This document shows, one piece after another, positions 1-64,000 of a stretch of DNA of 64,000 bases (its first letter is position 1; each line of letters opens with the position of its first letter). The translations under genes and the position numbers were made by a program. The notes beneath the pieces are model-generated. The model worked only from the letters and a program-made list of their open reading frames with translations, ran no database searches and had not been told where the DNA came from. This DNA comes from Octopus bimaculoides (lineage: Eukaryota). Where the stretch lies: positions 15,008,516 through 15,072,515 of the forward strand of contig NC_069002.1 of assembly GCF_001194135.2 (NCBI RefSeq). The letters are read 5' to 3'.

Positions 1-110
1 AGACATGGCTATTTGGTTAAGATTAACTGTTTAAGATTAACTCCAATATTAACTGTAAAACTTGAAATGTAGTCTGCAGCATAAGGTGTTTGTAAGCAAA
101 CTCCATAGAA

Positions 111-330
111 GGAGTTTGTAAGGACTGAAAAACAACATAGATTGCGGAGACTTCCAGGAGTGTAGTGGAGAGACTAAATAAGCACTGGAATGATTATAAT
201 GACAAGAAACTGTCCTCCATACTCTATCAACATGCCAAAGACCAGTATGATGGCACACTGCCAAAATTGACATCTGCATTTTGTCCAAGCATCCAAAGGA
301 CTCATCACTTAGACAAATATAAGAGTATAT
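111..330 (+). pseudogene. Degenerate GIY-YIG endonuclease fragment (Penelope-like retroelement)
   Basis: Frame starting at 111: GVCKD*KTT*IAETSRSVVERLNKHWNDYNDKKLSSILYQHA. It matches CxxC-x3-YIGETxR-x3-RLxEH if the stops were TGT/TAY and GCG was GGG. Confidence 0.55.
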
Positions 331-526
331 CCTTATAAACGAAATACTAATTAGGAAATACAAATAGAGGTACCGCAATGCCATAGGCGCTACCCTCAGA
401 GTATGCATACATGGATACTTTTGTAAGGAGGCAGTCAAGTAGGAAAATATGTAGGTCGCTAAGTAGATAGGTGGGAAGATAAGCAAGCAAATAAATAAGT
501 TAGTAGGTAGGGGTATATATATCATC

Positions 527-1090
527 ATCATCGTCGTCGTTTAATGTTCGCTTTCCATGCTAGCATGGGTTGGACGATTTGACTGAAGACTAGTGAACCA
601 GATGGCTACACTAGGCTCCAATCTGATTTGGCAGAGTTTCTACAGCTGGATGCCCTTTCTAACACCAACCACTCCAAGAGTGTAGTGGGTGCTTTTACGT
701 GCCACNNNNNNNNNNATGGCTACACTAGGCTCCAATCTGATTTGGCAGAGTTTCTACAGCTGGATGCCCTTTCTAACACCAACCACTCCAAGAGTGTAGT
801 GGGTGCTTTTACGTGCCACCAGCACGAAGGCCAGTCAAGCGGTACTGGCAATGGCCACGCTCAAAATGGTGTATTTTACATGCCCCCTGTACAGGAGCCA
901 GTCCAGCGGCTCTGGCAACGATCTCACTCAAATGTCTTTACACGTGCCACCGGCACAAGTGCCAGGAAGGCGACTCAGTGCACAGGTGCCATCACAATTT
1001 CACTTTTGCTTGCCCCAACAGGTCTTCGCAAGTCGAGTTACGTGTCTAATGAAGGAGACGACATTGGCATGGGTGCCAGTCGTCGAATTT
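527..1090 (-). mobile_element. Repeat family C: non-coding retroposon with (GAT)n tail (RTE-tail-like)
   Basis: GGTTGGYGTTAGRAAGGGCATCCAGC motif, ends AAAGCGRACRTTAAACGA(YGA)n. Other approximate copies: 13607-13950(-), 19990-20205(+), 30157-30370(-), 38735-39075(-), 47998-48192(+), 51292-51390(+), 63475-63775(-). Confidence 0.7.
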
Positions 1091-1354
1091 AGTTTGATGT
1101 GTAGCATTTGAAACTGAATCAATTTTCCAAAAGTTGCTATTGTCTTAAACAAGAAAAATGTAAACATGCAAGAAAGAACGAAGCTAACAATTCCTTTCAT
1201 ATTCTTCCTTGGAAACACAGTGAGAAGTTGATTGGTCCAGTCGAGGATTTCTCTTAGAGATGCAATCATCTGGGTCTCTAGGGTCATTATTTATAAACGT
1301 ATATTTGCTATATGAAATAAATGAATTGTTAAAACAAAGCAGTGAGTTCCTCAC

Positions 1355-1535
1355 CTTTACTACAATTTCCATTTTGATTACAATCATTGGGACACATAGA
1401 CTCAATAATATTTAGTGGTGGTCCTCTTGATCCATTCACTGTTATCCACAAGTCAACATTGTTTTCAATCGAAGTCAAACATTGTTCTTTTAAGTTCTCT
1501 AAAGCAGACGAAGCCCAAGACTTGTCATCGGTGAG
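1355..1535 (-). CDS. Exon C13: C8-like end + first half of EGF (gene continues below coordinate 1)
   Basis: gttgtag|[34 protein letters not shown]|GTGAGG; 181 nt, phase 0-1; no matching exon 14 found in 1..1354. Confidence 0.9.
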
Positions 1536-4500
1536 CTACAACAACAATAACAAAGATCACAATGAAATATCATGGAAACAGGGAAGAGAGTGATTTAGTA
1601 TATTGGTGTTTAATTAGATATACCAAGTCCTTAATTACAGTATTATGCATCAATGTGTAAAACTTGTTTCGTTTGAAATAATAAATTTTTGAAACACTTA
1701 GATAAAAGAAATAAATATTTAGGCACAGGAGTGGTTGTGTGGTAAGTAGCTTGCTTACCGACCACATGGTTCTGGGTTCAGTCCCACCATGTGGCACCTC
1801 AGGCAAGTGTTTTCTACTATAGCCTCAGGCCGACCAAAGCCTTGTGAGTGGATTTGGTTGACGGAAACTGAAAGAAGCCCATCATATATATNNNNNNNNN
1901 NNNNNNNNNNNNNNNNNNNNNNNNNNNNNNNNNNNNNNNNTATATATATATACATATGTGTGTTTGTGTGTCTGTTTGTACCCCCCACCATCGCTTGACA
2001 ACCGATGTCGGTGTGTTTATGTCCCCATAACATAGCGGTTCGGCAAAAGGAACCAATAGAATAAGTACTAGGCTTACAAAGAATAAGTCCTGGGATCGAT
2101 TTGTTCGACTAAAGGCGGTGCCCCAGCATGGCTACAGTCAACTGACTGAAACAAATGAAAGAATTTATATTGCAGTCTTCAACCATACTCTTTAAGGCCT
2201 GCATAATCTTGAGATCAAGATTTTATAGACATATCATTTCACCTTATGTTGTAACTGCTGTTCTTCCTCTCATATCATTTCGTAACTACTCCCCCTTCTA
2301 TGATTTCATTCTGCTTTCTCTCTCCCTCCAGCTCTTTATATTTGCTAGCAATACAAAACAACCTCCATTAGCCAAACTTCTCTTGAGAAGGGGAGCAGAA
2401 TTTTTTGCAATATCTTCCTGGTCATTGATTGCATACCCATGACTTTTTGCATATAATTCCTACAAGATATGATTATTACACAACTTTTGGCTTCCTGAAA
2501 CAGCTGTTAAGTTAAAAATTAATTAATCTCTTTATATATATTTTTTGGTTTGTATTCTGTATATCTTGTGTGCTCCATGTAAATATATAGTAATAATAAT
2601 GATTAATAATGAATGACAGTGATGAAAAATGAGAATGATACTGACAATATCAATTATAATGCTGTCATGATGATGATGATGATGATGACAATAATGATGA
2701 TAATAATGATGACAAAGATGATGGTAATGACAACAATCATAGCCACATCAGTTAAACTTACTTTGATATCTTCAACACATGAGGTTATTACATTTGAAAA
2801 GCTCACATCCTTAACTTTCTCACAATATTGGCCTGACTTGCTCTGCCGAATGAAGTCCATGCAATACTTGCGAGCATTTTCTTCTGTGATTCCACTTGGT
2901 GTTGGCCATGTACCCTCCTACAAAAGAAAGAAGTAAATAATAAAAATATTATTAAGAAACCAAAAGACATAATTCAAAACTCTGTGAAAAATAAAGCAGT
3001 GTGGTACTAGAGGTTAAGAGAGTGGGATTAACAGTGAGGGGATAAGAGAATGGGATTAACAGTGAGGGGCGAAGAGAATGGGATTAACAGTGAGAAGTTA
3101 AGAGAGTGGGATTAACAGTGAGGGGCTAAGAGAATGGGATTAACAGTGAGGGGCTAAGAGAGTGGGATTAACAGTGAGAGGATAAGAGAATGGGATTAAC
3201 AGTGAGGNNNNNNNNNNCAGTGAAAGATTAAGAGAGTGGGATTAATAGTGAGGGGATAAGAGAATGGGATTAACAGTGAGAGGTTAAGAGAGTGGGATTA
3301 ACAGTGAGAGGATAAGAGAATGGGATTAACAGTGAGGGGATAAGAGAATGGGATTAACAGTGAGAGGTTAAAAGAGTGAGATTAACAGTGAGGGGCTAGG
3401 AGAGTGGGATTAACAGTTAGAGGTTAAGAGAGTGGGAGTAATAGTGAGAGGCTAAGAGAATGGGATTAACAGTGANNNNNNNNNNGAGTGAGATTAACAG
3501 TGAGGGGCTAGGAGAGTGGGATTAACAGTTAGAGGTTAAGAGAGTGGGAGTAATAGTGAGAGGCTAAGAGAATGGGATTAACAGTGAAAGGTTAAGAGAG
3601 TGGGATTAACAGTGAGGGGATAAGAGAATGGGAATAACAATGAGAGGTTAAGACAGTGGGATTAACAGTGAGGGGATAAGAGAATGGGATAACAGTCAGA
3701 AGTTAAGAGTGGGATTAACAGCAAGAGGTTAAGAGAGTAACTACATTAGTTTTGCTGAAGTTTAAATAGTGGGCAAAAGCACATCATCATCCTCCTCATC
3801 ATCATCATAGTTGTTGTTTTTATGTTCACCTTTTCATGTTGGCATGGGTTAGAGGAGATGTGTTGAAGCAGTATTCTTGATGCCTTGCCTTCATGTTTTC
3901 AAGAAGGGTTCTTTGTTCCAAATGGGAATTTGTACATTGAACCACTGAGTGGGATGTTTAATTTTATGGAGGACACAAATGAATGTCACTGCACTGTTAA
4001 TGTGGACATAGAACAATTAATGTGGACATGCATGCTGACATGGAGAGAGACGGAGATGGTGAAATTGGTAACGGAGGAGAAAGAAACTCGAGAGGCTAGA
4101 GTAGAAGAAGGAGGAAGTTGCATGTTGGGAGTGGAAGGAGATAAAGTAGAAAGAGAAAGAAGTGATAGAGTAGAAAGAGAAAGAAGTGATAGAGTAGAAA
4201 GAGAAAGAAATGATAGAGTAGAAAGAGAGAGAGGTAAATAGGTAAGTAGATACATACCTACATACATACATACACAAATATATATACATATATGATTATA
4301 TGCAAACACATACACACATATAAACCATCATCCATCATCATCGTTTAACATCCACCTTCCATGCTGGTATAGACCCCAATCAGTCAGGAATGAGTATGGG
4401 GTTGCACCTAGAAAGTTCCATCTAAGGTACAAGTCCGATCAGGTTGTTTATGAAAGACCAGTAGTCGCCCATGCATACTGGTCTCCCCTCTCCATGCCAA

Positions 4501-7500
4501 CAGTGTTATCCAAGAGAAAAGTAAAGGTTGATATTGCTTGGCACCAGTGACATCATAACTCATTTCTACAGCTGGGTGAACTGGAGCAATGTGAAATAAA
4601 GTGTCTTGCTCAAGAAAACAACAATGAGCCCAGTCCAGGAATTGAACTCACTACCTCATGAATGTGAGCCTGATTCTCTATCAACTAAGCCATGCACAAC
4701 ACATAAGTACAGACATGCAAACATATATACGTACCTAAGAAAGAAACACAGAAAAAAGAGGGATATGATGTAGTGGTGGTGTATAAATAAGATATTATTT
4801 TACTTACAGGACTGGTATAATTATGGCTGACTTCAAATATTTCTCTTTGATCTGCTGAAACACATTTCCCAGTGACAGTAGCCTCTTCAAGTAGCATTTC
4901 AGTAATGTCTTTTACTGTAAAGAGAGATAATGGTGTAATTTAACTCAGAAAATATTGATACTGTACAAAACTCAGGCTTGTTCTACAATGGAGTCTTATT
5001 TCTATGTCTGGATCAATTCTACTGCTTACTGCTACAAACACAAACATTGTAGACTGCATTCAGAAAACAGTCGTCCAACAGATTGACAGAAAGTCACTCA
5101 CAGATAACTAGATTCTGGCCCACAGTTGCTCTGTGTCCTCTCTATGCTTTTTCTGCCCCTACTTTACTAGCATCTTCTCCTCACAGCTGTCCACACTTGT
5201 GACATCTACATCTGAGCATTCCTGATTCATTTGTTTCTGCTCTTCTCCTCTCCTCCCCTCATCATGTCTTTCCCACTGGTGTTGACTTACAATGCTTTGA
5301 GGTAAATATTAGCAGCATCAATCTCACTAATCTTCGAGAATCGGAAAAACCATGAGCACTCCCTCTTCCTCCAGAACCCCCTGCCCACCAGTGAAAAATC
5401 CAAAAAACAAAACAAGTTCATAAAAACATATTAAATAATATCAGTTTCTAACAAAGAGGTGGAGGCGCAATGGCCCAGTAGTTAGGGCAGCGGACTCACG
5501 GTCGAAGGATCGCTGTTTTGATTCCCAGACCGGGCATTGTGTGTGTTTATTGAGCGAAACACCTAAGCTCCACGAGGCTCCGGCAGGGGGTGGTGGCGAC
5601 CCCTGTTGTACTCTTTCGCCCCCAACTTTCTCTCACTCTTTCTTCCTGTTTCTTGAGTAACGTTGCGATGGACTGGCGTCCCGTCCAGCTGGGGTGGGGG
5701 GAATACATACGCCATAGGAACCGGGAAACCGGGCCCATTAGCCTGGTTAGGCTTTGAAAGGGCAACGTTTATCGTTTCTTTTTCTAACAAAGAAACAAAT
5801 TTGGTGGAAGGTGAAATACCAACATTATTTATTGTCTGTTTTCCATACTGAAATGGATTGGACAGTTTGACAGGAACTGGTAAGGCCAAGAATTGCATCA
5901 GGCTCCATTGTCTTCTTTGGCATGGTTTCTGTAGCTGCATGCATTCCCTAACACTAACCACTTTACAGAGTATGCTGGTTGCTTTTTATGTAGCACCAAC
6001 ACTGGTGCTTTTTACATGGCATTGACACCAGCACAGTTGCCAAGTAACCTGCAAGATGATTATCTCTCAGCTGGGGGAAGGAATGGAACCATGGAAGTGG
6101 TTGTGTGCCAGGTGAGAGGGATAGATATTGGCATCTTACTGGTTTTTAATGTATCACTAAGTTAACGGTGGTGGATGTCTGAAGATCAAAAGGTGCCATA
6201 TTTCCAGCTTGCCTTGTACAAACTTTCTCTCCATGTGTAGAAGTGATTTTAGTCATGCATTCTGCGAATGGTTGTAAGGAAGTTTATCAGAATCCATGTT
6301 GAAAGCTCGTCATGAAAAATGGTAGAACTGCAGTATTTTGATGCTCTACGGACTAATCTAGTTTCTACATGGTCACTCAATTTGCTAAACTAGCCAATGA
6401 GTAAATTTTAATGGGCCTGCTAGATATGCAAGAAATGGCAGCCAAATTTCCTTTAAATCATAGCTCATCATTTTTAAAAAAGGAAGGACAATGCAGTATG
6501 GGAAACTCTATAACTGTAAAATAAAGGCATGATAGTCATGGGTGGAATTATAGCTGCTGGCATGATGATGCACTATGTCAGGGTTTCAAATTATGATTAT
6601 TCTTTTGTTAGTATAGTATAAAAAACCAATTGGTACTTTGATGGTTGCAAGGAATAATTACATATCTTTAGCATTTTTTATTCAGTAACAGTGATAAGTA
6701 ATGATGAAGGATTAGTAGTGATAATACGAGCAGGAAAAAGATGAAATGTAAAATTAGAGACAAGTTTGATTTACCTTTTCCTCTACCATTTTTAATTTCA
6801 ACTTTTGAGCTATTCATCCTTTTGTTAATAGCATCACAGGACATCAGACCAAACCCACGGCCACACATTGCAGGCATCTTTTGACCACAAGTGCAATAGA
6901 TCTTTATGTCTGATTGTTTCTGACTTGTTTCTCCACAGAAACCATCATATAAAGAATTGTTCTCATAGACTCTGTTAAAAATGAAATATTTCTTATTTAG
7001 TGATCGTTAACAAAACAAGGATTTACAAATGGAAGAAATGAGCATAGATTTTTACGATTTTAGTTGATAGATTGGATGGAGCATAAATGAGTTGAAGGAG
7101 TTGCTGGGAACCAAATATAACAGGTAATGAATAAAAAAAGAACAATAATTCCATCAGTATGCGCCACAAATGGAAAACTTGTATTTGCTGACAGTGGAAG
7201 GTTGTATGAGTAAGGAGGAGATTAATAAAAGTGGCAAAGTAAAATGTCTGATTGTTTGGACTTCATGGACGAAATGAACAAGGATCAGCACAGGTGACAA
7301 TTATAAGAGTGAAGATCTTTCCAATCCAGTTCAACCTGAAGAAAACTGATGTTAAGGCAAGGATGGTAACTGAGCAGCTGAAGAGATGTTTGTAATAAAT
7401 ATATGTAATTTGTTTATTTTTTGTATAATATCAGGTCGCTCTTTAGCGCTACTGGTAACATGTAACCCAGTAGAACCTATCGCATGGTCGGGTCGTCAGT

Positions 7501-9099
7501 GACTAAACTGGAAACAGCATCAAGCTTGCTTGGTGAGGAGGGTGATTGTTGGGCACCCTGTGGGACAAAAATAAGACCCGTCAAAGGGTGGAAGAACTAA
7601 TGTGTAGTCAATGGCCAATTCAACAAGTACCTTGTTGTGGTGAAGTGCCATTGACCTAGAGTGCTATGCTGGAGGGAGAGAAATCTTCAGGCAGGTCTTA
7701 CCAGGCCGAAAAGTAGGAGACAGACAAAATCTTAATGACGATAAATCAAAGCGTTGGCAGCAGGGTGTGGATTTAGTTATCGGCAGGACCTAACAGATCA
7801 AGTTCCTGGCTTTGAACTAGCAGGATGTCATGCAGAGGATCTTAAATACAAGACAATGGATGGGACCCTAATATTCCTAGTTAGATGGAAACTGCGGGGC
7901 CACATGGAGCAGCACCCTAGGTCATCCCATAGGATGCCCCTCATAGGGGAAAAACTGAAACCTCTATGAGGGGGCATCCTATGCGGTGACCTAGATGAGA
8001 TGAAATACTTTTTGTTTATTATGAAGAAAACATCAAGGTTTATTTCATTGTTGTCATAAAAAAAAGAGTAAAGACCCTTTTTGGTCATGAATGACCATGG
8101 GATTGCACCTAGAAAGTTACCCTCCGAGGCACAAATCCAGGCAAGGTTGTTTATGAAAGACCAGCGGTCGCCCATGCATACCATTCTCCCCTCTCCACAC
8201 CACTGATGTTATCCAAGGGAAAGGCAAAGATCGATACAGCTTGGCACCACTGACATCATAACTCATTTCTACAGCTGAGTGAACTGGAGTAATGTAGAAT
8301 AAAGTGTGTTGCTCAAGAACGGAACACACAGCCTTATCCAAGAATTGAACTCACCACCTCATGATCGTGAGCCCAATGCTCTAACCACTGAGACATGTGC
8401 CTTCAGTGCCCTGGGATATCGCCATTAAATTACAAACATCTTCTCATAGCAGTACCTTAAAAATCAGCAATGAGTTGCAGACAAAGGAAGAAGCAGCTAC
8501 AAGATTTTCAGGAAGCAATAAGCAATAATAGGGGTTACGATTGACTATAGATCTGTTCGATGTTGGCTGACCTGGGTTTAAACACACAATATTAAAAATA
8601 TTTCTCTTACCTCCAGCTTAGCGAGAACTTATTTGGTTGAGATTTACTGGATGTTAATGTCTGTCCATCAGACATTAACAGATCATTCTTTGTGTTATGA
8701 TCAAAGGTTCCACACAAACCTATTAATATAAGAAAATTGATATAATTAAGACAACGAAAATGAAAGTAGCAATCAATATACACTGTGTGTGTGTGTGTGT
8801 GTGTGTGTGTCCAGTTTATTTGGTTCCAACTTCTTCATAAACAGTACAAACGTATTCCACATAATAATCATGAAGCCTCTTTGAGAAAGTTCTCTGTTAC
8901 ATTATTTTTGTATCCAATGGCATAGGAGTGGCTGTGTGGTAAGTAGCTTGCTTACCAACCACATGGTTCCGGATTCAGTCCCACTGCGTGGCATCTTGGG
9001 CAAGTGTCTTCTACTATAGCCTCATGCCGACCAAAGCCTTGTGAGTGGATTTGGTAGACGGAAACTGAAAGAAGCCCGTCGTATATATGTATATGTGTA

Positions 9100-9166
<67 letters not shown>

Positions 9167-9880
9167 TTGTGTGTGTTTGTCCTCCCAACATCGCTTGACA
9201 ACCGATGCTGGTGTGTTTGCATTCCAGTAACTTAGACGTTCGGCAAAAGAGACCGATAGAATAAGTACTAGGCTTCCAAAGAATAAGTCCTGGGGTCGAT
9301 TTGCTCGACTAAAGGTAGTGCTCCAGCATGGACACAGCCAAAAGACTGAAGCAAGTAAAAGAGTAAAAGAGTAATGTAAAACAATAAACATTTTGTTCCA
9401 AAATAACATCAGAATGTGATGTGTTTTATAAAGGGTTCTTGAAGAAATATATAAAATGTAAATCTGAAAAAAGAATGGACAGTATATAAAATAGGGGGAA
9501 AAAAGTAAGAAAATATTCAGCTATGTCAATGACTGGCCTTTGTTTTTAAGGGTCACAAAATAGTTTAACTTTCTCAAAGATTAATCTTTAGCTACCAATA
9601 AATTCTAACCATCCATATATACGTAAATATATTTTTTGGAATGGTGGTACTTGATACAGATAAAGCTATAAGTAACAGCATGTAAATATTGGGTGAAAAA
9701 AACTTTTGGGATATAAACAGTCAAAGTCTGGTCATGGGACTTGAACCCACATTTTTTGTTAACATGACAAATGTTTTACCATTGGACCAAAGCAATCTTT
9801 TAAATTTCTCAGTTCATTTTAGAAACTTTATTGTTATCAGTGAGAAATTTTATGTTGCTGATGTGTGTGTGTGTGTGAGA

Positions 9881-9933
<53 letters not shown>

Positions 9934-12612
9934 TGTGTGTAAAAGACATAGCTAAAGATGATGAAGATATAAGGGTGAAGGGTTGGTGAGTGTGCAGGGT
10001 GGGGTGTGCAGAGTGGATAACGGGAGCAAAGAGTAAAATGAAGATCACCGACCTTGTTTTGGAAGGGGAAAAAAAAAGAATTTTAAGAGCCAAAGCTTTT
10101 ACAAGCAGTGAGACACACTGACAATCAAGAGACGGTCGGAAAAAAAACTCCCTTACTATATTTATTCATTTGACTGTAACCATGCTGGAGCACCCCCTTG
10201 AAGGGTTTTAGTCAGAGAAATCGACCCCAGGACTTATTCTGTAAGCCTAGTACTTATTATATTGATTTCACTGCCAAACCACTAAATTATGGGGACATAA
10301 ACAAACCAGTATCGATTGTCAAGTGATGATGTGGGGGACAAACACAGCCAAGCATAAACATATATATGATGGGCTTGTTTCAGTCTCCATCTATCAAATC
10401 CACTCACAAAGCTTTTGTCAGCTCAAAGCTATATTAGAAGAAACTTGCTCAAGGTGCCATGCAGCAAGACACTATCTCACACTCTAACCTCTGAGATGTA
10501 AACTGTCTCCTAAAACAATAATCTTATTAAGAACAAGTAATATTAATATATTTAGAGATCAAATTATAAAGATAACATTATAAAGACAATTTTATTAATT
10601 ATAATTTAACATGAGCTTTATCTAGTTTAGCATACATAGAAATAATTGATAAGAATAAACCAGAGCTTTACCTTCAGTATTCTGGAAATCTAATGCAGAG
10701 GCCTTAAACCAGATGTTTATAAACTTAGAGAGTTTCTTACGGTTAACCAGTTGAATTGTTAGTATTCCTCCTGTTGGCAAAATTACCTGTAGGGTTAAAG
10801 TCAAGAGAATCATTTACATTATTTTCACATTTCTGTAATGAGAACATTACTGAACCTAGCCATTTCTGTACATGCAGTGTATGAAGAGGAGTTGTTGTTT
10901 AGTTCTAGATTCACTCCGACTGAGCAGACTTATAGTCAAAAGCATTCCAATTGCAACCATTCTTTCTCATATATTTTTTTCAAACATAATATCGCTAGAT
11001 CTATACAATCCAATGCAGACTTCTTATTTTTAAAGAAGGTAGGGTGTAATTTGAGAGTTTGCATTGTGTGGGTGTATTTTTACTTATTTTTTTATGGGTT
11101 GCTCAGATAGGGATGAGCAAAGAATATGACCATTTTAAGGAGCCTCTCTGACTGATGGGAGAGAGATTGGAAGTTACCCTCACACTGGAGACTTACAAAG
11201 TGGTATTAAAAAGTTACTGGACTAGTTCTGTAGCATGCCAACGCATGGCAGTGCACAATTGGCTCCTATAAATCAATACTGATGTCTCCTTGACATGTGA
11301 TTGATTGTACTTACTAGACAGACTTAGTCGGTAATGCTATTAGAGACCAATAAACCCACATTTGTTCATTAGTTTCGGTGGACTATAAGTCTTTAGCATT
11401 CCGGTTACTCTGTCAAAAGTAAAGCATATTTATTCTTTTATTCATTAATTCTTTTACTTGTTTCAGTGGGGTTGGGCATTGCTGGTTTAAATGCTAAAGG
11501 GCTAAAGTTATGCAAACACACAGATATGAACAGGGAATAATATACAAATACATGTATACTGAATTAAACACACATGCATACACAAATATGAACCATGAAC
11601 ACACATTTATTTATCGACACATGTACAGACAAAAATACATATATATGTGTGTGTTTCTGATACATGAATAAAGATGGAGTTAGTTTAAAAAGACAAGACA
11701 GAAGACAGCTTGTTAGTAATCTACCGTACCTGATATTTTCTTCCTTCTCCAAACTGGAGGATTTTAGTTCCTGGGTTCAATTTTCCATTTAAGTAAATCT
11801 TTCTTATAATTTTTGATTTCGTAACACCTGTTTTAGCGCTTGCCCCACAATGGTCAAACACAATGACATCATCATCGGATTTAATAGCTACACCACAGTT
11901 ACAAGAAGCACGTCCATTGCAACTACGGTAGAATGTATGTATCTGAAAAATAATATATATATATATATATACGTATCATCATCATTTCATCAGTATCAAT
12001 ATTTTAACGTCCTCTTTTCTTTGCTGAAATGGATCAGACGAAAGTCATAGAAGCAGATTTTTTACAGTCAGAAGCTCTTCCTTTTACCAGCCCACAGCTT
12101 TTTCCAAATAAGGTAGTATTTCCCCATAACTAGATATGTTTTCATGGAAGACTGGAAACAAATAGCACTGCTTGTATGACTTATTTATTACTATCATGAT
12201 ATATGTCTGTGTGTGTGAGTGTGTGTATCTTTTACTTGTTTCAGTCATTATGCTGGGGCACCATTTTGAAGAATTTTACTCCAATAAATCAACTGTAGCA
12301 TTTGTTTGTTTTTAAGCAAGTTACTTATTCCATTGGCCTCCTCTACTGAACTGCTAGGTTACAGGGATGTAAACACACCGACACCAGTTATCAAGCAATG
12401 AAGAGGGACAAACACTGACACCAAACACACAGAGAAATATATATATATGCATATATAATAGGCTTCTTTCAGTTTCAATCTACCAAATCCACTCAAGACT
12501 TTGGTTAGCTCAGAGGTATTGTAGGAGATACTTGCCCAAGGTGTCACATAGTAAGACTGAACCTGAAACAATGTGGTTAGGAAGCAAACTTCTTACCACA
12601 GAGACCTGCCTG

Positions 12613-12693
<81 letters not shown>

Positions 12694-12948
12694 NNNNNNN
12701 NNNNNNNNNNNNNNNNNNNNNNNNNNNNNNNNNNNNNNNNNNNNNNNNNNNNNNNNNNNNNNNNNNNNNNNNNNNNNNNNNNNNNNNNNNNNNNNNNNNN
12801 NNNNNNNNNNNNNNNNNNNNNNNNNNNNNNNNNNNNNNNNNNNNNNNNNNNNNNNNNNNNNNNNNNNNNNNNNNNNNNNNNNNNNNNNNNNNNNNNNNNN
12901 NNNNNNNNNNNNNNNNNNGCACTAAGATGGTAATAGACAGAAATTGCC

Positions 12949-12992
<44 letters not shown>

Positions 12993-15770
12993 ATTAAAGC
13001 TGAAAGAATTTTACAAACTGTTACTCAGAGTTTCAATTAACTGATCATCAGACAGCAGTGATAATACAAACTAGCAAAGCAATCTCTGGCAACAAATATT
13101 TTCATTTTCTCATTATCATTATCATAATCATCATCCTTTAATGTTTTCCAGAGAGATGCACCAAGTTCCAGTCTGATTTGTCTTAGTTTCTATGGCTAGA
13201 TGCCCTTCTTAATGCCAACCATTTTACAGAGGGTACTGGGTGCTTTTAATATAGCACTATTATACTGTCTTTTTATATAGCACCATTATACAGTTTGTCT
13301 TTAGAATGCAAAATGATAGCTTTTGGAATGTGAGACCATTTTTTAATAAACCAACTTAGAAGCGCCGAGTAAGATAGTATTTTACATAATATAGAGTAAA
13401 TCTTGAATGCAGAATAGCTGGGGAAACAGCTTAGAAGATTGGGTCTCTGTTTATTTTCTCTTATTCCTTTCTATTGAAGAGCATAGGCTCGAAACATAAA
13501 AGATTTTCTCACTTTTCAGAGCATCAAACTAATACACCTGCTTGTTGTTCATACACTTGTCTTCATCTTTTGTTTTACTGTAAATTTCAACTATATATAT
13601 ATCAACATCATCATCGTCATTTAACGTCTGCTTTCCATGCTAGCATGGGTTGGACGATTTCACTGAGGACTGGTGAAACCAGATGGCTGCACTAGGCTCC
13701 AATCTGATTTGGCAGAGTTTCTACAGCTGGATGCCCTTCCTAACGCCAACCACTCCGAGAGTGTAGTGAGTGCTTTTACGTGACACCCGCACGAAGGCAA
13801 GTCAGGTGGTACTGGCGACGGCCACGTCCCAAATAGTGTATTTTCCGTGTCACCTGCACAGGAGCCAGTCCAGCAGCACTGGCAATGATCTCGCTCGAAT
13901 GTCTTTTCACATACCAAGAAGGCGATGCTGGGCACAGGTGCCAGCACGATTTCCCTATACATACATACATATATNNNNNNNNNNNNNNNNNNNNNNNNNN
14001 NNNNNNNNNNNNNNNNNNNNNNNNNNNNNNNNNNNNNNNNNNNNNNNNNNNNNNNNNNNNNNNNNNNNNNNNNNNNNNNNNNNNNNNNNNNNNNNNNNNN
14101 NNNNNNNNNNNNNNNNNNNNNNNNNNNNNNNNNNNNNNNNNNNNNNNNNNNNNNNNNNNNNNNNNNNNNNNNNNNNNNNNNNNNNNNNNNNNNNNNNNNN
14201 NNNNNNNNNNNNNNNNNNNNNNNNNNNNNNNNNNNNNNNNNNNNNNNNNNNNNNNNNNNNNNNNNNNNNNNNNNNNNNNNNNNNNNNNNNNNNNNNNNNN
14301 NNNNNNNNNNNNNNNNNNNNNNNNNNNNNNNNNNNNNNNNNNNNNNNNNNNNNNNNNNNNNNNNNNNNNNNNNNNNNNNNNNNNNNNNNNNNNNNNNNNN
14401 NNNNNNNNNNNNNNNNNNNNNNNNNNNNNNNNNNNNNNNNNNNNNNNNNNNNNNNNNNNNNNNNNNNNNNNNNNNNNNNNNNNNNNNNNNNNNNNNNNNN
14501 NNNNNNNNNNNNNNNNNNNNNNNNNNNNNNNNNNNNNNNNNNNNNNNNNNNNNNNNNNNNNNNNNNNNNNNNNNNNNNNNNNNNNNNNNNNNNNNNNNNN
14601 NNNNNNNNNNNNNNNNNTATACATATATAATCATAAATATATAGGGATTGACAGTAACCTGCTTCTCCAACATACTGAGAATTCAGAAATAGCAGCCAAA
14701 GAACTACTGATTCCAAAACTACAAATTATTACTCTAAATTGATAGCGATAGTTTTGATACACACAGAACAAAAAACAGTAGAGAAGAGTAAAAACCACTT
14801 GCCTTTAGTTAATTTAGTACGATCGTTTCACAGTTAAGAGCAAAGAATACTCCATTCTGATCTTCAGCTAAATATTATGTCTATATGTACCATAATACAT
14901 TACATTATAACTTTATTAAAGAAAATTTTCTTCAATTATATTCCAAATGTTCATGACGAGTTAGAATGCAATTTGTTTTACAAAACCCTGACAGATTCTT
15001 TATTATTTGAAAGTTAATTAAAAGATACAAGCAGTACATTTCATTTGATATTAAAAAAATGTTAATTAGAAATACTGTATAATTACCTCATATGGTAAGG
15101 TTTTATGCCTGTACATGACAAATTCACCCTCAAAGAAGTTATTGTAACGCCTGATAAATGGTAAAAAAAAAAAGAGATAAGAAAGAAAATTAGCACCTTA
15201 TATAATGTCTAAATGTATTTTCATTTTCAAACATGAGAATAAAGTACTCAATGTATATAGCAGAGCATATTTATCTATTATATATTTTAGAAGTTTTGTT
15301 TTTCTTTCAGCTGACTCTTTTTGTGTAGCCTTTGTTCATCTACTGATGCCACTTTCTAAGTTTTCTCTTCCCATATACATATTTACACACACATGCACAC
15401 ACTCTATCATGACAATTTCTGTTTGTTTAAAAATTACCTATTTTTTGAAATACCAGGAAATGTCTTACCTTCCATCAAATGTTGTCACGTGAGGATCGTT
15501 AATGGAACGACACAATGCTAATGAATCATTGTCTTCAATATTGACCTGAAAAAGAAGTGAGAGAAAATGTTAACTGGTTAAACATGCTTCAAATTTTATA
15601 TCTGTTTACTGGTTTCACCCATTTTACTTGTAGCCCTGCTGTTGTGGTACAGCATTCTTGGGGTTTTGTGGAGTATACCAGTCCCAAGTACTTTGTTTAG
15701 TACATATTTTGAAGAAGAAGGAGGAGGAGGAGGAGAAGATGAAGGAGGATAAGAAGGAAAAGAAGGAGGA

Positions 15771-15801
<31 letters not shown>

Positions 15802-18800
15802 AAGAAGAAGAAGGAGAAGAAGAAGGAAAAGAAGAAGAAGAAGAAGGAAAAGAAGAAGAAGAAGAAGGAGAAGAAGAAGAAGGAAAAGAAGAAGAAGAAG
15901 AAGAAGAAGAAGAAGGAAGAGGAGGAGGAGAAGAAGGAAGAGGAGGAGGAGAAGAAGAAGGAGGAGGAGGAGGGGGAGAAGAAAGAAAAGAAGAAGAGTT
16001 TACTTACATCAACTTTCCCAAGTGATTTAACTGAGTCAGATATTTGATCAATCATAATGTCTGCAAACACTTCGATTTTCCTTTGTTGTTTCTTATCAAT
16101 TAAGGCATCAAGGCTTGCACTGATTGGGATCGTGATGACAGAATGTGATAGCATCATGTCCACATGGTACTGACAGAATTTCGTCGTGTCAGAAGGCATT
16201 CCTTTCCAACCAAACAGTGCCTGACTCACATAATGGTTAGTTTGGGGACATTTGATGTCAGTCTTTACTTCTGGTAGAACCGGGTGTATATTTAACTGGC
16301 AGAACTCTTTTCTGTCTTTTGGTTCACACAGCAAACGTGGAGGGAAGTCGATTTGAACTTGAATATCAGCTGATCCTTGGCCTTCTCTGATTGTAAGTGT
16401 TTTGGTTTTAAGCTGTAACAGATCGAAAATAAGGAGAACAATGAGTAAACAAGGCAGACCCTCATCACAGGCCCTCAACTCCTGCAATGAGAAAGAGATG
16501 ATCCTAACATTGGAATGATACTTTATTGGTTTTGAAATGATGAAAAGCAAAGTTGACTTGAGAAGGATTTGAACTCAGAGAGCCAGAACAGATACTGCAA
16601 GCTATTTTATTCAACACACTAATGACTCTGCCAGTAAAATACTTTTTGTTTTGGATGATTTGTACAAGGAAAGTTTATAGGAGATAGCTACCCCTGATCG
16701 AGTGGAGGCGCAATGGCCCAGTGGTTAGGGCAGCGGACTCGCGGTCATAGGATCGTGGTTTCGATTCCCAGACCAGGCGTTGTGAGTGTTTATTGAGCGA
16801 AAACACCTAAAGCTCCACGAGGCTCCAGCAGGAGATGGTGGCGACCCCTGTTGTACCCTTTCACCACAACTTTCTCTCACTCTTACTTCTTGTTTCTGCT
16901 GTGCCTGTATTTCAAAGGGCCAGCCTTGTCACACTGTGTCATGCTGAATATCCCCGAGAACTATGTTAAGGGTACACGTGTCTGTGGAGTGCTGAGCCAC
17001 TTGCACGTTAATTTCATGAGCAGGCTGTTCCGTTGATCGGATCAACTGGAACCCTCGACGTCGTAAGCGACGGAGTGCCAACAACCCCTGATTGAATTCT
17101 CCATAAAATATTGTTATACAATGTATTCAAAATATCAGCTGTTGCTTAAAAACAGAGTCAAAGCATCAAGTAATAGCTTTTTTCTTGTTGTTGTTGCCGT
17201 TTAGCCAGAGTCAGTTCTATGATCCAAGAAATTGCAGCCTTGACATTGCAATTTTGTTAGGCATAGTGTATCTTGTACTACACAATTTAATGAACTGTTA
17301 CATTAGTTAAAGTGCATGACATGCTGGTCTCTAATCAGACATTCTTAAACACTTGAATCATCTTCAGAACTGAGAGAAACCTCAAAATTGTGTTCCTTGG
17401 CAGATCCTCCATAATGACATGAATAATGTTATAGTTTTCAAAAGTTACAGCGATTACAGACATAAAACTGTAAGACATATTATTCAATTTTATTGTCTCA
17501 TGTGAGAAGATATCATTTATATAGTAAAGAAAATACCAGCATTTATTTCTTTGCCTATATAATATCGATATCAAAAATGGATGAGTATATCTAATCATCA
17601 AAATTCACAACCATCTTTTCTTTTCTTTTAAGCAATAATGTACCTACTAATAGTGTGCATAGGGCAATGTTATTCAATGTGTCCTTTCTTTTTGAAGGTG
17701 ACAGGGTGTATTTTGAGGGAGATTTAGATAATATTTCTAGCAAGATGAGCAATCACATAGCGACTTGTTTGTTGGTTTGTTATATCGAAGAAAATGTAAT
17801 CTGCAAATGACTCTTAGAAACAAATGTGAAATTTGTTGCGATGTGGAATTATTGTAAAAATTCAAAATTTGTGGTATGTTTGTTGACCAGTTAACATATA
17901 TACAAATCGGAAGTTGTTTCTTGGAATGATTGTACACTAAAAACTAAAAACAACTGCAAAGATCTACTTACATAAATCTGTGGTACAATTGGTATGCTGT
18001 TTATCCATTTACTGCCCGTCAGATCACACGTGGTAGACAAACATGTGGATACTTGACAAATTAACTGTAAAGAACAATTTACGATTAGGTTAAGGACTTA
18101 ATTACAAGTCGATTAGTGCAGATATTAGTGTGTGGTTAAAACGTTTGCTTTGCAAGCTTGTGGTTTTGGGTTCATTCATGCTGCATAGAACTGTAAACAA
18201 GTGTCTTTTTGCTGTTCCCTTACATAAAGCAATGCCATATTATACAAGGAATGTTCATAGCAGACAGGAACCTCTGTCCAAATTTCCCATAAACCATTCT
18301 GCTATTCTTTTACGCGAAGCAATGTCATATGCATGAAATTAATAAGTGGAAACTGTACAAGATAGAGTGTGTGTGTGTATGACCAGAGGTTCTCAATCAT
18401 TTTTTTAATCTCTGGACCCCTTTGATTACCATTTTATTCTGGTAGACCCCTAGAGCCTTTCAATATTTAAAAACTAGTTTTATTGAAACTTCTTTCAAAA
18501 TTCCTATTTTGTTTTTCACATTTTAACCTGTATAGGTTGAGCTATGTAAAATGTTAGGGGAAAAAAAAACTAGCTGTTTCTTGTAATATATACCAACACA
18601 TACATCTGAAGCAAACTTTTTTCAGGTTCCCTTAAAATACTATTGCAGATCTCCAATCTATTCTTTTGTTGCATGGGACCCTCAAAGGCCATATAGAACC
18701 CAGTTGAGAACCACTGCCTACAACTGTCCATTTGTGTCCAGCAACTTCCCTTATGTGGTGACACACTTTACAAGCTTTAGCATAAAACAACAGCAGCAGT

Positions 18801-21800
18801 GTCATCGTATGTGAATGTAGTGAAAACATGCATGGCCATTGAGTAGTTCACCATGTGAAACAGCAACGACATAAATATTTTACTTGGAAAGAAGTAAGGT
18901 TTGCAACAAGAAAAGCGTCCAGCCATAAAATACTGCATCAAAATACTGTGTCAAAGCTATATCAGTATAGAAAAAAATGGGTGAGAAAATCATGACTTGA
19001 TTAGAAATAGTTAAAAGGGAGAATATTTAGGTATTACAGACACCTGGTGATGAGTTAAACAGGTGATGACTTAAAGCTGTATAATGAGAGAGAGAGAGAG
19101 AGAGAGAGAACACAAAAGAAACTAGTGCCATGATATGAATGGTAGCAACAGACTCTACTAAAGTCATGTTAAGGCAAGGTTAAACCATGTAACAAATTCA
19201 TTGTACACCCTTTCTTCATGGACTGGGTATAGATGTTAACACAATAAAGAAAAATGAAGTTGGATAGAACATGTGATATTCATGAATGAAAATAGAGTGG
19301 TCACAGTGCAATCATTGATTATTCACTATCCAATCATAGATATTTGACTGATCTGAGTAAGCATCTACTGTATAGCTCTTTATTTCAACGAAGAATCTAA
19401 TAGTAATGACATTATTCACTAATTCAAGATCCACATCAGAACTTCACTCCACATTCCCAACTAAATTAACTCCATCTTTAGAAGAAGAAGAAGTGAAGGT
19501 GCATGGCCTTGGGGTTAGGGTGTTGCACACTCAGTTGCAAGATTATGGTTTCTTTTCCCAGACTGTGTGATGCGTTGTGTTCTTGAGCCAAAACACTTCA
19601 TTACACTTTGTCCCAGTCCATTCTGATGTAAATGAATAATCCTACAATGGACTGGCATCACACCCAGGAGGGATGTTGTGATCTCGACCACTCATACACC
19701 ATGGAGACTGGGCAACTCACTGTATGAGTCCCAGGACTTGAGGCATGACAGATTTGTTAATATGAGAGGTGAAACTAGTTTCAAATATTTACATTTACTT
19801 TACATTTCATCTTTAAACATAAGATCTGAGAAAATACAATCCCTTTAACAATGTTTCTCAGATGCTTAAGCTTTTGAAAATTAGGCCAATCTTAATTACT
19901 TTAAGTAAAATTGTGGTTGTCCTCGCATACAAGCGTGTCCCCTGCATCCCTCTCCAGCTGAGAATTCCTAATTTTGCAGGCTGATGGGTGCTGGTGCCAC
20001 ATAAAAGCACCCATACTGGTGCTGCATAAAGGCACCCATTACACTCTGTAAAGTGGTTGGCATTAGGAAGGGCATCCAGCCATAGAAACCATGCCAAAAC
20101 AGACATGGGGCCCGGGCAGCTCTTCAGTTGGCCAGCTCCAGTCCAACAGTCCAACCCATGCCAGAATCTAAAATGGATGTTACATGAAAATGATGATGAT
20201 GATGGTGATAAAATTAGTTTCCTTACCTTGCTGCCAAACTGGAACCGTGGAATCATGTCTTCATGTAGTTGATGTTTGTTTACATTATTTGGAAGGCGTA
20301 CTTCAATGATTTCCTTAGCATCAAGCTTCCACAGTAGTATATAACTGACATCAATTCTGTTCAGTGGTTTAAACTGACACGAAGCATTCAGGCTTTTGCT
20401 CTCTGTGTCATTATTATATTCAAAGCTGATCTCTGGTACAGTTTCAAGTTCAGGTGCCGCTAAAAACAAATAATTAACATTGAGTCAATATTAATTGATT
20501 TCTAAGAAAACGTAATTTTTTTTTTTATTACATTGTATTCTTTATTTATTTATAAAACTAATTCTTTTTACTTAGGCATAACACCAAAGTTTGAGAGTAC
20601 AAAAGTCTGTATTGGCTTCAATTATGAAGTGAATCAACATTTATTTATAAAAAAAAAAAGAGGAATTCAGAGAAAAAGAGGAATTCAGAGGGAAAAAATA
20701 GAATAAAAGATAACGGTAGTAGCAGTGGTGGTGGTGATGTTTATTTATTGTTTGCAATAGCTGTTGTTTGTTTGTTGGTTTGTTTGTTTGTTGGTAATCG
20801 TCGTAGTGTTGGTGTGGTAACAACAATTATTTGTGCTAAGGTGCATGTATTAAGTAATAGAGGAAAGATTGTGTTTTAAATTTTCATTCACAAAAATAGA
20901 ATGTTTGTTGTCAGCTCCTTACTATTTCCTCCTCCTCCTCCTCCTCCTCTTCATCATCATCATCATCCTCATCCTCCTCCTCCCAAAACAACACCTTACA
21001 AATGTCATCACCACTACAAACTATCATGGTTCTCAGAGTATGTATGTATGATAGTATGTATGTATATAGGTTTGTATGTATGCATCTGCATGAGTGTGTG
21101 TGTATGAGTGTGCATGTGTGTGTGTATATTTCTGTAGACATGTTTATGGTTATATATCTGTATTTGTTTTAACGTATATTGTCATTGCCACTTTTGTATC
21201 ATGTTGCGGTTTTATAACATATAACGGGGTATTATACGGTACTGCAAAACAGGGTAGACACCAACTGTCTCCACTTGATGTATTCCTAAATAACCAGCCA
21301 GTCCATTTCACTAACAACAGTCAACTAAAATTCTCTGAGTTCACTTGGAAAACTCATGCAGTTTCTATGAGTTTTGTTCATTGTAACAAATTCACTTGCT
21401 CAGTTTATTATAACTTTCTACTTTGTTTCTACCTTTAAAGTAATATTGTGCACTGACTTAATTTTCTATTAGTTTGGGGAAAAAAAATCTTGTTTGCAAA
21501 AAAAAAAAAGAAAAAGAAAAAAAAAGGAAAATGTACAAAAATAATCTAAAATTTTCAAAAATGTTGCTGAAAGAATTCTTACCTGTATCCAACTTTAGAT
21601 ATTCTCTTACTTGTTTTACAGCAGTAACAATTGTCCATGCTCCAGTTATGAAACGACCAAAAACTTTTTTCTCAAATGTTGTTCCAAAGAATATGTGAGT
21701 GGATCTTGGAGCTGCTGTTTCTTGTTCAGTAAATTTCGCTGTCGCAACTACCTTATGATTAATGAGAAGTGACAGACCAAATTGCTCATTCCAAGAAAAT

Positions 21801-22461
21801 CCTGCATAGAAAAATTTTTTCATGTTTTTCACCGAAGTGAAGACTGTCCAGTCTTTTTTACCTTTGACAATGTTGACATAAAGTTTATAATCAGAGTAGA
21901 AAATCTGTAAAAAATAGAGGAAAGGGACCATAAAAATAGTGAACAACAACAGGTTTTTATTAAAAATGTTGCAGTAGTAACTCTTCGTAAATTGAAGTAT
22001 ATTTGCCACTTAAATGTGGCTGACCCCTAAGGGTGGATGTTACTGTTGCTTTTAGCCCCAGGAGAACATCTCCTCCAGCTGGCTATTGACACACATCTGT
22101 GTCCTGTCTGTATTTGCAAAGGGAAGTCATCCTTCCCATCTTGATCTGCGATATGTACGGACTCGAGTTTCTGGGTATTTACCCGTCCTCAGCGTACGAC
22201 AATCGCTGACCTTTGATGCGAAAAATGTCCCGATGAAAATACATATATCCTTTTTCCAGTGAAATTATTCACTGATCTCAAAAAAGGGAAAACAAGCAAT
22301 GTTAAATCTGTTATACATCGTTCAGAGATTTAACAGTTCATCGTAAATTGTTTTATTTATAAAAAAAAAGAGAGAGAGAGAGAGATGTGTGTGTATGTAA
22401 ATATATATGTATATATATATATATGTGTGTGTGTGTGTGCATGTGTATGTAAATATATACG

Positions 22462-22503
<42 letters not shown>

Positions 22504-23922
22504 CATGTCTTTGTATTTGTCCCCCACTGGTGTTTGTTTGTTTATGTTCCTATAACTTAGCAATTTGACAAAAGAGACCAATAGAATGAGTATGAGGCCT
22601 AAACAAAATAAGTGCTGGGGGTTGATGGTTGATTCCTTCAACTAAAACACTTCAAATAAGAGCCCCAGCATGGCCACAGTCCAATGGCTGAAACAAGAAA
22701 GAGGTAGAAGGTAGTAATTATAAACAAAGCTAACTGCCCCCCACCCCCACCATCCCACCATGCCCATCCCTGCACAGGTAAACTATACTATACTTCTGAG
22801 CAGTAGGATATAGCATTTTTAGTGAAGTCTGAGGTTTGAGATGTATTGGTCATGGTTAAAGGGAGTGGTAATGGTGTGTAGACTGTGGTAATGCTTTCTT
22901 GATATGTGAAATGACTGCTATGTGTGTAGCATAGCCAAGGAAAACAACAACAACAAAAAAGAATGGGAAATATAATGCATTTACCTTGACACCTTGTCCT
23001 TTGGCAGTTTCCATACTTGTTGAAAAAATTGTAAAGCTTTTCTTCATATCAGTGATTTTCAAATCAAATGAAACTGACAGACCAAATGGACAAAAGCTGG
23101 GGTCTTGCAAACAAGTCGCGGTACCAGTTAGCAGAAGATATTGTCCATCTTGCTTAAGGTCAATGTATTTGCCTCTTCTTGGTCCTTCAACCAAGCCAGG
23201 TTTCCCAAACACCGAAATATTAACACTTGTTGTGATCAAGACGTTGTTCTCAATTTGCAAGAAAATGATAACAATTAGTTGCATTTGATTGACTGAAAAG
23301 AAATAAGAAAAGAAAGAATTAAAATAAGCAAAAATATTTAATCACTGACTTCAATTAAATTTTACTCATTTAATTATCAGTAGGCACATGCATGATCATG
23401 TGGCAACAAAGTTTACTCTTCAACCACATGGTTTCAGGTTCATTCTTACAGCATGGCACCATGGCCAAGTGTCTTCTAACAGAACTTTGGGTTGGCCAAT
23501 ACCTATAGAGAGAAATTGGTCTGCAGAAATATATACAGAAATCTTGCTCATGTATGTTATATGTGTGTGTGTGTGTGTATGTGCGTGTGTGTGTGTGTGA
23601 AGGCTTAGTGTGGCTTAGGGGTTATTCGACTCACAATGGCAAGGTCGTGAGTTCAATTCCTGGAGACACATTGTGTCCTTGAGCAAGAGATTTTATTTTA
23701 CATTGTTCTAATCCACTCAGCTGGCAAAATTGAACAGTACTTGTGTTTCAAAGGGCCAGGCTTGTCACACTCTGTGTCATGCTGAAATGCCTTGAGAACT
23801 ACGTCAAGGGTACTTGTGTCTGTGGAGTGCTTACTGACATGCATGTTAATTTCACAAGAAGGCTGTTCCATTGATCAGATTAACTAGAACCCTTGCCATA
23901 ACCAACAAAGTGCCAGTCATAC

Positions 23923-23955
<33 letters not shown>

Positions 23956-24168
23956 ATAATAACAACAATCCTTTCTACTATAGGCACAAGGCCTGGAATT
24001 TTGGGGAGGGGGTAAATCAATTACACTGATCCCAGTATTTAACTGGTACTTAATTTGTTGACCCCAGAAGGATGAAAGAATGTAAACAAAACAACAGCAT
24101 TTGTCAAGTGGTGAAACACACAAACACAAATTTATAATTACATCAATGTGTGTGTGCATATGTATACA

Positions 24169-24235
<67 letters not shown>

Positions 24236-24482
24236 GTATATTCTTTTATTCTTTTACCTGTTTCAGTAATTTGACTTCGGCCATGCTTGAGCACTCCCTT
24301 TAAGGGTTTTTTTAGTTGAAGAAACCTTATTCTTTGTAAGCCTAGTACTTGTTCTATCAATCGTTTTTGCCAAATCGCTAAGTTACAGGGCATAAACACA
24401 CCAACATTGGTTGTCAAGTGATGGTGGTGGTGGTGGAAAACACAGACACAAAGACCCACATAAGTATACACACACACACACG

Positions 24483-24533
<51 letters not shown>

Positions 24534-27500
24534 GGGCTTCTTTCAGTTTCTATCAACCAAATCAGCTCACAAGACTTCGGCCATCCTGAGGTTATAGTAG
24601 AAGACACTTGCCCAAGGTACAATGCAATGGGACTGAACCGGGAACCATGTAGCTGGGAAGCAAGCTTCTTACCACACACCAACGCCTGTGCCACACAGTC
24701 ATGCCTGCATGAGACAGCCATAGCTGTACCACACAGCCATGCCTGCACAACACAGCATCGCCTTCACCACACGAATATGCCTGTTATGTTTATGTATTTG
24801 TTTTTCAAGATTCCTGATGTGAAATCTTGTGTTGAAACAAATAGTTATATTTTGGGATGGTCATATTTTTTTGCCAATTAACGAAACTCACTATATGTTT
24901 GTTCATCACTTCAGCTTTATTATTTTATCTTATTTTAGTGTTCTTTGTCCGAAATCTTTTGTCAACCCTCCTGTGACCTCTTCAGTGACTCTCCATCCCA
25001 TGTGATGAAAGATTTCAGACAAAGGACACTAAAATAAGAAAATATTGTTCAAATGTGACCAGCTGTTGCATGCTTCATTGAACAACAATTCAATGGGAAG
25101 ATGTCTTCAAAATGGAATGAAAGGCTGACAATGATAGGACAGTCTTCTGTAGACTGGCAGTGTCTCAACAGATTCTCATCCAATTCATAACAAAAGCAGA
25201 TGTAGAAACCTGCTGATGGTGATGATGATGATAATGATATGGTGGTAATGATGATGACGATGATGATGATGATGACAATGGTGGTGGAGGTGATGAAGAT
25301 GCTGATCGACACTGAGGATGAAACTTGAAAGGGTGGTTGATGAAATACCTTGTGGTATTTAGTTACATCCCTTTAACATTGAAACTATTAGTCTTTTTGT
25401 TGGTTTATTATCATTATTATTATCATTAAGGCACTTAGTTGACAGAAATGTTAACGCACTGGACGCAATGCTTAGCAGTATTTCAACCCAAGTTCAAATT
25501 CTGCCAAGGATGACTTTGCCTTTCATCCTTTCGGGGTCAATAAATTAAATACCAGTTGTGTACTGGGGTTGATATAATTGACTAGTCCCTACCCAACAAA
25601 TTCGAGGCCTTGTGCCTCCATTAGAAAGAATTATTAATGTAATCATTTTCACATATTATAATATCAAAATCTTTGCAGTTCATCATCCATACACTTAAAA
25701 TTAATATTAAAAAAAAAATCAATCTAACCATGGAATTTTGACCATGCATCAGAGGAATTTGATGATATACAAACTTCCAGAAAATTTTTCTCATTAAAGT
25801 AAAAATCTCCAACGCAATTTCCACCAATCTGGCAAATATTACTCTGCAAAATAAACAAAAATTTATGAAAAATAATTCAATTTTCAAGCTGGCAGAATCA
25901 TTAGCACAATGGCCAAAATGCTTAGCAGTATTTCATCTGGTATTACATTCTGAGTTCAAATTCTGCTGAGGTTGGTTTTTGCCTTTCATACCTTTTGGGG
26001 TGAGAAAATAAGTACCTGCAGAGCACTGGGTTCATTGGAATCGATTTGCCTTCTCCCCTAAGACTGCTGGCCTTGTACAAAAATTTGAAACCAGTTATTT
26101 ATGGTTTATTGTGTCATCTTATTCCTGTTATTCGGAGGCGCAATGGCCCGGTGGTTAGGGCAGCGGACTCGCGGTCATAGGATCACGGTTTCGATTCCCA
26201 GACCAGGCGTTGTGAGTGTTTATTGAGCCAAAACACCTAAAAGCTCCACGAGGTTCTGGCAGGGGGTGGGTGAGTTTCGAACCCTGCTGTACTCTTTCAC
26301 CACAACTTTCTCTCACTCGTTCTTCCTGTTTCTGTTGTGCCTGTAATTCAAAGGGTCAGCCTTGTCACACTGTGTCACGCTGAATATCCCCGAGAACTAC
26401 GTTAAGGGTACACGTGTCTGTGGAGTGCTCAGCTACTTGCACGTTAATTTCACGAGCAGACTGTTCCGTTGATCGGATCAACTGGAACCCTCGACCTCAT
26501 AAGCAACGGAGTGCCAACAACAACATTCCTGTTATTCTAAGTTGTTTCTGATTTAGACTCAAGGAATGCTCATTTTAAGAGGAAGGAGTTAACTGACACC
26601 ATCAATCAACTCTATACTTGACTGACACCCAGAAGGATAAAAGCAAAACTAACTTTAGTGGGATTTGAACTCAGAATATAATGTAAAGAGCTGAAAGAAA
26701 TGCAGCAAGTTAAAAATATTTCTGACACTGAGAGAAAGTTAAAGATTTTTACAAAGTATGCTGGTTGTTTTTACGTGGCACCACATGGGTGCAATTACAT
26801 GGTACTGCATGGACTCTTTTACAAAAGTATTTCCAGCAGATAGAGCAACCTCGTAAGGGTTCTATGGTTAACAGGGAAATTGAAAAGTTACTTCAGCAGA
26901 TATTTACCTTTTTGGAACAGGAATTTTCTGTACATATTTGGCATGTTGAATCATACTTTGTAAAGGCCACTGTTTCACTACTTTTCAGAACTCCATTGTT
27001 GCTTATTGAAATCTCGTATTTACCTTCTTGCTGTATGGGACATTGTACTTGTTCACTTGTTATGTACTGGCCTAGAACTTGTGAATCAGTCTACAAAACA
27101 AAAGCACTCAATCAGAAATGATATATTCCCTTTTGAGAAAAGGACCTTCAAAAGTCCTGTGGGATTTTTTAAAATCAATACAGTGACACAAACAGTACAA
27201 TTTCTTCTATATGATATCTACAATAATATATAGCCATTTATTTTTTTTTTTCACAAATTAATCATAAATGGAAGAGGAGGACAAGCAAACCTATAATGCT
27301 TTTAAGCTACACTCCTCCTCCTCCTCCTCCCCCTCCTCCTCCTATTACTGGATACTCTTCTTGTTGCTTCTATTGCTGGATACCCTTCCCATTACTGACC
27401 ACCTTACACAGAACATTGGTTGCAGTGTTGCTGCAAGAGTTGCACAAGATGTGATTAAAAGATTTTGAATTCACAAACTTAACAAAAGCTAGTGGCTATT

Positions 27501-27649
27501 TATACATAATATGATATGAGAAATAGATGGGATAATCTGTTACACACACCAGCAAGCTGTTTCTGCTCAAAGTATATGTATTTACAGTTCAGAGTCAAGA
27601 GGAAATAAATTTACTTAATTCAGTACTAGCAGTGGGACTGAACCCAGAA

Positions 27650-27683
<34 letters not shown>

Positions 27684-30600
27684 CAAATTTACAGAAAATA
27701 AAAGACAAATACAGGTGTAGGAACAACAAGCAGGTGTGTTGGTCTAATGCTTGGGAAAAATGTTTCAAGTCTCTGCTCTTCGACAGAAGGGATTAAAAAG
27801 AAAAAAAAGGAGAGGTAATGAAAAAAAAAAAAAATGGAGAGAGAAAAACTGTGTAGAGTTCAGCGGTGCAACATGGCAATATATATATATAATTTAGAAA
27901 ACAATATTTTTAATAAGTCCTTCACAATGAAAGTCATTACAAATCAAATATTGTTTGGAATTTTAAGGCTAATATGATTAGATGGCAAAAATGAAAAATT
28001 TAAGAAATTAGGAAAAATTTAAGTGATTATGAATTACTTACATTTTGAAATATCAAATGACAAGTTAAAGTGGAACTGTCTAAGAAGTTCTCTCCAAATA
28101 CAATTGCTTTGTTACATTTATATACTTTTGTGTCACAAAATTTCGTTTTCAGCTCAAATACTGTAGGTCCTTTGATTTTGTTTATAGAACAGTCAACACC
28201 CTCAAATTGGCTATCACATACACAGATACCTGAAGAATAAAAAATGTTGATTTCTTTACAGTTACTTTAAGTCCTACACAAAAAGTCTTATACAAAAAAT
28301 AATAAAGAAGTTCGTTTTGCAACCATATGGTTCCCAGTTTGTTCTCAATGTACAGAACTTGGCTAGCTGCTTTCTGCTATAGCCTTTAACTGACCAAAGA
28401 CAACTTAAGGGTAGAATTCATTTTCAGTAACTGTGTCTCTATGTTGCGCCTTCATGTTTATGCTGTGTCTATGTTATACCTCCACGTTTATGCTGTGTCT
28501 GTGTTGTGCTTCCACCTAGAAAGTTACTTTCCGAGGCACAAGTCCAAGCAAAGCTGTTTATGGAAGACCAGCATACCAGCCTCCTCTCTTCATGCCATTA
28601 TATGTACATAGAGTAAAGGCACAAGTCCAGACAAATTTGTTTATGGAGACAAGCAGTCACCCATACATACCATGCATCCCCTCTTCATGCCACTGATGTT
28701 ATCCAAGAGAAAGGCAAAGGGCAATACAGCTTGGCACCAGTGATGTTGCAACTCATTTCTACAGCTGAGTGAACTGAAACAACATGAAATAAAGTGTCTT
28801 ACTCAAGAGAAAGACATTTGAGTGAGATCGTTGCCAGTGCCGCCGAACTGGTTCCTGTACAGGTGACACGTAAAATACACCATTTTGAGCATGGCCATTG
28901 CCAGTACCGCCTGACTGGCCTTCGTGCCGGTGGCATGTAAAAGCACCCACTGCACTCTCAGAGTGGTTGGCGTTAGGAAGGGCATCCAGCTGGAGAAACT
29001 CTGCCAAATCAGATTGGAGCCTGGTGTAGCCATCTGGTTTCACCAGTCCTGAGTTAAATCGTCCAACCCATGCTAGCATGGAAAGCGGACGTTAAACGAT
29101 GACGATGATGATGATGAAGAAAAACACACACCCAGGTTGAAAAACTGAACTCACTACCTCATGATTGTGAGACTGATGCTCTAACCACTGAGCTATGCAC
29201 CAACAACTTGTGCTAAAATTGGTCAAATTGACAAAACCAATTCTATTAAAATTCTGAAATAAATTTTAGAAATGGTAAATAGTTAGATACAGGTAATTAA
29301 TGAATCCATTCATTAGACAATTAGAGGGAAGAGAAAGAATTAATGAATTACCCTCAACACATTTTCCTTGATCATTACATTCACTTGGACAAATATTATC
29401 CTGAATTATTTCTGCTGGTGATTTGTCAGTGCCATTTGAAGAATCGTTTTTCCACAGTTCAACATTGGTGTTTACTTCAATGAGGCACAACTGAAGATAG
29501 TTCTGTAAAGCTTCATCAACCCAGAAAAAGTTGTCCATAATCTGGAATATATTTAGAGTAAAATAGGTTTGAAATACAACAAGAAGCACTATGACTATAG
29601 CTGACTGTTTACAAACATGAATATGTAGGCATAAGCACATCTGCTTATGTGTGTGTGTGTGTGCATGCATGAATGTGTGTGTTTTTATATGTGTATATGT
29701 TTGTATATGTTAGTATACATGTTGTTGGCACTCTGTCGTTTACAATGTCGTGGGTTCCAGTTGATCCAATCAACGGAACAGCCTGCTCGTCAAATTAACG
29801 TGCAAGTGGCTGAGCACTCCACAGACACGTGTACCCTTAACGTAGTTCTCGGGGATATTCAGCGTGACAAGGCTGACCCTTTGAATTACAGGCACAACAG
29901 AAACAGGAAGTAAGAGTGAGAGAAATTTGTGGTGGAAGAGTACAGCAGGGTTCGCCACCATCCCCTGCCGGAGCCTTGTGGAGCTTTAGGTGTTTTGGCT
30001 CAATAAACACTCACAACACCCGGTCTGGGAATCGAAACCGTGATCATATCACCATGAGTCCGCTGCCCTAGCCACTGGGCCATTGCGCCTCCACTGTTAG
30101 TATACATGTATGAATATAAATAGATGCATATGTATGAATATATGTGGGCTTGTACATATCATCATCATCATTTAACATCCTTTTTCCATGCTGGCATGGG
30201 TTGTATGGTTCAACATGAACAGATGAGCCAGAGGGCTCCACTAGGTGCAATGCCTGATTTGGCATGGTTTCTACAACTCAATGCCTTTCCTAACACCAAC
30301 CACTTAACAGAATGTAGTGGATGCTTTTTACATGATACCAGCACTGGTGAGGACACCAAGTACCTGTAAGTTAAGACCTCTCAACTGAGCGGGGTATAGA
30401 CTGGATGAATAAGAAACTATGAGAGAGAGAGAGAGAGGAGCAAGTGACTTGCTGAAAAAGTGACTACAGGGCTTGCCCACCTGAAAAGTGATGTGTTATC
30501 CTATATACGTGAACATGTAGTCACTGACTTGCCTGTATATGTATGTATGTTCATGGATGTATGTACAGTCATGGCCAAAAGTTTGGAACCTTTTTTTTTA

Positions 30601-33600
30601 ATTTAAAATTATGCCCAAGTACAATGTGATTCAAATATATCCAATATAGAGATATACATACTTAATAACTGATCCAATGGTTCAATATCTAGAAGAAAAC
30701 ATTTTCAGACCCATGTTCCAAACTTTTGACCAAGTAATAATATATTGCAAATTAAATATAGCTTTGTGCCTCTAATATAAAGATTCTAATTTTCAGACCT
30801 AGTTTCCATGACTTTAATATATGTGAGACACTCTGTGCCTGTGTAAATGTGCTTATTGGAATGTCATGAAATTATCTTAACAGAATTTATGCAACCTCAC
30901 CTGTATATCAGTGACGCAGGAATCAACTGTTGTTACCAAATCAGAATTAGGAAGTACATCCAAGCAGGCCTTGGTAGAGGTCTTATTTTTTATGAAAGTT
31001 TGACATTTTTCAGTCGCAATCTTTACAGTGATACCAGACTCAGTTGGCCACTTCAATTCCTATGGCAAAAAAAACGAAAAACAAAAAATGATTGATGTGT
31101 TTTCCAGAAAAACCTTGATTATATTTTCCATAAAGAAAGAGATAATATAAGAAAAACAAAATTAAGTTAAATATTTTAATCATTGCTGTTGCAATCCCAG
31201 CTTCCCATTAAAATCTCTAGTCAATAGCATTCCACCTGTGACCATCCTGTCTTGTTTTCTCCAGTGACTGCTTTGAGCTTTTTTCATTGAGGTCAGTGGA
31301 ATTTGAACACTAAACATAAAGCTGGAACAAATGCCACAAAGAATTTTGTCTAGCTCGCTAACAATTATACATGCTTACTGCCTTAATAATAATAACCACG
31401 TGGAAATATACCACACAAGTGCAACGAACCTCTGCAGAATGTGTGGGAAGGAGGTCCAAAGCATGAATCACATTGTTTGTGCTTGTGAAAGTCTTGTGCA
31501 GAAAGAGTACAAGAGGAGGCACCACAAAGTAGCCCAAAACTTCCCTAGCTACTATGCTGGAAGTATGGATATGAGGTAATGGGTGCATAGTACCAATAGA
31601 CACCAGAAAAGGTAATGAACGAAAAGGGGAAGGCAAAAATCCTCTGGGATTTTGACTTCCAGACAGACAAGATGTTAAAGCACCAAAGGCCAGATATAGT
31701 AACCTTTAGGCACAAGAGTGCCTAATAATCAATGTGACAGTGCAGAAGATCAACATATTATCGTGAAAAAAAGGGAAAAGGTTGATAAATATGGAGTCCT
31801 GAGAATTGAAGTTGCTAAGATGTGGTTGCAAGAATCAAACATAAAGGCTGTCATTTATTTTATTCTTTCTTTTACTTGTTTCAGTCATTTGACTGTGGCC
31901 ATGCTGGAACAGTGCCTTGAATGCTTTTTAGTTAAACAAATCAACCCCAAAACTTATATTTTAAGCCTAGTACTTATTCTATTGATCACTTTTACCAAAC
32001 CGATAAGTTATGAGGATGTAAACACACCAACACCAGTTAATTAGGGGGCAAACACACACATGATGGACTTCTTTCAGTTTGTGTCTTCCAAATCCACTCA
32101 CAAGGCTTTGGTCGGCCCAAAGCTATAGTAGAAGACACTTGGGCAAGTGAAACCATGTGGTTGGGAAGCAAGCTTCTTACCACACAGCCAGGCCTGCACC
32201 TCTACACAGCCATATTTTACATATGACACAATATAAAATGAGAAAATAAAGCTTGGTATATTAAAAAGACAAGAAACATCTAAGTAAAAATATGAAATAT
32301 TCTACTTACTTGTGGAATAAATGTGGTATTGAATTCAAAATTGGTGGTCACATTTTCTGTAATGCATTTCTTGGGTGGACTTTCCATCATTGTTTCCTGG
32401 ATAATTTCTGTTATATCTGTTACTACAGAATAACAATTAAAAAGGAAATGTATTCATAAGTAATTAATTCAAATTATATCACAACCATCATCACCATTGC
32501 TTACCATTATTACAATGACTACTAACATAACCATTATCATCATTATTATTATTATCATAATTATTAATATCAATGTCATTATAATTGGTTTCAAAGTCGC
32601 CCAAGTTGGACACAGTGAGATTTGAACTCAAAGTGCAAAGATGCAAAACAAATACCACGAGGTATCCTTCTCAATACTTTAACCAGTGCATCTCCTTGCA
32701 CTGGGACTTTATTCAGCAACCTCAGAAGCATGAAAGTCAATGCTGGAATCCTGGTAGATTTTGAACTCAGCACTCCTGAGGAAAATGCTTTGTAGAATAA
32801 ATATGTCAATATAGTTTCTTCACTGATCACGTGACTGACCAGACTATCAGAAGCTGTTACACATCACTGGTCACAATGTGTTTTGCATCATTTCAGCCTT
32901 TGAATGACACAACTTTGCTGGTTAGGTGAGCAGGCTAACATTCCCCCCTAATCGAAAGGGGAATTGAAGCAAGTTGAAACAAAGTGTTTTGCTCAAGAAA
33001 ACAACACACCACCCAGTCTAGGAACTGAACCCTCGATCTAGTGATCATTAGTGCAACAGCCTTACCACTAGGCTACATGTTTTCACTGAGTGTAGTAATA
33101 CTTCAATAAATTTATTGCCTAAAGGTAGTTGTTATTGGCACTCCATAGCTTACGACGTCGAGGGTTCCAGTTGATCCGATCAACGGAACAGCCTGCTCAT
33201 GAAATTAACGTGCAAGTGGCTGAGCACTCCACAGACACGTGTACCCTTAATGTAGTTCTCGGGGATATTCAGTGTGACACAGTGTGACAAGGCTGACCCT
33301 TTGAATTACAGGTACAACAGAAACAGGAAGTAAGAGTGAGAGAAAGTTGTGGTGAAAGAGTACAGCAGGGTTGACCATCATCCCCTGCCGGAGCCTCGTG
33401 GAGCTTTAGGTGTTTACGCTCAATAAACACTCACAACGCCCGGTCTGGGAATCAAAACCGCGATCCTATGACCGCAAGTCCGCTGCCCTAAGCACTGGGC
33501 CATTGTGCCTCCACCTAAAGGTAGACAGAGAAGCAAAGACAGAAAGGTAAAGCATATTGGTAATGACTTGTCTATACCTCGTTATTGAAACAGTGCTATT

Positions 33601-36600
33601 AGGAATGTTATCAATCAGAATAACTCTCAAACCACAGAGGTGTTTCAATGACAGTAATTTTTACACTAACATAATCCATATTTAGTTGTTGCTTAAAATG
33701 GAGATTATCAAAGAACTGCAAATTAAGTAAGTGACATGTCTACATGCTCAGTAATTAACTATCAGTGTCTTATAATATGAATCAATGGGATATTAACCCT
33801 TTTGAGATGACAGGGCCAATCTATCATCTGAAAAGTCAAATGACAATGAAGATTGTAATACTTCATTCAATTTCCTACAAGAATATAAAAATTAATAAAA
33901 AATAAAGTAATTACATTACATATCATCATCATCATCATCATTTAACATCTGCATTCCAGCATGGAACATGAATGTTAGATGATGATGATGATATATAAAG
34001 TATTTACTTTATTTTTTTATAATTATATTTGAAAAACAAGTGCATGCCTTCTGTAGGGCTTGTGAAAAAGGTTCTATATTCTCGCCACTGAAACTTCAAA
34101 TGGAACTCCATCTCCAAGGAGTTAATGAACTTCTGGGTAGGAACTATTTTTTTAACCAGGACTACCAAGGAGTCATTCATGTCCCCTGCCTTGATGTTAG
34201 GGAGAGGACACGAGTGACTTCTGTGTGAAAAGGGAGAAACAAGTGATAAAGTCATAGGCTACCCTGATAAGCATATAAAATAGTAAGTTATTATTCTCAG
34301 ACAGGGAATAGGGTTTGAATATTTATGATATTTACTGGATATTGTCAAAGACACTGGGAAGTCAGCAATCCCCAACTAATGGACCATGGGCCCTGAAGGT
34401 CTATGAACTATATTGCAAACTTTAAGGGGCTGCAGTAATAAAATGTATAACTACTCAATTAATATAATTATTCAGTTCCAAATAACTTTCAATTGGGATA
34501 TGAAACCAGGAAAAGAAATTTATTGTTGGTTAATAAAACCAGTTTATTGAGTAGACAGACCTTTCCAAGGCCTCCCATACATGGGGAAATTAATTTAAAT
34601 AAAAGAGGTAAGAAATTACAAGGCTCAGTAATGGGGATAAGCTAGAATTGTTAGATAAGACAAACATGTTTCTTTGAAGTTCTTATACCTGTTTTTGACA
34701 ACTAAGTGAACTGTGGCATACAGAATCTAGTGTCCTGTTCTAAAAATTGATTTTTAGCCAAAAATTTTGGGGCAAGACCAATGTTTCCAAGAAGGATGAA
34801 ACTATTCAATTGAACAGACCTCAGTACTTGACTGGTACATTGTTTTATTGACATTGGAAGGATGAAAGTCAAAGTTAATCATAGTGTAGTGGCGCAAAAT
34901 CATAGCCGCCATTGAGGAAGTACTATCTGCACATGCACAAGGGACTTGCCTTTCCAGAAGCCCCTTGAGTGCGCATGCGTAGTAAAACTAGAGTTTGTTT
35001 CACTTTGTAAGCCTCTTCAGTGCGATACCTTCGACATGACAATACCTTGCTCCTCAACGGAGCACTTTTCCCCACGATGCCTTCGATGTGATAGCTACTT
35101 GCTCCTCTGGCATGCATCAAGGAAGCTCTTAATCTTCCAATACTAATTACAACTTAATCAGCGGCTACTAAGCTGAATGACACAGGATTTGTAAAACCAA
35201 GCATCATCAAAAATAAAACTTATTTTTATTATGTTGTTAACTGTTCTGCTGTTTCTTCATATATAATTATGTTGAAAGGTGATAGAGAGAGACTAATGTC
35301 TCTATTGCAACTATCAACCTTTTACAATAGCAAGATTTGAACTCAGAATGTAAAGAGCTGGAACAAATACCACAAGACATTTTGTCCTATGCTTTAATGA
35401 TTTTTCCAATCCTGCAGCAAGATGCAACCAAATTCCTGTTTTATGTTTCAATGAACCTTTATATTATGAGTTCATAAATCAATACCCAGAAAAGCTTTTG
35501 ATGTTTCAATAAATAAAAAAATACTTTTAAAAGAAGAAAGAAATATTAATTGGTTTTACCTTTTGATCTTTTTTTGTTGTTGCTGCTGCGGAGTTTGTCA
35601 CATGTGCGAAGATTCAAATTTGCTAAGCATGATGAATTCTCTTTCTTGCAGTCACAGAAAATTGGATGCTTCATTTCACCCTCATTGATTCCACAGAAAC
35701 CATTATAGAGAGTATTCTCTACTGAAACTCTGAAGATAAACAAAGAAAGACACAAAAACTAATTAATCTATCAACTGGTCGATTAACTATTGGGCTAAAG
35801 AACAATTTGATTTGGGCTAATTCAAAGTTTGTGACAGAACAAACTTTTGATCCAAACAACATTGAATACTTCAACACCACTTCACTCGAAGGAAAAGTAA
35901 ACATTGAAAAAGAAACATTGGAGGCAAAACATTTACTATATTAAGCATAGCTGTGTGGTAAGAAACTTGCTTCTCAGTTACATTGTTCTGGGTTCAGTCC
36001 CACCATGTGGCACCTTGGGCAAGTGTCTTCTATTATAACCATGTGAGTGTATTTGGTAGATGGTAACTGAAAAAAGCTCATTGATTTGGGCTATCCTTTG
36101 AGTAAACAACGCACAGATTACTCCGGACATGATATGATATATATCCACCTTTGCTACTACAATTATCTCCGGAAAATATCCACAAGGATTCTTTACATGG
36201 ATGTTTACTGCTGGAATGAAGCTACACTCCAAGTATTGTTTCTTCTTTGTTCTTTTTTCAGCACATCGCTCTCACTTCTTACTACAACTCTCCTCTTATA
36301 CATGTAATAATCCATTCTTCTACTACTACCGTCTCCGATGAAGGGATACATTGGATTTTCCCTGAAGCAGCTGTAAGACTTTATCCATAAAATATATTTC
36401 TAACTTTGCCATTGGTCTCTTTATCCTTTTCTGTCTTTATACATATCTATATATATATATATATATATATAAATACACACACACATGTATATATCTATGT
36501 GCACATCTCTGTGTCTGTATTTGTCCCCCGCTTTCAATTGACAACTAGTGGTAGTGTGTTTATGCCCATGTAACTTAGCAGTTTGACAAAAGAGAATGAT

Positions 36601-39600
36601 AGAATAAGTATTAGGTTTCAACAAAATAAGTCCTAAGGTTAATTTGTTCAAATAAAACCCTTCAAGGCAGTGCCCCAGCATGGCTGCAGTCAAAATATTG
36701 AAGCAAGTAAAAAGATAAAAAAAAAAGATAAAGAATGAATTAACTGTTAATTATGGTCAACAAAAAGCAAAGTATTGACCCATTAAAGTAGTTGACCTTC
36801 ACCCTATAAACTCAGTTCAAACAGAAAAGGATCTTCATCAATTTCTACAATGAATATTCAGTTGTTCAATCCACTGAACTACTTCCTGCTCACTGAATTA
36901 ATTCATAAGTGGCTGAGTATTCTTCCGACACATAATTCTCGAGCAGAATCAATCTGATGCAGTGTGTGACAAGACTAGACTTTTGAATTTCTTCTACAAT
37001 CTGTCTAACTGCCTAGTTTCACTCCTATGTATGGGTTGACCCAAAGCTATAGCAAAAGACACATGACCAGGTGGCAACATCATGAGATCAAACCCTGGAC
37101 CGTATGAATGTGAAGCAAATTTCTTTACTCTTTTACCATGCTGCATCAACTGACTCTCTTTTACTTGTTTCAGTCATTTGGCTGCAGCCATGCTGGAGCA
37201 CCGCCTGCCTTTAGTCGAGCAAATCGACCCCAGGACTTATTCTTTGTAAGCCTAGTACTTATTCTATCAGTCTTTTTTGCCGAATCGCTAAGTTACGGGG
37301 ATGTAAACACACCACCATCGGTTGTCAAGCAATGTTGGGGGGACAAACACAGACACACAAACATATACACACACACACATATATATATACAAATATACGA
37401 CAGGATTTTTTCAGTTTCTGTCTACTAAATCCACTCACAAGGCTTTGGTCATGCCGAGGCTATAGTAGAAGACACTTGCCCAAGGTACCACGCAATGGGA
37501 ATGAACCCGGAACCATGTGGTTGGTAAGCAAGCTACTTACCACACAGCCACTCCTGCGCCCGATGAAAAGAAAAAAAAAAAAAAGAATAGATTCACTTCT
37601 TAGAAATCTCAGCTTTCTTCATCAGTTACCATTGTTATTTGTAAAGGAAACTTGACAGTCAAATAAAACATTAAAAGTTTTTAATTACCGCCAGCTTTCG
37701 GAGAATTTATTTGGTTGTTTTGCCTTGATTGAGAGAACTTTAGAGTCAGGTGTTACATAGTCATTATCTTTAACACCATCAAAGTTTCCACACAAACCTG
37801 CCAAACAGAATGGAAATATGAAATAAAGTAAAAGAATATATTGCAAACGTTAATTTGAAAAACAACAATAATTTTTTAAATCTATGCCAAAATAGACATT
37901 GGAGCGCAATACAATCCTTGAACTCATTGGATTCTGTCAAACCATCTAACGAATGCCAGCATAAAACATGGACATTAAATGATGATGAGGATGATGATGA
38001 ATTAATTAATTGCTATGATTTTCAGCAAATAATGTTATGCTTTCAAGGTGAAATCAGTAATTATATCAGCTCATGCTAAAAATATCACACTGTTATATGA
38101 AATCAACCCTTTGTTTGTCCAAAGCATTTTCATATGTTTGTCCTAAATGTCCATGCTTATTTTCAAACTTTTCTGTGTTTCATACACTTTGAGTAATACA
38201 AAGCTTACCTTTCATAAGTCTCAAATTATTCTAGAGCAGTGATTCTCAACTGGGGTCCATATGGATTAACCATTAAGCAAAATAAGCATGTGCTTAGGGC
38301 ATCAAAGGAAGGGGGCACCACAAAAATGGTAAATGGTTTATGGCACAAAAGAAATCACTTTAAACTTGCTAAAATAGCATTCGAAGTGGTTTATATGATT
38401 GGAAATATAATTTTGAAGTGTTCATGGTGTCATAGCGAGGATTTGGTCAAAGTCTTTTCAATTAAAAAGAAGTAGGAGAAAACTTTTCAAATATAAATAA
38501 AATGGAAGTATACAAAAATAAACATTATTTTCCATTTTACTGTTAGTTTTATTTCATTTTGAAAAATAAGTATTTTTTTATGGTTTATTATTGCTTATAT
38601 TTTGAATTACATATATATGGAGGCACCAAAATATTTTAAGTGCTTAGGGCCTCTATGGGTCTTAAGCTGGCCATGGTTCTAGGGGTCATTTTATGAACCA
38701 TTTGGGTTAAGAGTTGCATCAGCTACCTACTTAATCATCATCGTCGTTTAACGTCCGCTTTCCATGCTAGCATGGGTTGGACGATTTGACTGAGGACTGG
38801 TGAAACCAGATGGCTACACCAGGCTCCAGTCTGATCTGGCAGAGTTTCTACAGCTGGATACCCTTCCTAATGCCAACCACTCAGAGAGTGTAATGGGTGC
38901 TTTTACGTGCCACCGGCACGAGGGCCAGTCAGGCGGTACTGGCAATGGCCACACTCAAAATGGTGGATTTTATGTGCCACCCGCACAAGAGCCAGTCCAG
39001 GGCACTGGTAATGATCTCGCTCGAAAGTCCTTACACATGCCGCGGGCACAAGTGCCAGAAAGGCGACGCTGGGCACTTAATAAATGTTATATTTCAGAAA
39101 AGCCATATTTAGAGTTTGAAATAGACTTTGGTTAAATAGTAAACACTTTAAAATTTACAAGGCAGGGAAACAGAGCAATTTATTCTCTGACTGTGTAAAT
39201 GAAAAATATATTTGTAATTGACTGAGATGATTTCTCTATGACTGTCACTCAGAATCCAATGATGATTGGTAGCAAATATGCCATGTTTTTGTTTATTGTC
39301 TTAGGTGTTCATATAGTTGTGAGTAGGGACAAGTACCCTTTGGTCGTTTTTACTCATGACCCTCTGGAAAATCCAGAATATGACAGCCAGAGAGGAGTAG
39401 CACCAGCACTGGGCAGGTGTTTTAAAATTTTTTGCTGACGCTGAAAGGATGAATGACGAAACCACCCTTGGTGGAATTTGAACATAGAGCACAAAGAACT
39501 GGAACAAATACTACAACACCTGGAGTAGAACAGTTCATAACAACATTGACCTCTGTCATGTGACAATAAGGGAGCATCTATAGAGTTAGTCTATCTGCTA

Positions 39601-41153
39601 GAAATAGCAAGTAATTTTGCTTCAAATCACATCCAATGCAAGGATACACTAGATAATAATATGATCCAGAGTGTACATGGTGTAAAAAAAAAAATTCAAA
39701 AAAACTGATGAGATGATCATAGCTTGAATGTATTTGCTTCATCTGGCCTGATCTGGGGTTAAACAACAACAGCAACAAGAATAAGAGAGACATATTATTC
39801 TTAGAAAAAAATTTAAGTAAAAGTATTAAACTTACCTTCCGTGTTTTTGTAATCAATCGGTGAGGCTTTTATCCAGACGTTAATGTAGTCAGATTTGCCA
39901 GATTTACTTTTTTCGGCAATCACATAAGTACCAATAGGTAAAACAACCTGGTCGTCAAAGAAAAAAAAAAAAAAACGGTTTATTTTTTCAATTGAGACAA
40001 TTCTTAAATTTGCTCAGATTTAGGATTAGAAACTTTGCTCCACAATTTTGTTGAAAGTGGGTTCAATTATATTGCCTAGTGGCACATACAACGAAAAGTT
40101 ATGGTTTATAGTGCACTTCATTAGAATATGCTATGCTTTATGAGACTGGACTGTGATTACCAGCATGAATGTCACACTTCAAAAAGTAGTTAACCATTAA
40201 ATGACTTTAGTAAATTTATATGGAAAAAGATGTGGAGGTGCAATAGCCCAGTGGTTAGGGCAGGAGACTTGCGGTCATAGGATCACAGTTTCGATTCCCA
40301 GACCGGGCGTTGTGAGTGTTTATTGAGCGAAAACACCTAAAGCTCCATGAGGCTCCGGCAGAGGATGATGGCAAACCCTGCTGTACTCTTTCACCACAAC
40401 TTTCTCTCGCTCTTTCTTCCTGTTTCTGTTGTGCCTGTAATTCAAAGGGTCAGCCTTGTCACACACTGTGTCACGCTGAATATCCCCGAGAACTACGTTA
40501 AGGGTGCACGTGTCTGTGGAGCGCTCAGCCACTTGCACGTTAATTTCACGAGCAGGCTGTTCCGTTGATTGGAATTAACTGGAACCCTCGACGTCATAAG
40601 CGACGGAGTGCCAACAACAACAACAACATGGAAAAAGTAAGCATTATACCATCCAGCATAAATAAAAGTCAACTTAATTATATTTAAGCCGTTATTTAAA
40701 CGAGTCAACTTTGGGTATGATTGTTTACATTTTGTACGTCTTTTTTACAGCAAAAAAATTTCTAAAAAAATTCTAGGAATGATCTACTCATGTAATTTAT
40801 GCACTCCTAAAGTTTATTTTCATTTTTGCTGCACACATATTTATACAACATAACCACTGCCAAGCAGTCACTCTAATGATATTGCTTCTCTAATAAATGG
40901 AGGGAGAAATGATCAGTGTGCAAAAGAGAAAAATAAAGAAAAATGAATGGGTTATTTTTCCTTGACCGTCAAAGGAAGATAGATGAATTATATCTGGACT
41001 CCTTCTAGGGGCCCTAGCCGTCCGATTATAGATTTTTATTAAACTGCAATGAGCTTAATAAGAAACTGGATGCTGGTATAAAATGTAGAAAAACTTTCAT
41101 CATGATTCGTTAACGGGTGTAGATGGCAACTTCACACAAACAAACAGACTGCC

Positions 41154-41231
<78 letters not shown>

Positions 41232-41290
41232 GAATATATGAATATATATATATATAAATATATATATACATATATACACATACGCATCTA

Positions 41291-41331
<41 letters not shown>

Positions 41332-41410
41332 GAATATATGAATATATATATATATAAATATATATATATATACATATATACACATACACATCTATATATG
41401 TGTATATATA

Positions 41411-41444
<34 letters not shown>

Positions 41445-44400
41445 CACACATGCACATATAGTGAGACAGTGACAGAAAGGGAAATTCTTTGTGTAACCAT
41501 ACCTTAATTTTCTTCCCACCATTGAGACGATAAATCTTAGTTCCTGGTGTAAGTTCTCCGTTCTGGTAGAGTGTAATGGTCAGAGTCTTTTTCTTAATTT
41601 TCAACGAAGATCCACACCTGTCAATCAGTATGACATCATCACCTGATCTCACTGCAACGGCACAGTTACAGGAGGCACGACCTTTACAGCTTCTGTAGAA
41701 TGCATTTACCTATAAGTGCATAACAGATGAAAAAAAACAACAAAACATTCAGCAATTGAACAGTAAATAAATAGACAGACTGACAGACATATAGATACAG
41801 AGAACAAGTTGCCTTTGAGTTTCAATTCTACAAGAAGACAACGACTAGTTTCTCTGGTATAGAGAATATATTACTGATGTCTTGGTTATGTATGAAGTGG
41901 CTCTTACTTTACCTTCATAACTTAGTCCAGTTTTTTTCATGTAAGACATTTCTTACCTCCTTTTATTATACTCTATTATTTGTAGCTGTGTTTAGATTGC
42001 AGTAAGCTCATTAAAAGAATTATGTGTGTGTGTGTGAGAGAGAGAGAGGGGGGGGGGAAAGAAAGAAAAGGAGAGAGAGCGAGTGAGAAAGGGAGAGAAA
42101 GGTAAGAAATGCAGAAAATGTATTACTCCTTCTGCATTTCTTGTTACTATATCACTCAAACACCACTCACAGGTTTGTCCAGTGCCATGATGGTTATTTT
42201 CAAACTTCATAAAACATAGGAGTGGAGTATAGAACTCTTTAATATATATATGTGTGTGTGTGATAAAACAAATGCACATTTATGCATAAAAAAAACGATA
42301 AATGTCGCCCTTTCAAAGCCTAGCCAGGCTCATGGGCCCGGTTTCCCGGTTTCTATTGCACCTCCACACATTTATGCATACATAGATAATATTCACCAAA
42401 TATTTTTAAAGAGTGAAATAAATCAACAATAAGAATAAACTTACGGCATATGGTAAACGCTTGTGGCGATAGAGAACAAATTCACCATGTTTGAAGTTGT
42501 CATAGACTCTGGAAAATTATATGAATAATATTTCAATTAAAGCAAAATAAATACTTCTAGCATTCAATGAAAAAACAAAAAAAAAACCAACAACAGCACA
42601 TTCTTTGAATTTCTTTTAGACTGAAATTATTTACATTTTAATTAATAAGTCATGAACTGTATTTTGCTGAAAATTTCTAAAAATAATGAAATAGTACTAT
42701 ACATGATTACCAGTAACTGAATTTTTTAGAACTTATTAAGTAAACAGGAAAAAGAAATTAATATTAAATTCCATGTTACTTTTCATTGAATTTCAATTTC
42801 AGATTTCTTATCCTGCTTTGAATTATGATGAAATGATTACCTCCCTTGTAATAGCTGTGACAGTCAGGTGGTGAAGATATGGCTTTCAAAGGTTAGTTTT
42901 TTGAACACCCTGGTCAAATATTGCCATTCTTCACAGCTATCATTTTAACTGGTTGCCATGCATGCATGCATACATGTATGTCATTATTCGGTTTTATTTC
43001 AAGAATCCAAGCTGAATGATAATGATGATGATAATAATAATAATAATAATAATAATATCGAAAAATACCTTAGGAATGAGAACCCAGGTTTGAAATTTCC
43101 CCAAAACACCTGATGAAGGCTGGAGGGTATATCAGCCGAAACATTGTGTTAACAACAAACAAGATGAGGACAAATATCCGTCAAATGTAAACAATGTACA
43201 TAATTCCTCATCTTTTAAATATAGAACTGTATTAATGCTATCAATCTCATCAATCTGTGAAGATTGATGACCAATGCTTCTTCCTTCAGAATCACCATGG
43301 TCTCAAAAAGGAGCTCAAATTTTATTTAAAAAAAAAAAACAAAGCAATAACAGTAATGTGTGTGCAATCCTAAAAAGTAGTGTATGCCACTGGTAGTAAC
43401 CAATCCTGGTGGCCCATTGAAGTAATCTCCAAAAGGTCACCAGGCTTGAAAAGAAAAGTTTATGCTTTATCAAATATATTTGAAACAATCACTGGAAAAT
43501 ATTTTACTTTTTATCAAATGTGGTTATGTGAGGATCATTGATCGATTTACAAATGCTTCTCTTGTCACGGTCGATGATTTTCAACTAGAAAGAAATAAAG
43601 GAATAGAGAAAAGAAAATAAGATTAAATATTGTAATCTGAACATTATTATTTCGTAGAGACAAATAGGGGAAACATGCATAAAACTAGTTTCAGGTTCCA
43701 GGTGTTTATTTATGGGTTTCTGATTCTGGCTCAGGTACTCATGTGTTGCCTGTCATAAAGAGTAAAGACCTCTTTCAGTTATGACTGACCATGGGATTGC
43801 ACCTAGAAAGTTACTCTCCGAGGCACAAGTACAGACAAGGCTGTTTATGGAAGACTAATGATTTTTCTCTGTTTATATATTTAACACAAAGTCAAAGGTA
43901 TGCTAACATACCAAATGCTGTGAGCGAAAAAGAAAAATTTAATCAATTGATTAAAACAGGGCATTTGAGGGCAGAGATGGGGTAGAATTACAGTGTGCTT
44001 TGTGATAATTTACATTCTGAGTTCAAATCTTGCCATATCCTACTTGAATGGCAGACTGAACTTTAGTAGAATTGGCTCAATTCTATTACTAGAATTAATT
44101 AGGTCTCCAGTTTGACAAACCCTTTCTTCTTCCTTTTCCCTTAGGGAATGAAAAGGGAAGTCACTAGAAGCAAGGCAAGTTTTTAACCCTTTAGCATTCA
44201 GATCATTCTGTTAAATGTCATACTTATTTATTCACATTATTTTGAATTACTCATGCACTATCTTGTAAGCTCTGAGATTTTGATGATGTAATTGTTTATT
44301 TTTAGAATAACATTGTAGTATAGGTGTGAGAGGCAAGATCTAACTGATTTTAACATAAAACAGGTTGAATATTTTGGCTGGTTATGGCCAGGACTGCTTA

Positions 44401-47400
44401 TAATATTCCTTCCTGGCATTGGCAGATAGTCTTGAATTTTGGAAAGACAGCCATTATTAGTTTTTATTGGATCTGTTATTCCATACTTTATTTTAATAAT
44501 CTCATTAAGATGACAATAAAGTAAATTAATTATGGCAGATTTTTCATCTTAGAACATAAAGCACTATCACTAAATGTCACAAGATACTCACTGTCCTGTA
44601 CTTTATTAAATCTGCCAATCCACCAGCCTAATTGTTTCTCACACGGGCACAAGGCCAGAAATATGTGGGAGAGAAGTTAATCAATTAAATTGAACCCCAA
44701 AACATGACTTGTATATTTTATTAACTCAGGATGAAGAAAGGTGAAGTTGGCCTTGATAAGATTCCAACATTTTCAGTTGCATCTAAAGATTTTATTACCT
44801 TCGTGCGCTCAGGTCAGCGGATCCGTTTCAAGAAAAAGAACAAGAAACTTCCTGTGAGAAATGAAAAGTGGAACGACTATTTGGAAGTGACTGCAGATTT
44901 GCCTGGGTGCCAGGCATTCTTTCCCATCCCAGTTACGGAAAAACCTGACATTTTAATGTGGTGTGAAAGATGGAAAGTTGTAAATCTAGTCGAGTTAACG
45001 GTTCCTCATGAAGATAATATGGACGTTGCGCAGGCTCGAAAGATGGACCGTTATGTAAACCTCGAGAAATGTGAAGACGCAGGCTGGAAAGTGGAGCATT
45101 TTCCAATCGAAGTTGGATGTAGAGGATTTGTAGGACACAGTGTGAGACGACTGCTGTTATCGTTAGGCCTAACTCATCGTAAGGTAAATACCACCATGAC
45201 CGATATCCAAAATACAGTGGAGAAGGCTAGCCACTGGATTTGGTTAAAAAGAGACGATGAGCGATGGCTAGAGAAATATTGAGCTTTGTTTTTAATAACC
45301 AGTTGATCTAGCAAGCGGGGCCTCATATCAGTGAGGGGGGCCAGTGCGCATTGATGCCGTTGAGAGGTAGGCCCCGAAACGGCGCACATTCTCTCCTGAT
45401 GACCCCATGCACTTGCTGGCTTCCGGTATGCGGAGTTCTCGACTGGTAGCACTTGCATGTGTGAGTTGTTTGCAAGACATCAGTTGCACACAAAGAGCAA
45501 TGAAAAGGAATTGCTTTGTGGAAGGACACAAATGTACCACTTGGTCCTTCTAGTCATGAGTCCAACACTTAATTGCTAAGCCATGTACCTTCATTGTGAA
45601 TCTAAAGTCAGAAATTCTTTCCTTCCTGCAGCAAAGTTATTTACTGATTTTTTTTTTTTTTTATATTTCATGGACAGAGATAACCAGTTAGCAAAAAGCA
45701 TTGCTAGTAAAATTTTGTAGATAGAAACTGTTTGGGACCTCTTTGGAAAGATTGTTCTTATTCTTAAATGCTGTACTTCATCTGACACTAAGTTAAACAT
45801 TAGCATTAGGCACTGGGCTGGTCACTGGTTGTCTTTAGTAGCATCACTTCCAGACCAAGTAACTTCTTCCTTTCCTCCACTAGACATGGAGACCCTAAAA
45901 GAAATCATGAGTAAAGCCTTTCTTCTTTGAAACTGTTGTTGTTGTTGGCACCCCGTCGCTTACGACGTCGAGGGTTCCAGTTGATCCGATCAACGGAACA
46001 GCCCGCTCATGAAATTAACGTGCAAGTGACTGAGCACTCCACAGACACGTGTTCCCTTAACGTAGTTCTCGTGGATATTCAGCATGACACAGTGTGACAA
46101 GGCTGACCCTTTGAATTACAAGCACAACAGAAACAGGAAGAAAGAGTGAGAGAAAGTTGTGGTGGAAGAGTACAGCAGGGTTCGCCACCATCCCCTGCCG
46201 GAGCCTCGTGGAGCTTTTAGGTGTTTTCGTTCAATAAACACTCACAACGCCCGGTCTGGGAATCGAAACCGCGATCTTATGACCGCGAGTCCTCTGCCCT
46301 AACCACTGGGCCATTGCGCCTCCACTCTTTGAAACTAAACCATTGAGAACAGAAACAATAAATAAAATAGAATCTCTTCTTTATACTAATTAAAGATAAT
46401 AAAAGCAAATAAATAGAAACCAATGCAAAACTTACATCTACAGAGCCAAGCGTTTTCTCCATCTCCACCGTTCCGTTAAACACAACTTGACCTGAAAGTA
46501 TAACAGTTCTTTTCTGAGTTTTATCTCGTAACCCATCTAAGGTTGCCATGATAGGGATCTTCAACACTTTGTTCCAGTTAATGTCTGTTATTGTATACAT
46601 GCAACCTTCATACTTTCCCTCAGAGTTAAACTGTGCACCAAACACTGCTTGGGGAATACTTTCAGTTCCACACTGAAATTCTTTGTAGCTTGCCAGCCAA
46701 GTTCTAATCTGTATAGTGCATTCAGAGGTGTTGTCATTGTTGTTGATGTTGGTGGTGGTGTTACATAATAGATATGGTGGTAAGTTGGACTGAACAGATA
46801 TAAATCCAGATGGGTCACCTTCAATTACTTTCATTTTACTCTCTTTAATCTGTAACAGAAGAAAAAGAAATGAGAATAAACAACAAACACACACACACAC
46901 CATGATTTAATGTCTAGAGTCCATGCTGGCATCAATAAAATGGTTTGAGGTATCAAATGCATTAAAGGACCACATCATAATTAGATGTCTGCCACATGGT
47001 TTCTCGGCGATCTTTCGGTACTAGTCCGCCATAACTTCCGGTCGTTGCGTGCACGCATACTGATTACATGATCGTATAGTGTATTTATGTGTTTAAAGTT
47101 TGAGAACTGTATGCATCTGAGGGGGAGAAGGTTTGAGTTTAGTGGGCCATTCATTGTTTTTTTCTATTTAATGTTGTCTTTTCATATTTTCAAGTCATTT
47201 AAAAACAAACGCACTATACGATAATGTAATCAGTATGCGTGCGCACAACGACCGGAAGTTATGGCGGACTAGTATCGAAAGGTCGCCAGTTTCTCTGACT
47301 GAATGCTCTTCTTTATGCCAACCTCCTAACAGAGCACATTGGGTGGTTCTTTTTTTCCATGGCACAAGCACTAGTTAAGATCTATTCATAACTTGTAAGG

Positions 47401-49041
47401 CTCAGAGCCTAAAACAGCCCCTATAAGTGAGTGAATATAGAAGAGAGAGTTGGGCATGATTTTAAGTGGAATGGTAGGGAACAGGAGAGAGAAAAGAAAG
47501 AGTATTAGAGTAGAAGAATACCGTCTTTCAGAGATGCTGTTCCACTTTTGAAGCACCCATGCCACTTAAAACATTGTGTGTGACCCCTTCCCTCATTACT
47601 GAAGCATGCTCAATGTCCCTGTAGGAGACTTCTGAAGTTTAATACAAAATTTCACATTGGCTCTTTGTTTCAGTTTCCTGTCCATGACAAAAATCACTGT
47701 TTACAGCATACATGTGATTACAAAAAACACAAATTTCACAGCTCACCAAATAAACACAGTGATGTCACTTGGCACACTGTCTCATGAAGATCACAGCTAG
47801 CTCTCATTGCACATGCAATCATGTGCTGCTATCTGCTGCCATACTACAGAAGTAGTCAGGGAACTTTTCAATACCACCTCATACATGCAGTTGCAGTCTC
47901 CACAATTATTGCATTTTCTTTGCTAATGATATACCTCCAGAATGTGCAGTGAAACTTCAAATATTGCCTTTGGCTAACAGGTCCATTTTCTAGTCATTGG
48001 CCCTCGTGCTGGTGGCACGTAAAAAGCACCCACTACACTCTCTGAGTGGTTGGCATTACGAAGGGCATCCAGCTGTAGAAACTCTGCCAAATCAGATTGG
48101 AGCCTGGTGTAGCCATCTGGTTTCACCAGTCCTCAGTCAAATCGTCCAACCCATGCTATCATGGAAAGCGGATGTTTATCGACGACGACGACAATAGGTA
48201 GGTAGAAATTGTGTAGAAGCTTGTATGAAGTTTATGTGTTCTAGGGAGGCCAACTTAATTCAATGTCTGGTTTAATGTCAGGACCTGGTTCTTGGACACT
48301 TAGTCAGAGTTTACTCTATTGTCTGTATTCAGACTAAATTATCCAATCAAAAGATAATGCAGTATTCTGATTAGCTGCTTCCTCCCGAAGCAAATTAGGA
48401 CCCTTGGCTCCTTTGTCCTTTCTTTTCAACTGCATCAGTCTCAGAGGCCCAACTCAAATATTCACGGTTGAAACTCTTCTTACTCTGACTAAACTATAAA
48501 TAAAAAGAAAAAGAAGAAAAAAAACTTACAGTAATTTCAGCAGAAAATGGTTTACTTGTTCTTTCAGGACCATAGATGAAACTGCAGTTTGATGACTTGC
48601 AAGCTTTCACTCCACATTTGATCTAGAAAATAAATACACGAGATATTTTAAATGAAATTATCTTAATTAACCAAGCATTTAGCTACAAAATACAATTATT
48701 AAAAATCATTTCAGACACCAGGGTTGTGAAACCAAAAGAACCAAAATTATTGACCCCGTAATCATAAATTCAGTTATTGATTTGTATTTTAACTGCTTAC
48801 TTTAGAATTAGGGAAGTGAAGAGTTTAGTTATGGCTTCGCTCATACTTGAATGAGTAATGGCAGAAAATAGAGTTAGGCGCAGGAGTGGCTGTGTGGTAA
48901 GTAGCTTGCTTACCAACCATATGGTTCTGGGTTCATTCCCACTGCGTGGCACCTTGGGTAAGTGTCTTCTACTATAGCCTCGAGCTAACCAAAGCCTTGT
49001 GAGTGGATTTGGTAGACGGAAACTGAAAGAAGCCCGTCGTA

Positions 49042-49072
<31 letters not shown>

Positions 49073-52000
49073 GTATGCGTGTGTATATGTTTGTGTGTCT
49101 GTGCTTGTCCCCCCCAACATCGCTTGACAACCGATGCTGGTGTGTTTACGTCCCCGTAACTTAGCGGTTCGGCAAAAGAGATCGATAGAATAAGTACTAG
49201 GCTTCCAAAGAATAAGTCCTGGGGTCGATTTGCTCGACTAAAAAGGCGGTGCCCCAGCATGGCCACAGTCAAATGACTGAAACAAGTAAAAGAGTAAAAG
49301 ATAGTCGAAAGTTAAGTGAGTAGTAGAAGATTATTGTATGGGTGGTGGTAGAAAGTGGGAGTAGCAGTTGTGGAAGAAGTGAGATACAGCTGTAAAATCA
49401 AATTCACACACAAATTGATAAACATCAATGGTAGACGAACAGAAACTGAGCTGTTATGTGAGGAGGAGGGAAGGAGGAGGAGATCAATAGTAGTATGTGT
49501 TGTTGGCATTCCGTCGCTTACGACGTCGAGGGTTCCAGTTGATCCGATCAACGGAACAGCCTGCTCGTGAAATTAACGTGCAAGTGGCTGAGCACTCCAC
49601 AGACATGTGTACCCTTAACGTAGTTCTAGGGGATATTCAGCGTGACACAGTGTGGTAAGGCTGGCCCCTTTGAAATACAGGTACAACAGAAACAGGAAGT
49701 AAGAGTGAGAGAATGTTGTGGTGAAAGAGTACAGCAGGGTTTGCCACCATCCCCTGCCAGAGCCTCGTGGAGCTTTTAGGTGTTTTCGCTCAATAAACAC
49801 TCACAACGCCTGGTCTGGGAATCGAAACCGCGATCCTATGACCGCGAGTCCGCTGGCCTAACGACTTGGCCATTGTGCCTCCACCAATAGTAGTATAACC
49901 TCCCACTATAAGCAGTTGTTTTATCAATGATGAAAGAAAGACAAACCCATCCTTTACTAAGATTATGAAATAAGCATCTACATTTAATATTTACAAATGA
50001 AAACTTTGTTACTTTCAAATTTCATCAATTTTTTTTTGTTAATTTAATTATACTTGTAAAAAGTTATGAAAATCAAGCTTGTTCTCTTCTCACCTTACTG
50101 CCATAAGTTAATGCGGTGAAATATTTACTTTCAATATCTGAAAAACTCTCGTTTGATCTGGGAAATTGTGAGGAGTTAACAACCATTTCATCAATGTACC
50201 AAGTGACTGTATAGCTTATGTTAGCTTCCTGCAGATATTTGAAGGAACAGCGGAAATATTGTTCAGAGATATTTATTCCATGGAATGATAGCATTGGTCT
50301 TTCTTTGAAGAATGGTGAGTCTAAAAAAAAATAATAAATATACAATTCAAAAAAACTATAGCGCACAAATAAAAATGTTAAAGATGTTTATTACATTCGT
50401 TGGTCTGAGAGGCCTAGTGAGTTGAAACACAGACCTGACAACACAAGTTCACAAAAAGAATGACCAAGGTTCAAATCCTGCTGGAGACACGATTTTGGAA
50501 AGCAGCAGGACACCTAGGGGTCATGACCTGGGTGGGCCTGGCTCCTGTAGAGTGTCACATATAAGGATCAAACTACTTGTTGGATGGGGACTCTTCCTCT
50601 GAAGATCGCTTCTGCCATGTACTCACCTTGTGGTGAGTTTCTGTCATTTTTTGAGAGTGTAGTCAATAAAATGATAAACACATTAGGTGCTGTGTGATTC
50701 CTAATTAACAACATTTAATCTGAAATATTTCTTCATCAATAAAGGGTGTATATAACACATTCATGTGCTTTTACTTCATCAGAGATAGGACTTAGCATTT
50801 TTAATTTGAGATAGTAATTTTGAGAAAAATTACTGACAGTAACAAGAAGTTATTTTACATAAATTCTAAGAAAATTTATTTATTATAGCAAAAAATATTA
50901 TTATGATTAGCAATGCAATAAATTAGCAAAATGTTGGTAAATGTGTGATTTTAACACATTTGTTAATATATAGTCCATAAATTTGTTGACCTGACAATTG
51001 TAGTGTATATTTGTCAAGGATAAATATATTTGTTTTTAAAATTCGTTTGTGTAAATTATCCCTTTTGTTTTCTTTTTTTTTTATTGTCCACAAGGGGCTA
51101 AACATAGAGGGGACAAACAAATGGATTAAGTCGATTACATCGACCCCAGTGCGTAACTGGTACTTAATTTATCGACCCTGAAAGTCGACCTCGGCGGAAT
51201 TTGAACTCAGAACGTAACAGCAGACGAAATACCGCTAAGCACTTCGCCCGGCGTGCTAACGTTTCTGCCAGCTCGCCGCCTTTTGTTTTCTGAGCCTGGT
51301 GTTGCCATCTGGTTTCACCAGTCCTCAGTCAAATCGTCCAATCCATGCTAGCATGGAAAGCGGACGCTAAATGATGATGATGATGATTGCAATTTGCTGA
51401 ACTCTCTGAACTTGGAGGTAGAAAATTAAGTCAGAGCTCTGTTGGTGAGATGTATGTTATTGAGGTAGCACAATAATTAATATGATGATATTAGGCGATC
51501 TTTCGGAGAAAGTATATCGAAACTGAAAGTATTTGGCAATTTCTGTAAAAACTCTTATATCATTTCAGCTGAATAATCAAATCACTTATGTTTATGTATT
51601 TTTTGTGTAGGCGCAGGAGTGGCTGTGTGGTAAGTGTCTGTGGAGTGCTCAGCCACTTGCATGTTAATTTCACGAGCAGGTTGTTCCGTTGACCGGATCA
51701 ACTGGAACCTTCGACGTCGTAAGTGACGGAGTGCCAACAACAACATTGAACCCATGTTTACATCCAACTCTCTCTCCCCTCATATCTTACCCACTCTTGA
51801 TCCTATTGTTATGCTCTCTTCTATTCACCTTCTTGGATATGTTATCACGGGAGTATGTTCTGGTACCTCATCACTACCACATTTACTTTTTTTGTGACAC
51901 CACTTCAGTTTTTGCTACTACTTTGGTCATATACTAAGCAGCCATGAATCTCCTCCACAACAAAACTCTTCTATTCCTCCCATCATTTATCAACCTCTCA

Positions 52001-55000
52001 ACATCTCACATATAGTGAACCTTGCCATCTCACATTCTCACTCTCAGTCAATGGCCTGATTTGACATTGCAAATTAAAAGGCTACCTCACTCTCTAGAAC
52101 TGGTATCAGAGAAAAATGGCACCCAGTGCACTCTGTAATGTGGTTGGCTCTAGAATAGGTATCAAGCCATAGAATCTATACCAAAAGTGTTACACTAGAG
52201 CAAGATGTAGTCCTCCAGTCTGTTGAATCCAGTTTAGATGTCTGACCAATGGCAGCATGGAAAGCAGACATAAAAGGGATGATGATAGTGATGATGATGA
52301 TAATGATGATGGCATATGGGCATCAGACTATAAGAAATGACAAAGATGAAGAAGAGAGAGAAAGAATTTACCAAAATTGAGGCCATTTTCAAGGATGAAT
52401 TTCTGTGTAATTCCAACGTAAGTCCATCCTTCAATAGCAATATTAGCAGGAAATTTTCGACTGAAATGGCCACCAATAATTAAATTTTGTGAATTTATAG
52501 CCCTCGTGGAAACTCGGTCAATATATTTGGTTTTATGTTCTACTTGTTTGTCATCAAAATAGAGATAAAGACCAGATTTCTCACTCCAGCTAAATAATAC
52601 TTTGAAGAATTTTTTCACTGGAAACATTTTGGTTTTTATTGTCCACTGCTTGGTACTTGTACTGAGTGTGAGGAACAAAAATCCCTTGGAGATATACATG
52701 CTAACCCCATTAGATGTTGGTTCAGTTCCACCGTTTCCAAAAATGAACATGCCTTCTGTAACATTGAAAATGAATAAGTTGAAATGAACTGTCATTCCAA
52801 GTGGACATTGATCCAAAGAACTGAAGCATGGAAGATTTCTGCCCATGTCAATGAAATTATCGATTCCATTCAGTACAACTGCGTTTCCTTTGTAGGGACC
52901 TTTCTTCAATTTGACAGTGCCAAATGCTTTAAGTTTTCCATTCAAAGTTATGAGATTATCACCTTCAATTCTTAGAATAGAGTAATGCCTCACAATAATG
53001 TCTTGGTCTGAAAGCAGAACAACATAACTAATTAGTTATAACTATAAATTAATCATGAAACAATCAATCATAAGTAGAAACAAATTAATCACCAGGCAAT
53101 TAGTCATAATTAGTAAATAATAGGTAACAAGGTAATGCTTCCATATTTTTCTAATAGTTACCATAGTTAGTTTTATGAGTCACCAGTAACTTATTGTGGA
53201 GGGGCAATGGCCCAGTGGTTAGGGCAGCGAACTCGCGGTCATAGGATCGCGGTTTCGATTCCCAGACCGGGCGTTGTGAGTGTTTATTGAGCGAAAACAC
53301 CTAAAGCTCCACGAGGCTCCGGCAGGGGATGGTGGCGAACCCTGCTGTACTCTTTCACCACAACTTTCTCTCACTCTTACTTCCTGTTTCTGTTGTGCCT
53401 GTAATTCAAAGGGTCAGCCTTGTCACACACTGTGTCACACTGAATATCTCTGAGAACTACGTTAAGGGTACACGCATCTGTGGAGTGCTCAGCCACTTGC
53501 ACGTTAATTTCACGAGCAGGCTATTCCATTGAATGGATCAATTGGAACCCTTGACGTCGTAAGCGACAGAGTGCCAACAACAACAGTAACTTATTCAACC
53601 AATATACGAGATAGTGACACCACCTGTGACACCAACCTGACTATTTTTTTAGAATGTTTCTATAGAAATACAATGCCTTTATTTCAATTAATTTTGAAGG
53701 TAATGAAGAATTTAGGAACATAACTTTGCCATCGTTACTCTATGTAACACGATTTTTGTCCTTGGGTAGCAACTTTTATTTGCGATTTGCTTACCCCTAA
53801 GAAGTATGAAAAACAGCTAATATATCCTTCAAACATTGTTTTTGTTACATTTATTCAAACTCCAATGAATTCCTCTCAGCACATGGCTATGATGCTCCCC
53901 CACTCCTCCGGCTCATGATCAGAGATGCACATATTGTCAGCCACTAAGGGATATGCTCAAGTGGTTAAGATCAAGTGACTGACAAGCAAATCTTGTAGTA
54001 TTGAGCAGAATATATGCTATAATGATATTTCTGCTTCAGCAAATCAACACTGAATCTGTCTAAAATGTACTGAAAAATAGGCCAGTTTCAAAACATTGAT
54101 GTCCAAGTCATAAAAGCAAAAAATTTGAAGAGAATAGTAGTCATTTCCCTTGATTTCTTGATAGAAGCAAATAGGAAATAACACTCACTGACCAATGACA
54201 AAATAAATAAAGATTATTTTTACACAGTATTAGCATTATTAAGCTGGTGTTTGGAACATAAAATAATGTTTTGATGGAAGGTTTTTACTTTTAAACAGGA
54301 AGTTTGATTCATAAAAAGTGTCATGAATGTTGCTATCAAAAGAGTTAACTCTCACTGATGTGTGACACATTAGATGTGACACAGAGATTAATGATACATT
54401 AACTTGACTCGTTAATCAAGGACAAACTGACATGTAACACATTGAACTGTTATACAGTAACATGTGACAAAAATATTAGCTTATGGGACATTAACTTATA
54501 AAACACAATGTAACAAATGGACAAATGATATATTAGAGAGTGACAGAGATACAGTGTAACATGTTAATCAAAGTTACAGTGATTAATTTGGCACATTATG
54601 AAATGCTTTGAACCATCAAAGATGACTGTATCCTGTTGTACAACCTGCTTTAAATAGCAACCAATTCTCCTTAAAGAGGAACAGACACATTGGAAGATGT
54701 AGTTGTTGATGAACAAAAAGTCAGGGTTGATGAACAGCTTGGGTAACAATTCCACTCAATTGGGGCTGACCTAGGGCTAAATAGCAATGAAATACTTACA
54801 CTGAAGTACAGACCAACTGGATGGATTCTTTGATGAAATACAGACTTGTGAAGTGTCTTCTGGATTTATTGCGCCATTAGGGAAACAAACACCTCCAATG
54901 GTACACACATCAGCCTGAAAGGAGATACAAGAATACTATGTGAAAAACTGATACCAACAACAATTGACTGACCTACTAGAAATAGCATCTAATTATTCCC

Positions 55001-56998
55001 TAAACCACATCATACCATCTTAAAATAAGATGATACCAAAATCTGCATTAGATTGCTCTATTGCCTGGCCATGATCTTATGAACCAGCCCAGGATTTCTG
55101 AGACTGATAGAAAGGAAAGGAAGTTAACCTTACACTAGATACATGGCTCAAATGCCACAAAATGAGCTCCACTGAAGACCATCCAAGGATAAAGTGGTGT
55201 TAAAAGAATTAAGGCAGTGTTGGATACAAGATATCTGAAACACTTTTGAACATGGATCAACTCAGTGGTGAATTTAGTGGACTAAGGCTTTTCTACTGGT
55301 ATGACTGCTTGTAAAAGACCTGTGACAATGACAGAAACATTATCTCCTTGGCTGACAGCCCCTTAGAGTTTGAGACTTTAGGCTTCAATTTGCCAAACCT
55401 ATAGGTAATTCAGGCACTGAATTTAATCACTGAGGGTTAACTGATCAGGAGATAGATCACTGAACCAAATAATAGCTACTAAGGGTTTAACTTATTCAAC
55501 TGAATAAGAAAAAAAAATTGACTGAATGCATCATATCATGTAATTTTAAGTTGTTCTCTCAGAGATGATTAGCCTCAAGAAAATTTTTTTGTCAGAAATG
55601 GATATAAATAGTTGTATAAAGCCTTAATACATTATTGAGATAAGCTCAATATGCTTGCAACAGATCTCTAGAAACTGCACTCAATTCTCAGATCGTAGAC
55701 TGTTTCTTGGAAAACAAAAGTACTTTGAATACTGTAGTCTGAGGTATTCAATGCCTACATTTTAAGATATGATGATTATGGCTGGAATGCCTTTGACCAT
55801 GGGTTTGACCATGGGTTTGATCATGGGTTTGAACTAGGCTTAAACAACAGACAGACGAATAGACATATAGACAGACAGATAGAGGTAGGTGTAGTGCTAT
55901 AAACAAAGTTATTCTTTAACTTACACGAGGAGTGCACTTATCATTGTTACAATCTTCACACAGTGGGTTGTAATGTTTAACTGTGATGCTAACACTCCAG
56001 ATACCATTACTATTGCTGATGGAAACATTCTGAGTTCCTTTCTGGGGTACTGGACACATGATCTGTTCAGAACTGATATAACTAGCTTTCAGGTAAAAGA
56101 TTTGGGAATTTTCTTTCTGAAAACAGAGAGAGAAAAAAACAAAAAAAAAAAACAAATTAATATAAATAAAATTTAAGCAGAAGGAAATATATTTGAGATG
56201 ACACCATCAAATCCTAACAAAAACTGGACAAATTCTGTTGAGTCAACTGCCATCCAACAGATGGGAATGAAAGATCCTTAGTCTTTGTTCAGACATTTGT
56301 CAAAGAGAAGGTAATCTCTGATGTTACACCTGCAATTTCGTTTGCATCAAATGATGTAGACTAAGTTCTTCACTTTTAACAAATGCATATTTTATATAGA
56401 GTGTAGGAATGACCCTGTATAAGACTTTTTCTCCCTTTAAAAAACTTTCAGGCTGAGTTCTCACTTGATTTTTAACATCTATATTAAGTATGAGTTACTA
56501 TGGCTGACCAGAGTTGAAAAAAAGTAAAACACTCTATGAAAAACCTCATGATGGAAAGAAGGCATGTGTTCGTGAGAACGGTAGCTCTGTGAACGTCTGT
56601 TGCAAGAGATGCCCATTAGTGTCACATCTGTGCAAAAGAGTGTTGGCCCCCACCAACAGGACTGAAAAAGTCACACTCATATGGCTTTATGAGAACAATC
56701 AAACAATTGCTTGAAATCAAGTTGCAGCCCTCGTGAATATATACATGTGTGTGTGTGTGTGTATACACACACACACACATATATATATATATATTTTTTT
56801 TTTCTAGAAAACTATGTAATCGTTACCATTATAGCAAGAGATTTCACCACAAAAGGTCTAAATTAGACTCCTTAAGGATTGTTCTCCTTGGTTATATATC
56901 CAAAGTTTTAAATTTAAAAGAGAGTTTTGATGCTGATATCCATTATTATTATTTCAATAATAATGGATATTAGCGTCAAAACTCTCTTTTAAATTTAA

Positions 56999-57034
<36 letters not shown>

Positions 57035-57157
57035 GAACAGGTGTATTAGACTCAGGAAGAATGGAAAAGTCTTTAGTATTTTGAGCCTACGCTCTTCGAT
57101 GGAAAGGGATGAGAAAAAAAAATTGTGAGAGAAAGAAAAAAAAAAAAACGGAGAAAT

Positions 57158-57198
<41 letters not shown>

Positions 57199-60100
57199 AC
57201 CTTGGTAGTCAAAGCTGGAAATTTTCTTAATAGGTCTGCTTCCATCAAGTCAGGCCTGGGACTAAACAACTCATGATGAAGATGATGATGATAAGAATTT
57301 TTAGTTTTGTTTTTGCATAAAAGATTAAAAAAAAGAATAACTCAAAACATGCTGCTTACATTTTCTCTGATTGAGCAAGTAAGATTGGGACCTTCAATAA
57401 AACCACTTCCAGTTACTACCAGGTCCCTTATTTTGTTCAAAACTTGGATCTTTCTGATGAAGTATGTTGTCTCAATAGTTGGTGGTTTGACAATACTGAT
57501 GGAACAGTCAACACCATCAAATAGTTGGTTACACAGGCAAACACCTGAAATAAACAGAAACATAAGATTTAAAGAATGACTGACTAATTCATTTTAAGTA
57601 CCACTGTTTCTGATAAGAAGTAGGCTTCTATTTTTTAAGGACTCAGAAACTGAGAGAAGTGGGGATGTTAACCTTAAACTAAGAGTAGTCTGGTCTAAAT
57701 GTCTGCAACAGAATGAACTTTACTAACGGCATCCAAGGACTGTTTGGTGTGGGGTGAAATTGGGCAACAGATTAATCCAGACACCTAGCAACTCAGAATT
57801 GAAAGAGACAGAACAAGTACTTAAGGAATCTCATCTGAAGTTCAAACAATTCTGTCTATCCACTGTCAAAAAAAAAAACAAAAAAAAAAACAATATATGA
57901 ACAAAAAACATAGAAGCTATACCTGGACCCTCAGCATGATTTTGGAGAATGTCAGCTTTGCTTATTGTCATTATTATTATTATCAAACATATAAAGGTGC
58001 ATAATCTAGTGGTTAGAGTGTTGTAGTCATGATTGCAAGGTTGTGGTTTCTATTCTCAGACTGGCACTGCCGTATGTTCTTGAACAAAATATTTCATTTG
58101 CTGTTGCTCTGGTCCACTGAACTGTAAATTGCTAATTCTGCAATGTACTGGTATTCTATTCCCCCAAAAATGTTGGTCTGCTTGCTTAATTAGCAATGTG
58201 GAATGATTAAAAAACTACAACAATGTGAGGAAGAACATTATAGGTAGTTACATTCTTGAGTCAAACCAACTCATAAGGGCTGGTTTCCCAGTTTCTATGG
58301 CATATAGATTCCCCACATGGATGGGACACCAGTCCATTACAGGATTACTCATTTTTGCCAGCTGAGTGGACTGGAGCAATGTGAAATGAAGTGTTTTACT
58401 CAAGAACACAATGCATCGCCAGGTCCAGGAATTGAAACCACAGTCATGAGGCCAACACCCTAACCACTAAGCCACACACCTCCACTTAGAAGAACACTAT
58501 GACTAGAGGTGTATAACATCGTCTAATAGTCTGACTGTTACAGTAAAACAGTGATTATCAAATATGGTGATCAGCCAAAAGCAGTAGAGCAGCAGGCTAA
58601 ATGATTTATAATCTTTAGTTTCAGCTCTCTGTCAGTTGTCATTTTACTGGGTCCACTTAGCCTTTAATCCTTTGTGTAGTCAATAAAAGGAGACAGTAAG
58701 GTTAAAGAGTCTCCAATGGAATGATAGAATAGAAACTAGTGGTGGCCTGTGTCAATAAATATTGAGTGTACAGAGAGGAATTAGTTAGTTTGCTGTGAGA
58801 AAAGAAGAGAGATCTTGTGTTTTGGACAAGGCTCTTCATTAGAAAACAATAAAATATATTTACTGCAGATGTCATCATAGACTTTGATCCACTTCTGACC
58901 CTCATAATTACACAAGAAATATTTTTAACCTTTCAGTCGTGGTTAGATTCATTTATAAACAGTATCTAAACTATTGAACTATTGCTTACCTTTCTCACAG
59001 GTACCCTGGTTACTACAGTCATTCAAACAAAGTGCATCAGTTATATTTGAAGGAAACTCAGGTAGTTCACCAGCTTCAGGAACTATCCACTCAGTAATGT
59101 TGGTCTTTATTTGAGTGAGACAAGTTTCTTCAAGGTTGCTTAGTGCTGCTAATGTCCACATCACATTTCCAGTTAACTGTTAAAGTAAAAGAATAAAAAA
59201 ATAAGATAAAAGTGATACGTTTATGTATTCAGCTATTAATTGGCTCACTATGGTATTCCTTAACCCATTCATAGCCATATTTCTGTTGAATTACAATGTC
59301 TATGTTCAAGTAATTTTGTAAATAATGAAGAATTTTGTAAGAAAACTTTGTCATCATTCCACTGGTGTTTGGAACATAAATATATTTTGATGGAAGGTTT
59401 AATCACTTTGAAACAGGAAATCTATATAATAGAACCAGAGGCAGTTTCAGGTAAGTTAATATCAAAAGGGTTAAACTCTTGTCCCAAACACAGAAGCTAT
59501 TGTTCTTGACAGCAATTATTTACTATTTTAATTTTATATCAGGTAAACAATAACATGTTGGTTTCAGATACCTGAAGGGTTAATCACTAGTACACTGCAT
59601 TAGTAAGAACAAACACTTCACAAGGTTTTTTTATATGAAAGAACTGATGTATTAGTTTTCTTGCCAATATTTATATCTTTTATAGATATACCTCAGGTGA
59701 AGATAAACACAGTCAGTCAGTCTGTCTGTGTGTCCATTACATCCCCTCACACCATTTAGTTTGTTTCTGTTTACTTGCTGTTGTTGTTGTTGTTTGGTCC
59801 TCATGTCATCATCCTTGACTAAGCAGGCATTCTAGCCTGGCCCCTCGATCCTTCTCTTGGATATTTTGTATCAAAGACCACATTAGCCACTCTTTCCTCC
59901 CTGTCTACTTCCTTTCAATACTCTAAGATAAAATTTAAGGAAGATTTAGCAGCTATTTCTAACAGGTCAAGCAACCATGTAGAGGCACACTCATTATCTG
60001 TTGTTGTTGTTGAATTTCTGGTCAACTGTGTTCAAATAGACCCATTATCAAAGGTATTCCAACTGTGGCCATCTGTTATTTTATAGGGGTTTGTAAGACT

Positions 60101-63100
60101 AGATCTAATGAGTCCTCCTTTTATTTAAGATAGCAGTATGGTTAGAGGGCGATTTGGTTGCTCTTTTTTGCAGATTGAACAACTATGTAGAGGCTCCTTC
60201 ATTTTCTACAGAGTCCTGGTGGTGGTAGTCATAGCCAAGTAAGGTGAAGGCAATTGAGTTATAATATGAAAGTTGATAAATGCCTGACAATAAAATAACT
60301 TTTCAATTTATGTAACATCCTTCATTCTATACTTACAATAAATGCTAATCAATTAACAATAATTAAAATGATTGTGGATTGGTGGAATGAAAGAATAATA
60401 TGTTATTTGACTGATTGAAACATTTAAGTCTTTAGTCAACACAGACATATCTTGAAGATTATGATTTACCATTAGATCTTGACTGCAGAAGTAAATAATC
60501 TCAGTGTAGTTTATATTTGCAACGGATTTGCACTGTTTTCCTATTTTAGAATTTTTAATATGTTCAGAACATTTCTTCATACTCTCTGCTTCAGTAAGAT
60601 TTGACTGGAATTCCTGAGGGAGAAATTAAAATAGGAGTTTAATTAATATTTGTACAATAGAGTAAAAATTATCAAATGAATATTACTATTGACACCAATC
60701 ATTCTGCAAGTTTACATGAATTAAATTTATCTTTCAAGATTTTTAAAGCAAATTAATTTCATTCACTTAAAAAAAAAAAAAACAAGCTTATAGTATACAG
60801 TGCTCAAGTTTTCTACAACTCATCTGGTAAAAGGGAAAAGAAGGGAGAGAAAGCAGCAATAAGTGAAGTAAATAAAAACAGCAATGATAACTAAAAGTAA
60901 AAGTACAACAAACAGAATAAAAGATAGAAAAAGGTAACATAACAAGAAAACAGGATTTCCAAAATAGGAGGCAGGACAACTATATAGGGAAATTTAGGGC
61001 AACTAGGATACGACTCAATAGACAAAAGTCTTCTCCCAGTTATTGTTGCAGCCACGTTTCGTTGTATAAAACTGAGAGAAACCCCTAACAGAGAAACAAA
61101 AAAAAAACATCAAAAACTCAAAAGAAAATAACAAAATATGATTTACCTCTGCTACATAGGTGCTGTTGTATTCAAATATTATCTGTGGTTTATTAGTTAA
61201 ACATTTCTGTGGTGTCTCTGCAATCTTCAGTAAGGTTTCAGTGATGTCCAATCCTAATAAAAGGTTAGATGTTAAATATTTCAGCTGTCAAATATTTTAT
61301 GCGTGTGTGCAAATATATATATATATATAACAAAAAATATTTCAAGGATGAAGATTTTATATTTTCATTAATGCATTGCTACATATGTTTCGCCATGACA
61401 TGTATTTTTATGGGATCACCTCACTACATCGATAGGATATCAATAAATATTACTTATAATATCCATGTACTCGATGGGAAACCATTAATTTGACTGGAAA
61501 TGATTCATGGTGGCCAGCAACAAGCAACATAGGGACTTTTATGAGCGCACTGCTAGGTATCTGCCATTTACAAAATACAAAGATATATATATCAGAAGTA
61601 AAATGGATTAATAAATTCAGGCAGCTATCAAAAAAGCACTCAGTATTAAGCGAACTTGATTAACTATGTCAAATAATCAGATACCATTAAATTCAAATAG
61701 AATTAACATCCATTAACTAAGATATCTCTTAGAAGAATTTCAAGAAATCTATAGTATATGATAACATGAACAATATTGGAAAATAATCACATCTTTAATC
61801 GAGGTAACTTTTGTCTATATCTAAATATGCTGGCCCAATAGGAATAGTCATCAGTAATATAAGGTGTAACCATCAACTAAAGATGTGGTTTACTCCATTC
61901 TTGTTTATGCACACATACACACAAGCATACATACACACACACACATGCACGCATGCACACACGCACCCAACAACAACCTCTTGTTCTGGCAGATGCATTT
62001 ATTCAAACTCACAAATACCAGGTTTCCTTGGATACTAAATTTTATTTTTTTGTTTATTTATCGGTAGAAAGGTAAAATTTTATATAAATTTGAAAAAAAA
62101 AGTGTGAGCATATAAGATGAGGTTTATAGATTTAGAAACTCGACTATAGCGAGAGACTTAAAGTAGAGGACATGGAGGAAAAGGGAATAACTGTAAGGAG
62201 AGTGAGAACGGGGGAGAGGGAGAAAGGAGGAGAGAGAGAATGGGGGAGGAGAGAGAAACAGAGTGGTAAACAATAAGAGGTGAAGGCGCAATGGCCCAGT
62301 GGTTAGGGCAGCAGACTCGCGGTCAGAGGATCGTGGTTTAGATTCCCAGACTGGGTGTTGTGAGTGTTTATTGAGCGAAAACACCTAAAGCTCCATGAGG
62401 CTCTGGCAGGGGGTGGTGGCGACCCCTGTTGTACTCTTATGCCCCAACTTTCTCTCAGTCTTTCTTCCTGTTTCTTGAGTAACGCTGCGATGGACTGGCA
62501 TCCCGTCCAGCTGGGGGGGGGGGAGGAACACATACACCATAGAAACTGGGAAACAGGGCCCATGAGCCTGGCTAGACTTTAGAAGGGTGCATATATAGAA
62601 AATAAAAACAAAGAGAGAGAGGATAGAGAAAGGGAGGGGTGAGAGGGAGAGATAGATAAAGAGAGAGAGAGAGGGAGAGAGAGAGAAAGCCTGGCAAAAG
62701 TCGACCTATTTCATTGTGGGTGTAGATAATGAAGATAATGAAAATTAATGGACCATTTTGTGTTGTGTAGAAAGTCCTCCATTTAACAAAATGCTTCGTT
62801 CGGAAATAAAAGCTTGGTAATTGGATTGGCACGTGGCCTCAGAACTTTGGCTCAATACATCTCATCCAACTCATACCAGCAAGGAAAAGGTAAACATAAA
62901 AATAATAATGACAACGATGATTGCAGTAGTGGTGATGGTGATGGTGATGATAATGACAATAGTAATGATGATGGTGGTGGTGGTGGTAATGATGATGGTG
63001 ATGAAGAGGACAATGATAACAATAATTGTGGTACCAACCCAAGAATTTCTTCTGTTTCTTTCCTTTCTGAACTGCTACTGGTGCATTACAGTTTATGACA

Positions 63101-63220
63101 TCAAAGTTGGGACCACACACTTCTGGTTTGTTTTGTACACACTGGCAGTACCGTTGACCATATTCTTTAGAATTTGCAGTTGGACAATATCCATTGTAAA
63201 GAGAATCTTTCTGTTCAACT
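1355..63220 (-). CDS. VWDE: Giant VWDE-like secreted/extracellular protein, partial (37 exons, ~2250 aa in window; tandem LamG-Ig-VWD-C8-like-EGF-IPT super-repeats; open at both ends)
   Basis: 37 exons, each with AG acceptor and GT donor, join in matching phase with no stop (6749 nt = 1+2249x3+1). VWD motifs CxSINDPHxTTFD, GEFVxYRHKxLPY, FYRSCxGRASCNC and GLCGxFD..ND..F..SWR occur twice, plus EGF C-x3-C-x5-C-x4-C-x-C-x8-C. The symbol means family resemblance (VWDE-like); orthology is untested. Confidence 0.88.
1721..2160 (+). mobile_element. tRNA-derived SINE family B (internal TA/CA microsatellite)
   Basis: Head GGCACAGGAGTGGTTGTGTGGTAAG..GGTTCAGTCCC, GGCAAGTG motif, internal (TA)n, tail CCCCAGCATGG..GACTGAAACAA. 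Confidence 0.8.
2762..2917 (-). CDS. Exon C12: C8-like Cys-rich region
   Basis: tttgtag|[52 protein letters not shown]|GTAAGT; 156 nt, phase 0-0. Confidence 0.9.
3007..3740 (+). repeat. 28-bp minisatellite (ACAGTGAGRGGHTAAGAGARTGGGATTA)n, ~26 copies, with two N gaps
   Basis: Direct tandem repetition visible. Confidence 0.95.
4143..4232 (+). repeat. 24-bp purine-rich tandem repeat (AAAGTGATAGAGTAGAAAGAG-like), ~3.5 copies
   Basis: Direct repetition visible. Confidence 0.8.
4808..4914 (-). CDS. Exon C11
   Basis: tttacag|(V)[35 protein letters not shown]|GTAAGT; 107 nt, phase 1-0. Confidence 0.88.
5460..5772 (+). mobile_element. SINE family A' (family-A head, different tail)
   Basis: First ~180 nt as family A, then TTCTTGAGTAACGTTGCGATGGACTGGCGTCCCGTCCAGCTGGGG..GGGCCCATTAGCCTGG. 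Confidence 0.8.
6775..6971 (-). CDS. Exon C10: Cys-rich linker
   Basis: ttaacag|(R)[52 protein letters not shown]|GTAAAT; 197 nt, phase 2-1. Confidence 0.88.
7432..8000 (+). mobile_element. Probable retroelement 5' region with a candidate HDV-like fold
   Basis: GC-richer non-coding island with sharp AT-rich flanks; pairing CCAGT/ACTGG and ACC/GGT in HDV order (see finding). Confidence 0.35.
8080..8405 (-). mobile_element. tRNA-derived SINE family D
   Basis: Minus-strand head TGAAGGCACATGTCTCAGTGGTTAGAGC; body CACCTAGAAAGTTACCCTCCGAGGCAC. Other copies ~4385-4700, ~28515-29200 (split), ~43765-43860. Confidence 0.75.
8611..8719 (-). CDS. Exon C9: VWD end
   Basis: ttaatag|(G)[37 protein letters not shown]|GTAAGA; 109 nt, phase 1-2. 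Confidence 0.92.
8919..9372 (+). mobile_element. SINE family B
   Basis: Same head, internal (TA)n and tail as the 1721 copy. Confidence 0.85.
10672..10786 (-). CDS. Exon C8: VWD
   Basis: cctacag|[39 protein letters not shown]|GTAAAG; 115 nt, phase 0-1. Confidence 0.9.
11730..11942 (-). CDS. Exon C7: VWD
   Basis: ttttcag|[55 protein letters not shown]|GTACGG; 213 nt, phase 0-0. Confidence 0.92.
13017..13056 (-). ncRNA. Hammerhead ribozyme motif with decayed stem II
   Basis: Minus strand: GCUGU CUGAUGA UCAGUUAAUU GAAAC UCUGA GUA^ACAGU. Stem I 5 bp (1 wobble), stem III ACUC-U-GAGU, stem II barely pairs. Confidence 0.55.
13467..13602 (+). mobile_element. Short Penelope-like terminal-repeat relic with variant hammerhead-like motif (copy 1 of 3)
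   Basis: CUUU CUAUUGAA GAGC-AUAG-GCUC GAAAC AUA AAAG, then body ..TAATACACCTGCTTGTTGTTC..TGTAAATTTCAACTATATA shared with the 27.7 kb and 57.0 kb copies. Confidence 0.5.
13975..14617. other. Assembly gap (643 N); smaller gaps at 706-715, 1892-1940, 3208-3217, 3476-3485, 12694-12918
   Basis: N runs, mostly next to microsatellites. No exon is needed in this gap, since C6-C7 join in frame like B6-B7. Confidence 0.99.
14812..14873 (-). ncRNA. Type I minimal hammerhead ribozyme motif
   Basis: Minus strand: AUUUAG CUGAAGA U CAG..(23 nt)..CUG U GAAAC GAUC GUA^CUAAAU. Perfect 6-bp stem I, palindrome ACGAUCGU, stem II imperfect. Confidence 0.72.
15087..15150 (-). CDS. Exon C6: VWD
   Basis: ttatcag|(R)[21 protein letters not shown]|GTAATT; 64 nt, phase 2-0. 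Confidence 0.92.
15469..15545 (-). CDS. Exon C5: VWD start (NDPH)
   Basis: ttttcag|[27 protein letters not shown]|GTAAGA; 77 nt, phase 0-2. Confidence 0.92.
15711..15998 (+). repeat. ~290-bp (GAA/GAG)n polypurine tract
   Basis: Almost pure purine; begins ~10 nt into the intron after exon C4. Confidence 0.95.
16008..16412 (-). CDS. Exon C4: beta-sandwich domain before VWD
   Basis: gttacag|[41 protein letters not shown]|GTAAGT; 405 nt, phase 0-0. Confidence 0.9.
16702..17084 (+). mobile_element. tRNA-derived SINE family A, full length
   Basis: Head GGAGGCGCAATGGCCCAGTGGTTAGGGC..GTTTCGATTCCC, tail GGAGTGCCAAC(AAC)n; TSD CCCCTGATYGA. Confidence 0.85.
17972..18064 (-). CDS. Exon C3: Ig-like domain end
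   Basis: tttacag|[31 protein letters not shown]|GTAAGT; 93 nt, phase 0-0. Confidence 0.85.
18384..18716. mobile_element. hAT/Charlie-like MITE relic
   Basis: CAGAGGTTCTCAA ... TTGAGAACCACTG (12/13 TIR), internal GGACCCC subterminal motifs; no TSD recognisable. Confidence 0.55.
20227..20459 (-). CDS. Exon C2: Ig-like domain
   Basis: tttttag|(A)[31 protein letters not shown]|GTAAGG; 233 nt, phase 1-0. Confidence 0.88.
21583..21904 (-). CDS. Exon C1b: LamG-like domain, second half
   Basis: tttacag|[37 protein letters not shown]|GTAAGA; 322 nt, phase 0-1. Confidence 0.88.
22148..22206 (-). ncRNA. Type I minimal hammerhead ribozyme motif (Penelope-like-element type)
   Basis: Minus strand: GCGAU-UGUC-GUACG CUGAGGA C GGGU-AAAU-ACCC A GAAAC UCGA GUC^CGUAC-AU-AUCGC. 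Intact core, bipartite stem I, palindromic stem III ACUCGAGU. Confidence 0.8.
22985..23292 (-). CDS. Exon C1a: LamG-like domain, first half
   Basis: ttttcag|(V)[39 protein letters not shown]|GTAAAT; 308 nt, phase 1-0. Confidence 0.88.
25729..25843 (-). CDS. Exon B16: Cys-rich end of unit B
   Basis: tttgcag|[39 protein letters not shown]|GTTAGA; 115 nt, phase 0-1. Confidence 0.86.
26134..26524 (+). mobile_element. SINE family A, full length
   Basis: Perfect 13-bp TSD ATTCCTGTTATTC. Confidence 0.9.
26908..27090 (-). CDS. Exon B15: IPT-like domain end
   Basis: tttgtag|[49 protein letters not shown]|GTAAAT; 183 nt, phase 0-0. Confidence 0.88.
27680..27800 (-). mobile_element. Same short element family (copy 2 of 3)
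   Basis: Minus strand: CUGUCGAA GAGC AGAG ACUU GAAAC, body ..ACACACCTGCTTGTTGTTCCTACACCTG..TGTAAATTTGAACTATATA. Confidence 0.5.
28042..28229 (-). CDS. Exon B14: second half of EGF + IPT-like start
   Basis: tcttcag|(G)[52 protein letters not shown]|GTAAGT; 188 nt, phase 1-0. Confidence 0.9.
28815..29118 (+). mobile_element. Family C copy nested inside a family D SINE
   Basis: Family D sequence stops at ..GTCTTACTCAAGAGAAAGA and resumes after the (GAT)n tail with AAGAAAAACAC..GAACTCACTACCTCATG. Confidence 0.7.
29352..29541 (-). CDS. Exon B13: C8-like end + first half of EGF
   Basis: attccag|[34 protein letters not shown]|GTAATT; 190 nt, phase 0-1. Confidence 0.9.
29723..30094 (-). mobile_element. 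SINE family A, full length
   Basis: 15-bp TSD TGTTAGTATACATGT. Confidence 0.9.
30566..30740. mobile_element. Tc1/mariner-like MITE relic
   Basis: TA|CAGTCATGGCCAAAAGTTTGGAAC ... GTTCCAAACTTTTGACC (16/17 inverted). Confidence 0.55.
30901..31059 (-). CDS. Exon B12: C8-like Cys-rich region
   Basis: gccatag|[53 protein letters not shown]|GTGAGG; 159 nt, phase 0-0. Confidence 0.9.
31330..31850 (+). mobile_element. Degenerate R4/Dong-like non-LTR retrotransposon 3' end (CCHC knuckle + RLE)
   Basis: [34 protein letters not shown], then [24 protein letters not shown], then [26 protein letters not shown], broken by frameshifts. Confidence 0.75.
32310..32422 (-). CDS. Exon B11
   Basis: tctgtag|(V)[37 protein letters not shown]|GTAAGT; 113 nt, phase 1-0. 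Confidence 0.88.
33129..33513 (-). mobile_element. SINE family A, full length
   Basis: 11-bp TSD CCTAAAGGTAG. Confidence 0.9.
34885..35151. mobile_element. Candidate solo LTR
   Basis: GC-richer island starting TGTAGT and ending ATTACA; no TSD found. Confidence 0.3.
35560..35729 (-). CDS. Exon B10: Cys-rich linker
   Basis: tcttcag|(R)[57 protein letters not shown]|GTAAAA; 170 nt, phase 2-1. Confidence 0.88.
35945..36725 (+). mobile_element. SINE family B split by a hammerhead-bearing insertion (~36085-36440)
   Basis: 5' half ends ~36080 and the 3' half resumes after (TA)n at ~36490; the hammerhead relic at 36331-36379 lies between them. Confidence 0.65.
36331..36379 (+). ncRNA. Hammerhead ribozyme relic (two core substitutions)
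   Basis: GUCU CCGAUGA AGGGA-(12 nt)-UCCCU GAAGC AGCU GUA AGAC. All three stems recognisable; U4>C and A15.1>G relative to the canonical core. Confidence 0.6.
37152..37561 (-). mobile_element. SINE family B
   Basis: Reverse-complement full copy. Further approximate copies: 10160-10465(-), 12228-12612(-), 24250-24680(-), 31860-32200(-), 63798-63970(+). Confidence 0.85.
37689..37797 (-). CDS. Exon B9: VWD end
   Basis: ttggcag|(G)[37 protein letters not shown]|GTAATT; 109 nt, phase 1-2; same length as C9. Confidence 0.92.
39836..39947 (-). CDS. Exon B8: VWD
   Basis: cgaccag|[38 protein letters not shown]|GTAAGT; 112 nt, phase 0-1. Confidence 0.9.
40232..40627 (+). mobile_element. SINE family A, full length
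   Basis: 10-bp TSD ATGGAAAAAG. Confidence 0.88.
41155..41450. repeat. Compound (TA)n/(CA)n microsatellite with an internal ~100-bp duplication
   Basis: CGAATATATGAATATATA..CATATATACACATAC occurs at 41231 and 41331. Confidence 0.9.
41503..41709 (-). CDS. Exon B7: VWD
   Basis: cttatag|[55 protein letters not shown]|GTATGG; 207 nt, phase 0-0. Confidence 0.92.
42445..42508 (-). CDS. Exon B6: VWD
   Basis: tttccag|(K)[21 protein letters not shown]|GTAAGT; 64 nt, phase 2-0; same length as C6. Confidence 0.9.
43105..43150 (+). ncRNA. Minimal hammerhead ribozyme motif (stem III probably CpG-decayed)
   Basis: AACAC CUGAUGA A GGCUG-(10 nt)-CAGCC GAAAC AUU GUGUU. Stems I and II are perfect 5 bp; ACAU stands where the ACGU palindrome is expected. 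Confidence 0.68.
43508..43584 (-). CDS. Exon B5: VWD start (NDPH)
   Basis: tttctag|[27 protein letters not shown]|GTAAAA; 77 nt, phase 0-2; same length as C5. Confidence 0.9.
44745..45480 (+). mobile_element. 5'-truncated HERO-like (R2 group) non-LTR retrotransposon: restriction-like endonuclease + 3' UTR; limits approximate
   Basis: ORF 44731-45282: [70 protein letters not shown], the PD-(D/E)xK-type C-terminus typical of HERO-clade elements. Confidence 0.8.
45935..46325 (-). mobile_element. SINE family A, full length
   Basis: 11-bp TSD TCTTTGAAACT. Confidence 0.9.
46436..46849 (-). CDS. Exon B4: beta-sandwich domain before VWD
   Basis: gttacag|[54 protein letters not shown]|GTAAGT; 414 nt, phase 0-0. 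Confidence 0.9.
47006..47287. mobile_element. MITE with ~85-bp TIRs and 8-bp TSD (Merlin- or hAT-like)
   Basis: GGCGATCTTTCGGTACTAGTCCGCCATAACTTCCGGTCGTTG.. mirrored by ..CAACGACCGGAAGTTATGGCGGACTAGTATCGAAAGGTCGCC; flanks GGTTTCTC / AGTTTCTC (7/8). Confidence 0.8.
48530..48622 (-). CDS. Exon B3: Ig-like domain end
   Basis: tttctag|[31 protein letters not shown]|GTAAGT; 93 nt, phase 0-0; same length as C3. Confidence 0.85.
48877..49300 (+). mobile_element. SINE family B
   Basis: Full, well-preserved copy. Confidence 0.85.
49497..49884 (-). mobile_element. SINE family A, full length
   Basis: 12-bp TSD CAATAGTAGTAT. Confidence 0.9.
50094..50320 (-). CDS. Exon B2: Ig-like domain
   Basis: tttttag|(D)[31 protein letters not shown]|GTGAGA; 227 nt, phase 1-0. 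Confidence 0.88.
51074..51280 (-). mobile_element. tRNA-derived SINE family F, young copy
   Basis: Head GGCGGCGAGCTGGCAGAAACGTTAGC..GTTCAAATTCCGCCG; TSD TTTTGTTTTCT. Decayed copies ~25425-25625, ~25885-26095, ~23960-24090. Confidence 0.8.
51610..51744 (+). mobile_element. Chimeric SINE: family B head fused to family A tail
   Basis: GGCGCAGGAGTGGCTGTGTGGTAAG (B head) runs directly into TGTCTGTGGAGTGCTCAGCC..GGAGTGCCAACAACAAC (A tail). Confidence 0.7.
52372..53007 (-). CDS. Exon B1: LamG/concanavalin-A-like domain (single exon)
   Basis: ctttcag|(Y)[53 protein letters not shown]|GTAAAT; 636 nt, phase 1-1. Confidence 0.9.
53196..53583 (+). mobile_element. SINE family A, full length
   Basis: 12-bp TSD CAGTAACTTATT. 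Confidence 0.9.
54800..54914 (-). CDS. Exon A16: Cys-rich end of unit A
   Basis: ctttcag|[39 protein letters not shown]|GTAAGT; 115 nt, phase 0-1; same length as B16. Confidence 0.88.
55925..56116 (-). CDS. Exon A15: IPT-like domain end
   Basis: ttttcag|[50 protein letters not shown]|GTAAGT; 192 nt, phase 0-0. Confidence 0.9.
56901..57004. repeat. ~100-bp foldback (45-bp arms, 5-nt loop), probable TA-targeting MITE
   Basis: 56906-56950 is the reverse complement of 56956-57000 at 43/45 positions; flanked by TA runs. Confidence 0.85.
57030..57112 (-). mobile_element. Same short element family (copy 3 of 3, decayed)
   Basis: Minus strand: CUUU CCAUCGAA GAGC-GUAG-GCUC AAAAUAC UAAAG..TAATACACCTG. 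Confidence 0.45.
57360..57544 (-). CDS. Exon A14: second half of EGF + IPT-like start
   Basis: atttcag|(G)[43 protein letters not shown]|GTAAGC; 185 nt, phase 1-0. Confidence 0.9.
58990..59176 (-). CDS. Exon A13: C8-like end + first half of EGF
   Basis: ttaacag|[34 protein letters not shown]|GTAAGC; 187 nt, phase 0-1. Confidence 0.9.
59264..59470. mobile_element. piggyBac-like MITE relic
   Basis: TTAA|CCC ... GGG|TTAA ends; a related partial copy lies at ~54235-54345. Confidence 0.45.
60470..60613 (-). CDS. Exon A12: C8-like Cys-rich region
   Basis: ccctcag|[48 protein letters not shown]|GTAAAT; 144 nt, phase 0-0. Confidence 0.88.
61147..61253 (-). CDS. Exon A11
   Basis: ttattag|..(G)[35 protein letters not shown]|GTAAAT; 107 nt, phase 1-0; same length as C11. 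Confidence 0.88.
62281..62590 (+). mobile_element. SINE family A'
   Basis: Same head and tail as the 5460 copy; a tail-only fragment lies on the minus strand at ~42292-42360. Confidence 0.8.
62905..63025. repeat. (GAT/GGT/AAT)n trinucleotide low-complexity tract; similar tracts at ~2590-2745, 20925-20985, 25215-25310
   Basis: Visible trinucleotide runs. Confidence 0.85.
63039..63220 (-). CDS. Exon A10: post-VWD Cys-rich linker
   Basis: ttcctccag|A GTT..; [60 protein letters not shown]; donor G|GTTGGT; 182 nt, phase 2-1; homologous to B10/C10. Confidence 0.85.
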
Positions 63221-63959
63221 CTGGAGGAAAGAAAAAAAAATAAAATAAAAACATTAAACCATTTGTTGTTCTATTGTTTTTGATTGATTTAAAAAAAAAA
63301 AAAATTTTTAATGGCTTAACAAGCAATGGAACGGTTGCAGCCAAACCATTTTCAGGAAGAAGTGAGGGAGTTATTCACAGATGAGAGAACAGACTGGAAT
63401 GTGTGCATTAATATCATGTTAATGACACTACTGGACACTCGGGTGCCTTTAACAGAGGCCATTCTCTTGCAAGTCATCATCATCATTTAACGTCCATTTT
63501 CCATGCTGGCATGGGTTGGACGGTTTGACTGGAAACTGGTAAGCTGGGGAGCTGCATCAGGTTTCAATCTGATTTGACGTGGTTTTTATGGCTGGATGCC
63601 CTTCCTAATGCCAACTCCTGCAAGAGTGTAGTGGGTGTTTTTTATGTGCCACCGGCACAGGTGCCAGTTATGTAACACTGGCATCAGCCATGACTACAAT
63701 TTCACTTGGCTTGACAGGTCTTCTCAAGCATGGTATATCACCAAACGTCTTGGTCACTTGTCACTGTTTCCATGTGGCCCACTCTTCTTTTTCATTAGGT
63801 GCAGGTGTAGCTGTGTGGTAAGTAGCTTGCTTACCAACCACATGGTTCCAGGTTCATTCTCACTGTGTGGCACCTTAGGCAAGTGTCTTCTACTATAGCC
63901 TTGGGCCGACCAAAGCCTTGTGAGTGGATTTGGTAGGTGGAAACTGAAAGACGCCCGTC

Positions 63960-63995
<36 letters not shown>

Positions 63996-64000
63996 CATCA

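Follow-up and report, generated by a model that had tools for sequence, protein, structure and literature searches.

In vertebrates, giant proteins with many VWD domains form mucus, clots, inner-ear membranes and Reissner's fibre. The repeat of FCGBP, VWF, the gel-forming mucins, zonadhesin, otogelin and SCO-spondin is VWD-C8-TIL(-E). FCGBP has 13 VWD modules, most of them with a GDPH autocleavage motif. VWDE, the other described system to be considered here, combines one VWD with a long array of EGF repeats at its C-terminus (PMC9117669).

The locus compared here with these systems was analysed in a window of 64,000 nt, the whole stretch of DNA under study, from Octopus bimaculoides (GCF_001194135.2, NC_069002.1, positions 15,008,516-15,072,515, forward strand). 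The window is AT-rich (37% GC) and has six assembly gaps, five of which lie within the gene region. The gene model was rebuilt independently from the paralogy between units, AG/GT splice-site scans and phase continuity. Six-frame self-BLAST of ORF pieces was at first drowned by interspersed repeats and became informative after pieces matching on both strands or with many partners had been dropped. With the repeat-derived pieces excluded, the stop-free pieces of the minus strand exhibited clear paralogy among three regions. The resulting model runs on the minus strand from 63220 to 1355 and comprises 37 exons, each with an AG acceptor and a GT donor, divided among a partial unit A (7 exons), a complete unit B (16) and a partial unit C (14). 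The features are as follows.

54800-63220, minus strand: unit A, C-terminal 370 aa, with Cys/helical linker, EGF, TIG-like domain and Cys tail; the unit starts beyond the high end of the window.
63220-63039, 61253-61147, 60613-60470, 59176-58990, 57544-57360, 56116-55925 and 54914-54800, minus strand: the seven exons of unit A, placed by AG/GT sites and phases.
53008-54799, minus strand: intron A/B, phase 1, GT..AG, 1,792 nt; contains a SINE-like repeat; RNA joint.
25729-53007, minus strand: unit B, complete, 16 exons, 3,057 nt, 1,019 aa; the model sum equals the RNA contig.
52372-53007, minus strand: exon B1, 636 nt, LamG-like domain, assigned via homologues.
50094-50320, minus strand: exon B2, 227 nt, first part of an Ig-like domain; weak Ig_VWDE match (E=0.005, 17.2 bits).
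48530-48622, minus strand: exon B3, 93 nt, completes the Ig-like domain; the unit C paralogue is 18064-17972.
46436-46849, minus strand: exon B4, 414 nt, beta-sandwich, no family match.
43508-43584, minus strand: exon B5, 77 nt, start of VWD, with an invariant NDPH motif.
42445-42508, minus strand: exon B6, 64 nt, VWD.
41503-41709, minus strand: exon B7, 207 nt, VWD.
39836-39947, minus strand: exon B8, 112 nt, VWD.
37689-37797, minus strand: exon B9, 109 nt, end of VWD, GLCGNFDG motif; the PDB profile matches to VWF and FCGBP fall here.
35560-35729, minus strand: exon B10, 170 nt, start of the linker, Cys-rich; no C8/TIL match.
32310-32422, minus strand: exon B11, 113 nt, linker.
30901-31059, minus strand: exon B12, 159 nt, linker.
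29352-29541, minus strand: exon B13, 190 nt, linker plus the first EGF half.
28042-28229, minus strand: exon B14, 188 nt, second half of the EGF and start of the TIG-like domain (TIG weak, E=0.018).
26908-27090, minus strand: exon B15, 183 nt, TIG-like; RNA joint 25843/26908 in four runs.
25729-25843, minus strand: exon B16, 115 nt, Cys tail; closes unit B, in phase 1; contig piece in four runs.
23293-25728, minus strand: intron B/C, phase 1, 2,436 nt, microsatellite-rich.
1355-23292, minus strand: unit C, N-terminal 860 aa, continuing past the low end of the window; Pfam VWD, E=1.5e-13.
23292-22985, 21904-21583, 20459-20227, 18064-17972, 16412-16008, 15545-15469 and 15150-15087, minus strand: exons 1-7 of the 14 of unit C, the first two being a split LamG.
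11942-11730, 10786-10672, 8719-8611, 6971-6775, 4914-4808, 2917-2762 and 1535-1355, minus strand: exons 8-14 of the 14 of unit C.

When joined, the exons give 6,749 nt (2,249 aa). The coding frame contains 0 stops, and the two remaining frames contain 248 and 130. A stop-free run of 2,249 codons at 37% GC cannot have arisen by chance. In the window portion of the gene this 6.75 kb of exonic sequence is scattered across 62 kb. The proposal of the sequence-only reading that 37 exons join in one frame was thereby reproduced independently, as were the 16 exons and 3,057 nt that it had given for unit B, the latter both by the model sum and by the RNA contig ruler described below.

Intron phases are identical between the homologous exons of units A, B and C. 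Equal lengths are seen in the pairs 93/93, 77/77, 64/64 and 109/109 (B and C), 115/115 (A and B) and 107/107 (A and C), so that all the pairs listed earlier were recovered. The 93/93 pair was not found by cross-unit similarity and was recovered through phase and splice score; among open AG..GT exons of 93 nt, exon B3 is the only one that scores well in the required phase, and it is needed for the RNA length of 3,057 nt. Protein identity between units is 31-34% (E=1e-159 for B and C), and the repeat is therefore real and old, in agreement with the age first assigned to the duplication. Both unit borders in the window have phase-1 introns, so a unit is phase-symmetric, with phase 1 at both ends. 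In the window model, the unit borders lack a stop, a terminal exon and any ATG with signal peptide. What lies in the window is, with high confidence, part of the interior of one minus-strand protein-coding gene of very large size; it is a real gene and not a set of tandem paralogues.

The LamG-like domain is encoded by one 636-nt exon in unit B (53007-52372), and in unit C a phase-0 intron (22985-21904) divides it into 308 + 322 nt, so that an intron was gained or lost after duplication of the units. Past the donor of exon A9 the frame stays open (62842-63038) as a His/Tyr-rich simple repeat. RNA depth is zero at 63007-63034, beyond this donor, and the stretch is therefore intronic and not coding.

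The order of domains in a unit is LamG-like, Ig-like (weakly VWDE-type), a second beta-sandwich, VWD, a Cys-containing linker of ~200 aa, an EGF of teneurin/tenascin type, a TIG-like domain and a short Cys tail. VWD (PF00094, cut-off 22.9 bits) was matched in all five aligned units, with 47.6 bits (E=2.9e-12, residues 469-629) in unit B and 51.8 bits in unit C. The frame in the window holds these two, and the part of unit A present begins after its VWD. EGF_2 (PF07974) scored 24.3 bits at residues 845-871 of unit B, against a cut-off of 22.1, and EGF_Tenascin scored 60.1 bits in the orthologue from Argonauta. Each unit has a VWD and one teneurin/tenascin-type EGF, both over the Pfam cut-offs. 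The TIG (PF01833) scores per unit were 20.5, 20.0, 18.1 and 15.5 bits, all under the cut-off of 20.9. The Ig_VWDE (PF25776) score was 17.2 bits for unit B and rose to 22.4 bits for the Argonauta orthologue of that unit; both are under the cut-off of 28.1, and the other two of the four units tested gave no match. In PDB sequence and profile searches the only matches were to VWD (VWF, FCGBP) and EGF (reelin, teneurin).

The assignment of exon B1 was made through homologues. It gave no direct Pfam match to Laminin_G_1/2/3, even at E<=10. An exhaustive HMMER (phmmer) search with exon B1 returned 244 relatives. It aligned with residues 53-199 of Haliotis P0005 (E=1.6e-31), overlapping a Laminin_G_3 at 92-223 in that protein, and with Owenia P0011 (E=1.1e-27), a protein in which Pfam finds ten Laminin G domains. 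It also matched a region of a Sinanodonta protein called Laminin_G_3 by Pfam. These homologies support a LamG-like domain in exon B1. A single-sequence AF2 model of the exon was all-beta with pLDDT 38, too poor for a fold test. The AF2 model of exon B4, built on the B4/C5 alignment, was also all-beta (pLDDT 59), and Foldseek returned only generic Ig-like or pilin matches (TM <= 0.42); the predicted fold of B4 is taken as all-beta and no further.

C8 (PF08742) and TIL (PF01826) were detected neither in whole units (E<=0.01-0.1), nor in the piece after VWD (E<=10), nor in the homologues. The cassette had been labelled LamG-Ig-VWD-C8-EGF-IPT. In that label VWD and EGF stand over Pfam cut-offs and LamG stands via homologues, the Ig_VWDE and TIG matches are sub-threshold, and C8 finds no support.

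At the start of the VWD, N473-D474-P475-H476 is invariant in 5/5 aligned units. This position is one which we take to be that of the autocatalytic G-D/P-H cleavage motif in MUC2, FCGBP and RGM. Unit B carries 42 Cys residues together with 16 N-x-S/T sites. Like FCGBP, VWF, the gel-forming mucins, zonadhesin, otogelin and SCO-spondin, which are giant, secreted and rich in VWD, the product carries many VWD, and the unit profile matches the VWD of FCGBP and VWF in PDB. Unlike these VWD-C8-TIL proteins, the octopus repeat is LamG-Ig-beta-VWD-linker-EGF-TIG, with NDPH and with no detectable C8/TIL. As judged from its domains, the product belongs with the giant secreted proteins of many VWD domains, as a variant whose repeat unit differs, secretion being predicted from the domain types. 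With C8/TIL absent and NDPH in place of GDPH, polymerisation chemistry of the VWF or mucin kind may not apply.

The comparison with VWDE was made by its published description and its Pfam profile. VWDE, described as VWD plus EGF repeats (PMC9117669), likewise has VWD followed by teneurin-like EGF, the order found in each octopus unit, and the units show a weak likeness to its Ig domain PF25776 just upstream of VWD (17.2 and 22.4 bits). A place for the units with VWDE is nevertheless unlikely. The Ig_VWDE matches lie under the 28.1-bit cut-off and occur in 2/4 units tested; there is a single EGF per unit and no C-terminal EGF array; and the VWD are many rather than one. VWDE has no super-repeat, and the LamG cap and TIG-like domain are outside its published domain description (PMC9117669). 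The protein had first been called VWDE-like: this holds as a resemblance, in the VWD with teneurin-like EGF and the weak Ig_VWDE match, and is a lead towards a possible membership.

Support for splicing came from contigs assembled from short reads of public runs of the same organism, placed on clean short stretches of the window. At the A/B border the joint 53007/54800, which skips 1792 nt (CT..AC on the plus strand, that is GT..AG on the gene strand), is present in X13, X25, X27 and X30, and matching loose ends were seen in three more runs, X14, X17 and X29. At the B/C border, X27 has a loose end before 25729, AAATGATAACAATTAGTTGCATTTGATTGA, whose 30 nt are identical to window 23263-23292. 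RNA support at the unit junctions was thus found in 7 of the 8 runs examined. Loose ends also confirmed the pairing of 54914 with 55925 (to 55954), of 27090 with 28042 (to 28071) and of 1535 with 2762 (to 2791). In raw reads of X42, exon coverage is confined to pairs with the first mate on the plus strand, which is the pattern that a stranded library should give for RNA from the minus strand. The inter-unit intron has no RNA depth except at repeats, and among the contigs examined none ends at a unit border. Spliced RNA crosses both borders in frame. Both junctions for which RNA reads had been called for, 54800/53007 and 25729/23292, are therefore present as joints or loose ends, and the earlier preference for one polypeptide over tandem paralogues is upheld.

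The X13 contig, of 39,860 nt, spans units A, B and C at uniform depth and served as a ruler for the model. Window 25729 corresponds to contig position 11847 and 53007 to 14903, which gives 3,057 nt for unit B. The position of 1535 (9447) equals the prediction for the 14-exon unit C exactly, and that of 63039 (15834) equals the prediction for unit A exactly; 54914 (15018) fits the model sum too. The five gaps in the gene region, at 1892-1940, 3208-3217, 3476-3485, 12694-12918 and 13975-14617, are all intronic. As the contig coordinates agree with the model to the base, no exon is hidden in the five gaps and none is missing or misplaced. The intron with the gap 1892-1940 was confirmed directly, the loose end at 1535 being identical to window 2762-2791.

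Contig depth was 80-300 in several runs and about 2-3 in others, and this contrast indicates strong, tissue-dependent expression. X13, X14, X25 and X29 are runs of high depth, X42 and X33 of low depth. Two minor observations were made on the contigs. A 172-nt X27 contig of low depth (2.5) covers window 1147-1318, just 3' of exon 1535-1355; it lies within the presumed next intron and is probably pre-mRNA. At position 52781, in exon B1, the X25 and X27 contigs have A where the window has G, a C>T change when read along the gene, in the third position of a codon. This variant is a polymorphism, and its direction is unlike that of A-to-I editing.

A SINE-like interspersed repeat occurs in many introns in both orientations (53185-53612, 26100-26520, 25500-25560, 62127-62578, 16678-16928, 5444-5768 and others). 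Its word depth in RNA contigs is 1e4 to 4e5, against ~100-300 for the gene exons, and it matched no Rfam family or tRNA. A second interspersed repeat family (716-880, 1716-1891, 8885-9310, 48800-49310 and 63757-63998), often beside (TA)n or (CA)n microsatellites, has an RNA contig depth of ~1e5. Rfam and tRNA scans of the whole window gave no matches, nor did Pfam on six large non-gene ORFs of the window.

The contigs that carry these exons are 39,860, 40,880 and 41,006 nt long, and a spliced mRNA of at least 41 kb is shown by them. A very large protein of >2250 aa had been suggested; with a transcript of at least 41,006 nt, that size was understated. In four runs from three studies the distance between exon A15 and the contig's 5' end is 24,836-24,842 nt, and this constancy argues for a genuine common 5' end. 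The mRNA before unit B measures ~24,951 nt (8 x 3,057 + 495). A further ~16,055 nt (5 x 3,057 + 770) extend from where unit B starts as far as the longest 3' end, so that ~13 kb lies downstream of the unit. Window 63181-63204, 24 nt of exon A9, recurs in the long contig at a distance of 6,054 nt towards the 5' end; the copy is exact in X13 and has 2 mismatches in X25. This spacing, about two unit lengths, points to a homologous unit two places upstream. At the low end, the loose end before 1354 reads 'KCFCDKNFI' in translation and belongs to the next EGF exon, which lies outside the window. The 24-nt recurrence and this exon both fit an array that extends in both directions. From the lengths we infer a whole mRNA of ~13 units and ~13,000 aa, and the full gene would be expected to extend over some 0.35-0.4 Mb; 6.7 kb of the ~41 kb were read, and the rest, including the continuous ORF, the signal peptide and the C-terminus beyond the window, is projected from lengths.

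A giant mRNA could still give much smaller functional products, either by skipping of whole units or by cutting of a polyprotein into unit-sized pieces. The phase 1-1 symmetry at both borders would make unit skipping frame-neutral, NDPH is conserved at the position of a known autocleavage motif, and the linker has a basic stretch. No contig, however, has a unit-skipping joint, although contigs lose rare isoforms, and there is no conserved furin-type RxxR at the unit borders. Where GDPH cleavage is known, moreover, the fragments remain disulfide-linked. We consider small products improbable. That each unit is a gene of its own, of ~1,020 aa, in a tandem array of paralogues, with the long transcripts being read-through or assembly chimeras, is barely credible and already largely refuted: arrays of diverged paralogues are common and the depth of short-read contigs is flat by construction, but the phase-1 joints 54800/53007 and 25729/23292 are exact in up to 7 independent runs, the unit borders have no ATG with signal peptide, stop or terminal exon, the inter-unit intron has zero RNA depth save at repeats, contigs never end at a unit border, the Argonauta models likewise cross unit borders, and an amino acid identity of 31-34% is too low for repeat-driven misassembly.

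The closest relatives in the databases are two overlapping 'hypothetical proteins' of Argonauta hians, GAB1607640.1 (3,038 aa) and GAB1607641.1 (3,759 aa). These have the same super-repeat, collinear with units A, B and C in order, with four VWD and tenascin/teneurin EGFs by Pfam. Aligned over 1,018 aa, unit B shares 51% identity with residues 1457-2464 of Argonauta P0001, against ~31% for the other units, and all 42 of its Cys are kept in the orthologous unit. The VWD is the best-conserved part, with 51% identity between paralogues and 63% between orthologues. Argonauta represents a different octopod lineage. From the unit-for-unit orthology it follows that the amplification predates the split of the lineages, and the orthology together with the conservation implies purifying selection on each unit since the split. 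The Argonauta models begin and end mid-unit and are truncated, unnamed and undescribed. The longer one (of the P0001, P0151 pair) begins with a Met inside the linker region. They are fragments of a far larger gene, and re-annotation is probably needed.

Outside cephalopods, the Ig-to-tail cassette (query residues 215-1016, ~800 aa) was found with E values of 1e-92 to 1e-118. A single copy, with 28-31% identity, is present in each of four proteins: Lingula anatina 'mucin-17' (XP_013398006.1), Haliotis rubra (XP_046563492.1), Sinanodonta (KAL3863376.1) and Ylistrum (XP_060084593.1). In these lophotrochozoan proteins of about 2,000-2,800 aa the cassette is preceded by LamG domains homologous to exon B1, several in a row and often with discoidin (F5/8 type C). 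They differ from the octopus protein in having no tandem repetition of the whole module, and all are uncharacterised. The gastropod Bulinus truncatus has an uncharacterised protein of 3,858 aa (KAH9523928.1) with at least 4 (4-5) tandem cassettes and 4 Pfam VWD, in which the LamG cap is missing from most units; the cassette amplification there is probably independent. A word-indexed protein search with exon B1, unit B and the 5-unit alignment returned no relatives, which reads as a limit of the index and not as absence. A literature search for a described cephalopod protein of this kind found no paper. The suspicion that the architecture was undescribed or split in annotations is thus borne out, as the only close relatives are the truncated Argonauta hians models.

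A sequence of events can be proposed from these comparisons. The array would have arisen by tandem amplification of a 'LamG + VWD cassette' module that is single in other lophotrochozoans, and this amplification would have preceded the split between the Octopus-type and Argonauta lineages. The analogy with VWF, gel-forming mucins, FCGBP, otogelin and SCO-spondin makes a secreted extracellular scaffold, N-glycosylated and rich in disulfide bonds, the most likely product. Its VWD assemblies could form polymers or fibres, and its many LamG and Ig surfaces could bind ligands or carbohydrates. Each unit may undergo self-cleavage at NDPH, with the pieces held by disulfides. On the same analogies, a role as adhesive scaffold or extracellular polymer appears the most likely; the matrix, mucus or adhesive function suggested at first is likewise an inference. 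In its fullest form the proposal is of one ORF with ~13 LamG-Ig-VWD-EGF-TIG units, ~13,000 aa or ~1.5 MDa, which would be among the largest extracellular proteins and the founder of an undescribed octopod class of giant VWD polymers, derived by amplification of the single lophotrochozoan cassette, with units that may cleave themselves at NDPH as FCGBP does at GDPH. For this combined proposal we hold the prospects to be evenly balanced.

The locus is a case of annotation failure, in which the close models are truncated 'hypothetical proteins' and the relatives are missed by a word-indexed search; a gene well expressed by its RNA contigs is effectively invisible in the databases. The unit-for-unit orthology with Argonauta provides a dated example of an ancient tandem amplification of a module, followed by conservation of the identity of each unit. 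With units that are phase 1 at both ends, the locus lends itself naturally to the study of alternative splicing at the level of whole units. A cephalopod protein of a size comparable to or larger than the giant multi-VWD proteins, built of a multi-domain unit of ~1,020 aa instead of VWD-C8-TIL, would represent an independent route to a huge extracellular polymer.
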